From positions 1 through 64,000 of the IMG/VR virus record IMGVR_UViG_3300045999_010033: DNA of 64,000 nt; one strand, 5' to 3'. This document shows, one piece after another, positions 1-64,000 of the stretch. Each line of letters starts with the position of its first letter. Within the stretch, counting starts at the first letter, position 1. The position numbers were made by a program, and so were the translations under genes. The notes beneath the pieces are model-generated. The model did no database searches. It was given only the letters and a program-made list of their open reading frames with translations, and had not been told where the DNA came from.

Positions 1-48
1 TATTGTTAACCATAAATTTATGGTTAACAATAAACCAATAAAACTTTA

Positions 49-513
49 CTATTGTTTTCTAAACAAACCCTCTAAAGATGAAACCTTATTTCCGTTATTA
101 TCATTTAACTGCCTTTCGTAATACAATTGTTTGAGAGTTTGTAAATCTCGCGAGTTTTGATTAACAAGCCTATTATTTTGATAAGTTGCGTTTTGTAAAA
201 TATCAATTTTCTGATTTAATAGTCTTATAGAATCAAGTGTAGAGCCCGTAAAATTATATTGATTTTCTATAATGACATCAACCTTTTCATGCAAAAGGTT
301 TTGTCCAGTTTTTACACTATCTATTTTTTGGTCAATCGTAGAAACATTTGTTCTTATTGTACTTACATCAGTAAGCCCTTTTACGAAATTAGGAAATAGC
401 AGGTAAACCATTCCCAAAGTGATAAGTAATGTTGTAGTATATAGGATAATGGTATCCATAAACTCCTTCTTACTCATTTTAATAAAATCAAAATTAAAAG
501 ATTTCCAATTCAT
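49..513 (-). CDS. membrane-anchored coiled-coil protein, unknown function
   Basis: One hydrophobic segment (IILYTTTLLITLGMVYLLF) followed by heptad-like helices. Confidence 0.6.
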   Translation of the reverse strand: MNWKSFNFDFIKMSKKEFMDTIILYTTTLLITLGMVYLLFPNFVKGLTDVSTIRTNVSTIDQKIDSVKTGQNLLHEKVDVIIENQYNFTGSTLDSIRLLNQKIDILQNATYQNNRLVNQNSRDLQTLKQLYYERQLNDNNGNKVSSLEGLFRKQ

Positions 514-546
514 AGAAGTGTGCGTTTTATATAAGTATTTAATTCT

Positions 547-1194
547 TTAAGAATTTTTCCATTGAGAATTTTCTTGTCTGCAAGACATGTGATCGGCCCA
601 ATGAATAATGTATGGCAATTCGGTTTTCAATCTAAAATCTTCGTTGTATACTATAAAATATTTTTCATTTGCTTTATTATAAAGTCCATCTGCCAAAAAG
701 ATTCCGAGCATTTCTTTTTCTGTGTAAGAGATACCATACTTGTTTAGTAACCAAACTGCGCGATGGGTAACATCAAGATAATGCAGTTCTGGATTGTGTA
801 TAAAATATTCATTTTTCTTTCTTTGTGCCCATTCATCAGTTTGAGGCAAATAATTTGGGTTAACACCATCTCCCAACTTTCCTAAATCGTGATGTAGTGC
901 GGCAAAAAATAATTCTTCATCTGTAAAATCCACAAATCCACCACCATCTTCAAATAATTTTTTCATCTTAAAGGCGTTTTTCGCAACATTCATCACATGG
1001 TCTACATATCCACCGATATATGCATTGTGAAAGTGTAATTTACCACTCGCAGGTGCAACCGCCAACTCTTTTCCCAATTCGGATTCACTGTACATGAACA
1101 GCAATCGTTCCAATCTCTCACCTTTAAATACTTTTTTTACGAATCCTATAAATCCTTCGTATGCCTCTAATAACTCTTTTTCTGTTTTTTTCAT
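547..1194 (-). CDS. HD-domain phosphohydrolase
   Basis: H...GGYVDH, LHHDLGK (HD) and downstream WADH motif. Confidence 0.85.
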   Translation of the reverse strand: MKKTEKELLEAYEGFIGFVKKVFKGERLERLLFMYSESELGKELAVAPASGKLHFHNAYIGGYVDHVMNVAKNAFKMKKLFEDGGGFVDFTDEELFFAALHHDLGKLGDGVNPNYLPQTDEWAQRKKNEYFIHNPELHYLDVTHRAVWLLNKYGISYTEKEMLGIFLADGLYNKANEKYFIVYNEDFRLKTELPYIIHWADHMSCRQENSQWKNS

Positions 1195-1244
1195 TTTATA
1201 ACTTTTTATAGTACAATATACAAAAAATTTTTGAAAAAACCAAA

Positions 1245-1568
1245 TTATTGATATAGCTCTTTTTTGGTAAGTATTTGGTAAATAATCTCCACTTCTTCTT
1301 CGGTAGTTAATGCTGGAAGATCATCATCAAACATAAAAATAGAATATACGTGATTTCCATCATCATCTATAAATTCACCATTTTCGGAAGACCACATATG
1401 TGGATAGTAATCATCTACCTTTAGAAAGTCCTCTTCGCTGGCATCGACTAATGGTATAATCCAATACCAATAGTTTTCGCCTGATTCATCATCCTTTACA
1501 TCTATTTTGAAGCACTTCCATTTTCTAAAACTTGCATCAGTTATTGGAGTTTGTGGGACGGTTATCAT
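1245..1568 (-). CDS. acidic hypothetical protein
   Basis: ORF fits the packed minus-strand run. Confidence 0.6.
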   Translation of the reverse strand: MITVPQTPITDASFRKWKCFKIDVKDDESGENYWYWIIPLVDASEEDFLKVDDYYPHMWSSENGEFIDDDGNHVYSIFMFDDDLPALTTEEEVEIIYQILTKKELYQ

Positions 1569-1571
1569 ACA

Positions 1572-1790
1572 TTACCATTTACCTAATGGACACCCCTTTT
1601 CTGCGGGAGTGAAAACTTTTGATTTTAAAACGCAGCCACATTCGGAACACACATACACGCCAACCGAATTTTTCTTTTTCTTTTCGCATTTATTACAAAT
1701 TTCTAAACGTTTGGCCGCCAATTCGTTTTGCTCATCATTTGGGCTTAATTGGATTGCCCATGATTTTAGTATTTCTTCTACTTTGTTCAT
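1572..1790 (-). CDS. small Cys-rich zinc-binding protein
   Basis: CNKC...CSECGC...CPLGKW. Confidence 0.7.
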   Translation of the reverse strand: MNKVEEILKSWAIQLSPNDEQNELAAKRLEICNKCEKKKKNSVGVYVCSECGCVLKSKVFTPAEKGCPLGKW

Positions 1791-2092
1791 ACAACTTTTT
1801 GTTTAATTGATTGAATACGTGCACATATTTCAAACATTTCTAATTCTATAAATTTTTCTTGCAACCAGCTCAATAGTTCTTTGTAATCATTGCGATGTAC
1901 AACTATGTAAGCCGGCAATCCATGTATTTTCATTAAAACTAATTCCTTTGCCGATTTATTTTTATAAAACCTTTCTATGATATCAACTATGGAAACCAAT
2001 ACACCGAATGGAATAGTTTGACGCTCTTTCAAGAAATCCCAATTATACTTTATCCACGCTCCTTCAATTTTTTCTAAGGCTTTTATATTCAT
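1787..2092 (-). CDS. hypothetical protein with UVR-like C-terminal helix
   Basis: ELEMFEICARIQ resembles EEYELCAKIRD of 22252..22635. Confidence 0.5.
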   Translation of the reverse strand: MNIKALEKIEGAWIKYNWDFLKERQTIPFGVLVSIVDIIERFYKNKSAKELVLMKIHGLPAYIVVHRNDYKELLSWLQEKFIELEMFEICARIQSIKQKVV

Positions 2093-2216
2093 AAATGACT
2101 TTTATACAATTCCAATATGGATTCGGACTAGACCAATTTGAATACCCTGTACTTGTTACATACCAATTCATAGTAACCTATTTTATATTAAATATTTGAA
2201 ATTAAAAATTATTTGT

Positions 2217-3044
2217 TTATCTTCTTATTCTACCCTTCATCACAAATACTCTGATATCGGAATCATCTTCGGCAATTGTAACTTTGCCGGACACCATTGA
2301 CTTTAATTTAGATTTTACGTTCTTAACGATATTTTTATCAATTATATTATTTCTATCCCGTTCCGCACCCCATATAACATCTATCAATTTTATATCATTT
2401 AATAATAGTTCATCCCAAGAATCAGGATTATCATCAAACCCAAAATTAAATGCATCTGCCAATTCACTTTTATTTTGTTCAGCAAACTTTTCAGCAAGCT
2501 GTATATACCTTTCTACATATTTTCTTAAAATTTCACCACGATTTTTAACATTCTTTTTAGATTTATCTGATGTGTAGTATTTAAATAGTTTAGCTCCGTT
2601 TATATCATCTAAAATAGATTTTAATTTACTATCCTGCTCAAGAAACTCCCACCAATCCAAAAAAACATTACCAATCAATGATGCCCAACGTCTACCCTGT
2701 TCATCTGGTTCGGACATTATATCATCATCGCCTTTAATTAATAAAGTACCCTCCAAATAAAACATAACGCCAGAGTTCCAAATACCGGGTATATCTACTC
2801 GCATAGATGCATTTGGTACGCGGGTCATACAACTTATAGACTTTTTAGTACCCTGAAGTGAGTCCAATTGGTCTAACTTTTTTATACTTGTAATGTGAAA
2901 CGCCCGAACACGTTTACCTTCATTCAATATTTTTGCAATCTTTGGTGTAAATGGAAATTTACGTGAATACGCAAATGTATATGCTTTCGATACCCACTTC
3001 ACATCGGTTACTGTCTCACTCAATAAATCTTTCAGTCTTATCAT
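2217..3044 (-). CDS. hypothetical protein with MIRLKDLLSE leader
   Basis: 275 aa ORF; upstream CCTTATATTTATTTG promoter-like motif. Confidence 0.7.
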   Translation of the reverse strand: MIRLKDLLSETVTDVKWVSKAYTFAYSRKFPFTPKIAKILNEGKRVRAFHITSIKKLDQLDSLQGTKKSISCMTRVPNASMRVDIPGIWNSGVMFYLEGTLLIKGDDDIMSEPDEQGRRWASLIGNVFLDWWEFLEQDSKLKSILDDINGAKLFKYYTSDKSKKNVKNRGEILRKYVERYIQLAEKFAEQNKSELADAFNFGFDDNPDSWDELLLNDIKLIDVIWGAERDRNNIIDKNIVKNVKSKLKSMVSGKVTIAEDDSDIRVFVMKGRIRR

Positions 3045-3200
3045 ACAAATAAATATAAGGGGGTTGGGGGAATTAATTCGTCGTTAGGATTACAACATTT
3101 TTTCAAACCGATATATATCGTCTAAACCAATCCATCGGCACAATCACTATCCATCCTCGCCAAAGCAACCATGCCAACACAAGGATACAAATTAAGGCTC

Positions 3201-4235
3201 TCATCGGCGAAACAATTTACGCAATCCGCGGAATATAAGCCCAACCGGAGTAGTGAGGCCCAGAAAACGAATTGCAGTATTTGCAACACCAACCGCACGG
3301 TCCACAATAGTACGACGACCTCCCTCATCAACCGGAGAGGCAGGAGCAGTATCTTCGGCAGCCGGTGGGGTCGTATCCGAAGTAGAATCGGCAGCCCCAA
3401 TGGCGGTCACCACATCGGCACCGGCATTGCCACGTTCGGTTGGTCCACTATCCACTCCCGCAAGACGAGTTTCCTTGCGTACCCTTTGGCGATTCGGGTC
3501 GGGGCCTTGCGCCGGCGGTACTTCCGTAATGGCGGAAACAATCAGGTCGGATTCCCCAACACCTTCGGGTAGTACACCATCAAAGTAGATATCGCCAATA
3601 CGATTAAAATCTACACGTAGGTCGGCAAGACGTTCCGACACACGCTTAACTATTTCGGCAATTCCATTGTAATCAATCCTGCCACCCTCGGCCGGTGGAG
3701 CAATCTTTAATGTGGCGTAGGAGTAATCCGCACCCAATCCCAAATCCGATAACCTCCACCTGTCAGCGGGCCTTTCGGCAGATGGGCTAATAGTCCAATT
3801 TATTTGCTCCAGAATCCCCTTTGGCACCGGACCAGGGTCATCATACGACCAATCCACTTCCGTCACCCCAGCGGTACGGAGAACGAATTCCTGTTGGGCC
3901 GCAAGCCCTTGTAGACCTGAAACATCTACCTTTATGATTGGTACGGCATCACCCATAGGGGCAGCCAGTCCGGATACTGTCTTTACTTCGCCATTGCGGG
4001 TGTACCAATAGTGTGGGTCACCGCCCTCTCGCGCAGCAGAAAGACTCGCGAGTGTTTTCGGGCTAACAAGCAGCCGCCCCGCGCACTCCACAATAATTCC
4101 ATCTGCCTCCAATAGGGGTAGGAGTTCACGTTCCGGCGAAAGACCGATGGCAAGTGGGGTTACTGCCGGAGGATTGGCAGCCACGAGCACTTCATCACCT
4201 ACCCGGCTATACCTTTGTGGATTTTGCCTTATCAT
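3201..4235 (-). CDS. GC-rich hypothetical protein
   Basis: 344 aa ORF, visibly GC-richer than flanks; acidic linker and basic amphipathic C-terminus. Confidence 0.65.
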   Translation of the reverse strand: MIRQNPQRYSRVGDEVLVAANPPAVTPLAIGLSPERELLPLLEADGIIVECAGRLLVSPKTLASLSAAREGGDPHYWYTRNGEVKTVSGLAAPMGDAVPIIKVDVSGLQGLAAQQEFVLRTAGVTEVDWSYDDPGPVPKGILEQINWTISPSAERPADRWRLSDLGLGADYSYATLKIAPPAEGGRIDYNGIAEIVKRVSERLADLRVDFNRIGDIYFDGVLPEGVGESDLIVSAITEVPPAQGPDPNRQRVRKETRLAGVDSGPTERGNAGADVVTAIGAADSTSDTTPPAAEDTAPASPVDEGGRRTIVDRAVGVANTAIRFLGLTTPVGLIFRGLRKLFRR

Positions 4236-4461
4236 TTCTTAACCATTTTAATGTTTCTCGGTAGCGTGCAGTTTCGCCCTTCCGCCCCCACTCACCTGTC
4301 AATACCCTCCTTTGCATGGCTGGATACACACCCATATCAATGGCTTGTAGTATGTATCGGGTTGGGTCTTCTTTTATACGTAATCCGGACGGAATGAACG
4401 TCGCGAGGCCGACCGTGCACCCAAAGCCGTTTGCTATCTTCTTATATTCTTCTTCTCTCAT
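4207..4461 (-). CDS. hypothetical protein
   Basis: Overlaps neighbours in operon-like fashion. Confidence 0.45.
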   Translation of the reverse strand: MREEEYKKIANGFGCTVGLATFIPSGLRIKEDPTRYILQAIDMGVYPAMQRRVLTGEWGRKGETARYRETLKWLRNDKAKSTKV

Positions 4462-4931
4462 CCTTTTAATTTCATTACCACTTCGTTACCACTAATCTTT
4501 GTTACGGCTTTGGGAAACGCCCTTTTGATATACTGTCCATATAGCCGGGTACGGCGGTCATCGGCAATCCACCGTATAGTATCCGGCGCCCCGTCCTTTC
4601 GAATTTCGTCACGTAGTATCGCAACTATCGTAGCCATTACCCGGTATAGTTCACCACGGTTTGTATCTCCATACCTACTCATCTTCGGGTCCCCTGCAGA
4701 AACCGTATCTATTCTGAAATCCACATACCACTCAACCGTATTCTTCACCTTCGATACGGTTTTACGTTTCAAGCTAATCGTCATCGTATATTGCACACCC
4801 GAATCGGTGGTAAACTCCCAATCCTTCATAGTGCCTCCCGAATACACCATATCGTACTCGTATGGTTTGGCCGAACCCTCTCCGGTCTCCCATAGTATTC
4901 TAATTGGTATCAATCCTTTAAGCCGTATCAT
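4458..4931 (-). CDS. hypothetical protein with MIRLK leader
   Basis: MIRLKGLIPIRILWE N-terminus; TNRGELYRVMATIV motif. Confidence 0.65.
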   Translation of the reverse strand: MIRLKGLIPIRILWETGEGSAKPYEYDMVYSGGTMKDWEFTTDSGVQYTMTISLKRKTVSKVKNTVEWYVDFRIDTVSAGDPKMSRYGDTNRGELYRVMATIVAILRDEIRKDGAPDTIRWIADDRRTRLYGQYIKRAFPKAVTKISGNEVVMKLKG

Positions 4932-5149
4932 CCCTTGCGTTTTCTATAAATATCTTCCTTATAGGTTTTTTACTCCCCAAAAAAATTTTAGCCCGGATGG
5001 GGTGTGAGCCGAAAGGGAATAGAAGCCAAAAACCTTTTGTTTCAAAAAGTGTTTCCATATGGGAAAAAATTACCCGAAATATTTTCACCGATTAGGCCCG
5101 GTTTATATTTATATTTATTTTTCCAGTTACATGAAATTCGGTTCAAGTA

Positions 5150-5253
5150 AATATAAGGGGTGCAAATGAATATAAGTGTTAGATTTATATAAATTAAATA
5201 TAAGGGGTGCAAATGAATATAAGCGGTGCAAATGAATATAAGGGGTGAAAATA
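5150..5253. repeat. four ~19-bp direct repeats AATATAAGGGGTGCAAATG
   Basis: Copies at 5150-5168, 5197-5215, 5216-5234 and a degenerate one at 5235-5253, in a non-coding gap. Confidence 0.9.
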
Positions 5254-5355
5254 AATATAAAAATCGCAAGTGAAAATCGTGGGCATAAGAATACCGCCAG
5301 CGTATTATGCCGGCGGTTCATCCCTATATGGGAGCATGTTATATGTAGTAGGATA

Positions 5356-5574
5356 TCACATATCCTTAATCATGTCCAGATACATTTGGTTAAGCTCTCC
5401 AGTATCGGTATAACTATATTGTCGCATCATATCCCTTGCCGTATCCAATGCTTCGGGTTTGGGTGCCGTCTTACCTATGTTATACTCCTTCATCCATTCT
5501 GCTTCGGAAAGGGTGATATCTGGCTCTATCGTTCGCATTATATTTAATTTCGCTTTATTTGTATCCGATTTCAA
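5356..5574 (-). CDS. hypothetical protein
   Basis: Last ORF of the leftward gene block. Confidence 0.55.
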   Translation of the reverse strand: MKSDTNKAKLNIMRTIEPDITLSEAEWMKEYNIGKTAPKPEALDTARDMMRQYSYTDTGELNQMYLDMIKDM

Positions 5575-6214
5575 TTGATTCGAAATTTATTTTGTTTATT
5601 AATATATTACTTCTGATTGCCTGCCTTTTGCATCTATTCCATTCGAAGAGAGAATATGAATAGCCTCTCTTACTTCGTCCAGTTCTTTTGAGGCCGTCCA
5701 TTTTGGCTTTCCGTCCTGCAATCTTTTTATCTTTCTCATTAGAACTACTTCTGCTTCCTTTAGCTTTTTTAGTGCGTAAGTCTCTGTTACCATCTGGCTT
5801 GCCATTTAGTTTATTCTTAATATAGTCCCAGCAAGCTGGTCCGTGCAATGATTCGTTTTGTCGTGCTTCTAATTCATAGGGATTACTTTCATAGTCCGCA
5901 TCAGGGTCGTATTTGGTCAATAGTGGTTGTAATTGGTGTGTCCATTCGTGAATACAAGTGCTTATTAGGTCTGCCACAGTATCGAATGTGTCCCAATAGA
6001 TGTAAATTTCATTATCTACTGGGTCATATTCACCGTGATAATGATAGTCCGAGTCCAAGTCTATGGACTTTTGTATGTACCATTTTGGTAAGTGTTTCTT
6101 TCTTTTGTTTGTTCCGAGTGTACGTCTGCACCAACGCAGGGCCATATTGGCAATACTTACTGCCTTTCGGCGGCCTATTTTATCTATTTTTGTGTTAAGA
6201 TAAATTTTAGGCAT
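5555..6214 (-). CDS. zincin-like metallopeptidase (HEXXH)
   Basis: GEYDP..NEIYI, CIHEWTHQLQ, NPYELEA; the C-terminal ~85 aa overlap another ORF. Confidence 0.7.
   Translation of the reverse strand: MPKIYLNTKIDKIGRRKAVSIANMALRWCRRTLGTNKRKKHLPKWYIQKSIDLDSDYHYHGEYDPVDNEIYIYWDTFDTVADLISTCIHEWTHQLQPLLTKYDPDADYESNPYELEARQNESLHGPACWDYIKNKLNGKPDGNRDLRTKKAKGSRSSSNEKDKKIAGRKAKMDGLKRTGRSKRGYSYSLFEWNRCKRQAIRSNILINKINFESIEIGYK
5599..5805 (-). CDS. small helical hypothetical protein
   Basis: Protein-like composition; nested in another frame of the 5555..6214 tail. Confidence 0.55.
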   Translation of the reverse strand: MASQMVTETYALKKLKEAEVVLMRKIKRLQDGKPKWTASKELDEVREAIHILSSNGIDAKGRQSEVIY

Positions 6215-6228
6215 AACAAATATAAATT

Positions 6229-6265
6229 AAAAAGCGGCCGAACTAATAATATAGTCCGACCGCTT
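6229..6265 (-). terminator. intrinsic terminator
   Basis: AAGCGGTCGG...TCGGCCGCTT hairpin followed by a T-tract on the minus strand. Confidence 0.65.
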
Positions 6266-6337
6266 GTAGTAAATTGGACTGCCGTTATCGGAAGTAACAG
6301 CGTGTCCGTTGCCGGTCGATTAACGAGCGGGCTTTCA

Positions 6338-6508
6338 TCATTGTGCAATAGCGCCGGCAGGTAGAATGGTGTCAACTACAACTGAGTCTGTACCAGTGGT
6401 GTCCATTACTACTACTGCCGTGTCGGTTGCGGTTACGGCTTCACTTGATTGACCACATGATACGAAGGTCATAGATGCTACTGCGAAGATTGCGAAGATT
6501 GTTTTCAT
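6338..6508 (-). CDS. 56-aa lipoprotein (missed by the ORF track)
   Basis: Manual translation: MKTIFAIFAVASMTFVSC-GQSSEAVTATDTAVVVMDTTGTDSVVVDTILPAGAIAQ; lipobox. Confidence 0.75.
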   Translation of the reverse strand: MKTIFAIFAVASMTFVSCGQSSEAVTATDTAVVVMDTTGTDSVVVDTILPAGAIAQ

Positions 6509-6574
6509 TTTCTTTCTTTTTTTTTTGTTTGTTAAATGTTTATAAATATACTAAAATTATTCCGATATTCCAAA

Positions 6575-6769
6575 TTAATGTTCTGCCCTATTATAGAATA
6601 GCCGTGGCTCATCGGGCGTAAGGGCCATTGCTTTGTTTCGTTGCATTTTATCGAGGAATGCTACCGCTTCATCCAGATCCATATCTACTGTCACCGGCTG
6701 ATTTGTATCTACTGCGGTGATTGTACAGCGTCCTTTTGAGTCTTGCTTAATATAAAATAGTGTATCCAT
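6575..6769 (-). CDS. hypothetical protein
   Basis: Packed ORF. Confidence 0.55.
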   Translation of the reverse strand: MDTLFYIKQDSKGRCTITAVDTNQPVTVDMDLDEAVAFLDKMQRNKAMALTPDEPRLFYNRAEH

Positions 6770-6772
6770 AGT

Positions 6773-7159
6773 TTAGGCTTTTGCGGGGTTTGCATTGTTA
6801 TCAATCCAATCTTCAACGTCAGCTCTTACTTGGTCAATAACATCATCAAACGAATAGTCGATACTATCTATTTCGATTTGCCTATCGTACCCCATACTCA
6901 ACTCAACTTCTGCCTCTCTTCTAAGGTCTATACGATTAAATTCATCATGCATAACACCAACCAATACATTCAAGAACGCTCCGCGTTTAAACGTTATCAG
7001 CCGATTGTCCTCATCATCTGGTGTTTCTTCTACTACATCTGCGATTTCATCTACCGCCGGCAGATCATCAATACCGTTGATAATCTTCACTACATCTTCC
7101 CGCGTAAAGATAGATGCGGGGCTTACATTTACTAATTCAATTGCGTTTTGCTTTGTCAT
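6773..7159 (-). CDS. acidic hypothetical protein
   Basis: Packed ORF. Confidence 0.6.
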   Translation of the reverse strand: MTKQNAIELVNVSPASIFTREDVVKIINGIDDLPAVDEIADVVEETPDDEDNRLITFKRGAFLNVLVGVMHDEFNRIDLRREAEVELSMGYDRQIEIDSIDYSFDDVIDQVRADVEDWIDNNANPAKA

Positions 7160-7237
7160 TGTTATATTTGTTTTATTTATTAAATTGGTTGCTCATTATA
7201 CCAATAATCATATTCATCATTCCACATTTATTCTAAT

Positions 7238-7483
7238 TTAGTCAGATTCGAACTGCATAGCAACGCCCGCCCAATACTGATGCCCTTCCGGTGTTTTGGC
7301 CCATGTGAACGATTCATTGATAAACGAATAGAACGAATTAAAATCACGATTTAAGTATTCCGATATGATATGGGGTTGGCCATAATCATCCGGCTTTGAC
7401 GATTCCGTTTCACTCAATCGTTTCAGAAACAATACTTGCAGTTTATATGGTATCATCTTCAACCATTCTAGTCCTTTCTTCAT
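7238..7483 (-). CDS. FxWxxTPEGHxYW family paralog 1
   Basis: GLEWL..IPYKLQVLFLKR...FTWAKTPEGHQYW. Confidence 0.85.
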   Translation of the reverse strand: MKKGLEWLKMIPYKLQVLFLKRLSETESSKPDDYGQPHIISEYLNRDFNSFYSFINESFTWAKTPEGHQYWAGVAMQFESD

Positions 7484-7492
7484 ATCTTATAT

Positions 7493-7720
7493 TTATTTAT
7501 ATCTTTCATTCGCGATAAGACTCCAATAATCATGCCCTTCAGCTGTATCTGACCATGTAAACCCTCCACATATAAAATCATGAAACTCTGTAAATTCATA
7601 ATTTAAATATCCAGCGATGCTTTCCAGTCCGATGTACTTCCCGCATTCGGACAATCGTTTCAGAAACAATACTTGCAGTTTATATGGCATTGTTGCCAAC
7701 CATTCTACTCCGGTTTTCAT
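7493..7720 (-). CDS. FxWxxTPEGHxYW family paralog 2
   Basis: FTWSDTAEGHDYW; 36-bp DNA identity with paralog 1. Confidence 0.85.
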   Translation of the reverse strand: MKTGVEWLATMPYKLQVLFLKRLSECGKYIGLESIAGYLNYEFTEFHDFICGGFTWSDTAEGHDYWSLIANERYK

Positions 7721-7941
7721 ATCAATTGCGCATTATATATCTTATTCCAATATTCGTGTCCTTCCGGTGTATCACGCCATACAAACCCGGCATCTATAAA
7801 AGATTCAAACGTGTCAAAATCATAAGATAGAAAGGTAGCTATAGTCCCTTTATCTTTTGGTCGTTTGTGATTAACCCGATTCTTACAAAATAGGATTTGG
7901 TCCTCTTTACTTAATTTACCCAGCCATTCTACCGCTTTCAT
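7717..7941 (-). CDS. FxWxxTPEGHxYW family paralog 3
   Basis: FVWRDTPEGHEYW. Confidence 0.85.
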   Translation of the reverse strand: MKAVEWLGKLSKEDQILFCKNRVNHKRPKDKGTIATFLSYDFDTFESFIDAGFVWRDTPEGHEYWNKIYNAQLI

Positions 7942-7950
7942 ATCTTATAT

Positions 7951-8190
7951 TTATTTATCTTTATGTGCAATCGTATCCCAATAATCGTGCCCTTCGGGGG
8001 TATCTTCCCACATAAATGCATGGTCAATAAACTGACTAAACGAATCATATTCAAGAATCAGATATTGCGCGATTGTCAATCCGCGCTTTGTAACCTCTCC
8101 ACGATTTCTGTGGTTTACTCTATTCTTACAAAATAGGATTTGGTCTTCTTTACTTAATTTACTCAGCCATTCTACTCCTAGCTTTCTCAT
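7951..8190 (-). CDS. FxWxxTPEGHxYW family paralog 4
   Basis: FMWEDTPEGHDYW; N-terminus nearly identical to paralog 3. Confidence 0.85.
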   Translation of the reverse strand: MRKLGVEWLSKLSKEDQILFCKNRVNHRNRGEVTKRGLTIAQYLILEYDSFSQFIDHAFMWEDTPEGHDYWDTIAHKDK

Positions 8191-8212
8191 AATATATGTT
8201 TTTATACTTTAA

Positions 8213-8413
8213 TTAATATCCACATTGTATTGTCAAAGTCCATTGCCGATTGAACCAACCGTAAGATAATATAATCGCTTTAGTATAAACACCAGTTTCC
8301 AAAAAATGGTCTGAATGATATACAAGCTGAATATACGGAAGGATGTGCCATTCATCTCGCTTCCACACCGGCCGGCGGTAACGGCTGAAGCTTATTATAA
8401 TACCATTTTTCAT
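8213..8413 (-). CDS. aromatic-rich hypothetical protein interrupting the array
   Basis: Packed ORF lacking the family motif. Confidence 0.55.
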   Translation of the reverse strand: MKNGIIISFSRYRRPVWKRDEWHILPYIQLVYHSDHFLETGVYTKAIILSYGWFNRQWTLTIQCGY

Positions 8414-8622
8414 ATTCTAAAGATTTCGGCAATATCAAACCAATAATCGCCTCCTTCCGGCGTTGACTCCCAAATGAAATTTCCACTAACAAATTCGCTT
8501 ACATTATCAAATTCGGATGAAAGAATATCGGATATAGTTTTTCCTTGTGAAGCACAGTTCTTCAAAAATTGAACTTGGACTTTATACGATAGCATCTTTA
8601 AACAATCTATACCTTTTATCAT
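8410..8622 (-). CDS. FxWxxTPEGHxYW family paralog 5
   Basis: FIWESTPEGGDYW. Confidence 0.85.
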   Translation of the reverse strand: MIKGIDCLKMLSYKVQVQFLKNCASQGKTISDILSSEFDNVSEFVSGNFIWESTPEGGDYWFDIAEIFRI

Positions 8623-8626
8623 TTTA

Positions 8627-8848
8627 TTAACTATTTAATTTTTGATATTTGCTATGCATTCTAACCCAATATAGATGTCCTTCCGGTGTATCATTCCATC
8701 CGAATCCAGCAATTATAAAATGCGCCACATCATCAAACCCATATAGCAATTTATCCGATATATTGATATCTTGATTGGCCATATTTTTTAATATCTGAAC
8801 TTGCATCTTATATGGTAACTGCAGCAAACAATCTATTCCCTTCATCAT
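8627..8848 (-). CDS. FxWxxTPEGHxYW family paralog 6
   Basis: FGWNDTPEGHLYW. Confidence 0.85.
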   Translation of the reverse strand: MMKGIDCLLQLPYKMQVQILKNMANQDINISDKLLYGFDDVAHFIIAGFGWNDTPEGHLYWVRMHSKYQKLNS

Positions 8849-9099
8849 TATATTCGGTATTTTGATAGTATATCACTCCAATATTGTCGGCCTTCGGGTG
8901 TGCTATTCCAAACGAATCCACGCTTCATAAAGACTTCAAAACTTCGACATTTACTTTGCAAAAAGAAAGAAATGGATCCGACATTATCAAGATTTTTTAA
9001 ATACTTAACCTGTACCGCATATGGTAATTTATTCAGATAATATAATCCGTTTTTCATTTTATATTCATTTTGCAGTCGGAGCGGGACTCGAACCCGCAA
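8848..9099 (-). CDS. FxWxxTPEGHxYW family paralog 7 (true start probably MKNGLYY)
   Basis: FVWNSTPEGRQYW; annotated start runs into the tRNA-like element. Confidence 0.8.
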   Translation of the reverse strand: MRVRVPLRLQNEYKMKNGLYYLNKLPYAVQVKYLKNLDNVGSISFFLQSKCRSFEVFMKRGFVWNSTPEGRQYWSDILSKYRI

Positions 9100-9152
9100 C
9101 GCTAAACCGTATAGGATGAGATGACCGTTTCCTCATTATAAGCTATCCGACC
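9073..9152 (-). ncRNA. tRNA-like RNA without a recognisable anticodon arm
   Basis: Acceptor GGTCGGA/TCCGACT, T-arm GCGGG-TTCGAGT-CCCGC; the middle does not fold as a D/anticodon cloverleaf. Confidence 0.6.
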
Positions 9153-9162
9153 GACCAGCCGA

Positions 9163-9606
9163 TTACTTCAGTAATCCGGCGATTGCTTTCACTTTATCCA
9201 ACTTACTCATTGAGCCGTTTTCGATTGTAGTGAGAGCCTGCCATACCTTAAATTCATTTTCATCGTATTCCGTTACACCGGCTTCATCCATCCAAGCGAT
9301 TACGGCGTTGGCCTCGTCGATTTGGGCTTGATGTTCGGCAATCTCCTTTTGGTAATCTTCCCTAGTGATACCTACTACTTTAGCGTCATATTCTTGGAGC
9401 CAATTACCCTGCCATAATCCATCAAGCGTCTCGGCCGTTAGTACCTTACCTTTAATGGTTTTAACACGATATTTTTCTCCGATGGTATAATTTGCAGATC
9501 CCTCATTTCCAGTTACTACGATAATATCTCCTACTTTTGGCTTCTTACTCATTTTTAATTTGATTTTTAAGTTGTATATAAATTGTTTAATCCGATTTCG
9601 TTTCAT
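9163..9606 (-). CDS. SH3-like + coiled-coil paralog A1
   Basis: KVGDIIVV..YTIGEKYRV...WMDEAGVTEYDENEFKVWQALT. Confidence 0.8.
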   Translation of the reverse strand: MKRNRIKQFIYNLKIKLKMSKKPKVGDIIVVTGNEGSANYTIGEKYRVKTIKGKVLTAETLDGLWQGNWLQEYDAKVVGITREDYQKEIAEHQAQIDEANAVIAWMDEAGVTEYDENEFKVWQALTTIENGSMSKLDKVKAIAGLLK

Positions 9607-9613
9607 AATTCGA

Positions 9614-10036
9614 TTATTTCAAGAGAGCGGCGATGGCCCTTACCTTGTCCATCTTACTCATTGATTCATTTTCAATTGTAGTAAGTGTCTGCCAAACCTT
9701 ATGTTCGTTTTCATCATACACATCCGTACCGGTCTCGTCCATCCAAGCAATAATGGATTGATTGTGCTCAATATCAGTTTTGAGTTTGCTAATCCTTCCG
9801 GTCAGCGTTTGGATTTCGGATTCGATTGCGGCTTTATCTACGGTGCCTGGATCACAATCTTTGTACTTCAGATTATTACCTTTCCATACTCCATCCAAGT
9901 CTCCGGCCATAAATGTGGTGGCGCCGGTATGGGCTAGGACTCGATACCTTTTACCAATAGTATAACTGTGTGAGTTTGAATTAGCCTTTACAAGTACAAT
10001 GTCTCCGACCTGAGGAAGTGCTTTTAACCTTGCCAT
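9614..10036 (-). CDS. SH3-like + coiled-coil paralog A2
   Basis: QVGDIVLV..YTIGKRYRV...WMDETGTDVYDENEHKVWQTLT. Confidence 0.8.
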   Translation of the reverse strand: MARLKALPQVGDIVLVKANSNSHSYTIGKRYRVLAHTGATTFMAGDLDGVWKGNNLKYKDCDPGTVDKAAIESEIQTLTGRISKLKTDIEHNQSIIAWMDETGTDVYDENEHKVWQTLTTIENESMSKMDKVRAIAALLK

Positions 10037-10088
10037 ATTTGTTTTGTTTTATTTATTTAAGTTTTTGTTTTTAATTATAAGAATAGAA

Positions 10089-10487
10089 TTAACCCTTAAT
10101 CATTTGAGCAATTCGTTTCACTTTGTCAATCTTGCTGATATTCTCATCTTCCATAGCCGTCAGCACCTGCCATACCTTAAATTCATCTTCATTGAACACA
10201 TCGGAGCCGGTCATCGACATCCACGCAAGCATACTATGCCTATCTTCAATGAGTGCCTGTGCTTCGGAAATATCCTTCAAAAGTTCATCTTTGGTCATCT
10301 CCCAAATCTCTACCTGCGAAAACTTCAACCATCCACTCTCTGTTCCCGGTACAGCTGCCAATTCAGCTTTCAGAGTATTATCCGACCTATCTATACGTGT
10401 AATACTATATTTTATATCTTTACGATATCCATCCACGGTTGCGATAACTCTAATACATGCTCCGATTTTAACTTGGTCTGCTTTCAT
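10089..10487 (-). CDS. SH3-like + coiled-coil paralog A3
   Basis: KIGACIRV...WMSMTGSDVFNEDEFKVWQVLT. Confidence 0.8.
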   Translation of the reverse strand: MKADQVKIGACIRVIATVDGYRKDIKYSITRIDRSDNTLKAELAAVPGTESGWLKFSQVEIWEMTKDELLKDISEAQALIEDRHSMLAWMSMTGSDVFNEDEFKVWQVLTAMEDENISKIDKVKRIAQMIKG

Positions 10488-10622
10488 TTTATTTGTTTTT
10501 TGTTTGTTTTTATTTATTAGTTTTGCTCCTTATTCTCTTACCCTTTTATTTCGGAGCTGGCCTGCTTATCCTCGCCCTTTCGGACTGATACGAGTTTCTC
10601 AAGGGCACAGGTAGTTTTATAT

Positions 10623-11210
10623 TTACTCACTATCCGAGTACATAACTTTAGATTCCTTACGGTCGGACTTCGGGCCCAATTCAACATCGGCCAATTCAGC
10701 GGATGCCATTATATCGGCAGTTCCCCGCACTACATCACGCATACCAACGGGAGCGTGTCCTTTGCCGGCGATTGCTTTCACTTCACTAACCAGCTTATCT
10801 GCTTTACGAATGAAGTCACGGGCGGTTTCATCTGAAATAAACATACGCGGTTTATCAACACCCGGTCCAGTCACTTCATACAATTCATAGAAGTCCTTAC
10901 CACCAATATCCGCCGGCAAGTTCAATTCACGAACTACCTTTGTGATTTTGTAACCACGCGGAAGGCGAGAACTTACTGCTTTGGCCGTCGGCTTCTTAAC
11001 CGCCGGCTTTTTAGTGGCCGGCTTTTTAGTAGCAGCCTTTTTAGTTGCCGGTTTCTTAGCCGTAGCATTTTTAGTGGCCGCCTTCTTAGCCGCCGGCTTG
11101 ACCGCCTTCTTCGTAGCAGCCTTTTTAGTGGCCGTCTTTTTGGCCGCAGGTTTGGTAGCCTTCTTTGTAGCGGGCTTTTTAGTAGTCGTTTTTTTCACTG
11201 CTTTACTCAT
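10623..11210 (-). CDS. histone H1-like Lys/Ala/Thr-rich protein with globular C-terminal domain
   Basis: ~80 aa of KKPAT/KKAAT repeats. Confidence 0.8.
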   Translation of the reverse strand: MSKAVKKTTTKKPATKKATKPAAKKTATKKAATKKAVKPAAKKAATKNATAKKPATKKAATKKPATKKPAVKKPTAKAVSSRLPRGYKITKVVRELNLPADIGGKDFYELYEVTGPGVDKPRMFISDETARDFIRKADKLVSEVKAIAGKGHAPVGMRDVVRGTADIMASAELADVELGPKSDRKESKVMYSDSE

Positions 11211-11227
11211 AGTAACTTTTTTATTTA

Positions 11228-11542
11228 TTAATCCATAGGAGATACCTTCGCTTCACCATCTAATGCTGCTTCATATCCTTCACGCCAAGAGATATCTTTT
11301 TCTTCCCAAATAGCATCAACCAATTCAATCATTTTCTCATCTTCAAGCTCCAATGAATAAAGCAAATCGGAAGTTTCTTTACTTACGTGCAGTATTCCAC
11401 CATCATCATCGGATTCGCCGGCACCATCGTTATATGCCTCATCCAATAGGGAATCAACGAGAATCATTACTTGTTCGGTTTCCTCACCAGTGAAACGTTG
11501 TCCAATAACCGTCTGCAATACATCGTACTTTTTACTATCCAT
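11228..11542 (-). CDS. acidic hypothetical protein with internal duplication
   Basis: LVDSLLDEAYNDG / LVDAIWEE..WREG. Confidence 0.6.
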   Translation of the reverse strand: MDSKKYDVLQTVIGQRFTGEETEQVMILVDSLLDEAYNDGAGESDDDGGILHVSKETSDLLYSLELEDEKMIELVDAIWEEKDISWREGYEAALDGEAKVSPMD

Positions 11543-12069
11543 TTTATTTGTTTTTATTTGTTTTCGTTTTTTCTGAAATCACCATACATTCCGACGAGTA
11601 TGATTGTCGGAATTATTATCACCCACCATTTCCAATTCATTACGGTGATGTTAGCAATGCTCATAGATGAGCCGAGCCATATGGACCATCCATACCTTTT
11701 AAGAAACTCTATCATTTATTTATTTTTTATTTCGTTATCAATATCTTCGAATGTAATGTCTTCATCCGCCGGCCGGAAGGTAGCAATCCATAACAGCCCC
11801 ATAAACACCGCTGGTAAAATTAGTTCACTCATTATTTTCTATTAATTCGGTTAGAGATAGCAATCAGTAAGAGGACGATTAGAAACAGAAGAAAGTTAGT
11901 CATATAGATTTATATTTGTTTTTATTAATCGGCCCAACCATCGTATTTGATGTGGGGAATTTCGGTAGCTTTCACTCTGCGAATCTTGCGGTTACGCATC
12001 TTTTTATACCACTTACCACTACGTTTAGTATTACCGTGTTTAGAAATTTGTTCAGCTTTTATTGCCATA

Positions 12070-12264
12070 TTATATTACGATTATTGTATCTTCAGCTTCA
12101 CTTTGTCCAAGCAGATAACCTGCTTTGAATCCTTTAACGAATGCCTCATAGGATATGATGCCATCATCTATTCGTTTGAATATCTCAAGCGCTTTCAGCT
12201 CTATGATATCATCACGCTTTGTGTTTCGTATGTACGTTTGTTTTTTTGATTTATCTTCACTCAT
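12070..12264 (-). CDS. hypothetical protein
   Basis: Packed ORF; AFVKGFKAGY motif. Confidence 0.55.
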   Translation of the reverse strand: MSEDKSKKQTYIRNTKRDDIIELKALEIFKRIDDGIISYEAFVKGFKAGYLLGQSEAEDTIIVI

Positions 12265-12283
12265 ATGTTTTTATTTTTATTTG

Positions 12284-12376
12284 TAGTCAGGACAGGATTC
12301 GAACCTGTACAAAGTTATTTACTATTACCTTTGCCAGCTCGGATGCTGGTGTGTCTACCTATTTCACCACCTGACC
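12284..12376 (-). ncRNA. tRNA-like RNA (Leu-type body, 6-nt non-anticodon loop)
   Basis: GGTCAGG/CCTGACT-A; D arm GTG..GGTAGA-CAC; CCAGC-ATCCGA-GCTGG; long variable arm; ACAGG-TTCGAAT-CCTGT. Confidence 0.8.
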
Positions 12377-12387
12377 GAACCATCCGA

Positions 12388-12765
12388 TTAGTTATCGGAG
12401 AAATCAATTCCACCGAGGATGCTATCCCCGTCGTTCATACGTGCAATCTTCTCTTTGGCATTCACACGCATTTGTTTCATAACTTCACGAAGTGACCCGC
12501 CATCTGTCATTTCATTAACACGTTCCCACGCGGCATCAATCTTCATTTGAAGAAACTCGCGAAGCGGTTTGTTTTGTGGTTCATCGTTGAGCTCCTCAAT
12601 GAAGTCCTCAAGTGATGCAACCGTTGCCATCCGAAGAGCGAGCGATTCCGTGCTATCCGGCGAATCGGCTGTAATAACGTTAGCGAGTACCATCGCCAGC
12701 TTTACACGTTGCTCATCCATTTCATTAATCAATCCCAGAATTCCACCAATGTTTTCGATATTCAT
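12388..12765 (-). CDS. helical hypothetical protein
   Basis: Packed ORF. Confidence 0.6.
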   Translation of the reverse strand: MNIENIGGILGLINEMDEQRVKLAMVLANVITADSPDSTESLALRMATVASLEDFIEELNDEPQNKPLREFLQMKIDAAWERVNEMTDGGSLREVMKQMRVNAKEKIARMNDGDSILGGIDFSDN

Positions 12766-12767
12766 AA

Positions 12768-13094
12768 TTAACCGTTTAATTTAGGTTTAAGTGTATTTAT
12801 TAATTCAGTTTCGATTCGGTGTGCTTCGGCTTTACCACGTACCACCTGAAGTACGTTCACTTCATATACTACATTCTCCTCGCCATCCCAACGTCTCATA
12901 TCACGATACAACGGCCAGTCCTTTTCCCATTCGATGCGGGCCCGGCTCACATGCTTATGGAAACGATTGATGGCTGACCATTTGAATGCCCTACCTTTAG
13001 CGACTGTAATACCAATGTATTGTTTGTTATTAATCGTATTGGTGATAAGGTATATCACGTGGTTTCTATCACTTCGTTTCTTCCTCATGCTCAT
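12768..13094 (-). CDS. stand-alone GIY-YIG nuclease domain protein
   Basis: HVIYLITN..NNKQYIGIT, conserved R and late E (RIETELI). Confidence 0.8.
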   Translation of the reverse strand: MSMRKKRSDRNHVIYLITNTINNKQYIGITVAKGRAFKWSAINRFHKHVSRARIEWEKDWPLYRDMRRWDGEENVVYEVNVLQVVRGKAEAHRIETELINTLKPKLNG

Positions 13095-13279
13095 CCTAAT
13101 TTGATTTGTTTAGCTATCCACATCTTCCGATGAATCTTTCCGAACTTTGAACGTTCCGGCATATGTTTCAATCGACGGAAGTAGTAGTGTTTTCTTTCGC
13201 CCGTGTCGTATCGGGCACCGTTCCAATATTTACTCATAGTTACCTCGCATAGAACGCTACCCATTCTGCTTGTTTCCAA
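13091..13279 (-). CDS. basic hypothetical protein
   Basis: Packed ORF. Confidence 0.5.
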   Translation of the reverse strand: METSRMGSVLCEVTMSKYWNGARYDTGERKHYYFRRLKHMPERSKFGKIHRKMWIAKQIKLG

Positions 13280-13482
13280 GGGATATCATTTTGAGTACCT
13301 GCTCTCCATCCTGCACCTAATACCGATTTACGATTGGAGTGCCTCCCACGGATTTGGACGGCGGTTACACCATGCTCACGCTTCAACATTTCGCGGAACT
13401 CATTGATACCCTTCACATCATACATCGGAAAGGAACACAAATACTTTGAGGAACGATTCGGAATGTTTTTTGGAATATTCAT
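13240..13482 (-). CDS. hypothetical protein
   Basis: Packed ORF. Confidence 0.55.
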   Translation of the reverse strand: MNIPKNIPNRSSKYLCSFPMYDVKGINEFREMLKREHGVTAVQIRGRHSNRKSVLGAGWRAGTQNDIPWKQAEWVAFYAR

Positions 13483-13499
13483 ATATTATTTTTATATTG

Positions 13500-13736
13500 T
13501 TATTGATTACCACCTAACCACACCATAACACCAGCGTACATCTCAGCCCTCTGAAGTTCTTTCAAAACAAGGCGAGGAAGCCGTTTACGTTTCCACTTCC
13601 ATCTGAATCGGAACGCTTTAGTCCTTCGGAGTGCTTCAGCGGGTTGTTCATTCTCCACACATTCCCATACGGCCATAAGCTCTAACCACATTTGTTCGTT
13701 GGTATTCATATTTACTTTTTTAAAGGTTATCTTCAC
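13500..13736 (-). CDS. hypothetical protein
   Basis: Packed ORF. Confidence 0.5.
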   Translation of the reverse strand: MKITFKKVNMNTNEQMWLELMAVWECVENEQPAEALRRTKAFRFRWKWKRKRLPRLVLKELQRAEMYAGVMVWLGGNQ

Positions 13737-13951
13737 GCAGTAGCGGCGAGTGCCCTTTTAGCGGCGAGGAACGTTTTGGCCAGAGCCGTTTGATTCTTTA
13801 CGAATGTTTTGGCATCTTTCATAGATACGAAACGTTTAACAACTCCCTTAGCCACTTTCACTTCGTACACCCAATAACGATCGGGTACAAAGTTATTATC
13901 TGCGAGGCGGAGAGTGCGGATGGCTTTCTTAATATTCATTTTCGTGCTCAT
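13733..13951 (-). CDS. small basic protein resembling the C-terminal domain of 10623..11210
   Basis: IRTLRL..RYWVYEV..RFVSMKDAKTFVK vs VRELNL..FYELYEV..MFISDETARDFIR. Confidence 0.6.
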   Translation of the reverse strand: MSTKMNIKKAIRTLRLADNNFVPDRYWVYEVKVAKGVVKRFVSMKDAKTFVKNQTALAKTFLAAKRALAATA

Positions 13952-14010
13952 AATCAGGAATTAATAATGTTATATAATAGTAATAGTAATAGAGAAAGAA
14001 AGGGAGTGGA

Positions 14011-14421
14011 TTAGATGTTAGCGATAATCCAATCGGCCTGAGCCTTATTCCGAACGTTGAAAAGTTCCTTCAAACCTTTACGAATTTCGGAATGGAATTT
14101 TTTCGGAATCACACCCATTTTAGTCGGGAACTCACGAATGAAGTCACGCATACCCAGTTCCTCATCACGGAACATATCAAAGAATTTGCGAGCCTTCACA
14201 ATCTCGCTCTTAGATTTACATTCGATTGTGGTTACACGGCCATTCCAATGTTTGAACGTAACCGTGGCGGATATCTTACCGCCCTTACGCTGCGGAATTT
14301 TTGAACCCGCGAAGTTTTTAACCGGATTAGCAGCGGCCCTCTCAAGGATAGAAGGCGAAGAAGTGGATAAGCGGAAATCTTGGAATTGTAACGTACCTTT
14401 CATATTAGAGTTTTTTATCAT
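14011..14421 (-). CDS. basic hypothetical protein, first gene after promoter P1
   Basis: Directly downstream of a consensus promoter. Confidence 0.65.
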   Translation of the reverse strand: MIKNSNMKGTLQFQDFRLSTSSPSILERAAANPVKNFAGSKIPQRKGGKISATVTFKHWNGRVTTIECKSKSEIVKARKFFDMFRDEELGMRDFIREFPTKMGVIPKKFHSEIRKGLKELFNVRNKAQADWIIANI

Positions 14422-14433
14422 ATCACCACCTCA

Positions 14434-14584
14434 TTTGGGGATACTCCCCAAAGTTAAGGCTTATTTTTCATACTACAATGGGCTTTTTGATAAAAGTTTT
14501 CGAAATTTTTCGGGGTTTTGTTAGAAATTATCTAATGCCCCTTGATAATCAACGGCTTATGCTTCCCTGAATATCAATGACTTA
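14434..14584 (-). promoter_or_regulatory. P1: Bacteroidota-type promoter + hairpin + two IHF-consensus sites
   Basis: -7 TAACTTTG (14449-56), ATTG 19 nt upstream; hairpin TTTGGGGA-GTA-TCCCCAAA; WATCAANNNNTTR at 14547 and 14572. Confidence 0.85.
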
Positions 14585-14791
14585 CAAGGTTTTTTATAAC
14601 CAATTGATCCTCAATCTCTTATGTATGGTATCCATATAGTATAGATAAAGTATTCAATATCAACGCTTTGCGATTTTTGTTAGATATTTTCTAACTCAAC
14701 ACGATGTTTCATTGAATATTTTCTAACATTATATCCAAATCATTAAATATTTTCTAAACGGCCCATCCATTCACTTCGGCCGGTATGTATT

Positions 14792-14860
14792 CCTTTATAT
14801 TCATTTTGTGGCATGGCCTTATATTCATTTTTCATGTGAGGCAATCCCTTATATTTATTT
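14792..14860 (+). repeat. three CC(T)TTATATT(C/T)ATTT motifs
   Basis: Starts at 14792, 14817 and 14847; the reverse complement matches the 5150-5253 repeats. Confidence 0.7.
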
Positions 14861-14988
14861 TTTTTCAGCGATGGCGACGTGGGTGGGATTTTGGCTACAT
14901 ATCCCCTATCCTTTGATACCATAATTGTTTTATCTACGATTATGGAATATCACATTCGTTTTGATAGAGATGATTCGTTTTAACATGG

Positions 14989-15282
14989 TTATAGGAGTCT
15001 ATCCAATATCCCCTTAATACCTTCAGGTGTTATTTCGGATAGTTTCAATATAAATGTACGCGAAGGTATCACGTATCCATCTTTACTTGCCACTTCCATT
15101 TCGTACATAGAACCCCCATCCGCGGAGATTCTGCTCATCGCTATGTTCAACCAAACCCCGCTACTACCATGATATGCTGATATCCATTGGTATCGGTTAG
15201 GAGTTATTGTAAGTGTGGGTAGGGGAATGCCGATGGTATCATGTAGTATTAACTTATGTGGGTTATTTATAGTTAGTCTCAT
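14989..15282 (-). CDS. LTIxNxxK family paralog
   Basis: MRLTINNPHKL. Confidence 0.75.
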   Translation of the reverse strand: MRLTINNPHKLILHDTIGIPLPTLTITPNRYQWISAYHGSSGVWLNIAMSRISADGGSMYEMEVASKDGYVIPSRTFILKLSEITPEGIKGILDRLL

Positions 15283-15392
15283 ATAATTGGGGGAGTATCT
15301 TGTATGTGTATTATATTATATGGGAGAGTATTCTTTTCTTATTACTACTACTATTACTATATAGATTGGAGGGGTTATTAATAGAATTATTA

Positions 15393-15950
15393 TTAGTGTA
15401 TTCCGAATCGCTGCTGCCAATAAGGTCGTAACACATTCAGCCCTATCGTATGTTCTAATGTATGCGTTGAGAATGCCGTCATTATATGCGATTTGAATGG
15501 AAGGGGTAGGGCATAGTTAGATGTTGGGTCCAGTTTCGGAATGTATCCATCATCGCTCATCAGTAGATACAGTTCCGATATCAGGGGTAACGGAGTGTCC
15601 AAATGGTGTAGCGGCATATTCCATTCCTTATAAACAGAAGTATGTGGTTGAGCCGCACCGTTGTGTATTCGGTGATGGGAAATGGATAGTCCTGCATAAC
15701 GTGTTCCATCGGAGTAGTAGAATGGTTCTCTGTTCATGTAAAGTTTATACATTACAACAGTTCCAGCTGCGGTTGGTTCGGATTCGAATATTATTATGTA
15801 ATATTGAGCGGCATCGGATTCGTATATCTTTAGATTGACTACCGGTCCTAATATTACATTTATTATGTGTCCTAGTTTATCTATATTATGTATTGTCAAT
15901 CTATTACTCATAAGTTTTTTTATTAGTGTATTCCGAATTGATTTTACCAA
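15393..15950 (-). CDS. LTIxNxxK family paralog (likely start MSNRL)
   Basis: RLTIHNIDKL..YYIIIF..LMSDDGYIP. Confidence 0.75.
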   Translation of the reverse strand: MVKSIRNTLIKKLMSNRLTIHNIDKLGHIINVILGPVVNLKIYESDAAQYYIIIFESEPTAAGTVVMYKLYMNREPFYYSDGTRYAGLSISHHRIHNGAAQPHTSVYKEWNMPLHHLDTPLPLISELYLLMSDDGYIPKLDPTSNYALPLPFKSHIMTAFSTHTLEHTIGLNVLRPYWQQRFGIH

Positions 15951-16351
15951 TAAGATGATAACATTTGTTTACTTATTCTATTTGGTAGGTAATCATCGTG
16001 CTTAACCAGTCTTGCAATCACTTCTGCTAATGGATTGGGTTTGGTTAAAGTAGTTAAGTACATTTTAAATTCTCTTATTTTAGGTAAGGGATTCAATTGG
16101 CCATCCTCAACATTATGTGTAGTGAATCGCATTCTAATATAAGGTTTGCCACTTGGGGATACCAATATGGTCCTTTCTATGTTTAAACTATGTTGCTTTG
16201 CGTATTTACCTTCTGCCGTATATTCGTTAAATGCTATCCAATATCTATCTTGGTCACTTCCGAAAAAAGGTGGTGATATCATGTCACCCATTTTAAAATA
16301 AATGGCACTTACCAATTTATCCATATTATATATGGTCAGCTTTTTACTCAT
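15944..16351 (-). CDS. LTIxNxxK family paralog
   Basis: KLTIYNMDKL..YWIAF..HDDYLP. Confidence 0.75.
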   Translation of the reverse strand: MSKKLTIYNMDKLVSAIYFKMGDMISPPFFGSDQDRYWIAFNEYTAEGKYAKQHSLNIERTILVSPSGKPYIRMRFTTHNVEDGQLNPLPKIREFKMYLTTLTKPNPLAEVIARLVKHDDYLPNRISKQMLSSYW

Positions 16352-16353
16352 AC

Positions 16354-16785
16354 TTATTTAATTACATTTATTAATATGGGATGTTTACGCAAAAAGGATT
16401 TCTTATCGTATTCGATTGATGTTTTGCATTGTGGATAGTAATCATCGTCTATTATCATACTCCATATATCATCAATCAAATCGTATGGATATTTTAGTTT
16501 CAATAAAGCCATAGGCCATCGGTAGTTCAGAATGGGGTTTTGTTCTTTGAATATAGATAAAGTAATATACACACATGGTATCCCATCTATATCGGTCGGT
16601 TCTCTATCAATAGAAAATATATAAACCCGTCCATTTACCTTTTCCATAATAAATGCGTATTCCAACTCAGTCGTTTTTGAACGAATATCTAAAAGTTTGT
16701 CATCATCTTCGAAATAATAGTGCGACATTCCACCTAATATGTTAATCAAATACATTTTATTGTATATGGTTATTTTCTTACTCAT
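16354..16785 (-). CDS. LTIxNxxK family paralog
   Basis: KITIYNKMYL..MIIDDDYYP. Confidence 0.75.
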   Translation of the reverse strand: MSKKITIYNKMYLINILGGMSHYYFEDDDKLLDIRSKTTELEYAFIMEKVNGRVYIFSIDREPTDIDGIPCVYITLSIFKEQNPILNYRWPMALLKLKYPYDLIDDIWSMIIDDDYYPQCKTSIEYDKKSFLRKHPILINVIK

Positions 16786-16789
16786 ATCT

Positions 16790-17227
16790 TTATATTGAAA
16801 AACTATGACTGATATTATTCATTATTGGATTAGTATTGCCCAAATTTACTCTCATCTTCGGAATGTGGTCCTCACGACGCACCATAGTTAGTAAGTTAGC
16901 CGTAATGGGCCAATGGTCTTTTAATGATGGTAAGGCTATAGGGTATGTTCTCCTATTACGAAGTTTTGATAATACATCGGTTGTAGCTAGCTTGATATTG
17001 ATATACTTTATCGGGTGGGATGCCGATGCTGTATCTATTTGTATATTCCGAAATATAAAAAGTTCGTGTTTTTTGATTACAGTTCCCATATCATCTGCCT
17101 CTTCAAAGTATAACCAATAATACGTATCGCATTCGAGGGTACAGGTGTTATTAAACGTTAAAGGAAGTAGTGTCTTACCTTCGTCAAGTATTTTACTTAC
17201 ATTTAATATCGTCAACTTTTTACTCAT
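16790..17227 (-). CDS. LTIxNxxK family paralog
   Basis: KLTILNVSKI..YWLYF..REDHIP. Confidence 0.75.
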   Translation of the reverse strand: MSKKLTILNVSKILDEGKTLLPLTFNNTCTLECDTYYWLYFEEADDMGTVIKKHELFIFRNIQIDTASASHPIKYINIKLATTDVLSKLRNRRTYPIALPSLKDHWPITANLLTMVRREDHIPKMRVNLGNTNPIMNNISHSFSI

Positions 17228-17769
17228 ATATTTTGTGTCAATGAACTATTGGGGTGTATATTTACACTACTCGTAACATTCATACTACCACTTATATTAC
17301 CATAATACGCGGGATTAACTATTTTTTTTGAATACCGCGAGGATACACTCTGTCTTGGTGTAAACGGTCCATTTAGTATTGTTGATATACTAGCAGATGT
17401 ACTCCCACTAAACATGGGTATGAAATTCTCATCATCAATCATTCCCTTTATTACATGTCCCAACACATCGGGGGCATACAATGATTCGATTGGCATTAAC
17501 CAAGTGCGTGGATTTTTAACGGTAAACGCCCGGTCTCTATATTCTAATCGAATTAGACAATTATCAGTATGATCAAATGGGTCTACACGAATTATCCTAT
17601 CTATTATAAGCCACCACTGTCCTAATACTTTATCATCATACGCACTCCAAAACAATTTATACTCATCCGGATAAACAATCACATTACGATTACGTCCATC
17701 TTCGACTGGAATAGTAGGGAATACTTTTTCTAGATTATTTATATTTAGTAACTTATTCATTGGTTTCAA
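17224..17769 (-). CDS. LTIxNxxK family paralog
   Basis: LLNINNLEKV..YKLFW..MIDDENFIP. Confidence 0.75.
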   Translation of the reverse strand: MKPMNKLLNINNLEKVFPTIPVEDGRNRNVIVYPDEYKLFWSAYDDKVLGQWWLIIDRIIRVDPFDHTDNCLIRLEYRDRAFTVKNPRTWLMPIESLYAPDVLGHVIKGMIDDENFIPMFSGSTSASISTILNGPFTPRQSVSSRYSKKIVNPAYYGNISGSMNVTSSVNIHPNSSLTQNI

Positions 17770-17771
17770 AA

Positions 17772-18155
17772 TTAAACTCCACGTGGAATGTAGTCCTCTA
17801 CTCCTGCCATATTTAAAATTTCAGATACCAATCGGACGTAATTCTTTAATTTGGATATGGGTATATTAAATCGACGTGTATGAGCAATCGGATTTGTACT
17901 TCCATCTACGATTTCATTTGTATTGAAACCTATCGTAACACATCGTATCGAATCTGGACTTATATGCTGTATATACCTGCTTATGTTTACTCTACACTCT
18001 TTTATTTTAATCCCATCATTTGTTCGACATTCAAAGTATATCCAATAGAAATCTCTATCTTCTCCGCAATGGAAATTGTAAAAGTTGTCATGTGCATATG
18101 TTCGACAGGCGTGACATGCCTTCTCTATATTATTTATAGTCAATATATTGCTCAT
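17772..18155 (-). CDS. LTIxNxxK family paralog
   Basis: ILTINNIEKA..YWIYF..VEDYIP. Confidence 0.75.
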   Translation of the reverse strand: MSNILTINNIEKACHACRTYAHDNFYNFHCGEDRDFYWIYFECRTNDGIKIKECRVNISRYIQHISPDSIRCVTIGFNTNEIVDGSTNPIAHTRRFNIPISKLKNYVRLVSEILNMAGVEDYIPRGV

Positions 18156-18160
18156 ATCCT

Positions 18161-18595
18161 TTAAAGTCTTTTTAATGTTTTTAAGGCTACCTTACGAGAG
18201 AGATTGAGGTGGTCGTATTCCGTTTTCACTTTGGATTTGGGATTGATATCGTATGACGTATCCATTTTAATTAAATCCATTACTAATTCAAATGGGTCAT
18301 TCAATAGGTGCAATCCTAGTTTCCATTCTCTCACAAATTGAGGTTGCATCTGCGGTTTAGTAAGTAACCGTAACCATATACATGGGTGGCCGGTATCAAC
18401 ATCCATTTCTATGAATCTATATATGCGCAATACATAATCAATGGTCTCCCTATTGTTATTAGACATGAATATCATTCTGTATGAATCGTGTTCATCAATG
18501 ATTGGCCCAACCGTTATACCGCCTCTCATGCTGTTCATCAGTGCCAACAGTTTATGTGGATTGTTTATAGTTATTAACTTTTTCATTGGTGTCAA
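18161..18595 (-). CDS. LTIxNxxK family paralog
   Basis: LITINNPHKL..YRMIF. Confidence 0.75.
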   Translation of the reverse strand: MTPMKKLITINNPHKLLALMNSMRGGITVGPIIDEHDSYRMIFMSNNNRETIDYVLRIYRFIEMDVDTGHPCIWLRLLTKPQMQPQFVREWKLGLHLLNDPFELVMDLIKMDTSYDINPKSKVKTEYDHLNLSRKVALKTLKRL

Positions 18596-18597
18596 AA

Positions 18598-18954
18598 TTA
18601 AAATGGCAGATCAACATTCCATTCCAAATATTCTTTTATAGCGATAACAAATGCATATGGGTTTAATATGTTTTTTGTTTGGATATCAAGTGCTGCTAAC
18701 TTTTTGGCATCATTTGCATTGTATCCATTGAATCTTATTTTTGCGGGCATTGTTGGTTCGAAGGTATGGGGCTCGATACACCATGGTCCTAACTTTGTTG
18801 AAAAGCGATTCATTCGTATAATGTAATGCTCATTTTTATACTCCACTTTAAACACATAATCTTTATCTTCTTCTATTAAGAATTGCACTATTACATTATC
18901 CGTCCAATATTGTCCTATCTTTCCTACACCATCTATAATCACTCGCGTTTTCAT
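18598..18954 (-). CDS. divergent LTIxNxxK family paralog
   Basis: RVIIDGVGKI..YVFKV. Confidence 0.6.
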   Translation of the reverse strand: MKTRVIIDGVGKIGQYWTDNVIVQFLIEEDKDYVFKVEYKNEHYIIRMNRFSTKLGPWCIEPHTFEPTMPAKIRFNGYNANDAKKLAALDIQTKNILNPYAFVIAIKEYLEWNVDLPF

Positions 18955-18970
18955 AAACTTTTGAATATTA

Positions 18971-19291
18971 CTATTTACTACAATCTTCCATAAACTTTTC
19001 CAAGCAAGTGATAAAACCTTCCGGCCGGTGCATTAATATCATATAATTTAGAACTATGGTCTTTCCTGCTATAAATGTACCCAATTTTATTTTGTATGGG
19101 TGACGGTGCAGAAAGAGAGCTGGTGCTATTTCTACATCACGCATTAACGATACATTGTATAGTGTGCCTTTCCATTTCAGAAAGATGTCATAGGAACGTT
19201 CCATTTCTACTACCTCAATTACAGATAAGTTTTCTGTCCAAAGTTCGGAATATTTAAGTTTACGTATTCCATTTATTGTTAGCTTCCCCAT
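18971..19291 (-). CDS. LTIxNxxK family paralog
   Basis: KLTINGIRKL..YDIFL. Confidence 0.7.
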   Translation of the reverse strand: MGKLTINGIRKLKYSELWTENLSVIEVVEMERSYDIFLKWKGTLYNVSLMRDVEIAPALFLHRHPYKIKLGTFIAGKTIVLNYMILMHRPEGFITCLEKFMEDCSK

Positions 19292-19294
19292 ATC

Positions 19295-19588
19295 TTATAT
19301 ATTCGGCATCATTTCAGCAATTGTGTTTACAACCCCTGCTAATTTATCCGGTGATAATAATTCTGATTTAGAAATTTTATCCTGCCATAGACCACAAGAT
19401 ACATTATACGTTTCATCTATGTTTGGCGCTCTACTCAATTTCAATTCATACCACTTATTCCTATGCCCTTTTAGATAAAAAAGAATAATATAACAATCAT
19501 CCTTTATTTGAACTGCGGAAGTTACTACATTACTATGATTAATCCTGTCGGTAATACTCCCGATGTTTTCTATTGTAAGCATAATCAA
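19295..19588 (-). CDS. LTIxNxxK family paralog
   Basis: MLTIENIGSI..YIILF. Confidence 0.7.
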   Translation of the reverse strand: MIMLTIENIGSITDRINHSNVVTSAVQIKDDCYIILFYLKGHRNKWYELKLSRAPNIDETYNVSCGLWQDKISKSELLSPDKLAGVVNTIAEMMPNI

Positions 19589-20910
19589 TATTTGAATCCA
19601 ATTCGTGTAGGTTCTTCACTCTTATACTCTGCTTCGTTTATATTATAAATTTCGGTAAGGGTCATTGGTGTAGTAGTCGTATGACTGATACCCAAATGAT
19701 TTATCAAATTTTGTGCATCATCAGCAGGAAGTGCATCAAATTTGTGTTCAGCAATCAAACGACCTTTACGAAGTAGTGCCGTATCAATTTTTCGTTTATC
19801 CATATTGAATGTTGCTACAATCTGAATGTTAAGAATGTCAGAAAGAATACCATCGGTTAGGTTTAGGATATTAGATACACCCGTCGAACCATTTGTGTTC
19901 CTATCGGTAATAACACGTTCCGCATCTTCGATAAACAGAACGGAGTCCGAGTTCTGAATAAGAAACGGAGTCATTTCCGGCGATGTAATGAAGTCCGCAA
20001 GGTATGGTGGAATAAATAGGACACGCTTACCTTCTATCTTAGAAGCAAGATATTTAAGGTAGTGAGTCTTTCCAGTGCCAGGTACACCATGCAGTAGAAC
20101 CAGCCCTTTACCTTTTGTTTTGTTTAACTGTGTAATAATCTTTGTATGGATTGGAACGAAGTCCTTCCCATAGTTCAATTGAATATCCAATGTAGTTTGG
20201 GGTAGTTCAAATGGTGCAGTAGTATAACCACGTTGGGTTGACATAACCAAATGTACATTGTTAATTTTAACCTTTAGCTTTCTGAAGGCTGATTTCATAA
20301 TATCAACTGCCTTTTGATATTCGGCAACATCTCCATTAGAATGTACATAACAATATCCATTATCTCTATCAACTCGATTAGTGTTTTTGTATTCAATTGG
20401 ACTGAGTGATATTACAATATAACCCGATTTTGTTTTCTTTTCTAAAATATACTCAGTTGTCCAGTGCTTTTTATCAATAGCACAATCCTTTGAAAATATA
20501 ACATTGTAACCATTAGCTATTAATCCATCGTATGCTTTTGCACTATCGAAGCCGGTATCCATATCCGATTCGGCTTCAAAGAAGTGTGTTATAACATTGC
20601 CGGTTTCAGTATAAATGTAATTGCTTATTGGGAACGACCCGGCCTCTACTGGTTTATAAAATGTACTATTAGTAACGGGCAATGTTGTCATTGAATGTAG
20701 TTTTTCTTCCAACCTAAATAATTTGCTTGACTCTTCTCCACTTTCTATCATTGATTCCATTTTACTCAAATTTTTTATAAACTCACGCGTATCGGTTCTA
20801 TCGAGATGTGGCTCGGTATGTATTTTCTCAGCTAAATTCATCGTATCCATAATGATTGATTTACTCAAAGATACGAAAATTTCCGTAAAAAACAAAATCC
20901 CTTTATTCAA
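19585..20910 (-). CDS. AAA+ ATPase (BCS1-like)
   Basis: Walker A HGVPGTGKT, Walker B FIEDAE, LLNLTDG, ATFN..IDTALLRKGR. Confidence 0.88.
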   Translation of the reverse strand: MNKGILFFTEIFVSLSKSIIMDTMNLAEKIHTEPHLDRTDTREFIKNLSKMESMIESGEESSKLFRLEEKLHSMTTLPVTNSTFYKPVEAGSFPISNYIYTETGNVITHFFEAESDMDTGFDSAKAYDGLIANGYNVIFSKDCAIDKKHWTTEYILEKKTKSGYIVISLSPIEYKNTNRVDRDNGYCYVHSNGDVAEYQKAVDIMKSAFRKLKVKINNVHLVMSTQRGYTTAPFELPQTTLDIQLNYGKDFVPIHTKIITQLNKTKGKGLVLLHGVPGTGKTHYLKYLASKIEGKRVLFIPPYLADFITSPEMTPFLIQNSDSVLFIEDAERVITDRNTNGSTGVSNILNLTDGILSDILNIQIVATFNMDKRKIDTALLRKGRLIAEHKFDALPADDAQNLINHLGISHTTTTPMTLTEIYNINEAEYKSEEPTRIGFKY

Positions 20911-21004
20911 AGGGATTCATTTTACTTTTTTCTATTTATACGTTTGGATATTTTTGCCATACGTTTTCTACTTTTAGCCTTTCGTTGGCGATGGGTAAGC
21001 GTTT

Positions 21005-21343
21005 TCATATCATGTATGGTTTAGCGTGTTTATTAACTATCATTTGCTCATTAACGTTTAACCCATCTTTGTATATAGTTGCTATCGGACGTTTATATTT
21101 ATCTAAATTTCTTGAGGATATTTTCACTTTATCGCCGGGTTTCAATATAGTTTCAAGATAAGCCTTAGCCTTTTGGGCCGATTCTTTTAAAATAGGGTCT
21201 TCCGACTTAAGTTCATCAGAATTTATACCATAGAAACGTATATTCGTTTCCCATGTCATATAAAATCCCAAATCAATTTTAGCTTTAATCGTATCGCCAT
21301 CTATTACTTTAATGATTTCTGCGTTGTAATTGTATAATTCCAT
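21005..21343 (-). CDS. thermonuclease (SNase-like)
   Basis: KVIDGDTI, IRFYGI, DKYKRPIA. Confidence 0.85.
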   Translation of the reverse strand: MELYNYNAEIIKVIDGDTIKAKIDLGFYMTWETNIRFYGINSDELKSEDPILKESAQKAKAYLETILKPGDKVKISSRNLDKYKRPIATIYKDGLNVNEQMIVNKHAKPYMI

Positions 21344-21364
21344 TTACGTTTTAGTATAAATATC

Positions 21365-21550
21365 TTATTCAACTACTTTTTGATATAGTTTTTGAATTAA
21401 TACCGTCGGAAGCATCATGGGCCATAAGAGCACCCATCCCAAAGGAAGAAGCCAATCGCCATCGGTATCAATCTTTCTGATTGCTCCATTTACAAAGGCG
21501 TATACAATACCACCTATAAACCAAATCATTGCTAATGTTTCTGTTGACAT
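21365..21550 (-). CDS. small membrane protein
   Basis: Two hydrophobic segments; LLWP motif. Confidence 0.6.
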   Translation of the reverse strand: MSTETLAMIWFIGGIVYAFVNGAIRKIDTDGDWLLPLGWVLLWPMMLPTVLIQKLYQKVVE

Positions 21551-21560
21551 AATTTTTATT

Positions 21561-21800
21561 TTAATCGTTTATCGTTTCTAATTCTTCTATCTTGTTTACA
21601 AATATATATTCGTTTGTTTGTGTATTCTTAAATATGTGTTCTGCATTGTAGCACTTTTTTAATAGTTCTATCCCATCACTATCTAATTCTTTTTTTAGTT
21701 TTTCTGCTTTCAATACGTGGACCACTTCGTAAAGTATATCGTTTATCTTTGTAAGATTTGGTTTTCTCATTTCCAAAATATTTGTATAAGAATAATACAC
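21561..21800 (-). CDS. hypothetical protein
   Basis: Packed ORF. Confidence 0.5.
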   Translation of the reverse strand: MYYSYTNILEMRKPNLTKINDILYEVVHVLKAEKLKKELDSDGIELLKKCYNAEHIFKNTQTNEYIFVNKIEELETIND

Positions 21801-22108
21801 ACTGCTAAAAACAAAGTAAGTAATGTTTTTATAGTGAACGGCTCTTTAAAAAATATCTCTGTCAGAATTGTAAAGACAAATATACCAATAGCGAAACCTA
21901 TAAGACGAGATGGCCACACCTGTCCATCAAATGATAGGACAAAGCATTCAACTGATTTGATGTATAAGAATGTAAGTGGCAGAGATAGTAAGTATACTGC
22001 TATCGGATAGCGTTCATACCAATTCCATTTGATATTCCCTTGTAATTGGAAATATGTTAGTATTTGGGCAAGTATTGCGTAGCAAATGCCCACTCCTAAT
22101 TTACTCAT
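21767..22108 (-). CDS. 4-TM small membrane protein (SMR/DMT-like)
   Basis: Four hydrophobic helices; FFKEPFT motif. Confidence 0.65.
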   Translation of the reverse strand: MSKLGVGICYAILAQILTYFQLQGNIKWNWYERYPIAVYLLSLPLTFLYIKSVECFVLSFDGQVWPSRLIGFAIGIFVFTILTEIFFKEPFTIKTLLTLFLAVCIILIQIFWK

Positions 22109-22124
22109 AACCTTTTTTATTTTA

Positions 22125-22310
22125 TTATTCGAAGTCTTCCTCTTCTTCTATGCCGTATCCACTATTAATGTCATCATTGTAAATGATATCTTCAATTTGT
22201 TCCGCATCTTCAAAAACACTATCTAACAATTTGTGATAAATGCCATCATCGTCAATGGACTTTAGATTTTCTTTTATTTTGCCCACTATCTTTAGTATTT
22301 CTTTTTTCAT
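22125..22310 (-). CDS. acidic hypothetical protein
   Basis: Packed ORF. Confidence 0.5.
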   Translation of the reverse strand: MKKEILKIVGKIKENLKSIDDDGIYHKLLDSVFEDAEQIEDIIYNDDINSGYGIEEEEDFE

Positions 22311-22635
22311 CCGTTTTAGATTTTTCTATAAGTATTTGCAAATCACGAATTTTCGCGCATAGTTCATATTCCTCTATCGAAAGAAAATAATTCATAGCTT
22401 TATCAAGTGTGATATCGGCGTTTTCTTTCCGAACAATAAGAACAATGTTTTCTACAAAATTTGTGATTAGAATAGCTTGTGTAAAATCTAAATTTTTGTT
22501 TATTAGTATTTCTATGTAACGAACTAACTCGGAATGTATAATATACCTATTGGCCTTCAACCAACTTGATATTGGTTGATTACCCAAATCAATGTGCAAC
22601 ACGGCCGGGTCATTTACTTCATCCGATTTTTTCAC
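22252..22635 (-). CDS. UVR-like domain protein
   Basis: AMNYFLSIEEYELCAKIRDL. Confidence 0.6.
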   Translation of the reverse strand: MKKSDEVNDPAVLHIDLGNQPISSWLKANRYIIHSELVRYIEILINKNLDFTQAILITNFVENIVLIVRKENADITLDKAMNYFLSIEEYELCAKIRDLQILIEKSKTDEKRNTKDSGQNKRKSKVH

Positions 22636-22930
22636 TACGTTTACTTTTTGAATTTAAGTATAAATAAGATAAAAAGAATAGAATTGAAATGGAATAAAAA
22701 ATTATATCGGTTTTCCAATATGACCCTGTCCAATCCAAAACAATTTTGAATAGTATATCGAACCCGAATGGATTGAAAAACATTGCTAACATCAGAAACG
22801 ATGTCTTTAACAATTCCATGTAATTTGTTTTTATTTGTTTTATTTTTACTCTCACCCTCGTCCATTTGATTTGCGTTTCGTGAATAATACTATAACTTTA
22901 GTATAAGTATAATACATTATACAATACTAT

Positions 22931-23167
22931 CTATATTCCATCGGACGAATCATCTTCTCGCATTTCTTCTTCGTAAAGATTTGCCATTTGTATAACACCA
23001 TCTCTCCAAGTTTCTTCGGAAAACTGACATCCAATTGCCAATCTACGAAATACCTCCAGCAATTCATTTATATCCATATCTGAATATGCTTTTGTAATTT
23101 TAATTTCTTCGCCATATACATTTGCTGAAAATTCAGCTGGTGGATTCGGAAATCTATTTAAAATCAT
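22931..23167 (-). CDS. hypothetical protein
   Basis: Packed ORF. Confidence 0.55.
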   Translation of the reverse strand: MILNRFPNPPAEFSANVYGEEIKITKAYSDMDINELLEVFRRLAIGCQFSEETWRDGVIQMANLYEEEMREDDSSDGI

Positions 23168-23218
23168 AGTTTTGTTTTTTGTGGGGTCGGCGATATTACC
23201 GACCCCATTGTTATTGTA

Positions 23219-24169
23219 TTACTTATTCAAGTTCAAAATAAACCCACCACCATTATCCGATGTTACAACGCTTGGTACATTACTACCGCCTGCCCTCCAA
23301 GCTTCAATCCATTGTTGTTGGATAAGCATCGGTGTAAGAGTTTGCTGCTTCAATCGGTTTGATTCCGCTTCGGCCTTTGCTCGGGTCAGCATAGATTGTG
23401 CTTCACCTTCTGCTTGCGCCACTTTAATTTTGGCTTCAGCCTCAGCGGTTTTCACATCGTTCTCTGCTTTGAGAGCGGCTTGTACTGCATTGTTTTTAGC
23501 ATTGATTGCGTTTTTGAAAGTTTCAGGATAAATAAGGTTAGATGTAAACTGATTAACAATAAATCCTTCATTCAATAATTGTGTTTCCAAAATACGTCTT
23601 ACTTCAACTTCATAGTTTTGACGGTTTCCAATAAGCTCATCCGCCGTATATTTGTTAGTAGCCAGTCGGAACGCATCAAATACTGCGGTTTTCAAAAAGC
23701 CTTCTTCGATTTGATCCAAGCTTCTACGATACTTTGAAAAGATTTGAGGAACTTTCTCACGTTTTACCGAATAGTTAATAATAGGTGATACGTGGAACTC
23801 CGAACCATCCTTTGAGTTTACGATAAATGAATTATCACCGGTATATTCTTTGTGTTGAATAAATGTAGGGAACTCATAGATATTATGCGTAATCGGATTA
23901 TAGAATACCATACCGGTTACTTCGGTGACATCACTTACGCCTTTGTTATCACCATACAAATTCACTTTAACACCAACATGCCCTGCATCAATTCGTTCAC
24001 ACGATGCAAAAAGCAAAATAGAAATCAAAATACCAAGTACTGCTGCGAAAATAACCTTTACCATTTTTTTAATTTTTAATTGTTGTTTTAATTTTTCTTG
24101 TTTTATTTCTTCTTCTTGCTCTTTTTGTCGGCGAGCATACCTTTGTTCGAAACTTTCATAATTAGCCAT
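23219..24169 (-). CDS. SPFH/band-7/prohibitin family membrane protein
   Basis: TM, IDAGHVGVKV..G, SKDG, AINAK..A coiled coil with EAEA repeats. Confidence 0.9.
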   Translation of the reverse strand: MANYESFEQRYARRQKEQEEEIKQEKLKQQLKIKKMVKVIFAAVLGILISILLFASCERIDAGHVGVKVNLYGDNKGVSDVTEVTGMVFYNPITHNIYEFPTFIQHKEYTGDNSFIVNSKDGSEFHVSPIINYSVKREKVPQIFSKYRRSLDQIEEGFLKTAVFDAFRLATNKYTADELIGNRQNYEVEVRRILETQLLNEGFIVNQFTSNLIYPETFKNAINAKNNAVQAALKAENDVKTAEAEAKIKVAQAEGEAQSMLTRAKAEAESNRLKQQTLTPMLIQQQWIEAWRAGGSNVPSVVTSDNGGGFILNLNK

Positions 24170-24171
24170 AA

Positions 24172-24453
24172 TTAACTTTCTTTAACGTTTTCTTCTTTTT
24201 TGTTTTTTATTTGGTTTAATTCTGCTTCAACTGTACTATGGATTCCATCCGAACTCCATATATCATATGCAAATAAGTAGACGGTATAGAATATCAGTAT
24301 AATGCCCAAAAAGGCACTGATGCTATTAAGTGCAGTATCACTTGCAGTTAGGCCGGGGAAAATCACAAACTCAAACATAATGAGTATTGCGAATATTTTC
24401 AATACCGTGCTAATAACTTTCTGCACTGCTTTTCTTTTTAAGAATTCTTTCAT
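24172..24453 (-). CDS. membrane protein
   Basis: Two TM segments. Confidence 0.6.
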   Translation of the reverse strand: MKEFLKRKAVQKVISTVLKIFAILIMFEFVIFPGLTASDTALNSISAFLGIILIFYTVYLFAYDIWSSDGIHSTVEAELNQIKNKKEENVKES

Positions 24454-24459
24454 TGTTTT

Positions 24460-24660
24460 TTATTTTCTTTTACGATTATCAATACTCATAGGAAAATATG
24501 GAATACCATCCAATACGATAGAGTGTACCACGTGACCAGTTTCTTCATTTTTGAATACGTTTGCCTTTTCAGGGTATGCTGTCCATATCAATCCATCCAA
24601 AGCCACTTTATCTTCGGACAATCTTTTGAATGTTTTTAGTTCAATAGTTTCTTGCGCCAT
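24460..24660 (-). CDS. hypothetical protein
   Basis: Packed ORF. Confidence 0.5.
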   Translation of the reverse strand: MAQETIELKTFKRLSEDKVALDGLIWTAYPEKANVFKNEETGHVVHSIVLDGIPYFPMSIDNRKRK

Positions 24661-24673
24661 TTTTTTTGTTTTG

Positions 24674-24883
24674 TTATATAAAAAGTTTAATTAATAAAAT
24701 AAAGTATATAAAGTTCGTTGGGCCAATAAACCAAAAGAACACATCCCTTCGGTTTTGGCGTTGTTCGGGTGTTTTAGAATCCAACATCCATTCTGCTATT
24801 TCACCAAAGTAAAATACTGAAATTATTGGAATCCACCAAATCCATTTTGTATTGTATAGTTCTTCATACATTTGATTTACCAT
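24674..24883 (-). CDS. small membrane protein (NTKW.WWIPI family)
   Basis: Paralog of 26464..26661. Confidence 0.65.
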   Translation of the reverse strand: MVNQMYEELYNTKWIWWIPIISVFYFGEIAEWMLDSKTPEQRQNRRDVFFWFIGPTNFIYFILLIKLFI

Positions 24884-25449
24884 TTAATTCGTGTCTTCAC
24901 TTCGGTAATATGTTTACAAGTCTTCGGAGTTTGTTTTGAGAACATATACCCCGGACAACTACATTCCCAATATTCGTCCGCAGTAAGTGTTACCGTATAA
25001 TAGTCCGTGCCATTTGAAGATTTGACTATATATGGTCTATTTTCCGAAACGACGAGTGGTATATTACTCAAATCCATCGTAGATTTATTTAGCTTTACAT
25101 AGTTTGGATAGTCGGTATTTCCTTTTAAGAAATTGATAAACATATTGTATAATCCACAAACTTCAGAATAAAACAGTCCTACCGACTGGACATTACTTTT
25201 ATAAAAGGGTAGATAAGTATCGTGCCATATACCGGAGTGCCCCGCCCCTCTAAGGCACACTCTAATATGAAGTTTTTCATTTTTCCAATCCATTGCACAT
25301 AAAAGCGCATCCACACGTTCATCTTCAGGAAAAATCCAAAATGAATCAGGAGCCGCATTCCGGTCTGCGATTACAATACGAAACCCATTTTGTGTCTTTT
25401 TTGGTTCGGCGTAATCTGCCAACTTTTGAAATCCTATCGGTTTGTTCAT
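24877..25449 (-). CDS. SWIM zinc-finger protein
   Basis: YTVTL..WECSCPG..CKHI. Confidence 0.8.
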   Translation of the reverse strand: MNKPIGFQKLADYAEPKKTQNGFRIVIADRNAAPDSFWIFPEDERVDALLCAMDWKNEKLHIRVCLRGAGHSGIWHDTYLPFYKSNVQSVGLFYSEVCGLYNMFINFLKGNTDYPNYVKLNKSTMDLSNIPLVVSENRPYIVKSSNGTDYYTVTLTADEYWECSCPGYMFSKQTPKTCKHITEVKTRIKW

Positions 25450-25691
25450 ACATTGTTATTTTTTACCGAGTTCATAAAACGTGCTTTCGGGTCGTCAAAC
25501 ATATTGGAAAATTCACTATCTAACTTTCCAGCTTCATATGCCGCATCGGCCAATTCCATACGTTGGTCTTCCTCCATTTGTTTGGCGTGTTCAAAGATGT
25601 TAGGCCTTTCTCCTTGTGGAGTACCGTACTCTACTTTGTAAAGATGTTCGAATAACCATTCAACTGCCGTTTGCTTTTTAATTTCTGACAT
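25446..25691 (-). CDS. KQTAVEWL-type small phage protein
   Basis: KQTAVEWL...AKQMEE...AYEAG. Confidence 0.65.
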   Translation of the reverse strand: MSEIKKQTAVEWLFEHLYKVEYGTPQGERPNIFEHAKQMEEDQRMELADAAYEAGKLDSEFSNMFDDPKARFMNSVKNNNV

Positions 25692-25705
25692 AAAAAATAT
25701 TTTAA

Positions 25706-26035
25706 TTATAAAAGTTTATTCCATACCAATCTTTCTGCTATGAATTTAAGGAAAGCGATAAATGTATCCGATGTCTTTATACTATCGAGATCAATAGATG
25801 CATCCTGAACAACATACGTTCCAACATTTCCGCTGCCTCTCTCACATTTTTTTACATTAAAAGAATTTACCTTCCAGTTAAACTCAAACCATAAAGCGTG
25901 TCCGTTAAATATATCATGCACATCTTCATATACCCATACATTATTATTCCATGTCTCTGCTTCAATACGGCATTCTACATTATCAATTCGGAATCTAGCA
26001 TCATGTATCTTGTTAAAGTTGTTAATAGTCACCAT
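25706..26035 (-). CDS. possible dispersed LTIxNxxK family member
   Basis: MVTINNFNKI. Confidence 0.55.
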   Translation of the reverse strand: MVTINNFNKIHDARFRIDNVECRIEAETWNNNVWVYEDVHDIFNGHALWFEFNWKVNSFNVKKCERGSGNVGTYVVQDASIDLDSIKTSDTFIAFLKFIAERLVWNKLL

Positions 26036-26119
26036 AGTGTTAATTTTTTAATATTAAATACGTTAACATAGTCACCAATGCAATTAATCCCCAAAACGAT
26101 TGGTCTTTTAGATATCGTT

Positions 26120-26464
26120 TCATTTACGTTTCTTTTTAGATTTTGCTTCTATAATATGTTTACAATCTCTGCCTCGTCCGAAAGCATGGGCGGGACAGTT
26201 ACAAGTCCAAAAATCATCATCGGATTTCACTTCATAGATTTCACCTTTACTACCAACATAATGCCATTCGCCATTTGGTTTACGTTTCGGTGTTTCTGGT
26301 TTCGGTTGGATAGTTTCTTTAATCCACAATTTTTCCAATTCATTCCAACTATACTGCCGACTAACCTCAATCCACTTTCCATTTGCGATGATGTACCATC
26401 TCCCACTTACGGGGCCCTGAACACAAGTGGGAGGATAAAAACTTTTGAACTTTTCCATAAACAC
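26120..26464 (-). CDS. SWIM zinc-finger protein
   Basis: YEV..WTCNCPA..CKHI. Confidence 0.8.
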   Translation of the reverse strand: MFMEKFKSFYPPTCVQGPVSGRWYIIANGKWIEVSRQYSWNELEKLWIKETIQPKPETPKRKPNGEWHYVGSKGEIYEVKSDDDFWTCNCPAHAFGRGRDCKHIIEAKSKKKRK

Positions 26465-26661
26465 TATTTAGATACTAAAAGAATTATTAGAACCAATCCC
26501 AATACGTGATATGCCATATTGAAATAAGCGATTAACATTCGTTTTACATAAACAGATGTTTCGATGGAATCAAATACCCATCCGGACATTTCCTCAATGA
26601 AGTATAGCCCGATTATGGGAATCCACCAATACCATTTAGTATTTAGTATTTCCGTTTTCAT
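26464..26661 (-). CDS. small membrane protein (NTKW.WWIPI family)
   Basis: Paralog of 24674..24883. Confidence 0.65.
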   Translation of the reverse strand: MKTEILNTKWYWWIPIIGLYFIEEMSGWVFDSIETSVYVKRMLIAYFNMAYHVLGLVLIILLVSK

Positions 26662-26824
26662 ATAATTTATTATTTAATCCTTTTAAGATATTCCTTTTTA
26701 ATATGGATTTGTTTGATTGATTCGGTTTGATTTGCTAATTGTGCCACCTTTGAAAAGGAGATACCCTTCAGTTGAAAGGTATCTCCGTTCATAGTGGTTA
26801 CTACGATATCAAATAGTGTTTTCA

Positions 26825-27073
26825 TTAGTTATGCTTCATTCCCTTCATAACTCCATACCCTTGCCGAGCGGCCAATCTATTGATATTGTCAGCAATGTCT
26901 TTTGGTACGACTTGAATTGTGTTACCGGTTTTGTGATTGGTGACCGGAATACCACCAACTTGTTCAACGGTAGAACAATTAACGCAGGATTTGTAGCCAT
27001 ACTTAACGAGTCGAAGTTTGGGCATCTTACCACCACATTTGATGCACGTAGTCATTTCAAGTTTTACTTTCAT
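26825..27073 (-). CDS. DksA/TraR-like C4 zinc finger protein
   Basis: CIKC..MP..RL......CVNC. Confidence 0.6.
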   Translation of the reverse strand: MKVKLEMTTCIKCGGKMPKLRLVKYGYKSCVNCSTVEQVGGIPVTNHKTGNTIQVVPKDIADNINRLAARQGYGVMKGMKHN

Positions 27074-27104
27074 ACAAAAAGATTTATAAGTTTTATAAAA
27101 TAAT

Positions 27105-28598
27105 TCACTTCAATTTAGAACGAATCTCATCGAAGGTAATCCGATTGTGGAATGTACCATCTTTGTAGATAGTATTCAACGCACCATGTCGTTCTTCTTC
27201 CCAAGATACTTTATCCTTCAGTTCATAGTTTTTATGATGAAGTTTACCCAATGAATCGGATTCCATTACTTCAACTACCTGCAACAAACCAGTAGCAGAT
27301 TTCTTTGTACCATCATCGGTGATAGGGTCTTTGAAGATTTCTCTACCTTCTTCGTTCACTTCAACATAAGTAGCCTTCATAGCGAAACCGAATGTATCGC
27401 GTGTGTTGTACTGATATGTGAATGAACCCACACCGAACACAATGTTAGTCGAAGCGAATCCCTTACTAGCGAGCCTTTGGCAAATTTCCTCAGCCCTCTC
27501 AAGCGTAATAGAGTCACCATAGATTGCTCCAATGTGAGGGTCTAATACTTTGTAACCCTGCTCATTGATTGTACCGCCAAACACATCCCAAAGCAATTCA
27601 ATCACACCTTTATATGAAGGATGTGTTGCTTGTTCCGCCGAGTACATATCAGGCTTTGTGTTTAAACCACACACAATATCGGTAGGATTACCACTATCAG
27701 GTCTGATTACCAATTTACCATCACGTGCCATAATCTTATCTTTCAGTACAACAACGTGCTCCGTACATACTTTCCACAAGTCCCAAGTATCGGATACAAC
27801 CGAAAGGATACCGGTGGGATATGTGTCCAACAATCTACTGAACGTTCCGATTTCATCATCTTTACTACCTGCACACATTACACTATGTTCGGTTGCATTT
27901 ACACTACCAACAACCATACCTTTTGCTCCATAGAATTTGCGAGCACCGTGAATTACTGGAAGACTATCCGACCCCAAGAACGATGTGGCATGTCCAAGAC
28001 CAGAACTGATTGTTACATCAATACTATCAAGACCACGCATTGAGAAGTCATGTGCCTGCCAATCAACAAACCACGCACGTTCCTTGTCCGTTTTATCCTG
28101 CCACTTCGTCAATACTTTACGATATTGATGTGCTATGGTAGCGGATGTCATAGGCTTCCAAAGCAAGTTAGAAATAATAGTTTCCAAATAGTTCGTAATC
28201 CAATAGAAATCGGGGTGAGTATTACGAATGGTCAGAACCGGCACCTTAATAGGAACGGTAGTACCTTCGGTGATTGCTTTCACTTCAATCGGAAGATAAC
28301 CCAAATCGTGCAACCTTTCAAAGTGCGAAACATCATAGTCAGTACCAAGGTAAAGACTCAGTTCCTCTTTGATTTCAGCGATAACTACATCCTTTGGCTG
28401 ACTGAAAAATTCCTTTTCAAAAGCCTCGTGGATTTCCATCATAACCATTTGCTGTCCAAACGATACGACTTCATCACATCCTTTAGGAGCGTGTTTGTTA
28501 CTACGCGGTGTGAAGTTTGAATATACCATAGTCGTACCTTTGGGATATTGTTGATGGTGTCCTGTCTTGTAACCGTCAGTAAGAAGAAGCGGATTCAT
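27105..28598 (-). CDS. nadV: nicotinamide phosphoribosyltransferase family (Nampt; Namat-like)
   Basis: LLTDGYKTGH, HDFSMRG, ATEHSVM, VSDTWD, VIRPDSG, IYGDSI. Confidence 0.93.
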   Translation of the reverse strand: MNPLLLTDGYKTGHHQQYPKGTTMVYSNFTPRSNKHAPKGCDEVVSFGQQMVMMEIHEAFEKEFFSQPKDVVIAEIKEELSLYLGTDYDVSHFERLHDLGYLPIEVKAITEGTTVPIKVPVLTIRNTHPDFYWITNYLETIISNLLWKPMTSATIAHQYRKVLTKWQDKTDKERAWFVDWQAHDFSMRGLDSIDVTISSGLGHATSFLGSDSLPVIHGARKFYGAKGMVVGSVNATEHSVMCAGSKDDEIGTFSRLLDTYPTGILSVVSDTWDLWKVCTEHVVVLKDKIMARDGKLVIRPDSGNPTDIVCGLNTKPDMYSAEQATHPSYKGVIELLWDVFGGTINEQGYKVLDPHIGAIYGDSITLERAEEICQRLASKGFASTNIVFGVGSFTYQYNTRDTFGFAMKATYVEVNEEGREIFKDPITDDGTKKSATGLLQVVEVMESDSLGKLHHKNYELKDKVSWEEERHGALNTIYKDGTFHNRITFDEIRSKLK

Positions 28599-28621
28599 AA
28601 TATATGTGTTTATTGTTTGAA

Positions 28622-29524
28622 TTAAATTAAGAAATTGGTAAATACATTGAACTGGTGTGTTATGATTTCATCAGCTTCAATATCTTTGTAAGAGTTTGTT
28701 GTTATAATTTTATTAAAATGTGGAGTAAGTACGTCCAAACCGGCGGAGAAGATACCGTGAGTAACTACCAAATAGATTTGAGCCGTAGGTAATTGTTCAC
28801 GTATTGCTTTAGCCAATTCAATAAAGGTACGTCCTCCATCACAAATATCATCAATGATAACATACTTTAATGGTACATCTGTCTTACTAATCGGTAGATT
28901 CGGTACTTCCGTTTTTATGATTTGCCCCGTCTTTATATCACGGATTTTATTCGCCGTAGCAATTGATTGAACTCCCAATGCTTTAGCTACATCAAATGTT
29001 TTTTTGTATGCGCCGGAATCGGGGCTTATCAAACATAATTCGTCTGGATTAAAGGTTGAGCCTGATATTTTGGATACAGCGAAGTTGATAAATTGATAGT
29101 ATGTATTGGTTGCTTTTTTAAGTCCATTCACACACGCTTCAATTACATCCGAATGTGGATCTAATACCTTAACCCTATCAAAGTCCAAAGAGTTGATAAC
29201 TGGAGAAATAACATCTTTTACATAATTGATTCCACCCTCAACAAATTTTCTATCGGAACGAGCTCCTATAAAGTAAGGAACTGATAAATCAATCTTCATT
29301 GTTTTGTTCAATCCTCTAATTGCTTTCACTCCACAAATAATCAATTCCAAATCGGAAAAGTTATTTAGACGAGATACTATCGTTACATTAGATGTACCAT
29401 GTCGGATTTTATCATGTTCGGAATTGGGAATTTCTAAACTTTGCTGCCCATCGGGGAATTTTGATACCTTATATAAAAGGTTTTCTATTCTATTTGCTGT
29501 GGGATTTGTAAGGTCTAATTTCAT
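28622..29524 (-). CDS. prs: ribose-phosphate pyrophosphokinase family (Prs; Adps-like)
   Basis: FPDGQ, PYFIGARSDR, LDPHS, SPDSGA, IIDDICDGGRTF, VTHGIFS. Confidence 0.92.
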   Translation of the reverse strand: MKLDLTNPTANRIENLLYKVSKFPDGQQSLEIPNSEHDKIRHGTSNVTIVSRLNNFSDLELIICGVKAIRGLNKTMKIDLSVPYFIGARSDRKFVEGGINYVKDVISPVINSLDFDRVKVLDPHSDVIEACVNGLKKATNTYYQFINFAVSKISGSTFNPDELCLISPDSGAYKKTFDVAKALGVQSIATANKIRDIKTGQIIKTEVPNLPISKTDVPLKYVIIDDICDGGRTFIELAKAIREQLPTAQIYLVVTHGIFSAGLDVLTPHFNKIITTNSYKDIEADEIITHQFNVFTNFLI

Positions 29525-29529
29525 AACTT

Positions 29530-29733
29530 TTATTTTTGTTTGTTTTTACCAAGTAATCGAACTCCTGTCACTTCATCGGTCCCAACACACGAAACCGGCA
29601 TGCCATCATCGTAGACAGTGCCTATATTGAACTGGACATTATCTATATCGTATTTGTCCGAAAAATGGTCTTTCAATATTTTTCTAACTTCGGTCGCTGT
29701 TAGTTCGATTGTTATATCTTCTCTGATTTTCAT
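29530..29733 (-). CDS. hypothetical protein
   Basis: Packed ORF. Confidence 0.5.
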   Translation of the reverse strand: MKIREDITIELTATEVRKILKDHFSDKYDIDNVQFNIGTVYDDGMPVSCVGTDEVTGVRLLGKNKQK

Positions 29734-29912
29734 AAACTATCTTTAATTGTATTTATAAGGAATGTAATTAATAACCATATTAAAAGAATAAGGAGTACAC
29801 CAAGAACTGCTATTATAACCATACCTAATACTCTCGGACTAGTTAATCCAAGTATTAAGAGTATTACCATTATAATTGCTGCTAATACGCCGGAGTTTTT
29901 GAGTAGTTTCAT
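29730..29912 (-). CDS. small membrane protein
   Basis: Two hydrophobic segments. Confidence 0.55.
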   Translation of the reverse strand: MKLLKNSGVLAAIIMVILLILGLTSPRVLGMVIIAVLGVLLILLIWLLITFLINTIKDSL

Positions 29913-29918
29913 AATTGT

Positions 29919-31145
29919 TTATTTTTCGTGTTTCAATAAAAAAGTATTTGATATTACTTTGAATGAGATAGTTCTATCTAAACTACGAATCACTACACCC
30001 TCCCTATCAAAGTTTGGATTAAGTACCGATTTAGCATCAGCGTAACTCAACAATTCACTCACATCATTCGGTAAGATAAAGTTTGTATCTAAAACCGGCA
30101 CAGTCTCCAACCCAAAGGTATGTTCCATCGTAGCCATAAACATCGGAAGGCCATAATAGGTTTGGTTATCAATATCAAAGATGTTAAAGAACCTTACGGT
30201 CTGACCTTTTATCTTATATGGATTACCCTGAATACCCTCACCGATTAACTCACCCTGAATGGAAAGGTTCTTACCATAACTCCTAAGTTTGTTTTCCAAG
30301 TCAAGCTCTCTAGCCACCTTCCAAAATGTGTTTTCCGTTTTAGGTCGTTCAATGCCATCATCACACATAACCATACCGGGTACGAATGGTTCAGGTTCAC
30401 TCAATTCCAAATTACGGCTACACACTCCAAACACACCATCTTTGTAATAGAACGTTGCTGAACTACCATCAAGCTTTTCCGTTACATAGAACTGATGCTT
30501 TGATTGTAATCTCCAGCCTTCATATTCTTTTGTTAAGTTTTGTACACGCTCTTCATCGGTCTTTCTAATGAATGATGGGAACAACCCTTTCACTTTGCCG
30601 GATAGTTCGGCCGGTATTGGTGGCTCATATTTAGTGATACCCAACCTTTCAGTTACATCTTCACCGTCTACTATGGTGATAAGTCCTTTATATAATGTAC
30701 TATCTAACATAGTAAGTGGTAACAACAAACCTTGTGAAACCTGTCCACGCAATCGAATCGTTTTCAATCTGAATCCCTCACTACCATCTTTCATTTTCTT
30801 ATATGAAGATTTACGAAGAAACTCAAACTCATCACAAATCGGTAAGAACGAATCAACTTCACAATAAACACAAAGGTCACCCGGCTTATACTCGCCCTTT
30901 TTAGTTACTACCTTCCATCCGCCAACAACGGCAACTTCGATAGCATCCGCACCATCAATCGGTTGGATATCGGTAATCGTTCTTATACTTGCTAACTTCC
31001 TATCGGTCATAATTACGGAATTTTGTTCGTTTACAAATCTATCATTTTCGGTGAATCCGGCTGAATCGTATTCCGGCACATCATCTTCACTCATTGCTTG
31101 TAAGGCCATATCTTGCCATTCTTTCATTTCATCTTTCATATCCAT
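29919..31145 (-). CDS. RNA ligase, DRB0094/Rnl5 family
   Basis: KLASI..IQPIDGADAIE, YCEVDSFLP, LRGQVSQGL, TEKLDGSS, QGELIG, REGVV, FKVISN. Confidence 0.9.
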   Translation of the reverse strand: MDMKDEMKEWQDMALQAMSEDDVPEYDSAGFTENDRFVNEQNSVIMTDRKLASIRTITDIQPIDGADAIEVAVVGGWKVVTKKGEYKPGDLCVYCEVDSFLPICDEFEFLRKSSYKKMKDGSEGFRLKTIRLRGQVSQGLLLPLTMLDSTLYKGLITIVDGEDVTERLGITKYEPPIPAELSGKVKGLFPSFIRKTDEERVQNLTKEYEGWRLQSKHQFYVTEKLDGSSATFYYKDGVFGVCSRNLELSEPEPFVPGMVMCDDGIERPKTENTFWKVARELDLENKLRSYGKNLSIQGELIGEGIQGNPYKIKGQTVRFFNIFDIDNQTYYGLPMFMATMEHTFGLETVPVLDTNFILPNDVSELLSYADAKSVLNPNFDREGVVIRSLDRTISFKVISNTFLLKHEK

Positions 31146-31330
31146 TATTTTATTTTTGAAGCGTTGTTATCTAATGGATGTATTGTGTTGCAATTTTGAC
31201 AACCTATATAAACAATCTGATATTTTTCATTGGTATCATCATCTACTTCGGTTGAAATTTTGTAATCAAACATATCGTTTTGACCACAATTACCACATAT
31301 GATGTGTAATTTAGAATGTGCCATAATAAT

Positions 31331-31681
31331 TTATTTTCCATAACCAACAAAACCAATTTCAAGTTCTTTTACATAACCTTTTTTCACTAGGTGCGGATAT
31401 ACATCATTCAACCAAAAGTTTTGAACTCTATCCAATTCCTTACTTATTTGGGCATGCATTTCATCCATTCCGAATCCAAATCCGAATCCATATCCAGATA
31501 CCGATTTACCGATTTCTTTCAGAGCCGTTTCATCATCATCGTTATACGCTTTATTGATAGCCTGAAATATATTCTCTTTCATTTCACTTGCTACCTTATC
31601 GTTATGTTCATACATTTTATCATTCCACGGCCTCGTAATCTCAATACCATACTGATTACCCAATACTTTTACCTTACTCAT
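31331..31681 (-). CDS. hypothetical protein
   Basis: Packed ORF. Confidence 0.55.
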   Translation of the reverse strand: MSKVKVLGNQYGIEITRPWNDKMYEHNDKVASEMKENIFQAINKAYNDDDETALKEIGKSVSGYGFGFGFGMDEMHAQISKELDRVQNFWLNDVYPHLVKKGYVKELEIGFVGYGK

Positions 31682-31692
31682 ATTTTTATATT

Positions 31693-32520
31693 TTATTTTT
31701 CGTAAACACTAAATGTACTATTCATAGGAATGATGAACGGATTGTTAGCCGTATCAATTTTGTTGCGAACCTTTTTGAATTTCAGTCCAACAATAACACC
31801 CGGCTCATCAATGTATCTCATATCGTATTCATCGCCATCAATTACTTTGTAACCCATAAATGTGGAAGGGAGTCGTTTACCTTCAAACACCATAGCTACA
31901 CGCCCTTTCCTTTCACTCAACAATCTTTCACAATCAATCATATTGTATCCGCTGAACGAATATGTGAGGTCATAGTTCGAATATTGATTTAACAAACGAA
32001 AACGTTTAGCCACCTTTGTATAATCATAAAAGGTAACGTTAGAAAACCACTCCAATATATTCTTACCATCCAATTTGAAAGATTGAGGGTCAATATCAGA
32101 TGTACCATTTATCCTTACCGAAAAACGATACCCAAGTGTATTGGCTTCCAAATGTGCTTTGGTGATTTCGGTAACCAACCATTTCATAAAAAACTCACGA
32201 TGTTCAAAGAACAATTTTGTTTTAGCGATACGAGATTTATTGATACGATTTTCTTTCACATCAATACGATTGTGACCAGATTCGGCCAAACACGCATCAC
32301 GACATTCTTTCGTACTCATTGGACACACATTGTATCCACTCACAGACGCGGGAGCAAGATACAGAATATAGGTACGTTCATTGTACTTTAATCCTTTAGC
32401 GATTTTAGATGAAGATGCTACTGAACCAAGATAGGAAAGGGCAGTCAGTTTTTTAGCTTGAGAAATGTTTGTAAATACCATATTCATAATGTGTGATTTT
32501 TTAGACATAGTGGGTCTCAT
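31693..32520 (-). CDS. phage GP88-like protein
   Basis: LYLAP..G.NVCP..CL..SG, VRINGTSDI, FYDYTK, DGDEYDMRY. Confidence 0.8.
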   Translation of the reverse strand: MRPTMSKKSHIMNMVFTNISQAKKLTALSYLGSVASSSKIAKGLKYNERTYILYLAPASVSGYNVCPMSTKECRDACLAESGHNRIDVKENRINKSRIAKTKLFFEHREFFMKWLVTEITKAHLEANTLGYRFSVRINGTSDIDPQSFKLDGKNILEWFSNVTFYDYTKVAKRFRLLNQYSNYDLTYSFSGYNMIDCERLLSERKGRVAMVFEGKRLPSTFMGYKVIDGDEYDMRYIDEPGVIVGLKFKKVRNKIDTANNPFIIPMNSTFSVYEK

Positions 32521-32549
32521 TGTGTGTTACCACACAAAGTTAGGGCATT
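32495..32549. repeat. 55-bp promoter/leader duplication, copy 1
   Basis: 53/55 identical to 48935-48989. Confidence 0.95.
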
Positions 32550-32645
32550 TTGGGGACATTTCAATGGGCGTTTTGTTAAAAGTTTTCGAAATTTTTGGGG
32601 ATTTTGTTAGAAATTATCAAATAGCCATTGATAATCAACGTGTTA
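32520..32645 (-). promoter_or_regulatory. P2: promoter + hairpin + IHF-consensus site
   Basis: TAACTTTG 32535-42, ATTG 19 nt upstream; TTGTGTG-GTAA-CACACAA; AATCAACGTGTTA at 32633. Confidence 0.85.
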
Positions 32646-32756
32646 TAACTGGTTGATTTTGGGGAAAATAGGATTTTTATTGAGAATCAATTGATTACAT
32701 ATGTAAAAATACTATAATAAAAAACGGATGAGCATTTACGCCCATCCGTCACATAG

Positions 32757-32990
32757 TTAGTTTTCGATCTGTTCATCTTTTGAGAATAATTCCTCATGGT
32801 ATTTTTTAAATGAATCTCTTTTATTCAAAGGATGATCATCGTGCCATTCACCAATTTCTCTATGTTCCATCTTTACAACATGGGGTGATATACAATAATT
32901 CGGATAACGTTGATTTTCTATCACTACGGGAATATCATCGCCCACTTCATCGAAATCCACAATCATAAGTTCAACCTTGTAAACTCTCAT
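32757..32990 (-). CDS. hypothetical protein
   Basis: Packed ORF; EWHDDHPLN motif. Confidence 0.6.
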   Translation of the reverse strand: MRVYKVELMIVDFDEVGDDIPVVIENQRYPNYCISPHVVKMEHREIGEWHDDHPLNKRDSFKKYHEELFSKDEQIEN

Positions 32991-33005
32991 AATTTATATT
33001 TTTAA

Positions 33006-33503
33006 TTAAACGTTTTGTTCTAGCTCATCAATGTAATTATCCCAACGTTTCAATTCAGCCACTTTTTTTATTCTACAATTTTTCAAATAATTGTTTATGT
33101 ATCCGATAATGTTACCAGCTCCAATCGGATTGGCGGAATGAACATAAATATCTGGGATGGGAATACCAGTATCCATACTATATTTAACCAACCACTTTGC
33201 GCAATCGTATCCGGTCTTTTCAATTATGTTATCGTAATCAATTTTGTAATTATCTTTCACGTTTCTATAATATTCCAAAATAGCGGATTCACCCAAATCG
33301 TGGTCAAAAGAAATCCTTTCAATATTTTCCAAACCATACTGATGTACTGCCATACAAAATTCATCATAACTACGAACAACAATCCAATTTTGATCCATTG
33401 GTGTTCTCATATCATCAAGATATAACCAAAATGTTTTTTTCATATAACTGTTTTTATTTTTACATATGAAACTCCAACTCCGCAGTATCAAAGTTGTAGT
33501 CAA
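33006..33503 (-). CDS. cyclic-phosphate-processing receiver-like domain protein
   Basis: LYLDDMR.P, ISFDHDLG, TGYDCAKW, VHSANPIG. Confidence 0.8.
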   Translation of the reverse strand: MTTTLILRSWSFICKNKNSYMKKTFWLYLDDMRTPMDQNWIVVRSYDEFCMAVHQYGLENIERISFDHDLGESAILEYYRNVKDNYKIDYDNIIEKTGYDCAKWLVKYSMDTGIPIPDIYVHSANPIGAGNIIGYINNYLKNCRIKKVAELKRWDNYIDELEQNV

Positions 33504-34245
33504 AATTTATCGGAGGATTAACACATTCGTATCTGATATTAAGATTACTTGAATTGAACGTTTGGCAATCGTACCAATCTTTCAGTCCGATTACTTTGTG
33601 CCCCATGCCCTCATGAATATGTCCACAAAAATGTAAATGGGGTTTCACTTCACGCACTCTATGATAAAGATCGGCGCATCCAACATTTTCATTCGTGTTC
33701 AATGTTCGGTCGTTGTATCCATACATCGGAGTATGTGTTATGAGTATGTGAGTATCCATAGGAATCAAATTCCAATGTTCATTCATATCATATCCTCTAT
33801 CCGAATTAAATCCCCATCCACTTCCGAAGCTTGGTGAGTATGGAGAGCCCCATATGTTTATTCCTTCAATACAAACTGAACTATTTTCTAAATAGTGTAC
33901 ACCATTTTTCAGATTACCGAGTAATGTTTTTAACCAATGCGGCTTATCATGTTGAGCAAGTTTAACCCATTCAGTATTGTATCCATTGAATATGTGTCTA
34001 TCAATCCATTCCGACTTAACACGAAACTTTCTTTCACTATCGAACACAATGTCGTGATTACCGGCTATGAATACTTTGTATTTGTATGGTTGGTCGGATA
34101 ACCAACCGATGAAATCTTCTACTTCATCTTTTCTACCGATACTAGTGAAGTCGCCGGAATGAATAAGTATATCGCCACCGGGCAACGTCAACTCACGATG
34201 ATATGTGTGAGTATCGGATATTGCTGTTATGCGAAACTTTTTCAT
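33460..34245 (-). CDS. calcineurin-like metallophosphoesterase
   Basis: SDTH, HSGD, AGNHD, ITHTP, GHIHE. Confidence 0.9.
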   Translation of the reverse strand: MKKFRITAISDTHTYHRELTLPGGDILIHSGDFTSIGRKDEVEDFIGWLSDQPYKYKVFIAGNHDIVFDSERKFRVKSEWIDRHIFNGYNTEWVKLAQHDKPHWLKTLLGNLKNGVHYLENSSVCIEGINIWGSPYSPSFGSGWGFNSDRGYDMNEHWNLIPMDTHILITHTPMYGYNDRTLNTNENVGCADLYHRVREVKPHLHFCGHIHEGMGHKVIGLKDWYDCQTFNSSNLNIRYECVNPPINFDYNFDTAELEFHM

Positions 34246-34371
34246 AATTTATAATTTCATTAAATGATTTCACTCATAAATATACATTTAATTTATAGTG
34301 TTACCAAACTTGTCTAAATAAAAAAAGCAGGGAAGCCGAAGCCTCCCTGCGTATATGAATCACCAAACCTA

Positions 34372-35667
34372 TTACCAAGTAATAACCGTATCATCGGCCT
34401 GCTCTTCGGTAAAGAGAGCCTCTTCTTTTTGTTCAGCCTCTTCCGTCTTGATGTACTTCTGAATGAGCTGTTTCATAAACACACGCTCACTATCGAGTCC
34501 ACCATCGTTACTGAAGTATGGAAGGATTGCGATTTCAGCCGCCTCCATAAGAGAGAAGCCATCGTAAATCAAACCAGCTGCCTCCACATTCACACGCGAA
34601 GAAACGATAGTCGATACTTTACTCATATCGGTCTTAATCATTTCACGAGTGGTGCTAGCGATTTCAGCGAGAGCGTTCAGAGAATACTCATCGGCTTCAG
34701 GGAATTTGAACTTCAAAAGAGCAAGTTCGTTTTCCTTATCCAACAGGTCCATCTCAATCGTAACGAAACGGTCCATAATGGCACGGTCCATAATACGAGT
34801 CGAGGTGTATTCGTTACCGATGTTAGCGGTAGCGATGAAGGTAACACCATTAGCAACTTTGATAACCGGTGAACCTTCTGCCTCATCAAGACGAAGATAA
34901 CGCTGACCGGAATCAAGAACCGTCATAAGGATGTTCCACGCTTCGGGGTGAGCACGGCTAATCTCGTCAAGCAGGATGATTGCGTTCGGAGTGCTGATAG
35001 CCTTCACAAAGGCGGATTCGCTGAAGAACGTTCCATTCTCTTTGTTGAAGTGCGTATTACCTACAAGTGTTGCGCGTGGGTCCTGCGTAGCACCAAGGTT
35101 GAAATAAAAATCGGGACGTTTCAGAGAACGAACCAATGATTGAGCTGCAAGTGTCTTACCACAACCGGTAGGTCCGACCATCATAATGTTCTTACCACGA
35201 ACGGCAGAACGAATAAGATACTTCCATTTCAATTCGGTAATGAAAAGACCGGCGGGTTTAAGTTCCTTACCGGCTTCATGGATGAACTGCTTCAACTGCT
35301 CATGCGTTTCAAACGCCTCACTCACGGAGTTAACTTCGTTTTCCTGAATAGAAACTGCGGCACGTTTGAACTCATCCATATCAACAAGTTTGTAAGCAAT
35401 CTTGCCACTCGCTGTAACGTACCCACGAAGTGCCTTGCCTTCATCATGTGCTTGCTTCATTTTGGCTTTGGAAATACCGGGCACTTTAGCGGCAGGTTTA
35501 CCATTGGTATTCATCAACGCAAACGATTCTCCGAACTCAACGACCTGATAGAAATCATTCGTGTACTCAATCGATTTTTTAGCAGTTACACGCTTAGTGG
35601 TTGAACGCTTAACACTCTTTGCTGCAGTTTTACGAGATGCAGTGCTACGATTTTTTCTGATTGCCAT
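34372..35667 (-). CDS. MoxR/CbbQ-NirQ-type AAA+ ATPase
   Basis: GPTGCGKT, LLDEISR, IATANIG, DRAIMDRF. Confidence 0.9.
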   Translation of the reverse strand: MAIRKNRSTASRKTAAKSVKRSTTKRVTAKKSIEYTNDFYQVVEFGESFALMNTNGKPAAKVPGISKAKMKQAHDEGKALRGYVTASGKIAYKLVDMDEFKRAAVSIQENEVNSVSEAFETHEQLKQFIHEAGKELKPAGLFITELKWKYLIRSAVRGKNIMMVGPTGCGKTLAAQSLVRSLKRPDFYFNLGATQDPRATLVGNTHFNKENGTFFSESAFVKAISTPNAIILLDEISRAHPEAWNILMTVLDSGQRYLRLDEAEGSPVIKVANGVTFIATANIGNEYTSTRIMDRAIMDRFVTIEMDLLDKENELALLKFKFPEADEYSLNALAEIASTTREMIKTDMSKVSTIVSSRVNVEAAGLIYDGFSLMEAAEIAILPYFSNDGGLDSERVFMKQLIQKYIKTEEAEQKEEALFTEEQADDTVITW

Positions 35668-35709
35668 AAAATAACTGTTTATTGGTTGGTGATTATAATT
35701 TTATTTATA

Positions 35710-37863
35710 TTATTTTTTAAGAAACATTTCATTCATTGTCTTTGCTACTTCAAACATATTTTCAACGTTCACAAATTTAGCACCATCGCTGTAGGAACGT
35801 TTGAATATATCCCAATCTTCACTTGATTCAAATCGAGATGAGCGAATATCAGTGATGAAGTAGGATAGTACTTGAATACCCATTTCCCCCATACGCTTTA
35901 CTTGCTCGCGAGTGTGTACTGCCGCAGTATTACCTCCATAGTTCAGTTGGTTTTCACCATTGGAAATACTAAAGCAAGGTTGTCCATCGGAGAAATTCAG
36001 AAAATAACTATCCATATCATTCGATTGTGGAATAAGATACTTTTGAATCGCCTCAAAACAAAGTCCTTCCGGCGTAGTTCCATGTGGACGAAGAATTGAC
36101 ATGTACTTACAAAGCTTTTTCAAGCTATCGTAACGGCTATTGTATACCATACATACCCACGGCAATTCGGGGCTACCCGATGTAGTACGAATGGATATTT
36201 GTACATCAATGTTTCTAGCCATAATACATGCTTTGGCAATGGCGACAACTGCGGTGACGGTACGACGCATTTTTTCTCCCTGCATTGAGCCGGAGTAGTC
36301 AATTGATATGTGTAAGTTCACTTTTTTGTATTGGTCAATATGATGATTGAAAAATACACTCTCATTATCATACCCCAATGATGCAATCATACGTTTATCA
36401 ATCCTACCACTTTTAAGGCGACTGAATATAGTCTCACGGCTTTCGGCACGAACTTGTAGTTTCTTACCGAGTAATGTACCGAGTTGAATACCACGTTGAA
36501 CTTCTGCTTCATACTTTTTGTGAATCGCACCATCATACCCACGTGTTGAACATGGGAAATCTGAAGATTCAATCATATTATCGGTAAGACGTTTCACTAC
36601 GATACAATCTACACCTTTACCAACAATACGACCATCTTCGGTCAACTTCATACCAACTTTGGTCAGTTCGGTATCCGATTCTTCGATGTTCTCAAGACTT
36701 TTCAGTTCGGTCTTGCTTACATATTTTTTCTTAATTTTCCCATTCAGAAATTCTTTTTGTTTTTGAATCTTCTTTTTGAGTTGTTCAAGTGCTTTGGGGC
36801 TCAGACGAACTTGCTTACCTTTGGTATCACCATCGGATTCAACTACATCATATCCATCCAAATCATCAATAGTTTCACCATCACCACCTTCACCATCACC
36901 TTCACCATCTTCATCTTCTCCTTTTACTTTTTGACCATCTGCTGGTTTTGTATATTTCAACATTTCTGCAGTAACATCAATGGCCAAGCTCAAAGAATCG
37001 GCGGATGATTTGAGTCTACTGATGTTTTTAAGGTCAAGCAGTTGTGCAATCGTGCGAAGACCTTTCAGTTTACTCAAACTCGTTTTCTCATTGAGAAGGT
37101 TTACGATGCGGAACAAATACGAATCAATCGTTTCGTCGGTGAACTCATCGGAATCGATGCCTTTCGTAACAATTTTATCGTTGAAATAATGTTCATACAT
37201 AGATACATAGTAATCACGATACCCCGGCGCAGTTTTGTAAATCCAACTATCAATACGTCGGTCTTCAATCCAATTACTAAGATTCATAATGAATTGATAC
37301 AATTCCTCCGTCAGTTTAGCACGGGTACGAATCTTACCATTCGGATGGAACATCGCGTATTTTTGTTTGGAATACGCTCCACCGTCAAATCTAGGATTTG
37401 ATTGAAACTTGGTCACATTATCTGCCTCACCTTTGTGATCGAGTACCGAATACGCCATTTTGCTATCCGAAAATTCTCTCAACATTTTGAAATCAGAAAG
37501 AACGATATGTGAACCTTCGTGCAGTGCCAAACCCACCGATACATCGAAGTTATCATCAACATCGGCAGAAAGAATAACCTGCTGGCCATCGGTTTTGCTA
37601 TCCGATTTGGTAGCGAACGTTACTGGGATTTTCTTTCCGGTTACAATCTGAACAAAGTTTGCGATTGCTCTACGAACCGAAGCGAGTTTGTAAAGGTTAG
37701 CAGATTTTTTCATAATCTGAACTTCATCCTTTTTGTACCCCCAATCGGTGTACCGGTCATAATAGTCAAATGACCTTTCATAATCATCATACCAATAAGA
37801 TGAAGCATAAGATTTACTCCACTTATCGGTTGCCTTTTGTTTCAGGCGCGTGTAATATCCCAT
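35710..37863 (-). CDS. vWA (CobT/NorD-like) protein with N-terminal HEXXH domain
   Basis: LHEGSH, IEDRRID, acidic linker, MIDAS DYSGSM, GTTPEG, FSDGQP. Confidence 0.87.
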   Translation of the reverse strand: MGYYTRLKQKATDKWSKSYASSYWYDDYERSFDYYDRYTDWGYKKDEVQIMKKSANLYKLASVRRAIANFVQIVTGKKIPVTFATKSDSKTDGQQVILSADVDDNFDVSVGLALHEGSHIVLSDFKMLREFSDSKMAYSVLDHKGEADNVTKFQSNPRFDGGAYSKQKYAMFHPNGKIRTRAKLTEELYQFIMNLSNWIEDRRIDSWIYKTAPGYRDYYVSMYEHYFNDKIVTKGIDSDEFTDETIDSYLFRIVNLLNEKTSLSKLKGLRTIAQLLDLKNISRLKSSADSLSLAIDVTAEMLKYTKPADGQKVKGEDEDGEGDGEGGDGETIDDLDGYDVVESDGDTKGKQVRLSPKALEQLKKKIQKQKEFLNGKIKKKYVSKTELKSLENIEESDTELTKVGMKLTEDGRIVGKGVDCIVVKRLTDNMIESSDFPCSTRGYDGAIHKKYEAEVQRGIQLGTLLGKKLQVRAESRETIFSRLKSGRIDKRMIASLGYDNESVFFNHHIDQYKKVNLHISIDYSGSMQGEKMRRTVTAVVAIAKACIMARNIDVQISIRTTSGSPELPWVCMVYNSRYDSLKKLCKYMSILRPHGTTPEGLCFEAIQKYLIPQSNDMDSYFLNFSDGQPCFSISNGENQLNYGGNTAAVHTREQVKRMGEMGIQVLSYFITDIRSSRFESSEDWDIFKRSYSDGAKFVNVENMFEVAKTMNEMFLKK

Positions 37864-37883
37864 AATTTAATAGATTTTTTTGG

Positions 37884-37975
37884 TTTGTGTGTCGATACAC
37901 AAATTTACGACAATTTTTTCAAATAACAATGGCTTTTTAAAAATATTTTTTAAGGCACTGAGAATCAATGAGTTA
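37884..37975 (-). promoter_or_regulatory. P3: promoter + hairpin + IHF-consensus site
   Basis: TAAATTTG 37900-07; TTTGTGT-ATCGAC-ACACAAA; AATCAATGAGTTA at 37963. Confidence 0.8.
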
Positions 37976-38025
37976 TGTATATAACCCTGATGTAATGTAT
38001 AACTCGTTGATTTCCAATAAGCGGG

Positions 38026-38214
38026 TTATAGTGTGAAGTCCTCGTCGGAATCCACACCTTTTACCTTCATAGTTTTTTGAGGACGATTTCCAATCACTGT
38101 AATTTTTGTTGTTGGTGTAGAATTTGTTTTGTTACGCGTGTTGATGATATCTTTCAATTCAAGAATTTCTTTTTTGATTTCATCTAACAATTCTAAAACT
38201 CTTTGTTCGTTCAT
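38026..38214 (-). CDS. hypothetical protein
   Basis: Packed ORF. Confidence 0.5.
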   Translation of the reverse strand: MNEQRVLELLDEIKKEILELKDIINTRNKTNSTPTTKITVIGNRPQKTMKVKGVDSDEDFTL

Positions 38215-38729
38215 TTTGTATCGTTTAATTCGTTTAAGATGGAAATGATAAATTCGTAACCTTTGTTCACTTCATCTGCCCAATCATCTTTAATATCATT
38301 CCGAATGATTTTAGCCAAATGTCTTACATTACTACTATCTCCAAAATCGTACATACGTCCAGATCCGATTACTTTGCTCTTCATCATCTGCCCTCCCATC
38401 AATATCGCCATATAGTTTAAGTATATGTGTGGTTGCGCAGATTTGTAGTCCAAGCCACGTAGATAATCACAATACAATCTTGCGTTCGGCCCCAGTGTAG
38501 TGATATCAATAACACCAAGTTCTGTCAAATCATCCAATATCAAATCCGCTCTGAATAAATCAGTACGTGGTAGTCCGAATTTAGACTCGATTGTATCAAA
38601 TATATTGTATTGTACCGTCAGATATCGACCATACTCTTCGTGAGTCAATTCACCTCGCATTAACCTTTGATTGAATGGAACGGATTCTGCCTCTTTATGT
38701 TTGGCCGTAGTTGCTTCTCTTAAATTCAT
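38211..38729 (-). CDS. heme oxygenase (biliverdin-producing family)
   Basis: LREAT..KHKEAE (proximal His), EY..YL..Y, R...I.DDL, YLNYMAILMGGQM distal helix. Confidence 0.82.
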   Translation of the reverse strand: MNLREATTAKHKEAESVPFNQRLMRGELTHEEYGRYLTVQYNIFDTIESKFGLPRTDLFRADLILDDLTELGVIDITTLGPNARLYCDYLRGLDYKSAQPHIYLNYMAILMGGQMMKSKVIGSGRMYDFGDSSNVRHLAKIIRNDIKDDWADEVNKGYEFIISILNELNDTK

Positions 38730-38730
38730 A

Positions 38731-39147
38731 TTATGTTGTCTGTTTTTTGTGATTAGTAACTAACTCTATTCTCACCGTTCCATCGGGATTAAACCATCCA
38801 CGTATTTGATACCGATGTTTATCTGCGTCAGATGCAGATTGTAGGTATCCTTTCAAATGTGGTGCTTCGTTTACGTCTACACTATGACCAGAATTGAATG
38901 TAAGAACATTGGTTATACGCTTGAATGGAGGAAATACGGCGATTCCATTAGGGTGTTCTTCTTCTTTGGTTTCCAAACCTTCGAATCCAATAACCCGCAT
39001 ATGGCCCGCTGCTTTGAGGTCACCCAATGCGAATTGTAAATATTCAGGCGTAACTCCTTCACGTTTAGGTTTAATCTTCTTTAAACGTTCTCTCATACCT
39101 TTAACGTGCTCTCGTGTGTAGTAGTTTCTTTTTGCTGCAAATTTCAT
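38731..39147 (-). CDS. hypothetical protein
   Basis: Packed ORF. Confidence 0.55.
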   Translation of the reverse strand: MKFAAKRNYYTREHVKGMRERLKKIKPKREGVTPEYLQFALGDLKAAGHMRVIGFEGLETKEEEHPNGIAVFPPFKRITNVLTFNSGHSVDVNEAPHLKGYLQSASDADKHRYQIRGWFNPDGTVRIELVTNHKKQTT

Positions 39148-39327
39148 ATTTAATTATTTAGTCCATTCTTCAATACCAAATGTAATTGCATCTTCAACGG
39201 ATAGACTCGGAGTGTCTTTCATATACTTCAATGCGTATAAAACTACTTCCGCTTGGACGCCCCATTCTTTTGCTTGCGATAGAACTTCATTTACATACTC
39301 TAATTGCTCATCCATTTTATTTATGTT

Positions 39328-39633
39328 TTAATATGATTTTTTACCAAATATATTATCGAGTCGCGTTTTAAATAACTTATACGCGTTATCAATATTGAAC
39401 CACTCCGCGGATACATAGCTGCTATCTTCATACTTATACATGAATTTTCCCAAATCATCATCCCAGTGGTGTGGAGTTCGTTCTAAATGTAATTTCAGTA
39501 CGGAATCACAAGTTTGCATGGAAATGAAATCAAACGTATAGACATCGGGTGTAGTTGTAATCCGACACATACACGCACCAAAGTCTTTTGTAGTAAAGGC
39601 TTCGATATTTTTGATTGTAAGTCTATGTTTCAT
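39328..39633 (-). CDS. dispersed LTIxNxxK family member
   Basis: RLTIKNIEAF..YTFDF..LHLER. Confidence 0.65.
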   Translation of the reverse strand: MKHRLTIKNIEAFTTKDFGACMCRITTTPDVYTFDFISMQTCDSVLKLHLERTPHHWDDDLGKFMYKYEDSSYVSAEWFNIDNAYKLFKTRLDNIFGKKSY

Positions 39634-39815
39634 CGGCTATATATTGTAAATTCTATGAATAATACCCCAATCATCCATTTGTTTCTAAATTTTTCTATAC
39701 GAAGCAGTGCTCTGACATTCAAAGGCGTTTCAATGGAAAAGATGGAAAGTCCACCCCATTCACCTAACATAATTTCGAATAAGCTGAATCTCATATTAAT
39801 CTTACCATTTATTGT

Positions 39816-40160
39816 TTATATTTTTATTAAATCAAAAACTCTATCAATGACATCTTTTGATTCTTTCAATCCTAATCCGGTCGCATCTTTCAATTCTTTA
39901 ACCGCTTGTAGCTTATGGCCAGATTTAGCATACGACATAATGGTGGTTATGGTAGAACGACTGATAACATCGTACCCCACAAACGAATGAAAATCAAATG
40001 CGGATTTCAATATAGCATCATCACTATTCGGTAGATTATCTTTTGTATCTATCAAAGTTTTCAAAATCCAAATGATTGCCGAATTATGCCCAATCTCCTT
40101 ATCGTTTGTAGGATGGGTGTATAGTGCATTAATCAAAGTTTCTTTTGTTATTTGCGCCAT
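39816..40160 (-). CDS. protein with ribosomal L7/L12 C-terminal-like domain
   Basis: KLQAVKELKDATGLGLKESKDVID. Confidence 0.8.
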   Translation of the reverse strand: MAQITKETLINALYTHPTNDKEIGHNSAIIWILKTLIDTKDNLPNSDDAILKSAFDFHSFVGYDVISRSTITTIMSYAKSGHKLQAVKELKDATGLGLKESKDVIDRVFDLIKI

Positions 40161-40161
40161 A

Positions 40162-40530
40162 TTATATTGTTTTTACTATTTCAATGAGTTTTTTGAGACA
40201 CGCTAACTCTGCTTCTTCGTATGTGTAAAAATCATACTCTCCACCTTCGTTGGGAATGTGATACCTCCAAGCGTTTCCAAGTTCGGAGTAACAAGTAATG
40301 ATTGGACTTGCTTTATACTTCTCACGAAAGAATCTGAATGCTTGTTGGTATAGCGGTGCTTCGATGTAATCGATAGAATCCCCATGGATTCTTGAATCCA
40401 ATTTCCACTCACCGCTATATTCAAACAAGTTCCAAAACCCAAAATAATCATCTGCATCAAACCCAAGTTGTTTGAGTTCATATGCTAATTCGTAAGGAAC
40501 AAAGTCTTTCATTACTTTATAATTTTTCAA
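40162..40530 (-). CDS. phage hypothetical (ELKQLGFD..YEEAELACL family)
   Basis: Paralog of 46883..47278. Confidence 0.7.
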   Translation of the reverse strand: MKNYKVMKDFVPYELAYELKQLGFDADDYFGFWNLFEYSGEWKLDSRIHGDSIDYIEAPLYQQAFRFFREKYKASPIITCYSELGNAWRYHIPNEGGEYDFYTYEEAELACLKKLIEIVKTI

Positions 40531-40765
40531 TTTCTTGTTTTACTTCTTGCCAATACTCTATATCAATAACATACGATTTGTCGGCAACATAAGGAACGGC
40601 AATACGTTTATATTCTTTGAGAATTGTATTAACTACAACCAATCCTTTTCTTTTCAATTCGAACTTCATCCATGCTGGCGCGCCATCCCACTCCGATAAT
40701 GTTATAGTCGCAGATGCATTGTTCATCTGTGAAATGATATCAATAGCTTGTTCTTTTGGTGTCAT
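40517..40765 (-). CDS. MTPKE..YWQEVKQEI family protein
   Basis: Paralog of the adjacent 40762..41064. Confidence 0.7.
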   Translation of the reverse strand: MTPKEQAIDIISQMNNASATITLSEWDGAPAWMKFELKRKGLVVVNTILKEYKRIAVPYVADKSYVIDIEYWQEVKQEIEKL

Positions 40766-41064
40766 TGTTTTTCTATTTCAATTTTTACTTTTTGCCAAGC
40801 TAATAAAGATCCTGCAATAAGACCTTTAGCATGGGGGTGAAAATCTCCTGCTATTTCAAGTGATTCCTTCAAATCGTTTAATATCTCATCCACCGCTATT
40901 AATGCACACTCCTTAGCGTATTTGTTCTTTGGTACAGAATATAATTCCATAAGTTCAAGACTACCATTGAACTCCTCTCCCATTGACATTTTTTCAACCA
41001 GCTCTTTCGCTTTTTCTTTTGGTGTCATAATTTGTTTATTTTTACTCGTATGAATTTCTATCAA
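40762..41064 (-). CDS. MTPKE..WQKVKIEI family protein
   Basis: MTPKEKAKEL..CALIAVDEI..WQKVK. Confidence 0.7.
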   Translation of the reverse strand: MIEIHTSKNKQIMTPKEKAKELVEKMSMGEEFNGSLELMELYSVPKNKYAKECALIAVDEILNDLKESLEIAGDFHPHAKGLIAGSLLAWQKVKIEIEKQ

Positions 41065-42154
41065 TGTTTACAACAAACGGAAAACGAGGTATGCCGTCCG
41101 GCGTTAAATTGAAATACTTTACAGTTGCCTGCTTACCTATGAGCTGTTTTCGGTTCTTCAACATTTCGGCAGTTTCTTCCCACGTTCCCTTTACATTTGA
41201 TTTGAAGCGTTTACCATCTTCCGTTTGGAATACAAAGTACCCAGCAGTTCCTGCTCTATTACCTTCACCCTCACAAATATCAATGATTTGGTATTCTTCA
41301 TCAATAAATGATTTGTGCTTCAATAGGTTCTTACTACGTTTGTTTTCATACTTACCATCCAAACGTAGCATCTGTCCTTCATATCCGGCTTCCACATATT
41401 GACCATACATAGCCATCAGCACTTCTTCGGTTAAGCATACGGTAGTTTCAACTCTAACACAATGCTTTTCAAAGGCATTTTTGAAATCATCAAACAAATC
41501 AACCAAAGTAATAGAACGATTCACAAACACGTCATTTACACTTGGTACATCGTAAATCCAATACTGAATGTTCTTCTCACTTTCTTCTAAATCTTCTTCG
41601 GTTGGTTTGGTTTTCTTCACTAACGAAACAATCTTATTGAAATCGTTGGCGAACTTATCGGCATACAACTCACCATCCAATATCAAATCGGGTTTGTTCT
41701 GAAATAGTTTATCCAATGATTGGCGGATATGTGGTGCGGATATAATCTCTTTACCATTACGGCTGAACATTCCATCCTTTGTAACTATACAGCGAATACC
41801 GTCCAGCTTCGGTTGAGAGTAGATAGGGTATTCGACCTTATCTTTGTAGTCCTCCCATTTTGCGGCCAACATCGGTTCAAAGTATTGCTTCTTATTTATA
41901 TGTTTGATGTTCTCAAAGTAACCACGTTCCAATTTCAATTTACGTTTAGCTTCAGCTTCTTTGAGTGCCTGCTCGTTATCCGTAGTGGCGTTTGCTCGCC
42001 CTTCATTCTTACCATACACTTCTGTCCACTCACTAATTACTTTTTTACCATCGGTTTGGCCTGATATGGTACGATACCGATTCTTTACTACTTCAATAGT
42101 CCACTCCTGCACCTTACCGCCCTTCGTGGATTTGTAAATTGTTTCTAACTTCAT
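41042..42154 (-). CDS. lig: ATP-dependent DNA ligase
   Basis: EPMLA, QPKLDGIRC (motif I), LDGELY, EGQMLR, LLKHK, C-terminal OB fold (PRFP). Confidence 0.92.
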   Translation of the reverse strand: MKLETIYKSTKGGKVQEWTIEVVKNRYRTISGQTDGKKVISEWTEVYGKNEGRANATTDNEQALKEAEAKRKLKLERGYFENIKHINKKQYFEPMLAAKWEDYKDKVEYPIYSQPKLDGIRCIVTKDGMFSRNGKEIISAPHIRQSLDKLFQNKPDLILDGELYADKFANDFNKIVSLVKKTKPTEEDLEESEKNIQYWIYDVPSVNDVFVNRSITLVDLFDDFKNAFEKHCVRVETTVCLTEEVLMAMYGQYVEAGYEGQMLRLDGKYENKRSKNLLKHKSFIDEEYQIIDICEGEGNRAGTAGYFVFQTEDGKRFKSNVKGTWEETAEMLKNRKQLIGKQATVKYFNLTPDGIPRFPFVVNIDRNSYE

Positions 42155-42190
42155 ATGTGTCTGTATTATTATAGGCAGAATTATCCCAAA

Positions 42191-42265
42191 CTTTGTTACA
42201 CAAAGATACGTAAAGTTGCCGATATAACCAAATAATTTTGTAACCCATTGAAAATCAATGAGTTA
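42191..42265 (-). promoter_or_regulatory. P4: promoter + hairpin + IHF-consensus site
   Basis: TATCTTTG 42201-08, TTTG 20 nt upstream; CTTTGT-GTA-ACAAAG; AATCAATGAGTTA at 42253. Confidence 0.85.
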
Positions 42266-42313
42266 CACTAAAAAGTAAAGTTATACCTTGACTTTTTGGG
42301 TATAAAAGTAAAG

Positions 42314-42769
42314 TTATACCTTTACCAAATGATCTGCTGCGTATGTGGCTATCGGACCAAGAGACTTGAATCTGCAGCGATATCCCATACCTTCCACAAG
42401 TCCAACGGCTTGACGGAATACTTCATTGGATTTGAATTTGGGATCTGGGTTGATGTCAATATCAATGAATTTCACTTTGGGCAAACCGGCCACTTTCAAT
42501 TCTTCGGCAGCTTCAATCGCATACCAAACTTCATTCAACAATCGAATGGAACGTGTAGGTTCTTTATCAGCTTTCCATCTACGAAAAATGACATGAGCAC
42601 CTTTACCTGGCGTATGCATCGCAACTACGATAGCATAGATTGTTCGGTCGGTAAAGTTTTGTGAGTCGCATCCAATTAGAATATCCACATCGGTATGTTC
42701 TTTAAGGTATTCTTTCATATATGGAACTAACTCGAATTCGTCTTTCTGATAAAGTTTTTTGAATTTCAT
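42314..42769 (-). CDS. RNase H-like YkuK family protein
   Basis: ILIGCDSQ, YAIVV, RLLNEV, DIDINPD, KSN, ADHL. Confidence 0.82.
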   Translation of the reverse strand: MKFKKLYQKDEFELVPYMKEYLKEHTDVDILIGCDSQNFTDRTIYAIVVAMHTPGKGAHVIFRRWKADKEPTRSIRLLNEVWYAIEAAEELKVAGLPKVKFIDIDINPDPKFKSNEVFRQAVGLVEGMGYRCRFKSLGPIATYAADHLVKV

Positions 42770-42828
42770 ACAACACGTTTTTACATTGTTACAAAGTTTT
42801 AAATTTTACATAATACAAATACTAATAG

Positions 42829-42910
42829 TACCCCGAATCGGACTCGAACCGATACGCCTTTCGGCACCGCATCCTAAGTGCGGCGTGACTGCCAATTCCA
42901 CCACCAGGGC
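42829..42910 (-). tRNA. tRNA-Leu(TAG)
   Basis: CCGCA-CTTAGGA-TGCGG, long variable arm, A73. Confidence 0.92.
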
Positions 42911-42917
42911 AATTAAG

Positions 42918-43002
42918 CGGAGAGTGATGGTAACGATCCATCTTGAGTTTTACCCCAGCCTCGGTTTAGCAAACCGGCCCCTTACCTTTCGGGCAACTCT
43001 CC
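42918..43002 (-). tRNA. tRNA-Ser(GCT), atypical T-loop ATCGTTA
   Basis: CCGGT-TTGCTAA-ACCGA; GGAGAGT/ACTCTCC-G. Confidence 0.85.
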
Positions 43003-43006
43003 ATTG

Positions 43007-43087
43007 TACCTCGAATCGGACTCGAACCGATACGTCTTTCGACACTTGATTTTGAGTCAAGCATGTCTACCATTCCATCACCAAGGC
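43007..43087 (-). tRNA. tRNA-Leu(CAA)
   Basis: CTTGA-CTCAAAA-TCAAG. Confidence 0.92.
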
Positions 43088-43197
43088 GAATCCTGCTCTT
43101 TTATCTACAACTTAATGTAGTCGAACATCCAACACTATAACATACGTTTTATAGTTGCTACCATTGGAGGCAGGCAGAATTGAATCTATGTTCACTG

Positions 43198-43357
43198 CTG
43201 ACAGGGTTGGATTCGAACCAACAAACCGAGATTCAGTAACGAGCACATAGTGCTGCAGCATTGTGGTCAACCCATACTCATTACCTATTTCTATATCGGC
43301 GACTGCGAGACGAGCAGCTGTGTTTGCCAAGATATTACATCGTTTCACCACCTGTCA
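43198..43357 (-). ncRNA. 160-nt expanded tRNA-like RNA
   Basis: TGACAGG/CCTGTCA-G; enlarged D loop; GCTGC-TCGTCTC-GCAGT arm; ~75-nt branched arm; GTTGG-TTCGAAT-CCAAC. Confidence 0.8.
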
Positions 43358-43364
43358 ATCTATG

Positions 43365-43447
43365 CGGAGAGGAAGGGAATCGAACCCCCAAGGCTTTTAC
43401 ACCCGACTGTTTTCAAGACAGCGTCCTCGTCCATTCGGACCCTCTCC
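43365..43447 (-). tRNA. tRNA-Ser(TGA)
   Basis: GCTGT-CTTGAAA-ACAGT. Confidence 0.92.
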
Positions 43448-43455
43448 ATTATAAG

Positions 43456-43528
43456 AGCGGAAGGCCGGGTACGATCCGGCAACCTCAGCCTTGGCAAGGC
43501 TGCGCTCTACCAATTGAGCTACTTCCGC
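43456..43528 (-). tRNA. tRNA-Gly(GCC), T-loop ATCGTAC
   Basis: CAGCC-TTGCCAA-GGCTG, U73. Confidence 0.9.
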
Positions 43529-43741
43529 AGTTTCCCCACCTTGAGATTACAGATGAGTAGTTATTTCGGTTTTCTATTTCTTAAAACCCGCGAGGCATCC
43601 CTCATTAAAACAGCCAACACTACTGGGAGAGATTGTGTCAGTCTCTTTATCCCACGATGTCTCACTCTAGCCGCAGACATTCTGCTAACCTATTGTTAAA
43701 TGAGTCTTAGGTCAAAGACTACTGAGTATCTCTTACTCATT
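43529..43741 (-). ncRNA. candidate ~210-nt structured RNA
   Basis: Serial hairpins (TGAGTA/TACTCA, AGTCTT/AAGACT, ATGTCT/AGACAT, TGGGA/TCCCA, GGTTTT/AAAACC) between two tRNAs. Confidence 0.55.
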
Positions 43742-43742
43742 G

Positions 43743-43814
43743 AGCGAGAAGTCGGAATCGAACCGACATATCCAGCTTGGAAGGCTGGAGTAATAACCGT
43801 TATACTATTCTCGC
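43743..43814 (-). tRNA. tRNA-Gly(TCC)
   Basis: CCAGC-CTTCCAA-GCTGG. Confidence 0.9.
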
Positions 43815-43820
43815 AGTTAG

Positions 43821-43894
43821 TGGAGATGGAGGGATTCGAACCCCCGACTTTTAGAATGCAAATCTAACGCTCTAGCCAACTGAGCTACATCCCC
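43821..43894 (-). tRNA. tRNA-Ala(TGC)
   Basis: TTAGA-TTTGCAT-TCTAA; G3-U70. Confidence 0.92.
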
Positions 43895-43933
43895 ATTGAT
43901 TATCGTTCTATGGACGTTTTTAATTTTTAATTA

Positions 43934-44404
43934 TTATAATACTTTTTCTGATTTTAGTTTTGTTTCAAATTTGTCAAATCGGGAATCAATATAAGAACGA
44001 TTTTCATCAATTCTTTTATGAATTTCCGGCTCAACCTGATCATGAACATTTTTCTGAAATTCATCAATACGTTTATGGATTTCACCCGAAACTGAATCAA
44101 TATCGCGATGTACATCAGGTAGTATGTGTTCATACACATCCCTTTTAAATTCATTGAGTTCTCTATTTGTATTTTCAAACATTGAATGCGTGTTTGAATA
44201 CACATCATCGAATCTCTTAACGTGCTTACTTACCATTATATTTGCCCTCACGATGCCGATAACCATACCAATTAGTATGACTGTAGCTATCCCAAGAACA
44301 TAGGCAATATACATTTGTTCCATAGTTTGTTTTCTCCTATATGTCAAAGAACGATAATCGTGCCCCAGGCGGGGGTCGAACCCGCACTCGCTTTCAGCGA
44401 ACAA
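43934..44404 (-). CDS. membrane-anchored coiled-coil protein (true start likely MEQMYIAY, ~44322)
   Basis: TM plus HKRIDE repeats; annotated start lies inside the tRNA-Leu. Confidence 0.65.
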   Translation of the reverse strand: MFAESECGFDPRLGHDYRSLTYRRKQTMEQMYIAYVLGIATVILIGMVIGIVRANIMVSKHVKRFDDVYSNTHSMFENTNRELNEFKRDVYEHILPDVHRDIDSVSGEIHKRIDEFQKNVHDQVEPEIHKRIDENRSYIDSRFDKFETKLKSEKVL

Positions 44405-44471
44405 GATTAACGCCGCGACGTGTTGAAGCTTGCGTTAAGTCTTGCATGTCTACCTATTCCATCACCAGGGC
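44361..44471 (-). tRNA. tRNA-Leu(TAA) with 26-nt anticodon-loop insertion (44409-44434)
   Basis: CAAGA-CT-TAA-[CGCAAGCTTCAACACGTCGCGGCGTT]-AA-TCTTG; Leu-type body. Confidence 0.85.
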
Positions 44472-44526
44472 CCATACCTACCTTAATAGGTATGTTTGTC
44501 TATAATGTAAATATAGTAAAAGTTTT

Positions 44527-45594
44527 TTAATTATCCAAATCTTTCCGAAAAGGTTTTGCGTATTTAGGGCGAATACATTTCCATATAATAGAATCGTAAT
44601 CCCTCCCATCTAACATAGAAAATAATATTGATGCATGATTATAACGGATTGCTTTGATTGCAAACTCTTTTCTGCTCAAATTTTCACTACGAATGATTGA
44701 GAATATTTCCAAATAATCACGTTTAATATTTTCAAATCTAACTACCAAGTCTTTTACGGTATCCTTTACCCACGTATCAAATTCGTCCGGCACTCTTTCC
44801 AATAACTCATTCAAATCACCACCGGTCCGCAACAATTCCCAGATATCTACATTCGAAACATTGGTGATTATCTTATGAAGTCTTACATACTCTTCACCTT
44901 TGATTTTCATTCTCTTCCCACCTTTGAAACGTATTACATAACCTTCGGCATCATTTGAAATCATATCCTTCAACTTAGTGAAGTCAGTAACACCATTGTA
45001 CTTTCTAACAACTCTTACATCGGTAAAAAGTGCTACTGATTTAGTCAAAGTTTCAAATTCAATTTCGTCCAAAGTATCTCTATCATATGCACCCAACAAT
45101 ACCAAACCCTCAAATGGGTAGCGGCAGACTATCCGATTCTCATCATATATGATTTCAAAAAGGTAAGTCCAATTTTTTCTCAATCCAGTTGTAGGATAGT
45201 TTTTCAATATAGATAATCCCTTCAACATTTCAGTTGCCTTAACGGCTTGCTCTGAAACGAATGAACCTCTCGTTGCTACTATCCAATCTCCGTTATAGTA
45301 AAATGCAATTCCTAAAGAACCGTCCATCTTTTCAAAGACTTCAAATGATTCGTTTGGAATTTCACTATTGGATAATTCTTCCATATTGAAAAATTTTGGA
45401 AATGGTTTGGCTACCACAGTGCCTTCATTATCCAAAACCAATCCACGGCAATCCAATGTAACTGCATCCCACAATCGGTCGTATTGGCACGTTCTGCTGT
45501 AATTGTAGATTGATAAAGGTAACGTTGGATGGTCTTGCTTAACTATCAATCCTCGTCCGATATAATCGTTCAATATGTTTAATGGATATTTCAT
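44527..45594 (-). CDS. T4 Rnl1 (RnlA)-family RNA ligase
   Basis: YNY, CRGLVL, PFPKFFN, FEKMDGSLGI, FEII, EGYVI, KIKGEEY. Confidence 0.9.
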   Translation of the reverse strand: MKYPLNILNDYIGRGLIVKQDHPTLPLSIYNYSRTCQYDRLWDAVTLDCRGLVLDNEGTVVAKPFPKFFNMEELSNSEIPNESFEVFEKMDGSLGIAFYYNGDWIVATRGSFVSEQAVKATEMLKGLSILKNYPTTGLRKNWTYLFEIIYDENRIVCRYPFEGLVLLGAYDRDTLDEIEFETLTKSVALFTDVRVVRKYNGVTDFTKLKDMISNDAEGYVIRFKGGKRMKIKGEEYVRLHKIITNVSNVDIWELLRTGGDLNELLERVPDEFDTWVKDTVKDLVVRFENIKRDYLEIFSIIRSENLSRKEFAIKAIRYNHASILFSMLDGRDYDSIIWKCIRPKYAKPFRKDLDN

Positions 45595-45995
45595 AATTTT
45601 ACACTAAAACGTTTCCGCATTTTTTCCAAAGTCTCATCCGGTACACCATGTACGGATTTATTACCATGTCTATTTTCTACAATCAATGATACAACGGTGT
45701 ATCCATAGCTCTTTGCTAACTTCAAATATGGTTCAAGTTCCCTTTCGGTAGTTGCCGTATTGGATACTACAATCTCTTGTCCATACTGAGTCGTTTCACT
45801 CATTTGCATCAATTCCTCAACACGCTTTTGACAATCCAAATGGGCTTCATGCAATTTCGAAGCGTCAAAATTGTAGTTACCGTTTGAATCGTAAAAGTAT
45901 TGGTCTGCCTCAAACACATTATTTGAAAACATATATTTAGCAAATGAGCTTTTACCACTACCGGGTAAACCACGTAATATGATTAATGTTTTCAT
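45591..45995 (-). CDS. P-loop polynucleotide kinase-like protein
   Basis: LRGLPGSGKS, EAD, VSNT, HGVP. Confidence 0.85.
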   Translation of the reverse strand: MKTLIILRGLPGSGKSSFAKYMFSNNVFEADQYFYDSNGNYNFDASKLHEAHLDCQKRVEELMQMSETTQYGQEIVVSNTATTERELEPYLKLAKSYGYTVVSLIVENRHGNKSVHGVPDETLEKMRKRFSVKL

Positions 45996-46009
45996 ATGCT
46001 CTTTTTATA

Positions 46010-46348
46010 TTATTGTATAGATAAAAGATAAGTTTTTAATTTTTTCAAAACAACTTCGATGTTAAATGCTATTCGATATGGTCGTTTTAAACGGTGTTCA
46101 TCTATATTAATGTAAGTCACACGATGCCATCCCATAGCAAATAGCTGATATGTTCCATCGGAAAGGGGAGTTTTATATAAGATAACTTCCACAATCGGTC
46201 CGAAGGAGTTATTCTGTGCGTATGGTATATTTCTAAACCTAAATGCATAGCTAGGTCTACCTGCTACAAGCACTTCACCTACACTTTCTATTACGTGCCC
46301 ATCGCACTCCATTCCAACTGCCCTATCAATATTTTTTATGATTAACAT
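46010..46348 (-). CDS. dispersed LTIxNxxK-like protein
   Basis: MLIIKNIDRA..YAFRF; close paralog of the next gene. Confidence 0.7.
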   Translation of the reverse strand: MLIIKNIDRAVGMECDGHVIESVGEVLVAGRPSYAFRFRNIPYAQNNSFGPIVEVILYKTPLSDGTYQLFAMGWHRVTYINIDEHRLKRPYRIAFNIEVVLKKLKTYLLSIQ

Positions 46349-46357
46349 TTGTGAAAT

Positions 46358-46687
46358 TTATTTGTGTGATTCAATCCAATGTTGTAACTTCTTCAATACA
46401 GTTTTAATTCTACCAGCCAAACAATGGGCATGACGTATGTCGGATTCATCAACGTAAATAAACGTTACTTTCTGCCATCCCATAGCAAATAGTTGATACT
46501 TTCCATCAGAATTAGGAACTCTCTCCAATACAACTTCAACGATTGGACCACGAAGGCTACTCTGAACCCAAGGTATATCAAATTTAAATGTGTATCTAGT
46601 TTTGGATGCGTTTTGTCCAGCATCCATTACATCAATCCCATTACAAAACATTCCGATAATCCTATCAATATTTTTTATAACTAGCAT
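46358..46687 (-). CDS. dispersed LTIxNxxK-like protein
   Basis: MLVIKNIDRI..YTFKF; shared GPIVEV..YQLFAMGW. Confidence 0.7.
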   Translation of the reverse strand: MLVIKNIDRIIGMFCNGIDVMDAGQNASKTRYTFKFDIPWVQSSLRGPIVEVVLERVPNSDGKYQLFAMGWQKVTFIYVDESDIRHAHCLAGRIKTVLKKLQHWIESHK

Positions 46688-46703
46688 TTTTGCAATTTAT
46701 TTA

Positions 46704-46886
46704 TCAGATGTACTTACTAATATCTTCTTTCTCAATCTCCACTATCGAGTCATCAAGGATTTCTTTGTTATCGTGTCCGACTACAATGGCGGTATAGAAC
46801 TTGCCATCCAGTTCATAGACTTGATAAGCTGAGTCTTTTACCCATTCCCCTTCTCCAATTAAGGTTGCTTTATCTAGGTTTATCAT
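46704..46886 (-). CDS. hypothetical protein
   Basis: Packed ORF. Confidence 0.5.
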   Translation of the reverse strand: MINLDKATLIGEGEWVKDSAYQVYELDGKFYTAIVVGHDNKEILDDSIVEIEKEDISKYI

Positions 46887-47278
46887 TGTTTTTGTTTTAC
46901 TATTTCAATGAGTTTACGGAGACAAGCAAGTTCTGCTTCTTCTTGTCCATCAAAACTCCCAACCCAAATAGATTCATCTTTATTTTCATCTTGAATCCAT
47001 ATTTCGTACACCTTAGAAAAGGTATCAGGCATTTCAATTACTACTGATTTTCTATACCTAACAAAACTAATAAATAGCCCATAGTTCTTACGAAAGAATC
47101 TGAATGACTGTGAAAATGTTGGACTGAGAGTTATACCATCGCCTTGTCTATCAAAAGACTTTGAATAAAACTTTTTGTTTAGGAAATGTGCAAAACACGG
47201 TTCATCAAACCCAAGTTGCTTCAACTCAAACGCATCTTTGAATGGGATAAAATCTTTCATTGTTTTTGTTTTAGTCAA
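46883..47278 (-). CDS. phage hypothetical (ELKQLGFD..EEAELACL family)
   Basis: Paralog of 40162..40530. Confidence 0.7.
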   Translation of the reverse strand: MTKTKTMKDFIPFKDAFELKQLGFDEPCFAHFLNKKFYSKSFDRQGDGITLSPTFSQSFRFFRKNYGLFISFVRYRKSVVIEMPDTFSKVYEIWIQDENKDESIWVGSFDGQEEAELACLRKLIEIVKQKQ

Positions 47279-47449
47279 TTAAATTTAAAATCGCTACATA
47301 AAGAGCGTAAACGATAACACATAAAACTAAAATCACAATAATCATCATCGTTTCATACGGATATGTTTTTTCACTAATAAGCAATAACCCAAACACTAAT
47401 AATACCAAAAATGTGTAAAATGCTGCTTTAAGTTTCTTTTTCATAACTT

Positions 47450-48112
47450 TTATTTATATTTTTCTACTGATTCATGATGGTCGAAACTCATTAGGCTTTT
47501 GATTGGTTGCCTTCTCATACGGGTAGCAATTTCACTTACCGAAATCGGCCTCAAACCATTACCGTCCACACCAACATCCATCATTTTACCTGGTCCAATT
47601 CTACTAGCCATAGGTAAATGAACGTGTCCATGCAAATGAATTGCACCATTGGCCATTTGGTCCCAACTGGCAATAGGAAAGTGCATCAGTACAAACAATT
47701 CACTACTAACAAGCGGAGTACCCACATTCCGTTTTACAGTTAAATGTAAGTATTTGTTTACGGAACTGAAATGTGATTGACATCCTTCTTTGTTTCTCTC
47801 AATATGATGGTCGTGGTTTCCGGTGATGATGTGAATGTTCTTACATACGATACGATTACGGAAGGCTTCGATTTGCTCAAACCCACCAAAACTCCAATCG
47901 CCCAAATGAAAAAGAATATCATCTTGTCCGACTTCGGCGTTGATGTTATTCACCAATGTATCGTTCATTTCATCCAATGATTTGAAATCTCTACACGTCA
48001 CCGGGTCTTTCCATTGTGTTGTAGTGGAACAGATGTTGGCGTGATTGTAGTGTGTATCAGATGTGAACCACAATTGTTGACCTTTATTTAAACTTATTTT
48101 CATTTGTTTCAT
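47450..48112 (-). CDS. calcineurin-like phosphoesterase
   Basis: TSDTHYNH, HLGD, GNHD, MHFP, HGHVH. Confidence 0.9.
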   Translation of the reverse strand: MKQMKISLNKGQQLWFTSDTHYNHANICSTTTQWKDPVTCRDFKSLDEMNDTLVNNINAEVGQDDILFHLGDWSFGGFEQIEAFRNRIVCKNIHIITGNHDHHIERNKEGCQSHFSSVNKYLHLTVKRNVGTPLVSSELFVLMHFPIASWDQMANGAIHLHGHVHLPMASRIGPGKMMDVGVDGNGLRPISVSEIATRMRRQPIKSLMSFDHHESVEKYK

Positions 48113-48296
48113 CTTTTAATACAATGATTTCTTTTACTTTCACCGGCCAAATAGGCATCCTATCAATCGTTACCTGCATATGCCCATGTAACGGATTCAC
48201 TCCGCACGATTGGCAGATACCAGTGATTCTTTGACCGGGCCACTTTGGATGGAGTACACTAATACGTTTACCAACCAAATTCAAATCGTTTCTCAT
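48084..48296 (-). CDS. hypothetical protein
   Basis: Packed ORF. Confidence 0.5.
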   Translation of the reverse strand: MRNDLNLVGKRISVLHPKWPGQRITGICQSCGVNPLHGHMQVTIDRMPIWPVKVKEIIVLKDETNENKFK

Positions 48297-48306
48297 AATA
48301 ATGTGT

Positions 48307-48960
48307 TTATCGCTCTTTAAGTTCTAATGAATCTAAGCTGAAGGGGCAGTACAGCAAAGTTGGATTCTTTTTCTGAATATCAACATTAGGATACTTCTTT
48401 TTGAACTCTATAACATCAAATCTATTAGTAATAAGATGAAATCCATTTTTAGTTGGAATTTCCGCAATACATTTATATCCTTCCGGTCTTAATACGTTGA
48501 TAAATGCCCGGATATCTTCTCTAACAATTTCATCCTTTGTATCAATATCGATAATCCAACGCTTCTCATAAGTTTTCAGTTGCCCAACAACCGAATCAAA
48601 TAAGTTGTTTTGAACGAACTGACCATCTTTGAGTCTTTGTGCCAAAGCCATCATCATATCCAATGAAACATCTTTATGATTTTGTTTCTGAATATGGATG
48701 TAGGCACGTGCTTTAAACATCTCACAAAGTTGGATTATTTCATCATAACGTTTTTCCAAATATTGAATACTGGAAACGCAATATGTTTTTATTGTACGAA
48801 CCGATTGGTGATTATCCCTTTCACCTTCGGGCTGGTCCTTCTTTCTTTTGAAGATATACAACATATAAAAGTCACCCTCGTTATCGAAGTTCAGCAAAGG
48901 TTTGATTAATTCGATATTGTTTATCATACTATACGATTTTTTAGACATAGTGGGTCTCAT
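48307..48960 (-). CDS. possible AEP/primase-like fold protein
   Basis: WIIDID and TKNGFH resemble AEP motifs I/II (inference). Confidence 0.5.
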   Translation of the reverse strand: MRPTMSKKSYSMINNIELIKPLLNFDNEGDFYMLYIFKRKKDQPEGERDNHQSVRTIKTYCVSSIQYLEKRYDEIIQLCEMFKARAYIHIQKQNHKDVSLDMMMALAQRLKDGQFVQNNLFDSVVGQLKTYEKRWIIDIDTKDEIVREDIRAFINVLRPEGYKCIAEIPTKNGFHLITNRFDVIEFKKKYPNVDIQKKNPTLLYCPFSLDSLELKER

Positions 48961-48989
48961 TGTGTATTACTACACAAAGTTAGGGCATT
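48935..48989. repeat. 55-bp promoter/leader duplication, copy 2
   Basis: 53/55 identical to 32495-32549. Confidence 0.95.
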
Positions 48990-49136
48990 CTGTGCTAATA
49001 AACAAACCTATTTGTTGAATTTTTTCTAAATTTTTGAGGACTTTGTTAGAAAAAATCTAATAGTCATTGATTATCAACGAGTTATAACTCATTGATATTC
49101 TATGAATTATAACGTCTATTGATAATCAATGACTTA
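48960..49136 (-). promoter_or_regulatory. P5: promoter + hairpin + two IHF-consensus sites
   Basis: TAACTTTG 48975-82, TTTG 20 nt upstream; TTGTGTA-GTAA-TACACAA; sites at 49072 and 49124. Confidence 0.85.
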
Positions 49137-49145
49137 CGTGGAGAA

Positions 49146-49604
49146 TTATCCCAAATAATCGAATTTTTTGATTATCTTTTTTAAGATTGCCGAATATCCA
49201 CTTGACTGGGAATATATTTTATCTAAATAGGATAGATACTCGGTTCGATTGGATATACTACGTTTTTGTATAAAACGGTCTTGCCACATTTTGTAATCCT
49301 TAACAGAATCTTTCCAACTGAAAAATGTAGCGTATCCACGATTAGATCCAGTGGCCAACGTCTCCCTCACTTTCGGATACTTCATTCCGAATAGATTGTT
49401 ATTTAATTTGAAGACTGTAGATTTAAAATGCCCACTTTCTAAAACAGCTTGTGCAAATACTACTTCGGGATATTTAATCCCATTTGCTATCAATTCACTC
49501 CACAATAATTCATAATTAGGAGGAGTATTCCGCGAGTTGTTCGCAGCGAAGCTCGTAAACAATAAAGGTAAGACGAGCAAACAAACAGTGATGATTTTTT
49601 TCAT
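49146..49604 (-). CDS. glucosaminidase (FlgJ/GH73-like) with signal peptide
   Basis: AQAVLESG, NNLFGMK, YATF..WKDSV.DY. Confidence 0.85.
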   Translation of the reverse strand: MKKIITVCLLVLPLLFTSFAANNSRNTPPNYELLWSELIANGIKYPEVVFAQAVLESGHFKSTVFKLNNNLFGMKYPKVRETLATGSNRGYATFFSWKDSVKDYKMWQDRFIQKRSISNRTEYLSYLDKIYSQSSGYSAILKKIIKKFDYLG

Positions 49605-49656
49605 GCGCTTTTTGTTTTGATTAAAAATATGCCATCATTGTGACATTTATATTGAG

Positions 49657-49731
49657 TTGGGTGTGCCAGATTCGAACTGGCGATTTCTTGCTCCCAAAGC
49701 AAGCGCGATAACCGGACTACGCTAACACCCA
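49657..49731 (-). tRNA. tRNA-Pro(TGG)
   Basis: CTTGC-TTTGGGA-GCAAG. Confidence 0.9.
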
Positions 49732-49780
49732 GTGTTTAAGTATTAAATATAAGTATTTTTTTGGATTAAACCAAAACTGA

Positions 49781-50515
49781 TTACCATTGTTTTTGAGATG
49801 TAACCAGGAATTGGTGAGCCGGTTGACCCGTGTTGGGGCTAACCCACGATAACCAAGATCCAGTTATTTGTTGAGGAGCCGGGCCTATTACTGATTTATA
49901 TGGAATACGTGCAATCAACGGCCCTTTAATTGTCAAACTACCCGTTGACCAAATGTATAATACAGAATTAGCAGGTAGTATATCTATTGGTGCTTTCCTT
50001 ATTAGGAATACACGCGTATCAGTTCCGGCAGTTGGGAAGCGGTTCATCTGTCCAATTCTTTCACCAACTGCGGTAGAGGCGGTTGCATTAGATGCCGTTG
50101 TATAATATAATGCGTAACTTTGTGTTACTGCACTTCTGGCTACAAGCGAATATCCAATAATATAATTGCCTTGTGGTATTACCGATGCTGTCATAGCAAA
50201 CGCAAATGGTGCACCCCAACTCGTACTACCAGTAGTAGGACCGGTTATTTGTGCATCGGTGTGACCATACTTCACCATACCATTCAATGCCGAAAATACT
50301 GCATTATACGATGCCGAGTTCACTTGAACAAAATCACCAACACTTGCCGAATCATAACTTGCGGTATTTGCCGACGAAAGTGCTGCACGAATTGCATCAG
50401 ATACTACCGATTGTGTTGCAGCCGCCCCTACGTTCATCACCATTCTGCCGATTCCGCTTTGATTATTCATTGATAATCCGCCGCCGGCTCCAGTATTTGA
50501 AAACTTTATGGGCAT
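49781..50515 (-). CDS. Ser/Thr/Ala-rich beta-type protein, possibly virion-associated
   Basis: Composition only. Confidence 0.55.
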   Translation of the reverse strand: MPIKFSNTGAGGGLSMNNQSGIGRMVMNVGAAATQSVVSDAIRAALSSANTASYDSASVGDFVQVNSASYNAVFSALNGMVKYGHTDAQITGPTTGSTSWGAPFAFAMTASVIPQGNYIIGYSLVARSAVTQSYALYYTTASNATASTAVGERIGQMNRFPTAGTDTRVFLIRKAPIDILPANSVLYIWSTGSLTIKGPLIARIPYKSVIGPAPQQITGSWLSWVSPNTGQPAHQFLVTSQKQW

Positions 50516-50556
50516 CTCTTTTCCTTTATAATAGGTATAATGGAATTGAGAAAAAA

Positions 50557-50634
50557 TGGTAGTCCCATCGTGATTCGAACACGAAACCTACGCTTTAGAA
50601 GAGCGTCGCTCTAATCCTGTTGAGCTATGGGACC
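50557..50634 (-). tRNA. tRNA-Arg(TCT)
   Basis: ACGCT-CTTCTAA-AGCGT; CCA encoded. Confidence 0.93.
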
Positions 50635-50653
50635 ATAAAAGATAATTATCTTT

Positions 50654-50727
50654 TGGCGGTTCGTAGGGGTTACGCTCCCCTGCCTTCGCAGTGACAGTGC
50701 GATATTCTACTATTATACTAACGAACC
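50654..50727 (-). tRNA. tRNA-Asp(GTC), T-loop AGCGTAA
   Basis: TCGCA-CTGTCAC-TGCGA; G73, CCA encoded. Confidence 0.87.
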
Positions 50728-50734
50728 AAAACTG

Positions 50735-50817
50735 AGCCGAGAGCCGGATTCGAACCGGCGTGTCCTTGCGGATCCTGATTACAAGTCAGGTGCAATCGGC
50801 CACTATGCGACCTCGGC
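50735..50817 (-). tRNA. tRNA-Thr(TGT) with long variable arm
   Basis: CCTGA-CTTGTAA-TCAGG; variable arm TCC-GCAA-GGA. Confidence 0.85.
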
Positions 50818-51021
50818 TTATATTATCTTACAATACTATATACAACCGTCAACATCCAACCATCTCCATTGCTGTTGGTATGTACTGATTCAATCTTTAT
50901 TGTGTTTGGTCCAAATTCTGCAACCCATGCATCAAATTGCCGATTCAATTCATCACCAGCAAAGGTGCCGCGTTTTCCACTTGTAAATACTTTAATCATA
51001 TACTTTTATTTTTATTTTCTG

Positions 51022-51153
51022 CGTCAGGGTGGGGAATCGAACCCCACACTCTCATACCAGGAGCTATGCCTAGAGTTACATCACGTATAGTGTTTTCACA
51101 CATCCCCTATATTATGCGACGGCCTTAACGTTTACCCATTACGTCACCTGACT
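51022..51153 (-). ncRNA. ~130-nt expanded tRNA-like RNA
   Basis: AGTCAGG/CCTGACG; D arm ACGT-AATGGGTAA-ACGT; ~80-nt insert; GTGGGG-TTCGATT-CCCCAC. Confidence 0.78.
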
Positions 51154-51343
51154 ACCACTTCTATTTAATTTTGAATAGCCTATCGAAGAATCGTTTTAGA
51201 GTCGGTTTTAGTTTTCGATTTCTTTTTAGCTCTTCTTGATACGCTATTACTTCCAATACCTCATCAAACCTAATTGGAGTTCCTCTACGGACATCATCGG
51301 ATAACTTTTCTAATCTTTCGTTTTTCATTTTTTTATTGTTCAG

Positions 51344-51439
51344 TAGTCAGGACACGAATCGAATCTGTATTTAGGATTGTTTAATCGGGCTTCATACCGT
51401 ACCTACCTTTCGGTGCGTCTACCGTTCCGCCACCTGACT
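51344..51439 (-). ncRNA. tRNA-like RNA with degraded T stem
   Basis: AGTCAGG/CCTGACT-A; GCG-GAACGGTAGA-CGC; ACCG-11 nt-CGGT arm. Confidence 0.72.
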
Positions 51440-51446
51440 ATTTTAT

Positions 51447-51701
51447 TTATATCCACTTAATACGATTTTCTGTGTCCATCCATTGTTGGAATTGATTTTT
51501 GTTAACCAAACACGTTCTCTTTTCTTCACCAAACATATTATTCATTGTAATTGATGTATCAGGGACAGAAATCAAACACTCAACAATCAAATGATCCCCT
51601 ATCTCACCATGTTCATCATCATAATCTTTTTCTTTCCATCCTAAAATTTCCAAAACGTATTTATTATCTATTCTAATGAATTTTAAAAGACTTTTTTCCA
51701 T
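51447..51701 (-). CDS. hypothetical protein
   Basis: Packed ORF. Confidence 0.55.
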   Translation of the reverse strand: MEKSLLKFIRIDNKYVLEILGWKEKDYDDEHGEIGDHLIVECLISVPDTSITMNNMFGEEKRTCLVNKNQFQQWMDTENRIKWI

Positions 51702-51702
51702 G

Positions 51703-52011
51703 TTATTTAGTTTTTGCGATTTCTACATTCAAAGCATTATTGAGCAATGAATACAATTTTGATGTAAAATCTCTCGAAAAGATTGACATCCAATTCATCT
51801 CTGTTTCCAACTCCTCAATAGATTCACGAATACTATCTTGATATCCTTTATGGTTAGTCACAATCCACAATGCAAGATTATTAATTCTTACTTTAAGTGA
51901 CTCGGATAAACATCCGTTATTTTGCATCATACAAAAAACTTGGTCTGCCCATTCATTACCACCAGTATCAAACAACTTGTTTTTGTCAGTGTATTTTTTC
52001 ATAATAATCAA
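51703..52011 (-). CDS. hypothetical protein
   Basis: Packed ORF. Confidence 0.5.
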   Translation of the reverse strand: MIIMKKYTDKNKLFDTGGNEWADQVFCMMQNNGCLSESLKVRINNLALWIVTNHKGYQDSIRESIEELETEMNWMSIFSRDFTSKLYSLLNNALNVEIAKTK

Positions 52012-52018
52012 TTTTTAG

Positions 52019-52096
52019 TAGTCAGGACAGGATTCGAACCTGCATGGTCACTCCTTTGTGTACACCGCGAGCTGCGTTACCATTCGCCACCTGACT
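52019..52096 (-). ncRNA. tRNA-like RNA without a canonical anticodon loop
   Basis: AGTCAGG/CCTGACT-A; GCG-AATGGTAA-CGC; GCAGG-TTCGAAT-CCTGT. Confidence 0.78.
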
Positions 52097-52240
52097 AACC
52101 ATAGGAAAGAAGAAGATGGTCGCGTGGACAACTTCTTTTACGATTGGCGTTACTTAGGTGAATACCTCCCAACTCCGATTATATCAGCCGGTATTCACTC
52201 TCGTGCTGTTGATATAATCATTCCCCAATCAACCTATTTG

Positions 52241-52313
52241 TACTCCCGACCGGAATCGAACCGGCATCTTCAGATCGAAAATCTGACGAACTCAACCATT
52301 ATTCGACGGGAGC
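52241..52313 (-). tRNA. tRNA-Glu(TTC)
   Basis: TCAGA-TTTTCGA-TCTGA. Confidence 0.88.
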
Positions 52314-52363
52314 AATTGTTATACAATGATAAGGAATTTATTTGTATATTCCAAATCTATGTG

Positions 52364-52439
52364 GGTAACTAATGGGGTACGATCCCATAATCTTCTGCTT
52401 CACAAACAGACGCTTTATTCCATTTAAGCGATAGCTACC
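52364..52439 (-). tRNA. tRNA-His(GTG), T-loop ATCGTAC
   Basis: TCTGT-TTGTGAA-GCAGA; G-1:C73. Confidence 0.88.
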
Positions 52440-52447
52440 ATATAAAG

Positions 52448-52519
52448 AGGCGGGAGTAGGAATCGAACCTACCTAAGAGGGGTTGCAGTCCTCCACCTGA
52501 GCCACTCGGCCATCCCGCC
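52448..52519 (-). tRNA. tRNA-Cys(GCA)
   Basis: GAGGA-CTGCAAC-CCCTC; U73. Confidence 0.88.
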
Positions 52520-52525
52520 AGCCTA

Positions 52526-53086
52526 TTACCTATCCATTATGATTTTAGCAAAATTCGTATCAACCTTCACTCTCTCTATCAATTGCTGCGATGTCATATT
52601 TTTAGCTTCTTCCAATATCTTGTCCTTTTGGCTTGCTATACCCAAATCCACCTGTGCTTCCTTTGCCATTGATTTCAATTCAGTAACTACAAAGGTAGAA
52701 AGTTCATGCGGTATTTGTTTAGCCGCCGAATCCGTAGTAAGGAATTGCATCGTACCACCGCCGGCTATGATTAGTAATGTTTCTTTCTTTGTAGGAGTAA
52801 ACATATAACCCGCCCAAGTAATCAAAGATAAAACCAAAGTAACATAAAATATACTTGAGATGTATCGTTTTAACATTTTTGCCGAACGAACCTCAGGATG
52901 TGTTTTTTCTTCTTCTTCGGTTTTACAATTACCATCAGAAATTTGACTCATTAAATGCATCGCCGCACCTATCATCGCAATAAATGCAAAAATAGCCATC
53001 CACGTAAAAATATCACTTGCTACATCGAAGAAAGTCCTAACAGAATCTGCACGAGTTACCCAATAAAAAATAGAATACCAATTCAT
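52526..53086 (-). CDS. multi-pass membrane protein
   Basis: Two to three TM segments; PTKKE motif. Confidence 0.7.
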   Translation of the reverse strand: MNWYSIFYWVTRADSVRTFFDVASDIFTWMAIFAFIAMIGAAMHLMSQISDGNCKTEEEEKTHPEVRSAKMLKRYISSIFYVTLVLSLITWAGYMFTPTKKETLLIIAGGGTMQFLTTDSAAKQIPHELSTFVVTELKSMAKEAQVDLGIASQKDKILEEAKNMTSQQLIERVKVDTNFAKIIMDR

Positions 53087-53105
53087 AACATTTGATTTTA
53101 AAAAA

Positions 53106-53348
53106 TTAAACTAATTTATTTGCGATTTTCAAAATTGTTTCCTCATCTTCTTTTGTTAGTTTCCACGCATTTCCAATGAGTTTGCTTACTTGCGCATCAA
53201 ATTCACTAACGGATACATCATCCGGATGAACTCCACCCATTTGCTTTGGAACATATCCATCTTCATACAATGCGTCTGCTAACTCTTGCTTTTCATATCG
53301 GGCTAAACCGAAAATAAGGTCATCAACATCAATTTCAATACTTGCCAT
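53106..53348 (-). CDS. hypothetical protein
   Basis: Packed ORF. Confidence 0.6.
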   Translation of the reverse strand: MASIEIDVDDLIFGLARYEKQELADALYEDGYVPKQMGGVHPDDVSVSEFDAQVSKLIGNAWKLTKEDEETILKIANKLV

Positions 53349-53358
53349 AACTTTTATT

Positions 53359-53880
53359 TTATTTATTTAGTTTACTAATACACTCATCAACTTTGTCACG
53401 CAACCTACCACCATTTCCGTGGTCACCATTCACCTGAACGTGTCTCCATTGTGGAACACGCATCCATTTGAATTGGCCGGCGAGATTCAAATCATCAATG
53501 GCAATCCAATTTTTCACTCCGTTATCCTTTACCCATTTACGAATTTCTGCCGCACGTTCCCATTCGATTGGTGGACGGCTCATTTTCTTCCATAGGTCTT
53601 GATGTGTGGTGATATCAATCAACAAGTGACCAGGTATTCCAAAGTGTTCAAATACTCGTTTCATTTGGATAAAACTGAAATGCTTTCTCCAATCCGAGCT
53701 CAATACAAGTCGTGCATCAGTCTCACGAAGAACTTTGTGTAGAGCCTGGCAATCTTCCTCTACCCATCTGTATGGGATTTTGAACAATTGTGAACCGGCG
53801 TGCAGTTCAACACGGCCCGTTCCCCATGTTCCCCATGCCAATGGGCCATCAACATCAATGAATATGATTTTATTGTTCAT
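53359..53880 (-). CDS. HAD-family phosphatase (Swiss-Army-Knife RNA-repair type)
   Basis: IIFIDVDGPL, LVLSSDWR, WIAIDD. Confidence 0.85.
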   Translation of the reverse strand: MNNKIIFIDVDGPLAWGTWGTGRVELHAGSQLFKIPYRWVEEDCQALHKVLRETDARLVLSSDWRKHFSFIQMKRVFEHFGIPGHLLIDITTHQDLWKKMSRPPIEWERAAEIRKWVKDNGVKNWIAIDDLNLAGQFKWMRVPQWRHVQVNGDHGNGGRLRDKVDECISKLNK

Positions 53881-54559
53881 CTTTTTTAGTTTTTAATCTC
53901 AAGTCACCAAACTTACTATTGGCGAGCAAGTCATCGTAATCTTTGTATCCTTGCTCTCTCGCCCATTCATCGCTTTTCTTTTGGCGATACTCTTTTACTT
54001 TCTCCGGGTCTTTCATTTGCTCAACACTCTCAAACCCTAAATCACGTGCACATTCCGATTCGCACCATCCATGTGAACCGATTTCTATATTGATTGGAAG
54101 GTCGGTTTCCAATGATTCGATGAAATTTTCAAATTGATTTGCAGCTACAAATGGCATTGAGTAACTACCTTCGGAAACAGCGTATCCGCTTTCATCTTCA
54201 CTATCGAATATCTCAATCCTACCCATACGATACCTTTCACCGAATAATGAAAATACACCATAGCCAACGGTAGAGTAACTGAACCGACCCGGATGACTTA
54301 CCCCTTCGTTATCAATACAACCGGGGTTCACTTCCATCCAATTGGCCAATTCATTAATCAATTCTTCATCGGATAATTCTGGCGATTTACGCCTGATGTT
54401 TTTGAGAAACCATCCTAACTTACTTCTATCCACTTTCATAACAATTCGTTTTAATGTAGCCTCTGAGCGAATCGAACGCCCACCAATTGATCCGTAGTCA
54501 ATCATTCTATCCGTTAAACTAAAAGGCCGGTTAGCACGGGTTGTAAGAATCGAACTCAC
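53870..54559 (-). CDS. hypothetical protein (true start downstream of tRNA-Trp, probably MKVDRSK)
   Basis: Annotated start overlaps a tRNA. Confidence 0.6.
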   Translation of the reverse strand: MSSILTTRANRPFSLTDRMIDYGSIGGRSIRSEATLKRIVMKVDRSKLGWFLKNIRRKSPELSDEELINELANWMEVNPGCIDNEGVSHPGRFSYSTVGYGVFSLFGERYRMGRIEIFDSEDESGYAVSEGSYSMPFVAANQFENFIESLETDLPINIEIGSHGWCESECARDLGFESVEQMKDPEKVKEYRQKKSDEWAREQGYKDYDDLLANSKFGDLRLKTKKDEQ

Positions 54560-54603
54560 TCCTAGGGATTTGGAGTCCCATTGGCTACCATAGCCTAACC
54601 CGT
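54535..54603 (-). tRNA. tRNA-Trp(CCA)
   Basis: GGGA-CTCCAAA-TCCC; short D arm; G73. Confidence 0.85.
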
Positions 54604-54608
54604 GTATG

Positions 54609-54682
54609 TGTTTGGAGTGAGACTCGAACTCACATCCTCTTCGGTATCAGCGAAGTGCTCCAACCAATTGAGCTATCCAAAC
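54609..54682 (-). tRNA. tRNA-Ile(GAT)
   Basis: CTTCG-CTGATAC-CGAAG. Confidence 0.9.
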
Positions 54683-54686
54683 ATTG

Positions 54687-54760
54687 TGACCCCGCTGCGA
54701 CTCGAACGCAGGACTCCTAAATTAAAAGTTTAGTGCTCTAACCAACTGAGCTACGAGGTC
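54687..54760 (-). tRNA. tRNA-Lys(TTT)
   Basis: CTAAA-CTTTTAA-TTTAG. Confidence 0.92.
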
Positions 54761-54766
54761 AACTAT

Positions 54767-55291
54767 TCATTCTATATCAGAATTAGAATTGTACTGAAAC
54801 GTTATAAACGTATGTTCCAAGTACATATCATGTTCTATCTTTATATTTTCCGGAGAGATATCATAAGAACACATATCACAATTCCACAATGCTTCCCACA
54901 ATCCGGCTTTGAATTGGGCCTCATCGTTGTATTTGGTCAAACCCAATATACATCCCAACGTCGGCGGTAAATACTTTCTTTCCAATTCTTTACAATGTTC
55001 TCTATACGCTTTCCAATTCTCCGGATTTTCCATATCACTCGTCCATGCATCATGCAGTTTTTTATTCATATCCGTATCCTCTTCGCTTACCTGAATCAGG
55101 TTATTAGAGTGTAGGTATTCGGTGGACAGTGTAGGCAAATTGTTTGTTACAATGTATTCACCTACATACATTCCGAGCATATAATCAACACTAACGGAAT
55201 CAAACCACTTTTGAGTTTGGGCGATTTGCTCTTCCCTATATTCGGGCGTCTTCACTCTACGAAACAATTCATCCAATGATATTTTACGCAT
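54767..55291 (-). CDS. hypothetical protein
   Basis: ORF between tRNAs; LWNCDMCSY motif. Confidence 0.65.
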   Translation of the reverse strand: MRKISLDELFRRVKTPEYREEQIAQTQKWFDSVSVDYMLGMYVGEYIVTNNLPTLSTEYLHSNNLIQVSEEDTDMNKKLHDAWTSDMENPENWKAYREHCKELERKYLPPTLGCILGLTKYNDEAQFKAGLWEALWNCDMCSYDISPENIKIEHDMYLEHTFITFQYNSNSDIE

Positions 55292-55306
55292 ATTATTATT
55301 TTTTAG

Positions 55307-55382
55307 TGGTGGAGCCTCAGGGAATCGAACCCCATCCTCCCGCTCTTCAGGCGGGCGTACGCACCAGCTATACGAAAGCTCC
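55307..55382 (-). tRNA. tRNA-Phe(GAA)
   Basis: CCCGC-CTGAAGA-GCGGG; CCA encoded. Confidence 0.92.
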
Positions 55383-55438
55383 TGGCGGCCGCCTCTTACT
55401 ATTTCATAAGATATTTACTCAGGCATTTGGCCATGTTG

Positions 55439-55520
55439 TTGGGGTAGACGGACTCGAACCGCCGGACTCCGAAGAGAGAGCATTTACAGTGCCCCGCAAT
55501 TGCCGCTATGCGATACCCCA
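55439..55520 (-). tRNA. tRNA-Tyr(GTA)
   Basis: GGGCA-CTGTAAA-TGCTC; long variable arm. Confidence 0.9.
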
Positions 55521-55526
55521 TTGTAG

Positions 55527-55598
55527 TAGAAGGTGGGAATTACGATATCCCGACCTCTTGGATGTAAACCAAGTGCTCTGCCTCTGAGCTAACCTTCT
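55527..55598 (-). tRNA. tRNA-Val(TAC), T-loop ATCGTAA
   Basis: CTTGG-TTTACAT-CCAAG. Confidence 0.88.
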
Positions 55599-55628
55599 CC
55601 GTTTTCCATATGTCAAAGAACATACCTG

Positions 55629-55700
55629 CGCTGATGGAGAATTACGATATCCCGACCTGAGTCTTAACAGGACCCTGCTCTACCTCTGAGCTACATCAGC
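55629..55700 (-). tRNA. tRNA-Asn(GTT), T-loop ATCGTAA
   Basis: GGGTC-CTGTTAA-GACTC; G73. Confidence 0.88.
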
Positions 55701-55914
55701 AAATGACAATAACGAAAATACCCCCGAAACAATCAGGGGTATTTTACGCTATCACAGTCTACTTATATGTTCACTATGCCCCTGCTATACATTTGTATCG
55801 AACACGCAGACTCCTTCCCACTTAATGATGGGATACGTGCGATTGATATGTTTATTAAACAGGTTCATAATTGTTTTGTTATAAGTATAAAGTATTTTCA
55901 AAAAAAGTTACCAG

Positions 55915-55985
55915 AGCGAAGCCAGAGAGTCGAACTCCATCCTGCGACCTGGAGGGCCGCCGTGCTACCGTTACACTAACTCCAC
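55915..55985 (-). tRNA. second, degenerate tRNA-Gly(TCC)
   Basis: GCGGC-CCTCCAG-GTCGC; many G-U pairs in acceptor and T stems; C33. Confidence 0.6.
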
Positions 55986-55989
55986 TTAT

Positions 55990-56800
55990 AAAGGTGAGAT
56001 TACCCTTTGTTGAGAACAGCCTTTAGAAAGATTATTAGTTCCTCTCTTATCCACCACCTTTTGAGCGGTATCCGTTCAGTGTCGGTTAGTAATGCTAACC
56101 ACTCATTAAGTTACTGACTACTCTCTTATTACTCCCCTTCTTCTACCCTGCCGAGCAGATTCACACTTGCGGTGTTAGAAGCTTTTCGTAAGAATCACAG
56201 ACCTCTTGCGGAGGTATCGTGGCTGGGAACAACTCCCAACTATGTAGACACCTTTCATCCGTAACTGATGGGCACTTATGCTTCATTTTGATTTTATAGT
56301 TTTGCTACCAAATGCAAGTATAAAGTTGGTTTGTAGATTGATTCAGGTAGTGGCCCATCTGCCAGCTCCCTCACCTTTTGAGTGAGGAAATACTAAACTA
56401 CCCGATGTGATATCCCTATCACCATATTTTAAGTCTGCTTCATAACTCATGCTTTGGTAAGCGAAGGTTAAGGGCAACAACGACACCACTCGTACTTTAC
56501 CATACCTTTCGGTTTTAAGTGAACTCTAATATTGGATAACGAAATGATACGAAGGGATTAAGTTCGTACTTCTCACATATACCCTATGGGTTATTCCTAT
56601 TATCCTTCCGGATTCAAATGAACTATCTACTTAGCCCATTCACCCAGACACCTCACCTACAGCCTTGCCGTCAGTTACTAAGTCCGAGTGGTATCCCACT
56701 TGCCTACTCAACCTCTTTTGGGAGGCGCATCGGTGCTTAACCAAACACCAACACTTTATCCTACTTTCGTAGTTTATTTAACGACCATAGGCGGCCGATT
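55990..56800 (-). ncRNA. probable GOLLD RNA (~810 nt)
   Basis: ORF-free, hairpin-dense region in a tRNA cluster; segments (CGCCTATGGTCGTTAAATAAACTACGAAAGTAGG; AAAGGTGTCTACATAGT; ACCGCAAGTGT; CTCGGCAGGGT) match my recollection of GOLLD; ends approximate; not confirmed by a covariance-model search. Confidence 0.72.
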
Positions 56801-57079
56801 TGTACTATGTAACGCGAGGTTACTATGTACTCATTTCGTAATGTAAAAGAACTTTAATGTGAACCAAACTTACGCCCTATTAAGGATACTCCGTTTATAC
56901 TACTTTCACATCTGAATCGGTAGTGCGATTTTACTAAAGATAAGTAAAGTTTTTCAAATTACCAAATCTTTATTCGTTGAACATTTTCGGTTATGTTTAT
57001 TTACACCATATAATACTTCCTACTTCTGAACAAGTTTATAAAGTTAAGTAAAGTTTTTCAACTTTCCAAATCTTTATAG

Positions 57080-57151
57080 TTGCGGGGGGTGGAATCGAAC
57101 CACCGTAGGCGAGGCTTATGAGACCTGCGGATAACCAACAATCTCCCCACA
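57080..57151 (-). tRNA. tRNA-Met(CAT), initiator-like but atypical
   Basis: AGGT-CTCATAA-GCCT; TGTGGGG/CCCCGCA. Confidence 0.75.
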
Positions 57152-57185
57152 ATGTATAAATATATATAAAGAACTATTTTTTTAG

Positions 57186-57257
57186 ATGCCCTTTTAGGAT
57201 TCGAACCTAAACTAACAGAATCAAAATCTGTTGTGCTAACCGTTACACTAAAGAGCA
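57186..57257 (-). tRNA. tRNA-Gln(TTG)
   Basis: ACAGA-TTTTGAT-TCTGT. Confidence 0.9.
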
Positions 57258-57277
57258 ATTTTCAAATCTCATTTTCG

Positions 57278-57352
57278 TTTGATAACTCAAAGTTAAGGAA
57301 AATTTTCCAATCTACCAAATTTTTTTGTTATCCATTGAAAATCAACGAATTG
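57278..57352 (-). promoter_or_regulatory. P6: promoter + hairpin + IHF-consensus site
   Basis: TAACTTTG 57288-95, TTTG 20 nt upstream; TTTGA-GTTA-TCAAA; AATCAACGAATTG at 57340. Confidence 0.85.
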
Positions 57353-57359
57353 ATTATAA

Positions 57360-57450
57360 TAACACATCCATCTCTTATTGACTACCATAAACACATTCTG
57401 TATGGTTTACCACATCTATAATCTATGACACATAGGAGATGGATGTGTTA
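57360..57450. other. perfect 15-bp stem closing a three-way junction
   Basis: TAACACATCCATCTC / GAGATGGATGTGTTA with two internal hairpins. Confidence 0.75.
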
Positions 57451-57583
57451 AAATTTGCTCGTCTATTCCGAGCCGCCAATCAGTATCGAGTAACTAATAC
57501 GTAGCATACCACTACACTATCTGTCGAGGGAGGTGATTCCCCACAGACCTTGTGGCTTCTTTATCACCCATACCACAATAGTG

Positions 57584-57657
57584 TGGACTCTCACGGGCTC
57601 GAACCGTGGACCTAATGATTATGAGTCATTTGCTCTAACCAACTGAGCTAAGAGTCC
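57584..57657 (-). tRNA. tRNA-Ile2/Met(CAT)
   Basis: AATGA-CTCATAA-TCATT; body resembles lysidine-type Ile2. Confidence 0.88.
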
Positions 57658-57661
57658 AAAG

Positions 57662-57994
57662 TGGACGTGGTGGGAGTCGAACCCACGTCTTGATAAGAAA
57701 TCCTACCACCAACGTATCACAAGTTTATTCCTACATTCGGGTTGGACACCTATCTAACATTCTCACACCGTGTTAGCCGACGGTGATAGTGGTTCGATTC
57801 GGCCACTATGCCACATAGAGAATCACATTCTATTTTAATCCCACGATGTGTGCGGGAGCGGTTACGCAGCTACTGCGTACTCAGCGTTGGCGTATGTGTT
57901 GCCAGTTATTCTTCGATACAATATTAAGGGATAGTATCATTTCCCTACTTGTGATGGTAACACTCACATACCAATCAATTACCAATACACGCCC
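57662..57994 (-). ncRNA. ssrA: tmRNA, tag (A)GNTYANAEYAVAA*
   Basis: GGGCGTG/CACGTCC-A with G3-U70; T arm GTGGG-TTCGACT-CCCAC; ATAACT-GGC resume context; tag ORF 57903..57862. Confidence 0.93.
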
Positions 57995-58023
57995 ATATTT
58001 ATAAGAACTATATATCTCCCATT

Positions 58024-58112
58024 TTTGGTCGATAACCAAAGTTACTACTTTTTTTTGGATTTACCAAACATTTCGGAAAATATTTTTTAAATCGTTGAAA
58101 ATCAACCGATTA
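58024..58112 (-). promoter_or_regulatory. P7: promoter + hairpin + IHF-consensus site (drives the tmRNA)
   Basis: TAACTTTG 58037-44, TTTG 20 nt upstream; TTTGGT-TATCG-ACCAAA; AATCAACCGATTA at 58100. Confidence 0.85.
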
Positions 58113-58132
58113 CGTATTAAAAAAAGAAATAT

Positions 58133-58873
58133 CTATCGGTTTTTCCTCAAAATTAGGGCCGTTTCCATCCACTTTTTTCCTATCGGATTGACCACCGGGG
58201 CATCAACAAATCGGCGAACGACTCGTTTTACATCTGAATCCGGATTAGAAGACTCTGAGTTTTCAACAATATACAATCGGTTTCCAAATATCGTGCGATA
58301 TTCACCCAATGCAGACTGGCATTTATTCCATAACCCTTCAACAAGCTCGTTTGATATGGAACGTTCCCGCTCACTATTACGTTTCAATGCAACTTCTAAT
58401 GTAGTATTAACGAACACCATTGCCGCATCATAACCGGCGGCTTCCATTTCAGATTTACGGCCGGCAATGTAAGCCGGATTGGCACCGGTACTATCCATTA
58501 TCATTCCCAGTCGCCCTTCCATATACATCTTACGTGTCGCAGATACCATACGAAATGCCTTTTGTCGTATACCGGAGCCAGTTTTATCTCGGCCGGTATC
58601 TATTACTGATGAATAAAACTCCGGGTCTTCATCTCGTATCTTACCCAACTCCTTTGGATTGATACCATTTTTTTGTAGAAACGCCTCAAAAGCATGATCC
58701 GAATTTATTACCTTCAATCCCATGCCGGTAAGGCTTGAACGCTTCGGCAATCCAAATATCTGGTCTATGATATACGATTTACCCGAACCGGGTCCACCTG
58801 CAGTAAACACACATTTGAGTACACCACGATTGAATACTCCTTCGTTTAATAAGGGTTTTAATAGGATAGCCAT
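58133..58873 (-). CDS. P-loop kinase (zeta-toxin/AAA_33-like)
   Basis: TAGGPGSGKS, INSD, IMDSTG, MVFVNT.LEVALKRN..RER. Confidence 0.85.
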   Translation of the reverse strand: MAILLKPLLNEGVFNRGVLKCVFTAGGPGSGKSYIIDQIFGLPKRSSLTGMGLKVINSDHAFEAFLQKNGINPKELGKIRDEDPEFYSSVIDTGRDKTGSGIRQKAFRMVSATRKMYMEGRLGMIMDSTGANPAYIAGRKSEMEAAGYDAAMVFVNTTLEVALKRNSERERSISNELVEGLWNKCQSALGEYRTIFGNRLYIVENSESSNPDSDVKRVVRRFVDAPVVNPIGKKWMETALILRKNR

Positions 58874-59094
58874 ATCTTTTACATAACTATTCTACATCTC
58901 GTCTTTTTTGCTTTCCTTTCGGCTTAGATTTCGGGACATATCCATCATCCCATTCCTTTTTCGGTTTAGCCGGTTTAATCTTCTTTACCTTTACACGAAT
59001 TGGGGTTTCATCATCCATCCAATCCTCATAATTCCTAATTTTCATTTCTTTTCTTTGTTAAACAAATCTAATAAACTTTAATGGTATTTCAAAC

Positions 59095-59733
59095 CTATTC
59101 ATTCTCTGTAACTTGGTAATTAAAGCGGTCATCATCAGACAGACGCCATTTCGCCGTATCTTCCACAGTCCATACATGGGTGTTTATACTACGTTTGGCG
59201 GCACTTCCATATGGTTTTGTCGTAAAAAATGGAGTGAAAACCCGACAACGATTGTTCGGTTGTATCGCATAGTTACCGGAATCCAATTCAATAATGTGCC
59301 CGCATTTATGTTGGTCGGGCGTTTCGCTAAATCCATAATCGCCCGCATTGGGGTCCGCGGCTGCCCAATCAAGTGTCATTAGGTATCTCCCCCATTCCCA
59401 TTCCCCATCCCTACGACGGTATCCCATACGGCTTCCTGCCAATAGGGTGAACACCGTAACTGCCGGGTGGTATGAGAATGAATCCCAAAGCACCAGCTCA
59501 TGCAATGGGGATTGTGGGGTGTCAGGACGGCTCGCAAACGCGTGTATGGGCATCCTCCACCATAGACCTTCATCTTCCATCATGAAGTGAAATAGTGGGA
59601 CACGACCGGGTATGGATGCCATTCCAAAGACCACACACGGTAGAAGTTCGTGAGGACCATCGGGCCGGTTATCCAAAAACCCACTTCGAATCCAACATTG
59701 AATGGGCGGAATGTTTATATTAAGATATGCCAT
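59095..59733 (-). CDS. conserved phage protein of unknown function (MAYLNINIPP...QPNNR)
   Basis: Long ORF with W/H/C-rich motifs; GC-richer than flanks. Confidence 0.7.
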   Translation of the reverse strand: MAYLNINIPPIQCWIRSGFLDNRPDGPHELLPCVVFGMASIPGRVPLFHFMMEDEGLWWRMPIHAFASRPDTPQSPLHELVLWDSFSYHPAVTVFTLLAGSRMGYRRRDGEWEWGRYLMTLDWAAADPNAGDYGFSETPDQHKCGHIIELDSGNYAIQPNNRCRVFTPFFTTKPYGSAAKRSINTHVWTVEDTAKWRLSDDDRFNYQVTENE

Positions 59734-59753
59734 AATCCGATATAAATATAAGA

Positions 59754-60131
59754 TTAATCGGAATCTTCATCAATAAATGTCTTGGCATATGGGTCTGCTT
59801 TATATGGAAGTGGCTCCATGCGTTGGGGTGCAGGTGTGCCGGTGAATGGGCAGTAATTCACACGTGTTTCATATTCGCCATTGCCAATCCACATCTTTCC
59901 ATCCTCTCCCACTCGTACATATTCTACGGCCGGGCCCCATAGCCCTTTTGGTGCATGGTATGTAATGTTTTGTTGCATAGTTTCGTATTCGTTTATATTT
60001 TCGTTTGATTGTTCCCCTTGTCGAAGCCGCCTTAATTGGCCTTGGCGTTGGCTTTGTTGATTTAGTATATATTGTGTTAATAAAAAATTTTGGTTCGTTA
60101 CGACGTTGAGTATCCCCGGGCCCCTTCCCAA
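59754..60131 (-). CDS. hypothetical protein (start uncertain)
   Basis: C-terminal half YCPFTG looks protein-like. Confidence 0.5.
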   Translation of the reverse strand: MGRGPGILNVVTNQNFLLTQYILNQQSQRQGQLRRLRQGEQSNENINEYETMQQNITYHAPKGLWGPAVEYVRVGEDGKMWIGNGEYETRVNYCPFTGTPAPQRMEPLPYKADPYAKTFIDEDSD

Positions 60132-60146
60132 TTTCTGAAAATCATA

Positions 60147-60404
60147 TTAATGATGTTTTTTAATTTTAAGGAGTGTTGTCAAAATTTCTTGTAATTCTTT
60201 TTCTTCAATCGAATCTAATGCGTTTCCGAGTTTACTTCCTTTTGCTAACCAAGCATATGGTTCATATTGTTCACCATCTAAATCGAAATGATATTGAAGT
60301 ATTAAATGCCATTTATCTACATCATAGTAGAATGCATCGTTATCCCGATTTGCGAACCTTTGCATCCACGCTTGTATTGCGTTTACCAGTTGTTGTTTTT
60401 GCAT
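60147..60404 (-). CDS. hypothetical protein (start uncertain)
   Basis: Packed ORF. Confidence 0.45.
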   Translation of the reverse strand: MQKQQLVNAIQAWMQRFANRDNDAFYYDVDKWHLILQYHFDLDGEQYEPYAWLAKGSKLGNALDSIEEKELQEILTTLLKIKKHH

Positions 60405-60609
60405 CTTTTTTATGTGTTTTTACTCTTACCGATTTTAATGATTTACCTTCTTTCCATTCTTTTATGATATGTGGTTTCCAATTTGTTTCAACTGATATTG
60501 GGCCATTTGGAAATTTTATCAAATCATATTTCCAAATCTGCTGACAATCATCATCTGAATAAATTACTTCCCATTTGGAAGGTTGCTTGATTTGTTTCTC
60601 CGTGCTCAT
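60340..60609 (-). CDS. hypothetical protein
   Basis: WKYDL..NGPISVE motif. Confidence 0.55.
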   Translation of the reverse strand: MSTEKQIKQPSKWEVIYSDDDCQQIWKYDLIKFPNGPISVETNWKPHIIKEWKEGKSLKSVRVKTHKKDAKTTTGKRNTSVDAKVRKSG

Positions 60610-61408
60610 GATTAGGTGATGGTAATTCTATTTTATCTAATATACTTAAATTATCTGCCGCAGATTGCCTCCACTTTAACGCTACCCATATCAATATTAT
60701 TATGGTTGCCGAAACTACTCCTGCTACAACTCCCTTTTTAAGGGTATTTTTCCAAGAAAATGATTCTTCAGTATCTGAATTTTCCCAATGTAAAATTGTT
60801 TCTTGTTTTTGCTCTTCGTGGTTAGCCCTTTGCTCAATTTCATCAAGTTTTTTAACAATACGTTCAAGTATTTCAGTACTCTTATCTATCGATTCTTTTG
60901 TGGATTGTCCACTTTGGAATTTCGGCTCTTCTTTTTTTATTTCAGAACGAACATCCATATTTTTTAGGGTATCATTTTCTTGCGTTGCTTTTAGCATTGC
61001 TTTATTCATAAGTGGAGTAAAGTAGACATCATCGCTATAAACTCCACATATGGCTTCGTAGATGGTTTCGGGCATGTCTCCCTTTGTTAGGTATGAATTC
61101 GCTCCCAACGCAAGCATTTTTGAAATCATCGATGCGTTATTGTGCATTGAAACGATTACTATTTTAATATCAGGATACTCTTGTTTTAATTTTGGTAGAG
61201 TTTCTATACCATCCATTATGGGCATGTTAATATCCAATAGGATAACATTGGGTGTCATATGTTTTAGTAAATGCATAAGTTGCACACCATCTCCTGCTTC
61301 TCCTATCACATCTATATTTTGATAGAACGATAATGTTGATTTTATACCCTGTCTAAATAATACATGGTCATCACATATAATAACCTTAATTTTTGATGCC
61401 GATTCCAT
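60551..61408 (-). CDS. NarL-type receiver domain fused to a C-terminal TM segment, no HTH
   Basis: ICDDHVLFRQG, LLDINMPIMDG, SMH, GANSYLTK; C-terminal GVVAGVVSATIIILIWVAL. Confidence 0.88.
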   Translation of the reverse strand: MESASKIKVIICDDHVLFRQGIKSTLSFYQNIDVIGEAGDGVQLMHLLKHMTPNVILLDINMPIMDGIETLPKLKQEYPDIKIVIVSMHNNASMISKMLALGANSYLTKGDMPETIYEAICGVYSDDVYFTPLMNKAMLKATQENDTLKNMDVRSEIKKEEPKFQSGQSTKESIDKSTEILERIVKKLDEIEQRANHEEQKQETILHWENSDTEESFSWKNTLKKGVVAGVVSATIIILIWVALKWRQSAADNLSILDKIELPSPNHEHGETNQATFQMGSNLFR

Positions 61409-61440
61409 TTTATAACTTCATTTTAATAAATGTACTCAAA

Positions 61441-61800
61441 TTAATTGGAATTTCCAAATTTTCTTATTGGAGCACGGTTATCTCCGGGAATTTGCTTTGG
61501 ATTAGATTCTTTTGGTTGATATATTTTGCGTGGTCCATCTGAATAATTTGGTCGGTTTGGTTGTACCGGAACTACGATGACGGGTGATCTATTCCAATAC
61601 CAGCTATTATTCCAATTCGGATATGGTTGGTTGTAATAGTAATTCGATAGTGTATTCCATCTACGATTTTTGTATATCGGTGATGAATAATATACATCAT
61701 CGGGAAAAGTATATTGACCACATCCTATGAGTCCGATTAAGATAATAAATAATATAATTTTTTTCATCTTACCTTTACATATAAATATTTCGGAATCCAA
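61441..61800 (-). CDS. Tyr/Pro/Asn-rich lipoprotein (likely start MKKII)
   Basis: MKKIILFIILIGLIGC lipobox. Confidence 0.7.
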   Translation of the reverse strand: MDSEIFICKGKMKKIILFIILIGLIGCGQYTFPDDVYYSSPIYKNRRWNTLSNYYYNQPYPNWNNSWYWNRSPVIVVPVQPNRPNYSDGPRKIYQPKESNPKQIPGDNRAPIRKFGNSN

Positions 61801-62033
61801 ATATCAATAATAATATTGCCGTCCACAACCGATACATCATATGTGTTGTAACGATTATCATTTATCCAACCATATTCCTTAAAATAAAATATAATTATTT
61901 GTTGCTGTGTATGTTCATGCACGGCATAAAGAGCATTATCTGCATAATCAATTGTTGGATTCCAAATTAATCCTGCTTTCCAATCATTTATAAATTCCGG
62001 TAATAGTTCTTCCGGATGAATAATGATTTTCAT
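61764..62033 (-). CDS. hypothetical protein
   Basis: Packed ORF. Confidence 0.55.
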   Translation of the reverse strand: MKIIIHPEELLPEFINDWKAGLIWNPTIDYADNALYAVHEHTQQQIIIFYFKEYGWINDNRYNTYDVSVVDGNIIIDIWIPKYLYVKVR

Positions 62034-62169
62034 ACCAATAGTTATTTTTTACTATCATTCTCGTTTTTAGTATGGATATAATCCATTCCACCATATTTCA
62101 ACCACAATACCGATAGGGCCATTGCGGAGATTAGTATTACAATTCCTAACATAGTTATTAATATTTTAT

Positions 62170-62739
62170 CTATTTTATAATTTCATCAATGATACCAAGT
62201 TTCAAAGCTTCATCTGAACTAATAAACCAGTCCTTTTTATCTTTGTAGTTTTTATCCAACATTTCTCTTGTCATCTTTGTGTATTCCAATGTATGCTCCT
62301 CAATCATTGATTGTAGCCTCTTTGCTTCCTCCACATCTTCTTCTATATCTTTCAACTTTCCCCATACGGCGCTGCTTACTTGATGATACATATGGGTTGC
62401 TTTTTCATATGAATAACGTCTATGTCCAGTTATTGCTATCATAAATCCGCAACTCATAGCTGCACCGGTTACGACCGTATGTACTGGAACTTTTGATTTA
62501 TCCATAACACTTAATAGTCCAAAGCACTGATATACTGCACCGCCATATGAATCTATATAAAGCATAATCGGTTTGGGTTTGTAAGTCATACCATATAATT
62601 CTGCTAACTTAGCCAAGTCAGCATCTTCATCATTAATATCAATAATTGCCTTTGTGATTTCGTTAATCGAATCTTGGTCTACTTGTTTGGCCAAGTATAA
62701 GTTTCTTTCTTTTGGGATTGGTAATTGTGGTAATGCCAT
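62170..62739 (-). CDS. clpP: ClpP-like serine protease subunit
   Basis: IMLYIDSYGG, GAAMSCG (Ser), MYHQ (His), WFISSDEALKLGIIDEI. Confidence 0.9.
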   Translation of the reverse strand: MALPQLPIPKERNLYLAKQVDQDSINEITKAIIDINDEDADLAKLAELYGMTYKPKPIMLYIDSYGGAVYQCFGLLSVMDKSKVPVHTVVTGAAMSCGFMIAITGHRRYSYEKATHMYHQVSSAVWGKLKDIEEDVEEAKRLQSMIEEHTLEYTKMTREMLDKNYKDKKDWFISSDEALKLGIIDEIIK

Positions 62740-63095
62740 AACTTTTGTTTTAATTTATTTCGTAAGCTTTTGGTGAAGGTAATCCGCTATATTCACAGAA
62801 TAGTTCTTCTCTTTGTTTTTCCAGCTCAGTTTTGATGTGTTCAGGAAAATACACACCATCGCTTTCCATATCTGATAATGCTAGGTTGTTCGTATTTTGA
62901 TTTTTCATTTTAGTTTTTATTTATTAGCGAATCCGTAAATACCCATCCGAAAAATAAAATTCCGATGGGCAGATTTACCGAATAACCTAATGCTACGGAT
63001 AATCCCAGCCCAATGACAAGTTTACAAGATTTTAATCCATCTTTAATAATTCGTTTGTACCAATACTCGTAATGGTTTTGCATAACTTTTGTTTT

Positions 63096-64000
63096 TTAAT
63101 TTGAAAGGGGAAGTTTAATTGCCGGATGTGATTGGTAATTTAATATCTTAATATCGTTTGGTTTATAACACTCCCAATTATCTTTCTTGCAAAGGTAATC
63201 AGGTAATTTATCCAATTTAGGCAAATCATACGGCGTTCTTGTCAATTGCTCTTTCAATCCATCTATGTGATTGAGATAGATGTGACAATCTCCCAAATTA
63301 CCAATCACTTCTTCGGGAATCATATTGACTTCTTTGGCGATAATTTCTAATAGAAGTGCGTAGGATGCGATGTTGAATGGGAGCCCCAATCCCACGTCCA
63401 CTGACCTCTGTGACCAAATTAAAGAGATTGCTCTGGTTGGTATATTATGTTCTGATAATTGTTTTTCTGTGTAATAGAACCTGTAATCTTGAGGTAGCTT
63501 ATCTTTATCAATTACTCCTAAATGCTTATCCATCAACTTCACTCTCTCTGTCTCGTCTAACTCTCTCGTATAAAATTGAAACGAGTAGTGACACGGTGGC
63601 AAGACCATCTGGTCGAGTTCTCCAACATTCCAAGCACTCACAAGTATCCTCCTACTATCAGGGTCTGTCTTCAGTAGGTGAATCGCGTTTGCGATTTGGT
63701 CTGTATATTCGCCCGAACCATTATAATAATCTGCCCAGCTTCTCCATTGGTTACCGTAGATTGGTCCTAATTCTCCCCACATCTTTGCAAACTCATCATC
63801 GGTTTTGATTTTGTTGATGAATTGTTCTTTTGTAAAATGGACATAATTAGGATACCCACTATTAAACTCTAATCCATCAACTTTAAAGTGTTTCTCTCTA
63901 TCATAGAAGGTAATTGATGATATTTGAGTATTTTTATACCGTTTATAAGCATCCCCATCCCAAATATGGCATCCATTATCCACAAGATACTTAATGTTTG
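63096..64000 (-). CDS. thyA: thymidylate synthase, 5'-truncated by the window edge
   Basis: LGPIYG.QWR, SRRILVSAWN, LPPCH, QRSVD..LGLPFNIASY, GDCHIY.NH. Confidence 0.95.
   Translation of the reverse strand, partial: NIKYLVDNGCHIWDGDAYKRYKNTQISSITFYDREKHFKVDGLEFNSGYPNYVHFTKEQFINKIKTDDEFAKMWGELGPIYGNQWRSWADYYNGSGEYTDQIANAIHLLKTDPDSRRILVSAWNVGELDQMVLPPCHYSFQFYTRELDETERVKLMDKHLGVIDKDKLPQDYRFYYTEKQLSEHNIPTRAISLIWSQRSVDVGLGLPFNIASYALLLEIIAKEVNMIPEEVIGNLGDCHIYLNHIDGLKEQLTRTPYDLPKLDKLPDYLCKKDNWECYKPNDIKILNYQSHPAIKLPLSN

What the first reader, a model, noticed from the sequence alone, without database searches (positions are those of the whole stretch)
7238..9099. Tandem array of seven small FxWxxTPEGHxYW proteins
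Seen: seven 70-83 aa paralogs with an N-terminal G(L/V/I)(E/D)(W/C)L..L(P/S)...Q..F helix and a near-invariant C-terminal F-x-W-x-x-T-(P/A)-E-G-x-x-Y-W motif around a variable middle. Recent pairwise duplications are visible in DNA (36 identical bp at ~7416-7451 and ~7653-7688; identical leaders at ~7480 and ~7940). The array lies in the block downstream of P1. Inference: a gene accordion of anti-defence or host-binding proteins with a conserved aromatic pocket, possibly nucleotide-binding.
Basis: partly seen in the sequence, partly recalled or inferred. Interest (0 to 1): 0.65.

Follow-up and report, generated by a model that had tools for sequence, protein, structure and literature searches.

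The report
Shrinking seven-gene array, unknown phage domain
A 221-kb lake-water phage carries seven tandem genes for small proteins built on one widespread, uncharacterised phage domain whose predicted fold matches no solved structure; related phages carry 4 to 11 copies because the copies recombine with each other, and what the proteins do is still unknown.

Summary
Seven co-oriented minus-strand genes (69-81 aa, window 7238-9057) are paralogs. Each matches the family profile at E about 1e-33, and they share L, Q, K, I, L, F and F-x-W-x-x-T-x-E-G-x-x-Y-W.

The family is uncharacterised. Pfam, NCBIfam, PADLOC and PDB sequence searches gave nothing. PHROGs matched only unknown-function families. 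It is large: 1,232 clusters at 50% identity. AlphaFold models are confident (pLDDT 91) yet resemble no solved structure (best Z 2.9-3.1).

The domain occurs as single genes, as independent tandem arrays in other large phages, as 2-7 or more repeats inside one protein, and at the N-terminus of an amidoligase-like protein family.

Syntenic relatives carry 4, 10 and 11 copies. Two window genes are statistically supported chimeras of paralogs that are separate in the 11-copy relative, which exactly explains 11 to 7 by unequal recombination. The paralogs are old, not recent duplicates.

The array diverges 2-3 times faster than its upstream flank. Positive selection is not significant.

No evidence supports nucleotide binding or anti-defence, and no RNA data exist. 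My best guess, held weakly, is a diversifying binding scaffold used in host takeover or counter-defence.

The parts
8848..9057 (-). Copy W1 (69 aa, pI 9.8). The true start is the ATG at 9057, not the TTG at 9099.
   Evidence: Orthologs are A1 in L001 and B1 in L003. The TTG extension overlaps the tRNA-like element.
8627..8848 (-). Copy W2 (73 aa). Its start overlaps the W1 stop.
   Evidence: ortholog A2.
8410..8622 (-). Copy W3 (70 aa, pI 4.5).
   Evidence: orthologs A3 and B2.
8213..8413 (-). Unrelated 66-aa gene inside the array. Its ATG overlaps the W3 stop (ATGA).
   Evidence: It is not a family member in any frame. A homolog 61% identical sits at the same place in the Bacteroidia-MAG contig L139. 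It is absent from L001 and L003.
7951..8190 (-). Copy W4 (79 aa), 'LSKEDQILFCKNRVN' subtype. This is the protein that was modelled.
   Evidence: pLDDT 90.8, pTM 0.81; orthologs A4, B3, C2.
7717..7941 (-). Copy W5 (74 aa), a chimera. The first ~152 nt are A5/B4-type and the 3' end is A8/B7-type. The junction lies at about window 7776-7790.
   Evidence: Maximum chi-square 32.1 and 23.7; permutation p = 0.0002.
7493..7720 (-). Copy W6 (75 aa), a chimera. The first ~30-54 nt are A9/B8-type and the rest is A10/B9-type. The junction lies at about window 7657-7691. Its start overlaps the W5 stop (ATGA).
   Evidence: Chi-square 26.5 and 21.7; p = 0.0002 to 0.0006.
7238..7483 (-). Copy W7 (81 aa). It carries a patch identical to W6 and B9 that differs from its own orthologs A11 and B10.
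7415..7450 (.). 36-nt block identical to 7652-7687, read here as a conversion or homogenisation tract and a substrate for recombination.
   Evidence: Metagenome contigs from other lakes break at 7444-7681.
9073..9152 (-). Conserved tRNA-like element immediately upstream of the array.
   Evidence: Rfam tRNA 25.9 bits, below the gathering score of 29. It is 98% identical in L001 and L003. ARAGORN calls the L001 copy tRNA-Arg(CCT).
6232..6265 (-). Terminator-like hairpin (14-bp stem plus a T run), the first one downstream of the array. It probably ends the transcription unit.
   Evidence: No promoter-like or terminator-like site above chance lies inside the array.

Best explanation
SHOWN. The seven genes are real, tightly packed and probably co-transcribed. 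They are paralogs of a widespread, uncharacterised, phage-associated helical domain of about 65 aa. They sit in a fast-diverging accessory island of a complete 221-kb freshwater phage. The host is possibly in Bacteroidota, on weak evidence.

SHOWN. The array changes size by homologous recombination between paralogs. The window's 7-copy form is an 11-copy-like array that lost four units through an A5::A8 fusion and an A9::A10 fusion.

INFERRED FROM THE MODEL AND THE VARIATION PATTERN. The invariant residues (L, Q, K, I, L, F, F-x-W, T-P-E-G, Y-W) form the hydrophobic core and the cap of the last helix. The x positions inside and after the motif, a variable-length loop and the net charge form a diversifying surface.

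INFERENCE ONLY. The domain is a modular recognition scaffold, and each paralog binds a different partner. The phage keeps a panel of such binders for host takeover or for neutralising host defence effectors, much as arrays of immunity proteins work elsewhere. The same module is reused as beads on a string in multi-repeat proteins, and as the N-terminal targeting part of an amidoligase-like protein.
For: Real genes and family:
- Profile E about 1e-33 for each copy, and only these seven in the genome.
- All copies are intact in four syntenic phages.
- Overall pN/pS is 0.56, below 1.
- 1,232 cluster representatives at E <= 1e-3.
- 107 IMG/VR contigs carry the exact motif.

Array dynamics:
- 4, 7, 10 and 11 copies at one syntenic site.
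- Chimeras W5 and W6, permutation p <= 0.0006.
- A conversion patch in W7.
- Independent monophyletic expansions in other large phages: 12 copies in L016 on a 266-kb contig, and 3 each in L077 and L013.

Scaffold plus variable surface:
- Confident AF2 model in which the motif spans a short turn and the start of the last helix.
- Ortholog differences pile up at the x positions of W-xx-TPEG-xx-YW-xx and in the loop, while the motif residues never change.
- pI ranges from 4.2 to 9.8.

Modularity:
- Proteins with 2-7 detected repeats.
- Two-domain fusions in the same subtype order as the array. Their AF2 model is compact, pTM 0.85.
- 41 of 121 representatives of an amidoligase-like family carry one or two N-terminal copies. 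Three homologs in that family are annotated PF12224.

Accessory or early context:
- Neighbours elsewhere are helicase, primase, methyltransferase and NinB genes.
- The array lies in a divergence hot spot: pN 0.130 against 0.043 and pS 0.233 against 0.102 for the upstream flank.
Against: - There is no direct functional evidence of any kind.
- No RNA run holds the phage.
- No partner is known.
- No match to PADLOC or to any solved anti-defence protein by fold.
- The excess of nonsynonymous change over the flank is not significant (Fisher p = 0.13). Faster divergence could reflect relaxed constraint or allele exchange rather than an arms race.
- The core-versus-surface assignment rests on secondary structure and conservation only. 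I had no coordinates to measure burial.
- The heterodimer test of W5 with W6 gave no answer.
- The host assignment rests only on MAG binning and on where the motif occurs.
Confidence: 0.35

Rival explanations
1. One reading: each protein is a small-molecule sponge. The invariant aromatic and polar residues (F, W, T, E, G, Y, W, K, Q) form a pocket that sequesters an immune signalling nucleotide or an NAD derivative.
For: The proteins are small, phage-encoded and rich in invariant aromatics. The two-domain fusion is predicted to be compact, and known sponges are oligomers (my own knowledge). The genome also encodes an NAD-salvage enzyme at 27105-28598.
Against: There is no sequence or fold similarity to any solved protein, sponges included. 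The invariant residues sit where a core and a helix cap are expected. One fixed ligand does not explain 4-11 paralogs with widely different surfaces and pI 4.2-9.8, proteins with 7 or more repeats, or use as an N-terminal module of an enzyme-like protein.
Confidence: 0.1
2. The proteins bind nucleic acid. They would be a lineage-specific expansion of small transcription factors or nucleoid-associated proteins, as proposed for the ~35 zinc-ribbon copies of Bacillus phage G.
For: There is precedent for such expansions in jumbo phages (PMC7824862). A Lys/Ala-rich histone-H1-like gene lies in the same gene block upstream of the array. In other phages the domain sits in replication and recombination modules. 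The weak top structural rows include DNA-binding domains, at Z 2-3.
Against: All structural matches are below any meaningful Z. There is no helix-turn-helix signature. Many paralogs are acidic (pI 4.2-5.7), and the long multi-repeat homologs are mostly acidic (median pI 5.3).
Confidence: 0.15
3. The paralogs are subunits of one hetero-oligomeric assembly. They act together rather than as independent binders.
For: Two-domain fusions join the W4/W5 subtype to the W6/W7/W1 subtype in the same order as the array, and the fusion model is compact (pTM 0.85). Overlapping stops and starts suggest coupled translation.
Against: Copy number varies from 4 to 11 among close relatives, which fits a fixed complex poorly. 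The one complex prediction was inconclusive and counts neither way.
Confidence: 0.15
4. The array is decaying or nearly neutral duplicated DNA with no selected function.
For: Pairwise dN/dS is high for phage genes (0.24-2.0, median about 0.46). Copies are lost without obvious harm.
Against: Every copy is intact in four phages. Twelve columns are invariant across 44 sequences. Pooled pN/pS is 0.56, below 1. The family is maintained in over a thousand sequence clusters.
Confidence: 0.05

Closest known systems
PHROG families phrog_16354, 10949, 25460, 20568, 30073 and 38635 (all 'unknown function')
   Same: They share the C-terminal F-x-W-x-x-T-x-E-G-x-x-Y-W helix-turn-helix segment, with E down to 4e-7 for the window proteins and 2e-13 for relatives. 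Pseudomonas phage TC6 gp061 carries the motif (hhalign probability 96.6).
   Different: Most matches cover only the last 20-30 residues. The N-terminal G-x-E-W-L...Q..F.K half is specific to the window's clade. None of these families has a name, a structure or a function.
Poly-immunity loci and tandem immunity-domain proteins of polymorphic toxin systems (e.g. SUKH and Imm families; PMC3482391, PMC3113570)
   Same: Both have arrays of small paralogous genes with a conserved scaffold and variable surfaces. In both, the same domain is also fused head to tail in single proteins, and copy number varies between relatives.
   Different: There is no sequence match to any Imm or SUKH Pfam model. The setting is a lytic-looking jumbo phage, not a toxin locus. 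No cognate toxin is known. The resemblance is one of architecture only.
Gene accordions and hyperplastic accessory regions of large viruses (poxvirus K3L amplification; T4-type internal-protein loci). Recalled from my own knowledge, not tested here.
   Same: Copy number at one locus changes by recombination between repeats, in a fast-evolving accessory region.
   Different: The units here are old, diverged paralogs with conserved order. They are not fresh identical amplifications. What is documented is a contraction through chimeric genes, and no selective trigger is known.
Lineage-specific expansion of a zinc ribbon (~35 copies) in Bacillus phage G (PMC7824862)
   Same: A small-domain family is expanded within one jumbo phage, and its function is inferred only.
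   Different: The fold is different: no metal ligands and all-helical. The family studied here is also widespread outside one phage.

Membership tests
Any curated family (Pfam-A, NCBIfam, PADLOC) | Profile match at or near the curated cut-off | tested here: not met
   Pfam gave only noise (best E 0.014, 15.6 bits against a cut-off of 25.8). NCBIfam gave noise. PADLOC gave nothing. 55 long homologs gave no consistent Pfam hit.
PHROG unknown-function families (phrog_16354 and related) | Profile match over the family's length | tested here: inconclusive
   The matches are significant (E 3e-6 to 4e-7 for some copies), but most cover only the C-terminal 20-30 positions. The best is phrog_20568, positions 47-92 of 94, for W4.
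Known nucleotide sponges and other solved anti-defence proteins | Shared fold with a solved member | tested here: not met
   Foldseek against PDB: best E 4.3. VIA-align against 48,161 chains: best Z 2.9 for the single domain and 3.1 for the two-domain model. PDB sequence profile search: best full-sequence E 0.012 (OXA-1 beta-lactamase, no stretch passing on its own), judged chance.
Known nucleotide sponges | Binding of a signalling nucleotide | not testable with these tools
   This needs purified protein and ITC, thermal shift or HPLC depletion assays.
Viral 'gene accordion' | Copy number at one locus differs between close relatives | tested here: met
   4 copies (L139/L116), 7 (window), 10 (L003) and 11 (L001), all between the same flanking genes.
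Viral 'gene accordion' | Change driven by recombination between the repeated units | tested here: met
   W5 is an A5::A8 chimera and W6 is an A9::A10 chimera. Maximum chi-square permutation p <= 0.0006 against two independent parent pairs.
Viral 'gene accordion' | Recent amplification of near-identical units under selection | tested here: not met
   Paralogs are 33-59% identical in protein, with dS 0.74 to saturated. Six of the seven window copies have one-to-one orthologs in the relatives; W5 is mosaic. Positive selection is not significant.
Amidoligase_2 (PF12224), for the partner domain of the fusion proteins only | Homology of the C-terminal domain to PF12224 members | tested here: inconclusive
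   A direct Pfam scan of P0130 and P0137 finds nothing, even at E <= 10. A search with P0137 residues 380-666 retrieves proteins at E about 1e-35 that carry a precomputed PF12224 hit (P0301, P0307, P0309). The link is therefore transitive only.

The most novel reading that the evidence does not exclude
The F-x-W...TPEG...YW module is a previously unrecognised, phage-wide recognition scaffold with a new fold. Phages would diversify it the way cells diversify immunity proteins. Tandem arrays like this one would then be panels of inhibitors, each aimed at a different host defence effector or takeover target, that grow and shrink by unequal recombination as the host repertoire changes.
Probability: 0.2. 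Interest if true: 0.8.

Novelty: new variant of a known kind. Interest (0 to 1): 0.5.

Why it matters
More than a thousand sequence clusters of phage proteins share a small domain that no curated library names. Its confident predicted structure matches nothing solved. It repeatedly expands into gene arrays and into internal repeats, and it is attached to an enzyme-like protein. That behaviour is typical of binding modules involved in virus-host conflict.

This locus offers a clean natural series, with 4, 7, 10 and 11 copies and mapped recombination junctions. The series could be used to ask what such arrays are for. If the proteins prove to be inhibitors of host systems, the family would be a sizeable new source of such tools. 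If not, it is still a well-defined candidate for a new domain entry and a new fold.

Tried and rejected
- Curated libraries. Pfam, NCBIfam and PADLOC scans of the seven proteins and their neighbours gave nothing usable.
- PDB searches. The sequence search and four fold searches found no similar solved structure. BFVD returned only uncharacterised phage proteins. The two ESM Atlas searches gave nothing above TM 0.52, and nothing consistent.
- Cultured phages. Megablast of the region found no match. tblastn found only a weak hit to Pseudomonas phage TC6 gp061. P0137 found nothing.
- The search for related loci. The family alignment failed on viral contigs and raised an error on genome contigs. 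I used an exact degenerate DNA pattern instead.
- Fused known domains. Pfam and PHROG scans of 65 long homologs found only the domain itself.
- Amidoligase lead. I recalled from memory that the C-terminal domain of P0130/P0137 looks like an amidoligase. Direct Pfam and PDB scans did not confirm this. Only a transitive link through homologs annotated PF12224 supports it.
- TC6 neighbour. TC6 gp056, which lies next to a glutamine amidotransferase, is not detectably related to that domain. I dropped the idea of a recurrent neighbourhood.
- Spacer ORF. I tested whether the ORF at 8213-8413 is a decayed family copy. It is not.
- Positive selection. The pooled ratio of nonsynonymous to synonymous changes, array against flank, is not significant (p = 0.13). 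W1 against A1 has omega about 2, but on only 22 changes.
- Expression. No RNA run holds the phage.
- Reads from other lakes. They showed only weak joints (sides of 20-23 nt), which I do not interpret.
- Complex prediction of W5 with W6. The tool's verdict was 'no answer', so it counts neither for nor against binding.
- Literature. Searches for the motif and for comparable arrays found no description of this domain. PMC3268129 is not held.
- One search was an empty script.
Full report
**The locus**

The window is the first 64 kb of a 221,095-bp virus record that CheckV rates as complete. Almost all long ORFs lie on the minus strand. The last ~650 nt of the record repeat window positions ~62-711. 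The phage turns up in lake and freshwater metagenomes from 16 studies. No RNA run holds it.

The window also encodes 24 tRNAs and a tmRNA. Other recognisable genes are a nicotinamide phosphoribosyltransferase, two RNA ligases, a DNA ligase and CobS/CobT-like ATPases. No cultured phage is close.

**Checking the observation**

Seven minus-strand ORFs of 69-81 aa lie between 7238 and 9057. In order of transcription I call them:
- W1, 8848-9057
- W2, 8627-8848
- W3, 8410-8622
- W4, 7951-8190
- W5, 7717-7941
- W6, 7493-7720
- W7, 7238-7483

They align with 14 invariant columns, including F-x-W-x-x-T-x-E-G-x-x-Y-W. A six-frame profile search of the whole genome finds these seven places and no others, each at E about 1e-33.

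- The 83-aa reading of the first copy starts at a TTG inside a conserved tRNA-like element at 9073-9152. The ATG at 9057 is the likely start.
- An unrelated 66-aa gene at 8213-8413 sits between W3 and W4. It matches the family profile in no frame. A homolog 61% identical lies at the same position in a related contig, so it is a real gene.

Stops and starts overlap at W1/W2, W3/ORF66 and W5/W6. No promoter-like or terminator-like site inside the array exceeds chance. The first strong hairpin lies downstream at 6232-6265. The genes therefore look co-transcribed.

**What the family is**

No curated library recognises the proteins (Pfam, NCBIfam, PADLOC). PHROGs gives significant hits, mostly confined to the C-terminal motif, to six families of unknown function.

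The word-index search found 45 close relatives, all hypothetical. The exhaustive profile search found 1,232 representatives at E <= 1e-3 and 97 at E <= 1e-10.

An exact degenerate DNA pattern for F-x-W-x-x-T-P-E-G-x-x-Y-W hit 107 IMG/VR contigs. It also hit 29 stretches in the species-genome collection, mostly in Bacteroidota MAGs such as Tidjanibacter, Alistipes, Flavobacterium, Crocinitomix and Puia. A weak member exists in the cultured Pseudomonas phage TC6.

**Structure**

AlphaFold2, run with a 44-sequence alignment, gives a confident model of W4 (pLDDT 90.8, pTM 0.81). It has five short helices and a two-residue bridge. The variable loop has the lowest confidence. In the model, the motif spans a short turn at W-x-x and the first turns of the last helix, with T-P-E-G at the helix start.

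No solved structure resembles it:
- Foldseek against PDB: best E 4.3.
- VIA-align against 48,161 chains: best Z 2.9. This is well below what unrelated helical models usually reach, according to the tool's own note.
- BFVD: only uncharacterised phage proteins.

**Architectures**

Most members in IMG/VR are single genes of 53-135 aa. In the largest lineage of singletons, the neighbours are a DnaB-like helicase, a primase-helicase, DNA methyltransferases, NinB and an endonuclease. That places the gene in the replication and accessory part of the genome.

Tandem arrays recur in other large phages. There are 12 copies on a 266-kb contig (L016), 3 on a 413-kb contig (L077), and 3 each on L013 and L063. 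On a tree, the window's clade and the L013 and L077 sets are each monophyletic, so the expansions are independent.

Many homologs are single proteins with 2-7 detected repeats. P0061 has about eleven by eye. They carry no other recognisable domain.

Close two-domain fusions (P0046-P0050, P0052) join a W4/W5-type domain to a W6/W7/W1-type domain, in the same order as in the array. AlphaFold models one of them as a compact unit (pLDDT 88.7, pTM 0.85). That model also has no known fold.

Finally, 41 of 121 representatives of one protein family carry one or two N-terminal copies. The C-terminal domain of that family is related to proteins annotated PF12224 (Amidoligase_2). The link is transitive, because direct scans fail.

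**Array dynamics**

Three syntenic relatives were recovered:
- L001, a 28-kb NCBI metagenome contig, with 11 copies.
- L003, an ENA contig, with 10 copies.
- The 25.4-kb contig binned with 'Bacteroidia bacterium EUL_036' (L139 plus L116), with 4 copies plus the ORF66 homolog.

On the tree, six of the seven window copies pair with orthologs in L001 and L003, in the same order. W5 groups with the A5/B4 and A8/B7 pairs without resolving between them. A6-A9 (B5-B8) have no counterpart in the window. The paralogs therefore predate these phages.

A sliding-window comparison shows two mosaics:
- W5 follows A5/B4 for about 152 nt and then follows A8/B7.
- W6 follows A9/B8 for about 30-54 nt and then follows A10/B9.

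Maximum chi-square tests against both parent pairs give permutation p of 0.0002-0.0006. An A5::A8 fusion removes three units and an A9::A10 fusion removes one, so 11 becomes 7. Both parents of each chimera exist in two relatives, so deletion in the window's lineage is the simplest reading.

It is a patch in which W7 matches W6 and B9 but differs from its own orthologs A11 and B10. I read it as conversion between neighbouring copies.

Contigs from other lakes carry the same order across 7658-9631 with about 1% differences. They break at the W6/W7 repeat.

**Rates**

Between the window and L001, the array has pN 0.130 and pS 0.233. Four upstream genes have pN 0.043 and pS 0.102. The ratios are 0.56 and 0.42, and the difference is not significant (Fisher p = 0.13). 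The two genes just downstream (6575-7159) are also highly diverged.

The island is therefore a divergence hot spot at both kinds of site. That fits allele exchange or long-standing diversity as well as it fits selection. Within ortholog groups, changes concentrate at the x positions of W-xx-TPEG-xx-YW-xx, in the loop and in the tail, and the motif residues never change. Net charge runs from -7.5 to +6.6.

**Interpretation**

What is shown: a real multigene family, a large uncharacterised domain family, a predicted fold without a solved relative, modular reuse of the domain, and an array that contracts by unequal recombination.

What is inferred: the invariant residues are fold determinants, the variable positions make the working surface, and the module is therefore a binding scaffold. 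That the array is a panel of binders for host takeover or counter-defence is a guess. It rests on the architecture, the accessory context and the analogy with immunity-protein arrays (PMC3482391).

The nucleotide-sponge idea has no support and several features count against it. A nucleic-acid-binding role and a hetero-oligomeric assembly remain open. The single complex prediction gave no answer.

**Novelty and score**

Expansions of small accessory proteins in large phages, and size changes in arrays by recombination, are known kinds of things. The domain itself is uncatalogued beyond PHROG clusters, and it may have a new fold. I rate it a new variant of a known kind, with interest 0.5. The anatomy is solid and the recombination story is clean, but the function is open.

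Noticed in passing
window 9073-9152 (-): A tRNA-like element has a perfect acceptor stem and T arm but an odd D/anticodon region. It scores 25.9 bits against the Rfam tRNA model, below the cut-off of 29. It is 98% identical across three phages whose neighbouring genes are only 61-85% identical. ARAGORN calls the L001 copy tRNA-Arg(CCT), 81 nt.
   Followed up: partly
window 12283-12376 (-): A second unusual tRNA (Rfam 44 bits) carries an insert of about 22 nt after the anticodon arm. ARAGORN cannot name its anticodon.
   Followed up: no
window 8213-8413 (-): A 66-aa gene sits inside the array, unrelated to the family and without any database match. It is conserved (61% identity) at the same spot in the Bacteroidia-MAG contig, but absent from L001 and L003.
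   Followed up: partly
window 9163-10487 (-): A second tandem family lies just upstream: three paralogs of 132-147 aa with no Pfam match. Two of them are 95-97% conserved between the phages. The related contig L139 has only two copies.
   Followed up: partly
window 10623-11210 (-): A 195-aa protein has a Lys/Ala-rich N-terminal half resembling histone H1-like HC2 (Pfam E 3.6e-5, below the cut-off). It may be a phage nucleoid protein.
   Followed up: no
window 6575-7159 (-): The two genes downstream of the array (128 aa and 64 aa) are only 52% and 62% identical to their L001 orthologs. The divergence hot spot therefore extends beyond the array.
   Followed up: partly
window 42828-57994 (-): A block of 23 tRNA genes plus a tmRNA (tag peptide GNTYANAEYAVAA) is interspersed with small ORFs.
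   Followed up: no
G000 148340-157018 (-) and window 15393-18155 (-): The genome holds another seven-member tandem family (proteins of about 230 aa) and a four-member family. Tandem expansion is a general habit of this phage.
   Followed up: no
window ~62-711 and G000 ~220446-221095: The two ends of the record share a direct repeat of about 650 nt. This is either a terminal repeat or the overlap of a circular assembly, although the record is classed as 'linear'.
   Followed up: partly
L003 8511-8777 (+): Copy B2 of the relative carries an internal 13-aa tandem duplication (KDISEMLLSEYDN twice). This is another small-scale repeat event in the array.
   Followed up: no
L141 (Pseudomonas phage TC6, record 41751-48939): The only cultured-phage member found is gp061. 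It lies in a run of small hypothetical genes a few genes away from a putative glutamine amidotransferase.
   Followed up: partly

What the first reader, a model, noticed from the sequence alone, without database searches (positions are those of the whole stretch)
9073..52096. Family of six tRNA-shaped RNAs that keep the tRNA elbow but swap the anticodon domain for variable cargo
Seen: elements at 9073-9152, 12284-12376, 43198-43357, 51022-51153, 51344-51439 and 52019-52096 share an acceptor stem that no true tRNA here uses (xGTCAGG/CCTGACx, variants GTCGGA and GACAGG). All have a TTCGA T loop, and five have a Leu-like D arm. Three share a near-identical 3' ~25 nt (+ strand TAGTCAGGACAGGATTCGAACCTG). 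None has a canonical 7-nt U33/purine-37 anticodon loop. The middle varies from ~30 to ~100 nt and is structured; the 160-nt member has a 10-bp helix GTAATGAGTA/TGCTCGTTAC. Base-paired arms are retained while the middle diverges, which argues against simple decay. Inference: either (a) decoys for host tRNA-sensing or anticodon-nuclease defences, or (b) natural tRNA scaffolds that use RNase P/RNase Z processing to release and stabilise small cargo RNAs. This is the best candidate here for an undescribed system.
Basis: partly seen in the sequence, partly recalled or inferred. Interest (0 to 1): 0.88.

Follow-up and report, generated by a model that had tools for sequence, protein, structure and literature searches.

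The report
Phage tRNA-framed RNAs with swapped middles
A large uncultured phage, and hundreds of related phage contigs, encode RNAs that keep a tRNA's acceptor, D and T arms but replace the anticodon region with varied, sometimes highly conserved inserts, so they look like non-decoding RNAs that use the tRNA shape as a processing and stability frame.

Summary
All six elements are tRNA-shaped genes on the minus strand, and none has a decoding-competent anticodon loop. They are not one family. E2, E5, E6 and a diverged E4 sit on a tRNA-Leu-derived chassis (AGTCAGG acceptor, Leu-type D loop, ACAGG T stem, discriminator A). I found 182 distinct copies of it in 120 viral contigs, up to 7 or more per contig, with middles of about 20-130 nt. 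E3 is a separate RNA of about 157 nt, present once in each of 61 contigs; 28 of its 41 predicted pairs covary and two loops are invariant. E1 belongs to a third class. Family members share the end signals of the genuine tRNAs: C after the discriminator in 98%, U at -1 in 82%. Cargo is conserved across unrelated flanks for E1, E3 and E5; the E2, E4 and E6 cargos are unique to this contig. No Rfam family, host tRNA mimicry, antisense target or paper accounts for them. Best reading: tRNA-chassis non-coding RNAs matured by tRNA enzymes. Their function is unknown. Decoy and operon-punctuation roles remain open.

The parts
12284..12376 (-). E2: core-chassis member, 93 nt. GGTCAGG acceptor, Leu-type D arm, 5-bp stem with a 6-nt loop AUCCGA, 5-bp extra arm with a 14-nt loop, ACAGG T arm, discriminator A.
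   Evidence: R1 66.7 bits. Rfam tRNA 44 bits. ARAGORN calls 'tRNA-??? (cc)'. Fold. Cargo z = -2.9. Cargo 22-mer unique to this contig.
52019..52096 (-). E6: core-chassis member, 78 nt, AGTCAGG acceptor, short 30-nt cargo with no canonical anticodon loop.
   Evidence: R1 60.2 bits. Rfam tRNA 39.8 bits in the relaxed run only. Cargo 22-mer unique to this contig.
51344..51439 (-). E5: core-chassis member, 96 nt. Its cargo belongs to a near-invariant class found in 11 contigs. The T stem of this copy is damaged.
   Evidence: R1 55.6 bits. Homologs with unrelated flanks. T stem ACAGA/CGTGT read from the sequence.
51022..51153 (-). E4: diverged chassis member, 132 nt. GTCAGG acceptor 6/7 with a one-base register shift, GGGG/CCCC T stem, discriminator G, 84-nt cargo.
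   Evidence: R1 34.5 bits. ARAGORN frame. Cargo z = +0.5. Cargo 22-mer unique to this contig.
43198..43357 (-). E3: member of a separate conserved RNA class of about 157 nt. tRNA frame with U1-A72 and discriminator G, a hairpin inserted in the D loop, invariant loop UCGUCUC on a covarying 5-bp stem, and an extra arm of about 75 nt with invariant UGGGUUGACCAC.
   Evidence: 61 viral contigs, one copy each. 41 distinct full elements. Alignment A1; 28 of 41 pairs show compensatory changes. No Rfam hit. Embedded between type-II tRNAs.
9073..9152 (-). E1: 80-nt member of a third class (TAATGAG...GGTTGC). GGTCGGA/TCCGACT acceptor, GCGGG T stem, discriminator G. It lacks the internal hairpin of about 45 nt seen in its 121-nt relatives.
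   Evidence: R1 31.7 bits. Rfam tRNA 25.9 bits, below gathering. Relatives L003, L050 and L085 show compensatory changes in two helices.
44361..44471 (-).
   Evidence: Scanner hit. Fold. Alignment with intact orthologs in L225, L243, L230 and L217. R1 37.4 bits.

Best explanation
The elements are genes for non-decoding, tRNA-framed RNAs. They are transcribed with the phage's tRNA operons or with neighbouring genes. Like tRNAs, they are cut at the 5' end by RNase P, trimmed at the 3' end to N73-C74 and completed to CCA. They then persist as stable L-shaped RNAs in which the anticodon and variable region is replaced by a class-specific module. The tRNA frame supplies processing, folding and nuclease resistance. 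The module is the working part and binds a class-specific partner (protein or RNA) that is still unknown. The core chassis arose from a phage tRNA-Leu and keeps the features bacterial LeuRS is known to read (A73, Leu-type D loop, no need for the anticodon), so these RNAs may also be leucylated. Shown here: the architecture, its wide conservation, stem covariation, loss of a decoding loop, tRNA-type end signals, co-orientation with neighbours, and conserved or covarying cargo for E1, E3 and E5. Inferred: actual processing, stability, charging, and that the module rather than the frame carries the function.
For: 1) Frame is real and selected. 182 distinct copies in 120 viral contigs. In loci not chosen by acceptor sequence, 99.2% of frame cells pair, 14 of 15 pairs show double changes, and 0 of 500 shuffles reach the covariation score. 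2) Non-decoding. Of 127 core members, only 11 have a 7-nt first loop and only 4 have U33/R37, three of which are genuine Lys-UUU genes. ARAGORN calls only 52 of 182, with scattered anticodons that include A34 types. 3) tRNA-type ends. C follows the discriminator in 98% and U is at -1 in 82% of 153 members; all 17 genuine tRNAs read in the window also have C74. 4) Cargo under selection. E3-type: 28 of 41 pairs covary and two loops are invariant in 30 sequences. E5-type: near-invariant in 11 contigs with at least 5 unrelated flanks. E1-type and other clusters show compensatory changes. 5) Leu origin. The genuine tRNA-Leu genes are the best non-family hits of R1, and Leu(UAA) is the commonest ARAGORN call among chassis-like sequences. 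6) Phage-borne, not a host tRNA copy. 7) Dense mixing with genuine tRNAs in RNA-gene islands, always on the neighbours' strand. 8) Tested precedent: T4 rnaC, an annotated stable RNA in the T4 tRNA cluster, has the same kind of frame.
Against: There are no expression, end-mapping or charging data. Cargo stability is only modestly above shuffles (mean z = -0.78; E1, E4, E5 and E6 near zero). A pure scaffold needs only tRNA shape, yet the top half is conserved at sequence level (AGTCAGG in 14 of 52 unbiased hits) while the genuine tRNA-Leu genes of the same phages drift. That points to an extra constraint this model does not explain. E5's T stem and E4's acceptor are imperfect. No partner protein recurs next to the elements.
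Confidence: 0.45

Rival explanations
1. Frame-is-the-function decoys. The RNAs bait or sponge host enzymes that dock on the tRNA top half or elbow (tRNA nucleases, 3'-end-modifying toxins). The lack of an anticodon loop keeps them out of translation and leaves nothing to cleave. The middle is free to vary.
For: The phage invests heavily in tRNA defence: about 27 tRNAs, a tmRNA, two RNA ligases, a kinase, phosphoesterases, HAD_SAK_2 and cyclic-phosphate-processing domains. The top half is sequence-invariant and the middles are hypervariable. There are several copies per genome.
Against: There is no anticodon-loop mimicry, and the best-known anticodon nucleases read that loop (my knowledge). The chassis is not a copy of a host tRNA: only 6 of 120 genome hits had a full frame, and all 6 were MAG contigs. 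Near-invariant or covarying cargos are unexpected if the middle is irrelevant.
Confidence: 0.2
2. tRNA punctuation. The elements are processing signals that let RNase P and 3' nucleases cut polycistronic transcripts into separate mRNAs or tRNAs and cap their ends. The excised tRNA-like piece has no role of its own.
For: Always co-oriented with neighbours. They lie between small ORFs in the window (E6, two ORFs, E5, ORF, E4, ORF). They lie between TerS and TerL in L041, L069 and L099, and 28 nt upstream of TerL in L038. They have tRNA-type end signals. Many cargos are unstructured and unique.
Against: Dense arrays of elements and tRNAs occur with no ORFs between them (L015). Cargo classes are conserved across unrelated flanks and covary. 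Sequence-level invariance of the chassis is not needed for RNase P recognition.
Confidence: 0.12
3. Decaying pseudo-tRNAs: neutral relics of duplicated tRNA-Leu genes.
For: E5's T stem and E4's acceptor are imperfect. E2, E4 and E6 cargos are unique. Such sequences are usually dismissed as tRNAs of undetermined isotype.
Against: Frames stay 99% paired with many compensatory changes. The chassis recurs near-identically in many unrelated contigs. End signals are kept. Cargo classes are conserved.
Confidence: 0.08
4. Intron-containing tRNAs that are spliced into working tRNAs, like the 'enigmatic introns' reported for Lak megaphage tRNAs.
For: E7 is exactly this shape: an otherwise intact tRNA-Leu(UAA) with a 26-nt insert. 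An RNA heal-and-seal kit is encoded nearby. Devoto et al. reported phage tRNA introns.
Against: For E1-E6, no single excision restores a canonical anticodon arm; ARAGORN's intron mode gives arbitrary, mutually unrelated anticodons. Core members lack U33/R37 loops.
Confidence: 0.05
5. DNA-level elements: recombination or attachment sites, or tRNA-derived mobile repeats whose conserved ends are recognised at the DNA level and which shuffle the sequence between or beside them.
For: The ends are invariant and the interior variable. There are several copies per genome in different contexts. Identical frames of about 25 nt could support recombination.
Against: Strict co-orientation with neighbouring genes. 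No target-site duplication in the flank logos. RNA-type compensatory changes occur in stems of both frame and cargo. No integrase or transposase recurs nearby.
Confidence: 0.05

Closest known systems
Phage T4 rnaC (species 1 RNA), a stable RNA encoded at the end of the T4 tRNA cluster
   Same: Phage-encoded, inside a tRNA operon, 139 nt. It has a canonical T arm and an acceptor-like 3' strand. Model R1 scores it 22.6 bits, level with genuine T4 tRNAs. It does not decode. To my knowledge its function is still unknown.
   Different: No sequence relationship to the AGTCAGG chassis. It is single-copy and is not a family of many modules on one frame. T4 rnaD lacks the frame.
Engineered 'tRNA scaffold' for recombinant RNA expression (Ponchon and Dardel design; my knowledge)
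   Same: The same architecture: acceptor, D and T arms are kept, and the RNA of interest replaces the anticodon region so that cellular tRNA enzymes process and stabilise it.
   Different: It is man-made. Here the design occurs naturally, in hundreds of variants, and the cargo often also replaces the variable arm or expands the D loop.
tmRNA tRNA-like domain
   Same: An acceptor/T-arm top half joined to a large non-tRNA middle, without an anticodon. The phage also encodes a real tmRNA at 57661-57994.
   Different: tmRNA has the G3-U70 alanine identity, a reduced D arm, pseudoknots and a tag ORF. The elements have U3-A70, a full D arm and no Rfam tmRNA match.
tRNAs with 'enigmatic introns' in Lak megaphages (Devoto et al., 10.1101/356790)
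   Same: Oversized tRNA-model hits of unclear isotype in very large phage genomes. E7 fits that description.
   Different: Those were read as interrupted but otherwise canonical tRNAs. E1-E6 cannot be restored to canonical tRNAs by one excision.
Murid herpesvirus 68 tRNA-miRNA chimeras and the MALAT1 mascRNA (my knowledge)
   Same: A tRNA-like fold is used to recruit RNase P or RNase Z for maturation of a non-tRNA product; the tRNA-like part is not used for decoding.
   Different: In those cases the cargo lies outside the tRNA-like unit and is released from it. Here it is embedded in the tRNA body. The hosts are eukaryotic.
Bacterial Y-RNA-like YrlA
   Same: A non-coding RNA with a tRNA-mimicking D/T elbow, sometimes phage-borne (my knowledge).
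   Different: In YrlA the 5' and 3' ends form a Ro-binding stem and the tRNA-like module is internal. Rfam YrlA gives no match at any element; its only weak hit overlaps the tmRNA and tRNA-Met.

Membership tests
Canonical tRNA (Rfam RF00005) | 7-bp acceptor stem, T arm with a TTCRA loop, D arm with GG | tested here: met
   All six have the frame. E5's T stem is 3/5 and E4's acceptor is 6/7.
Canonical tRNA (Rfam RF00005) | 5-bp anticodon stem with a 7-nt loop, U33 and purine 37 | tested here: not met
   None of E1-E6 has it. Only 4 of 127 core members elsewhere do.
Canonical tRNA (Rfam RF00005) | Score at or above the Rfam gathering threshold (29 bits) | tested here: inconclusive
   E2 44 and E6 39.8 bits pass. 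E1 25.9 fails. E3, E4 and E5 get no hit.
tmRNA | tRNA-like domain with G3-U70, a tag reading frame, pseudoknots, Rfam RF00023 match | tested here: not met
   Position 3-70 is U-A. There is no RF00023 hit at any element.
tRNA interrupted by a group I intron | Group I catalytic core in the anticodon loop | tested here: not met
   No Intron_gpI hit in the window at E up to 5. The inserts, 26-100 nt, are too short.
Protein-spliced (archaeal/eukaryal type) intron tRNA | One excision restores a canonical anticodon arm; intron at 37/38 in a bulge-helix-bulge | tested here: not met
   E1-E6 cannot be restored. E7 can be, but its insert is at 36/37 in a continuous helix without the two bulges.
YrlA / bacterial Y RNA | Terminal Ro-binding stem with an internal tRNA-like module; Rfam RF02553 match | tested here: not met
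   No RF02553 hit at any element. The ends form an acceptor stem instead.
T4 rnaC-type stable RNAs of phage tRNA clusters | Encoded in a phage tRNA operon, with a tRNA-like acceptor/T frame and an expanded non-decoding middle | tested here: met
   Architecture is shared. This is a loose class defined by description, and there is no sequence homology.
T4 rnaC-type stable RNAs of phage tRNA clusters | Accumulates as a discrete stable RNA in infected cells | not testable with these tools
   No transcript data for this uncultured phage.
Leucine-accepting tRNA (LeuRS substrate) | A73 plus Leu-type D-loop/tertiary layout; anticodon not required (E. coli rules, my knowledge) | tested here: inconclusive
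   A73 in 89%, U8, A14, A15 and G18G19 conserved in the core chassis. E1, E3 and E4 have G73. Charging itself is not testable here.

The most novel reading that the evidence does not exclude
The core family is a natural modular RNA platform. One sequence-invariant tRNA-Leu-derived top half is read by a single common factor, for example LeuRS/EF-Tu, a phage protein, or the co-encoded GOLLD RNA cage. Hundreds of interchangeable middle modules supply target specificity and diversify in an arms race with the host. The same islands would also hold the first bacteriophage tRNA spliced by proteins rather than by a ribozyme: in E7, the two insert junctions are offset by 2 bp with 3' overhangs, as RNase III would cut, which would leave ends that the adjacent Rnl1-type ligase could join.
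Probability: 0.15. Interest if true: 0.9.

Novelty: new variant of a known kind. Interest (0 to 1): 0.72.

Why it matters
Large phages are known to carry many tRNA-model hits of undetermined isotype, which are usually ignored or called pseudogenes. This work shows that a substantial part of them are selected, non-decoding RNAs built on a shared tRNA chassis, and that at least one class (E3-type, about 157 nt, 61 or more phages) is as well supported by covariation as accepted structured RNA families. If the frame acts as a natural tRNA scaffold, phages arrived at the design that RNA engineers use for stable RNA expression. The cargos would then be a library of uncharacterised phage effector RNAs sitting next to GOLLD RNA, tmRNA and RNA-repair genes. 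It also gives annotators a concrete rule for telling these RNAs from tRNAs, and gives experimenters defined targets for end mapping, charging and partner capture.

Tried and rejected
1. ARAGORN intron mode on E1-E6 gives a different, arbitrary anticodon for each, so I rejected it as evidence for introns.
2. Rnl1-E7 adjacency as conserved synteny: absent in 79 related loci.
3. Closest cultured phage: no DNA relative, and Rnl1 is at most 39% identical to cultured phages.
4. Known RNA families in the cargos: none in the window or in nine copy-rich loci.
5. Antisense targets of the cargos in the window's transcripts are no better than shuffles. Complements of the invariant E3 loops occur only at E3 itself.
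6. Mimicry of a host tRNA: the chassis 16-mer gives mostly chance hits in genomes. Only 6 of 120 loci have a complete frame, and all 6 are MAG contigs.
8. A dedicated partner protein: the commonest neighbour is the large terminase, in only 15 of 120 loci and at variable distance.
9. The small ORFs beside E4-E6 have no PHROG family.
10. Exact 22-mers of the E2, E4 and E6 cargos occur only in this contig.
11. No CCA-adding enzyme, aminoacyl-tRNA synthetase or peptidyl-tRNA hydrolase is found in the window.
12. Six literature searches found no description of the family.
13. I did not supply a hand-written structure string for the covariance model. The RNAalifold consensus was used instead and gave the intended 15 frame pairs.

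Full report
WHAT THE WINDOW IS. The window is the first 64 kb of a 221-kb uncultured viral contig, IMGVR_UViG_3300045999_010033, and window coordinates equal contig coordinates. All genes lie on the minus strand. ARAGORN and Rfam find 24-26 tRNAs, a tmRNA (57661-57994) and a GOLLD RNA (55991-56405). Three further weak tRNAs appear only with covariance models: Asp-GUC at 50657-50727, Asn-GUU at 55629-55700 and a second CAU at 57080-57151. The region also encodes an RNA heal-and-seal kit: an Rnl1-type ligase (44527-45594), an adjacent P-loop kinase (45591-45995), metallophosphoesterases (47450-48112, 33460-34245), a HAD_SAK_2 domain protein (53359-53880), a cyclic-phosphate-processing receiver domain (33006-33503) and a second RNA ligase (29919-31145). 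No cultured phage is close.

THE OBSERVATION. All six elements are present as described, on the minus strand. Each has an acceptor stem, a TTCGA-type T loop and, apart from E1, a recognisable D arm with GG. None has a 7-nt U33/R37 loop. No genuine tRNA in the window uses a GTCAGG-type acceptor. A covariance model built only from relatives in other contigs (R1) finds all six in the window at E between 5e-14 and 2e-5, with nothing comparable on the empty plus strand. Two details need correcting. E5's T stem keeps only 3 of 5 pairs. E4's acceptor is 6/7 with a one-base register shift.

THE FAMILY OUTSIDE THE WINDOW. From these I extracted 182 distinct elements of 65-290 nt. They share a chassis: AGTCAGG, TG, a Leu-type D arm (GCGGAATGGTAGACGC or close), a variable middle, ACAGG-TTCGAAT-CCTGT, CCTGACT and discriminator A. 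The search fixed only the 3' acceptor strand, so the conservation of the D arm and T stem is a real result. In loci fetched for unrelated reasons (the Rnl1 protein, or the E3 motif), R1 again finds the exact AGTCAGG acceptor in 14 of 52 hits from many contigs. The genuine tRNA-Leu genes of the same phages show ordinary drift with covariation, for example GCCCTGG, GCCCCGG, GCCTTGG and ACCTGGA. Across those 52 hits, 99.2% of frame cells are paired, 14 of 15 pairs show double changes and no shuffle reaches the covariation score. The chassis 16-mer occurs in bacterial genome records mostly by chance. Only 6 of 120 loci contain a full element. All 6 are MAG contigs, and 3 are binned as Bacteroidota. 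The family is therefore phage-borne and is not a copy of a host tRNA.

THE SIX ARE NOT ONE FAMILY. R1 scores E2, E6 and E5 at 56-67 bits, above the genuine tRNA-Leu genes (41-42 bits). E4, E3 and E1 score 32-35 bits, which is the level of ordinary tRNAs.
- E3 belongs to its own class. Its two invariant motifs occur together in 61 viral contigs, once per contig, giving 41 distinct full elements of 155-168 nt. In an alignment of 30 sequences, RNAalifold predicts 41 pairs, of which 28 keep pairing through changes on both sides. The loop UCGUCUC and the core UAUGGGUUGACCAC never vary. A palindromic hairpin inserted in the D loop changes sequence freely. E3-type usually lies among type-II tRNAs: tRNA-Leu(UAA) follows it in 12 of the 16 cases where a downstream tRNA is called, often after 6-11 nt.
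- E1 matches a third class (L003, L050, L085 and shorter relatives), with compensatory changes in a closing helix and in a D-like hairpin. It lacks their internal hairpin of about 45 nt.
- E5's cargo is near-invariant in 11 contigs with at least five unrelated flanks. One copy (L500) has a compensatory acceptor variant, AGTCCTG/CAGGACT. Most copies have an intact T arm, unlike the window's copy.
- For E2, E4 and E6 I found no cargo homolog, either in about 3 Mb of fetched loci or as exact 22-mers in IMG/VR.

A SEVENTH ELEMENT. My scanner found 44361-44471. It aligns end to end with intact tRNA-Leu(UAA) genes of related phages and differs by a precise 26-nt insert between nucleotides 36 and 37. 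The window has Leu-UAG and Leu-CAA genes but no other Leu-UAA gene, and UUA is 21% of Leu codons. The insert pairs with the anticodon to extend the stem. The two junctions are offset by 2 bp with 3' overhangs. That is the geometry RNase III leaves, and its products (3'-OH, 5'-phosphate) are what an ATP-dependent RNA ligase joins; the ligase gene is the next gene upstream. This last step is my inference from the fold, not a result.

WHAT THE ELEMENTS ARE NOT.
- They are not decoders. Of 127 core members, 11 have a 7-nt first loop and 4 have U33/R37; three of those four are genuine Lys-UUU genes built on the same top half.
- They are not known RNA families. Rfam sees only 'tRNA' with large insertions, or nothing at all.
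- They are not antisense to this window's transcripts.
- They are not reliably thermodynamically structured: mean cargo z is -0.78, and only E2 (and E7) stand out in the window.
- They are not tied to one neighbouring protein. The commonest neighbour is the large terminase, in 15 of 120 loci.

PROCESSING SIGNALS. In 153 core members the base after the discriminator is C in 98%, followed by A/U-rich sequence, and position -1 is U in 82%. All 17 genuine tRNAs read in the window, and all seven elements, likewise encode N73-C74 but not the full CCA. U at -1 is the preferred context for bacterial RNase P (my knowledge). The elements are always on the strand of their neighbours. In copy-rich loci they alternate with genuine tRNAs with little room for ORFs. 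This is the main basis for saying they are matured as tRNAs.

MECHANISM. I commit, at 0.45, to tRNA-chassis non-coding RNAs. The frame recruits tRNA maturation and gives a stable L shape. The inserted module is the functional part. The core chassis, derived from tRNA-Leu, keeps A73 and the Leu-type D loop and so may be leucylated, because bacterial LeuRS does not read the anticodon (my knowledge). One observation is left unexplained: the sequence-level invariance of the top half, which a mere scaffold does not need. It suggests either a common factor that reads it or frequent recombination through it. The rivals are decoys for enzymes that bind the tRNA top half (0.20), operon punctuation (0.12), decaying pseudogenes (0.08), spliced intron-bearing tRNAs (0.05 for E1-E6) and DNA-level repeats (0.05).

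COMPARISON WITH WHAT IS KNOWN. The nearest tested precedent is T4 rnaC, annotated as a small stable RNA at the end of the T4 tRNA cluster. It has a canonical T arm and scores 22.6 bits with R1, like genuine T4 tRNAs; rnaD does not. The architecture is that of the engineered tRNA scaffold. The Lak megaphage paper reported oversized tRNAs with 'enigmatic introns', and E7 fits that description. Papers on GOLLD and ROOL note their position near phage tRNA islands and speculate that the cages hold tRNAs. None of the papers I could search describes this family. I file it as a new variant of a known kind: tRNA-like non-coding RNAs.

LIMITS. The sample was seeded with one acceptor sequence. R1 E-values are rough. 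There are no expression data. Cargo function is supported for E1, E3 and E5 only.

Noticed in passing
window 44361-44471 (-): tRNA-Leu(UAA) gene with a precise 26-nt insert between nucleotides 36 and 37, directly downstream of the Rnl1-type ligase gene. Intact orthologs exist in L225, L243, L230 and L217. The junctions are offset by 2 bp with 3' overhangs, an RNase III-like geometry (my reading of the fold).
   Followed up: partly
window 52097-52239 (-): Conserved non-coding RNA immediately upstream of E6, with 24 distinct copies in the fetched loci. A helix GAUUGG/CCAAUC encloses a variable insert of 0-90 nt, followed by an invariant tail with a covarying hairpin ending CUUUCCUAAAU. It is often followed within 3-5 nt by a tRNA or a family member. 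No Rfam match.
   Followed up: partly
window 43529-43741 (-): 213-nt spacer between tRNA-Gly(GCC) and tRNA-Gly(UCC). It is 84% identical to L243:5917-6126 and 81% to L074, has stops in all frames and folds into several conserved hairpins. It is probably another unannotated RNA of these tRNA islands.
   Followed up: partly
window 29919-31145, 33006-34245, 44527-45995, 47450-48112, 53359-53880 (-): Extensive RNA repair toolkit: two RNA ligases, a P-loop kinase, two metallophosphoesterases, and HAD_SAK_2 and cyclic-phosphate-processing receiver domains. This implies strong pressure from host RNA- or tRNA-cleaving defences.
   Followed up: partly
window 50734-50817 (-): A tRNA with anticodon UGU (Thr) but an 83-nt type-II body with a long extra arm and a Tyr/Leu-like acceptor and D arm. 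That is an unusual combination for a Thr tRNA.
   Followed up: no
window 50657-50727, 55629-55700, 57080-57151 (-): Three tRNAs missed by ARAGORN: Asp-GUC and Asn-GUU with degenerate T loops, and a weak CAU tRNA-like sequence directly upstream of the GOLLD 5' region.
   Followed up: partly
window 55991-57079 (-): The GOLLD RNA has its conserved 3' domain at 55991-56405. Its variable 5' region appears to extend to about 57079, judged by homology to L053, L230, L195, L192 and L052. It is flanked by tRNAs on both sides.
   Followed up: partly
L041:13265-13387, L069:816-925, L099:2752-2861, L038:410-491: In smaller phage contigs a single chassis element lies inside the packaging module: between the small and large terminase genes, or 28 nt upstream of the large one.
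   Followed up: partly
L010 (+, ends 3388), L022 (-), L055 (-): Genuine-looking tRNA-Lys(UUU) genes of about 71 nt carry the same AGTCAGG acceptor and ACAGG-type T stem as the non-decoding family. The constant unit is therefore the acceptor/T top half rather than the whole Leu-like frame.
   Followed up: partly
L109, L052, L102, L004 (cargo cluster): A cargo class shares the motif CACCUCCCCAAGGUUGAG, which contains the anti-Shine-Dalgarno-like string CCUCC.
   Followed up: no
L014:7609-8193 (-): A group I intron hit (97.8 bits) abuts a tmRNA hit in a contig that also carries three chassis elements.
   Followed up: no
L021:4124-4186 (+): A freshwater-1 RNA motif hit at 70.1 bits, just under its gathering score of 72, inside a tRNA and tRNA-like array.
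   Followed up: no
window 9153-9175 and 12377-12400 (-): E1 and E2 share similar 5' leaders (TAATCGGnTGGTyC just upstream of +1). A TGGT motif also precedes E4 and E6.
   Followed up: no

What the first reader, a model, noticed from the sequence alone, without database searches (positions are those of the whole stretch)
14434..58112. Seven-copy promoter module: IHF-consensus site + Bacteroidota promoter + covarying hairpin built on the -7 box
Seen: at 14434, 32520, 37884, 42191, 48960, 57278 and 58024 the TTTG (or TTG) of the -7 element (TAnnTTTG) starts an inverted repeat with a 5-8 bp stem and loops GTA, GTAA, GTTA, TATCG or ATCGAC. Stem sequences differ but always pair. Every copy has an exact WATCAANNNNTTR (established IHF consensus), usually within TTGA-N3-TCAA. 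Its offset from the -7 box falls into three classes (52,52; 63,63; 97,98,98 nt). Established analogues: promoter-early stem-loops of RB49-like phages and N4 hairpin promoters. Inference: the hairpin covers the start site, so it probably acts in DNA (open-complex switch, regulator or recombinase site). With IHF bending it could be a temporal switch or a recombination hotspot for gene cassettes.
Basis: partly seen in the sequence, partly recalled or inferred. Interest (0 to 1): 0.75.

Follow-up and report, generated by a model that had tools for sequence, protein, structure and literature searches.

The report
Phage promoter cassettes with start-site hairpin
A large uncultured phage of Bacteroidota carries eight copies of a host-type promoter whose start site sits inside a small, evolutionarily maintained DNA hairpin. 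Seven of them also have an upstream palindrome that is widespread in uncultured phages and Bacteroidota genomes and has no known binding protein.

Summary
All seven sites lie on the minus (coding) strand and have the Bacteroidota promoter form: -33 TTG, a 19-20 nt spacer, then -7 TAHHTTTG. In each, the T-tract of the -7 box starts a perfect inverted repeat (stem 5-8 bp, loop 3-6 nt). No shuffle or arm-swap control reached the observed pairing. Paralogous and orthologous copies keep the pairing through compensatory changes. I found an eighth hairpin promoter at 59070 that has no upstream site.

By Flavobacterium johnsoniae numbering, the predicted start falls in or next to the hairpin loop. The promoter's own transcript therefore lacks the left arm, so the pairing must act in DNA or in read-through RNA.

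The "IHF site" is the reverse read of a more specific unit, TAACTCRTTGAT. It usually forms a 25-bp imperfect palindrome, TAACTCRTTGA-N3-TCAAYGAGTTA. The element is non-coding and common in uncultured phages and Bacteroidota genomes. IHF binding is possible but untested, and its distance from the promoter is not helically phased once related copies are collapsed.

The seven modules are one homologous family in three length classes. One module was copied in front of unrelated genes, and neighbouring gene order is shuffled among relatives. The closest analogue is the PeSL promoter-terminator cassette of T4-type phages. How the hairpin works remains inferred.

The parts
14434..14559 (-). Module 1 (long class), upstream of a 136-aa ORF (14011-14421). 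Unit/palindrome 14542-14559; -33 TTG 14476-14478; -7 box TAACTTTG 14449-14456; repeat arms 14445-14452 and 14434-14441, loop GTA; predicted +1 at 14444.
   Evidence: alignment A1
32520..32657 (-). Module 2 (long class), upstream of a phrog_1617 protein (31693-32520). Units 32634-32645 (-) and 32646-32657 (+), head to head; palindrome core 32628-32638; -33 32562-32564; box 32535-32542; arms 32531-32537 and 32520-32526, loop GTAA; predicted +1 at 32530. A canonical terminator lies at 32723-32750 and a further palindrome at 32680-32690.
37884..38011 (-). Module 3 (63 class), upstream of a CobT-like 717-aa gene (35710-37863), which is followed by an AAA ATPase (34372-35667). Unit 37964-37975 with core 37958-37968; inverted unit 38000-38011 (+); UP-like AAAAAATATTTTTAAAAA; -33 37927-37929; box 37900-37907; arms 37897-37903 and 37884-37890, loop ATCGAC; predicted +1 at 37895.
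42191..42265 (-). Module 4 (52 class), upstream of an ATP-dependent DNA ligase (41042-42154). 25-bp palindrome 42241-42265, which folds at -15.3 kcal/mol as RNA; -33 42229-42231; box 42201-42208; arms 42200-42205 and 42191-42196, loop GTA; predicted +1 at 42196.
48960..49136 (-). Module 5 (long class), upstream of a phrog_14949 protein (48307-48960). Units 49073-49084 (-) and 49085-49096 (+), head to head; core 49067-49077; second palindrome 49119-49136; -33 49003-49005; box 48975-48982; arms 48971-48977 and 48960-48966, loop GTAA; predicted +1 at 48970.
57278..57352 (-). Module 6 (52 class), upstream of tRNA-Gln (57185-57257). Unit/palindrome 57335-57352; -33 57316-57318; box 57288-57295; arms 57287-57291 and 57278-57282, loop GTTA; predicted +1 at 57283.
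58024..58112 (-). Module 7 (63 class), upstream of the tmRNA (57661-57994). Unit/palindrome 58095-58112; UP-like AAAAAATATTTT; -33 58065-58067; box 58037-58044; arms 58035-58040 and 58024-58029, loop TATCG; predicted +1 at 58032.
59054..59092 (-). It precedes a 52-aa ORF (58887-59045) and a 246-aa ORF.
14521..14757 (-). Array of a second palindromic site, TTAGAWAATWTYTAA(CAAA), at 14521, 14680, 14712 and 14743, about 31 bp apart for the last three. Copies occur inside the other long modules at 32607, 32576, 49046 and 49015. This region also holds extra TAACTCRTTGAT-like units at 14573-14584 and 14597-14608.

Best explanation
What it is (high confidence). These are copies of one composite promoter cassette. 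They head transcription units on the minus strand of a roughly 221-kb uncultured jumbo phage (IMGVR_UViG_3300045999_010033) and are read by a Bacteroidota-type host sigma-A RNA polymerase. From 5' to 3' a cassette holds:
1. One or more copies of the unit TAACTCRTTGAT, usually as the imperfect 25-bp palindrome TAACTCRTTGA-N3-TCAAYGAGTTA.
2. An A/T-rich tract resembling an UP element.
3. The -33 TTG.
4. The -7 TAHHTTTG.
5. A short perfect inverted repeat that begins in the T-tract of the -7 box.

The loop of the repeat holds or adjoins the predicted +1. The cassettes drive the tmRNA, tRNA-Gln, a DNA ligase, a CobT-like gene followed by an AAA ATPase, and three genes of unknown function.

How it probably works (inferred). 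Pairing of the two arms is itself under selection. The promoter's own RNA starts in or just after the loop and lacks the left arm. The structure must therefore form in DNA. My preferred model is that the arms pair on the non-template strand as the bubble extends to about +6 to +12. This would pull the TTTG of the -7 element away from sigma and help escape from a near-consensus, tightly bound promoter. Alternatively the repeat extrudes as a small supercoil-dependent cruciform that gates opening.

The upstream palindrome is most likely a site for a dimeric or architectural DNA-binding protein available at the start of infection, meaning a host factor. An IHF/HU-type protein is one candidate. Its variable, unphased distance from the promoter suggests a boundary or architectural element, like the stem-loop of a PeSL, rather than a contact activator.

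The cassettes spread by recombination and carry their regulation to new genes.

The confidence given (0.55) is a blend: about 0.85 for the identity of the cassette and for selection on the pairing, about 0.3 for the specific DNA-level mechanism.
For: Promoter identity:
- The boxes fit T-12 A-11 H H T-8 T-7 T-6 G-5 with the start 4-5 nt further on, as in F. johnsoniae (PMC6847099). A TTG lies 19-20 nt upstream.
- All copies are in non-coding gaps directly upstream of co-oriented genes or RNA genes.
- Sigma-70-type matches are fewer than in shuffles (59 vs 76).

Hairpin:
- The statistics are given.
- Compensatory changes occur within paralog sets: G:C to A:T between 32520 and 48960; T:A to G:C twice in 14434; T:A to A:T between 42191 and 57278.
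- Orthologous phrog_1617 promoters in four phages all keep a repeat on the box, with different stems: TTGTGTG, TTTGG, CTTTAC and TTTGT.
- An IMG/VR scan whose pattern did not include the hairpin gave 14 of 35 modules with a repeat of 5 bp or more, against 1.9 expected. After de-replication it was 6 of 21 against 1.16, with a shuffle maximum of 5.
- In 120 host-genome loci, 1 of 49 promoter-pattern matches had such a repeat, against 1.4 expected.
- In the window, 7 of 7 palindrome promoters have the repeat. Six other promoter-like sites (five TAnnTTTA, one TAnnTTTG) have neither feature.
- Geometry: the left arm spans about -9 to -1 and the right arm about +1 to +12.

Palindrome:
- More than 118 IMG/VR stretches and more than 120 genome stretches match, the latter mostly Bacteroidota.
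- Only 8% of viral hits and 36% of host hits lie in long open frames, against 66% and 84% of the surrounding sequence.
- The right flank YGAGTTA is enriched.
- A/C and G/T combinations at the R/Y pair are equally common (22 each), which gives no sign of RNA pairing.

Mobility:
- Modules 32520 and 48960 share the promoter, the leader and the first nine codons in front of otherwise unrelated proteins.
- The ligase has no such module in most relatives.
- Gene order is shuffled among relatives while the phrog_1617 gene keeps its module.
Against: - No transcription start has been mapped for this phage or its host. The +1 position is transferred from F. johnsoniae.
- The stems are short. Predicted DNA hairpin energies are only -2.0 to -6.8 kcal/mol, so stable cruciforms are unlikely for the 5-bp cases.
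- 60% of palindrome-linked promoters in other phages lack a repeat of 5 bp or more, so it is not essential.
- The hairpin and the palindrome can be separated (59070 here; L340).
- The escape-assist model has no direct precedent that I can cite.
- No binding protein for the palindrome was identified. No protein family consistently co-occurs with it, and no HU/IHF or recognisable DNA-binding domain was found among the 52 small ORFs.
- In bacterial genomes the palindrome is seldom next to a promoter pattern (5 of 107). In some places it is part of a terminator hairpin (L288, L317, L109, L237).
Confidence: 0.55

Rival explanations
1. First reader's model. The upstream site binds host IHF, which bends the DNA. 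Together with the start-site hairpin this forms a temporal switch or a recombination hotspot for gene cassettes.
For: - An exact WATCAANNNNTTR is present in all seven modules.
- Classical HU/IHF-like proteins exist in Bacteroidota, and one serves as a host factor for CTnDOT integration (PMC5499826).
- The units occur singly and in both relative orientations, as expected for an asymmetric 13-bp site.
- The cassettes have moved.
Against: - The N4 positions are conserved as YGAG, and the unit is usually half of a 25-bp palindrome. This is more specific than the IHF consensus.
- The two ATCAA/TTGAT halves are 1 bp apart. This would not let two IHF-type sites be occupied together (my reading of the lambda H' complex geometry, from memory).
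- There is no helical phasing after de-replication.
- The sequence preference of any Bacteroidota IHF-like protein is unknown.
- The delimited duplication junction is not at the hairpin.
Confidence: 0.2
2. The inverted repeat is an operator-like target for a phage-made protein that recognises structure or loose sequence (TTTG...CAAA, or an extruded hairpin). This protein shuts these promoters off later in infection.
For: - A dyad centred within about 3 nt of +1 is the classical operator position.
- The repeat is confined to one promoter class in the window.
- Phage-encoded proteins that silence early promoters are known, for example SPO1 TF1 (own knowledge).
Against: - The spacing between TTTG and CAAA ranges from 5 to 12 bp, and the inner stem sequences differ. 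This does not fit a sequence-specific dimer.
- No candidate protein was identified in the window.
Confidence: 0.15
3. The hairpin acts in RNA, but only in transcripts that read through from upstream. There it would serve as a processing, stability or insulation signal that distinguishes read-through RNA from promoter-initiated RNA.
For: - All genes are co-oriented, and only one of the four modules between 30 and 50 kb is preceded by a canonical terminator. Read-through is therefore likely.
- Compensatory changes fit RNA as well as DNA.
Against: - The repeat is always anchored on the -7 box rather than placed freely in the gap.
- No U-tract follows it.
- The stems are too short for RNase III.
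- None of the 25 repeats is extended by a G/T pair (weak evidence).
Confidence: 0.12
4. The hairpin is the recognition element of a phage-encoded RNA polymerase, as in N4 early promoters. The -33/-7 match would then be incidental.
For: The stem and loop sizes resemble N4 promoter hairpins (own knowledge).
Against: - The match to the Bacteroidota consensus is complete, including spacing and the absence of G at -10 and -9.
- The dyad sits within about 3 nt of +1, not upstream of the start.
- Stem sequences are not conserved.
- No RNA polymerase gene was seen in the window.
Confidence: 0.03
5. The repeat has no function. It would be a by-product of TTTG followed by an A-rich leader, or of palindrome-correcting replication errors.
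For: - TTTG/CAAA pairing alone is favoured by base composition.
- Many related promoters lack a long repeat.
Against: - Inner pairs covary.
- The arm-swap control never reaches the observed value.
- Enrichment survives de-replication.
- Host-genome promoter-pattern matches show no enrichment.
Confidence: 0.05

Closest known systems
PeSL (promoter-early stem-loop) cassettes of T4-type phages (Arbiol et al. 2010, PMC2839356; Comeau et al. 2014, PMC4122927)
   Same: Both are repeated composite cassettes with the order stem-loop-capable element, A/T-rich tract, strong host-type promoter, gene start. Both lie in gene-shuffled regions full of small genes of unknown function. Both show evidence of cassette-mediated gene reshuffling.
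   Different: - The PeSL stem-loop is a tested terminator of variable GGGG/CCCC type. Here the upstream element is a sequence-conserved 25-bp palindrome, mostly without a T-run, and it also occurs in bacterial genomes.
- PeSLs are not described as having a second hairpin built on the -10 element and start site.
- The promoter here is the Bacteroidota -33/-7 type, not sigma-70.
Bacteroidota sigma-A promoters (-33 TTTG / -7 TANNTTTG; PMC6847099)
   Same: Same box, same spacing, the same avoidance of G at -10 and -9, and A/T-rich upstream DNA.
   Different: In 49 promoter-pattern matches from host-genome loci there was no excess of a repeat on the box. The upstream palindrome is rarely next to such matches in hosts.
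Hairpin promoters of coliphage N4 virion RNA polymerase (own knowledge)
   Same: A small DNA hairpin (5-7 bp stem, 3-nt loop) inside a phage early promoter, acting in DNA.
   Different: The N4 hairpin lies upstream of the start, has conserved bases and is read by a phage polymerase with host SSB. Here the dyad is within about 3 nt of +1, the stems are not conserved, and the promoter is of the host type.
IHF-assisted phage promoters (lambda pL, Mu Pe) and SPO1 TF1 (own knowledge)
   Same: A site matching WATCAANNNNTTR lies upstream of a phage promoter. A bending protein acting on early promoters is plausible.
   Different: Binding is untested. The motif is more specific than the IHF consensus and is palindromic. 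Its position is not phased.

Membership tests
Bacteroidota sigma-A (-33/-7) promoter | -7 element TAHHTTTG (T-12 A-11 T-8 T-7 T-6 G-5, no G at -10 or -9) | tested here: met
   All eight boxes fit: TAAC, TAAC, TAAA, TATC, TAAC, TAAC, TAAC or TAGA followed by TTTG. The eighth has a G at -10.
Bacteroidota sigma-A (-33/-7) promoter | -33 TTG/TTTG about 19-20 nt upstream of the box | tested here: met
   The spacer is 19 or 20 nt in all eight.
Bacteroidota sigma-A (-33/-7) promoter | Transcription starts 4-5 nt after the box | not testable with these tools
   No transcript data are available. The position is transferred from F. johnsoniae.
IHF binding site (E. coli type) | 13-bp consensus WATCAANNNNTTR | tested here: met
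   An exact match is present in all seven modules, plus four extra copies within the modules. There are 28 matches in the window on both strands, 11 of them in modules.
IHF binding site (E. coli type) | Only the consensus positions are conserved and the site is asymmetric | tested here: not met
   The N4 positions are conserved as YGAG. The unit is usually half of a 25-bp palindrome.
IHF binding site (E. coli type) | Bound and bent by an IHF/HU-family protein of the host or phage | not testable with these tools
   No HU/IHF domain was found among the 52 small ORFs of the window. Bacteroidota do have HU/IHF-like host factors.
PeSL cassette | Strong host-type early promoter with an A/T-rich upstream tract, repeated in the genome | tested here: met
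   There are eight copies. The 63-class modules carry UP-like tracts such as AAAAAATATTTTTAAAAA. Early timing is inferred, not shown.
PeSL cassette | A stem-loop just upstream of the promoter that terminates upstream transcription | tested here: inconclusive
   Only the copies at 42191 and 48960 fold much better than shuffles (z -6.1 and -4.9); the rest do not. No T-run follows in the window. In some relatives and hosts the same palindrome is followed by a T-run.
PeSL cassette | Association with gene insertion, deletion or replacement between relatives | tested here: met
   The ligase lacks the module in most relatives. Gene order is shuffled. One module sits in front of unrelated genes.
N4-type hairpin promoter | Hairpin upstream of the start, with conserved bases, read by a phage virion RNA polymerase | tested here: not met
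   The dyad is centred within about 3 nt of the predicted +1 and the stems are not conserved. No polymerase gene was seen in the window.
Intrinsic terminator (for the -7-box hairpin) | G+C-rich stem followed by a U-run | tested here: not met
   The repeat is followed by A-rich leaders such as AAATGAG. The terminator scan did not report it.
Any Rfam RNA family | Score at or above the gathering threshold | tested here: not met
   No family matches the modules.

The most novel reading that the evidence does not exclude
A host-type promoter carries a built-in DNA hairpin that pairs the T-tract of its own -7 element with the first transcribed bases. This would act as a structural switch on opening or escape, without a dedicated protein. 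It is coupled to a phylum-wide 25-bp palindrome that is the site of an undescribed Bacteroidota DNA-binding factor, which phages use to mark or insulate their early transcription units.
Probability: 0.25. Interest if true: 0.8.

Novelty: new variant of a known kind. Interest (0 to 1): 0.6.

Why it matters
- Transcription control in Bacteroidota phages is almost unstudied. These cassettes offer a readable regulatory grammar for a large clade of uncultured freshwater jumbo phages.
- A selected hairpin centred on the start site of a host-polymerase promoter would be a new kind of promoter element. It is simple to test with stem-breaking and compensatory mutants.
- The palindrome points to an unknown, widespread DNA-binding activity in Bacteroidota.
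- The cassettes are compact, probably strong, portable promoters that could be useful for genetic tools in Bacteroidota.
- They show that PeSL-like cassette shuffling is not confined to T4-type phages of Proteobacteria.

Tried and rejected
- Nucleotide search of an 11-kb stretch against cultured phages found nothing. Short-query searches with the palindrome gave only chance-level hits plus one 23-nt match in an Azobacteroides phage.
- Full-text searches for the motif strings and for Bacteroidota-phage promoter palindromes found nothing relevant.
- Rfam gave no match to the modules at gathering or permissive thresholds.
- Guilt by association: clustering ORFs within 1.2 kb of the palindrome in 118 viral loci gave no dominant family. 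Pfam on the recurrent families gave DUF932, PhoH, a small GIY-YIG and a weak OB-fold hit for the 136-aa protein, and nothing that binds DNA specifically.
- No HU/IHF or helix-turn-helix domain was found among 52 small ORFs.
- Helical phasing of the palindrome looked significant in 35 modules (Rayleigh p about 5e-4) but vanished after collapsing to 21 clusters (p about 0.5). I rejected it.
- The palindrome as an RNA hairpin: at the R/Y pair, A/C and G/T are equally frequent, and only two of nine window copies fold better than all 200 shuffles.
- The long-class module pattern occurs only three times in IMG/VR, all in this contig, so it gave no extra copies for covariation.
- Single-protein locus searches for two downstream genes returned few relatives.
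- The wobble-asymmetry test on pairs flanking the hairpin was uninformative because of conserved context.

Full report
**Source and layout.** The window is part of IMGVR_UViG_3300045999_010033, a 221-kb viral contig. GC content is 37.5%. Nearly all ORFs lie on the minus strand, along with 24 tRNAs found by ARAGORN (Rfam finds two more), a tmRNA and a GOLLD RNA. Annotated genes include NAMPT, two RNA ligases, a DNA ligase, a CobT-like protein and an AAA ATPase. The nearest cultured or deposited relatives are only 33-34% identical at the protein level. IMG/VR holds many related freshwater contigs.

**Checking the observation.** Read on the minus strand, each of the seven sites is TTG, 19-20 nt, TAHHTTTG. 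Each is followed by a perfect inverted repeat whose left arm starts at -9 to -7.

- The summed stem length of 46 was never reached in 5000 shuffles of the downstream 24 nt (mean 11.3, maximum 30).
- It was also never reached in 1854 derangements that join each left arm to another promoter's right arm (mean 21.3, maximum 38). The inner, non-TTTG/CAAA pairs therefore match specifically.
- Among the 96 other TAnnTTTG boxes in the window, only four have a 5-bp repeat and none is longer.

**Relationship among the copies.** The seven are one homologous module in three length classes.

- The three long copies align at 80% identity, from an upstream palindrome to the first codons of the gene.
- The 63 class equals the 52 class plus an 11-bp insertion between the palindrome and the -33 element.
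- The long class carries two copies of a second palindromic site, TTAGAWAATWTYTAA. Module 14434 has three more of these upstream, about 31 bp apart.
- The long-class backbone occurs nowhere else in IMG/VR.

**Evidence that pairing is selected.** Within each paralog set the stems differ by changes on both sides.

- G:C to A:T between 32520 and 48960.
- Two T:A to G:C changes in 14434.
- T:A to A:T between 42191 and 57278.
- Orthologous promoters of the phrog_1617 gene in four phages (59-78% protein identity) all carry a repeat on the box. The stems are TTGTGTG/CACACAA, TTTGG/CCAAA, CTTTAC/GTAAAG and TTTGT/ACAAA.

A scan of IMG/VR used a pattern that specifies the palindrome, the -33 and the -7 box but not the hairpin. 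It returned 35 distinct modules, of which 14 have a repeat of 5 bp or more, against 1.9 expected. After collapsing to 21 clusters it was 6 against 1.16, with a shuffle maximum of 5.

In 120 bacterial loci, mostly Bacteroidota, 1 of 49 promoter-pattern matches has such a repeat, against 1.4 expected. In the window, six other promoter-like sites (five TAnnTTTA, one TAnnTTTG) have neither a palindrome nor a hairpin of 5 bp or more.

**Geometry.** In F. johnsoniae the box is T-12 A-11 T-8 T-7 T-6 G-5 and the start is 4-5 nt after it (PMC6847099). Applied here, the left arm covers about -9 to -1, the loop holds or adjoins +1, and the right arm covers about +1 to +12. The promoter's own RNA would contain only the right arm.

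The distance from hairpin to start codon or mature RNA varies from 12 to 38 nt. The repeat is therefore tied to the promoter, not to translation. DNA hairpin energies are modest, from -2.0 to -6.8 kcal/mol.

Given this, I favour a DNA-level role. One option is non-template-strand pairing as the bubble grows, which would strip the TTTG from sigma and aid escape. The other is a supercoil-dependent structure that gates opening. This step is inference. Alternatives are an operator-like target for a late phage protein, or an RNA role in read-through transcripts.

**The upstream site.** The IHF match is the reverse read of TAACTCRTTGAT.

- In the window the exact or one-mismatch units are all inside modules, in both orientations. 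Some form TTGA-N3-TCAA palindromes and some lie head to head.
- The 18-nt core gave more than 118 stretches in IMG/VR and more than 120 in one-genome-per-species bacteria. The genome hits are mostly Bacteroidota, namely Saprospiraceae, Bacteroidales, Flavobacteriales, Chitinophagales and Cytophagales.
- The hits are strongly non-coding.
- In viral hits the right flank is enriched for YGAGTTA, which gives a 25-bp imperfect palindrome.
- At the R/Y pair, A/C and G/T combinations are equally frequent, so RNA pairing is not indicated.
- Some copies are followed by a T-run or sit inside terminator hairpins after host tRNA-Ser genes. Most are not.
- A separate, more G+C-rich group of viral contigs has two palindromes flanking a 22-24-bp G+C-rich spacer, upstream of sigma-70-like promoters.
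- No protein family consistently accompanies the motif. No HU/IHF or recognisable DNA-binding domain is present among 52 small ORFs.
- The palindrome centre lies at -57, -57, -68, -68 and -102/-103 in the window, and between -56 and -79 in other phages. The apparent 11-bp ladder disappears after de-replication.

I conclude that this is a protein-binding boundary or architectural element of unknown partner. IHF-like binding is possible but not demonstrated.

**Mobility.**

- Modules 32520 and 48960 share the promoter, the leader and nine codons (MRPTMSKKS) in front of proteins that are otherwise unrelated.
- The DNA ligase, at 58-80% identity in 79 relatives, is preceded by this module only here. 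One degenerate copy occurs in L050.
- Gene order around the modules differs in every relative examined. The phrog_1617 gene nevertheless keeps its module in L060 and L174.

This matches the behaviour of PeSL cassettes (PMC2839356, PMC4122927). PeSLs share the order stem-loop, A/T tract, promoter. They lack both the conserved palindrome sequence and the hairpin on the start site.

| Reading | Outcome |
|---|---|
| Promoter | Supported |
| Covarying DNA-level hairpin | Supported |
| PeSL-like cassette | Supported |
| IHF site | Unproven |
| Offset classes as phasing | Not supported |
| N4-like promoter | Not supported |

It is a new variant of a known kind of element. Two questions remain open and testable: what the start-site hairpin does, and what binds the palindrome.

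Noticed in passing
55991-56405 (-), with non-coding 56406-57184 upstream: A full-length match to the Rfam GOLLD RNA model (296.6 bits) sits directly beside tRNA-Gly (55914-55985). Two near-identical promoters (AAAGATTTGG-N19-TAnnTTTA, boxes at 57046 and 56942) lie upstream and probably drive it. A third copy of this promoter type is at 44515. None has the palindrome or the hairpin.
   Followed up: partly
57661-57994 (-): A phage-encoded tmRNA (tag GNTYANAEYAVAA) is driven by module 7. An exact TATAAATA lies just 5' of the mature end, possibly a second promoter of another class.
   Followed up: no
42828-57657 (-), and 12283-12376 (-): There are 24 tRNA genes by ARAGORN, and Rfam adds 50657-50727 and 55629-55700. 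The 94-nt tRNA at 12283-12376 has an unassigned anticodon and may carry an intron or be otherwise atypical.
   Followed up: no
39819-40160 (-): A 114-aa ORF matches the C-terminal domain of ribosomal protein bL12 (Pfam Ribosomal_L12, E 2.9e-6; motif GLGLKESK).
   Followed up: partly
14521-14757, 32576-32621, 49015-49060 (-): A second palindromic motif, TTAGAWAATWTYTAA(CAAA), gives 18 strand-specific matches against 5.9 expected (about 12 distinct places). It is concentrated in the long-class modules and forms an array of about 31-bp spacing upstream of module 14434. It is probably the site of another regulator.
   Followed up: partly
14422-14436 (-): The leader of the 136-aa gene contains GAGGTGGTGAT, a strong Shine-Dalgarno-like sequence, which is unusual for Bacteroidota. 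It also holds a three-codon mini-ORF (ATG AGG TGG TGA) that ends just before the start codon. A conserved leader, AAATGRGAG, follows the hairpin in five of the seven modules.
   Followed up: no
14011-14421 (-): The 136-aa protein behind module 1 has a weak, sub-threshold Pfam hit to an RPA-related OB-fold family (RADX, E 6.9e-5). It may be a single-strand DNA-binding protein.
   Followed up: no
L129, L163, L183, L212, L217 (IMG/VR loci): A more G+C-rich group of viral contigs carries the same 25-bp palindrome in pairs that flank a 22-24-bp G+C-rich spacer, upstream of sigma-70-like -35/-10 promoters. The element is therefore not limited to phages with Bacteroidota-type promoters.
   Followed up: partly
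L067, L073, L078-L081, L089, L097 (upstream of ligase homologues): More distant relatives have a different promoter design. A G+C-rich hairpin (GGCCTTCGGGCC) sits between a TTTG and a TATATTTAG-like box.
   Followed up: no
L206:3860-3960; L288:1518-1660; L317:3960-4090: The palindrome flanks a tRNA 3' fragment in one viral contig, in an arrangement that resembles an attP site. In two Bacteroidota genomes it lies inside the terminator hairpin after tRNA-Ser(TGA).
   Followed up: partly
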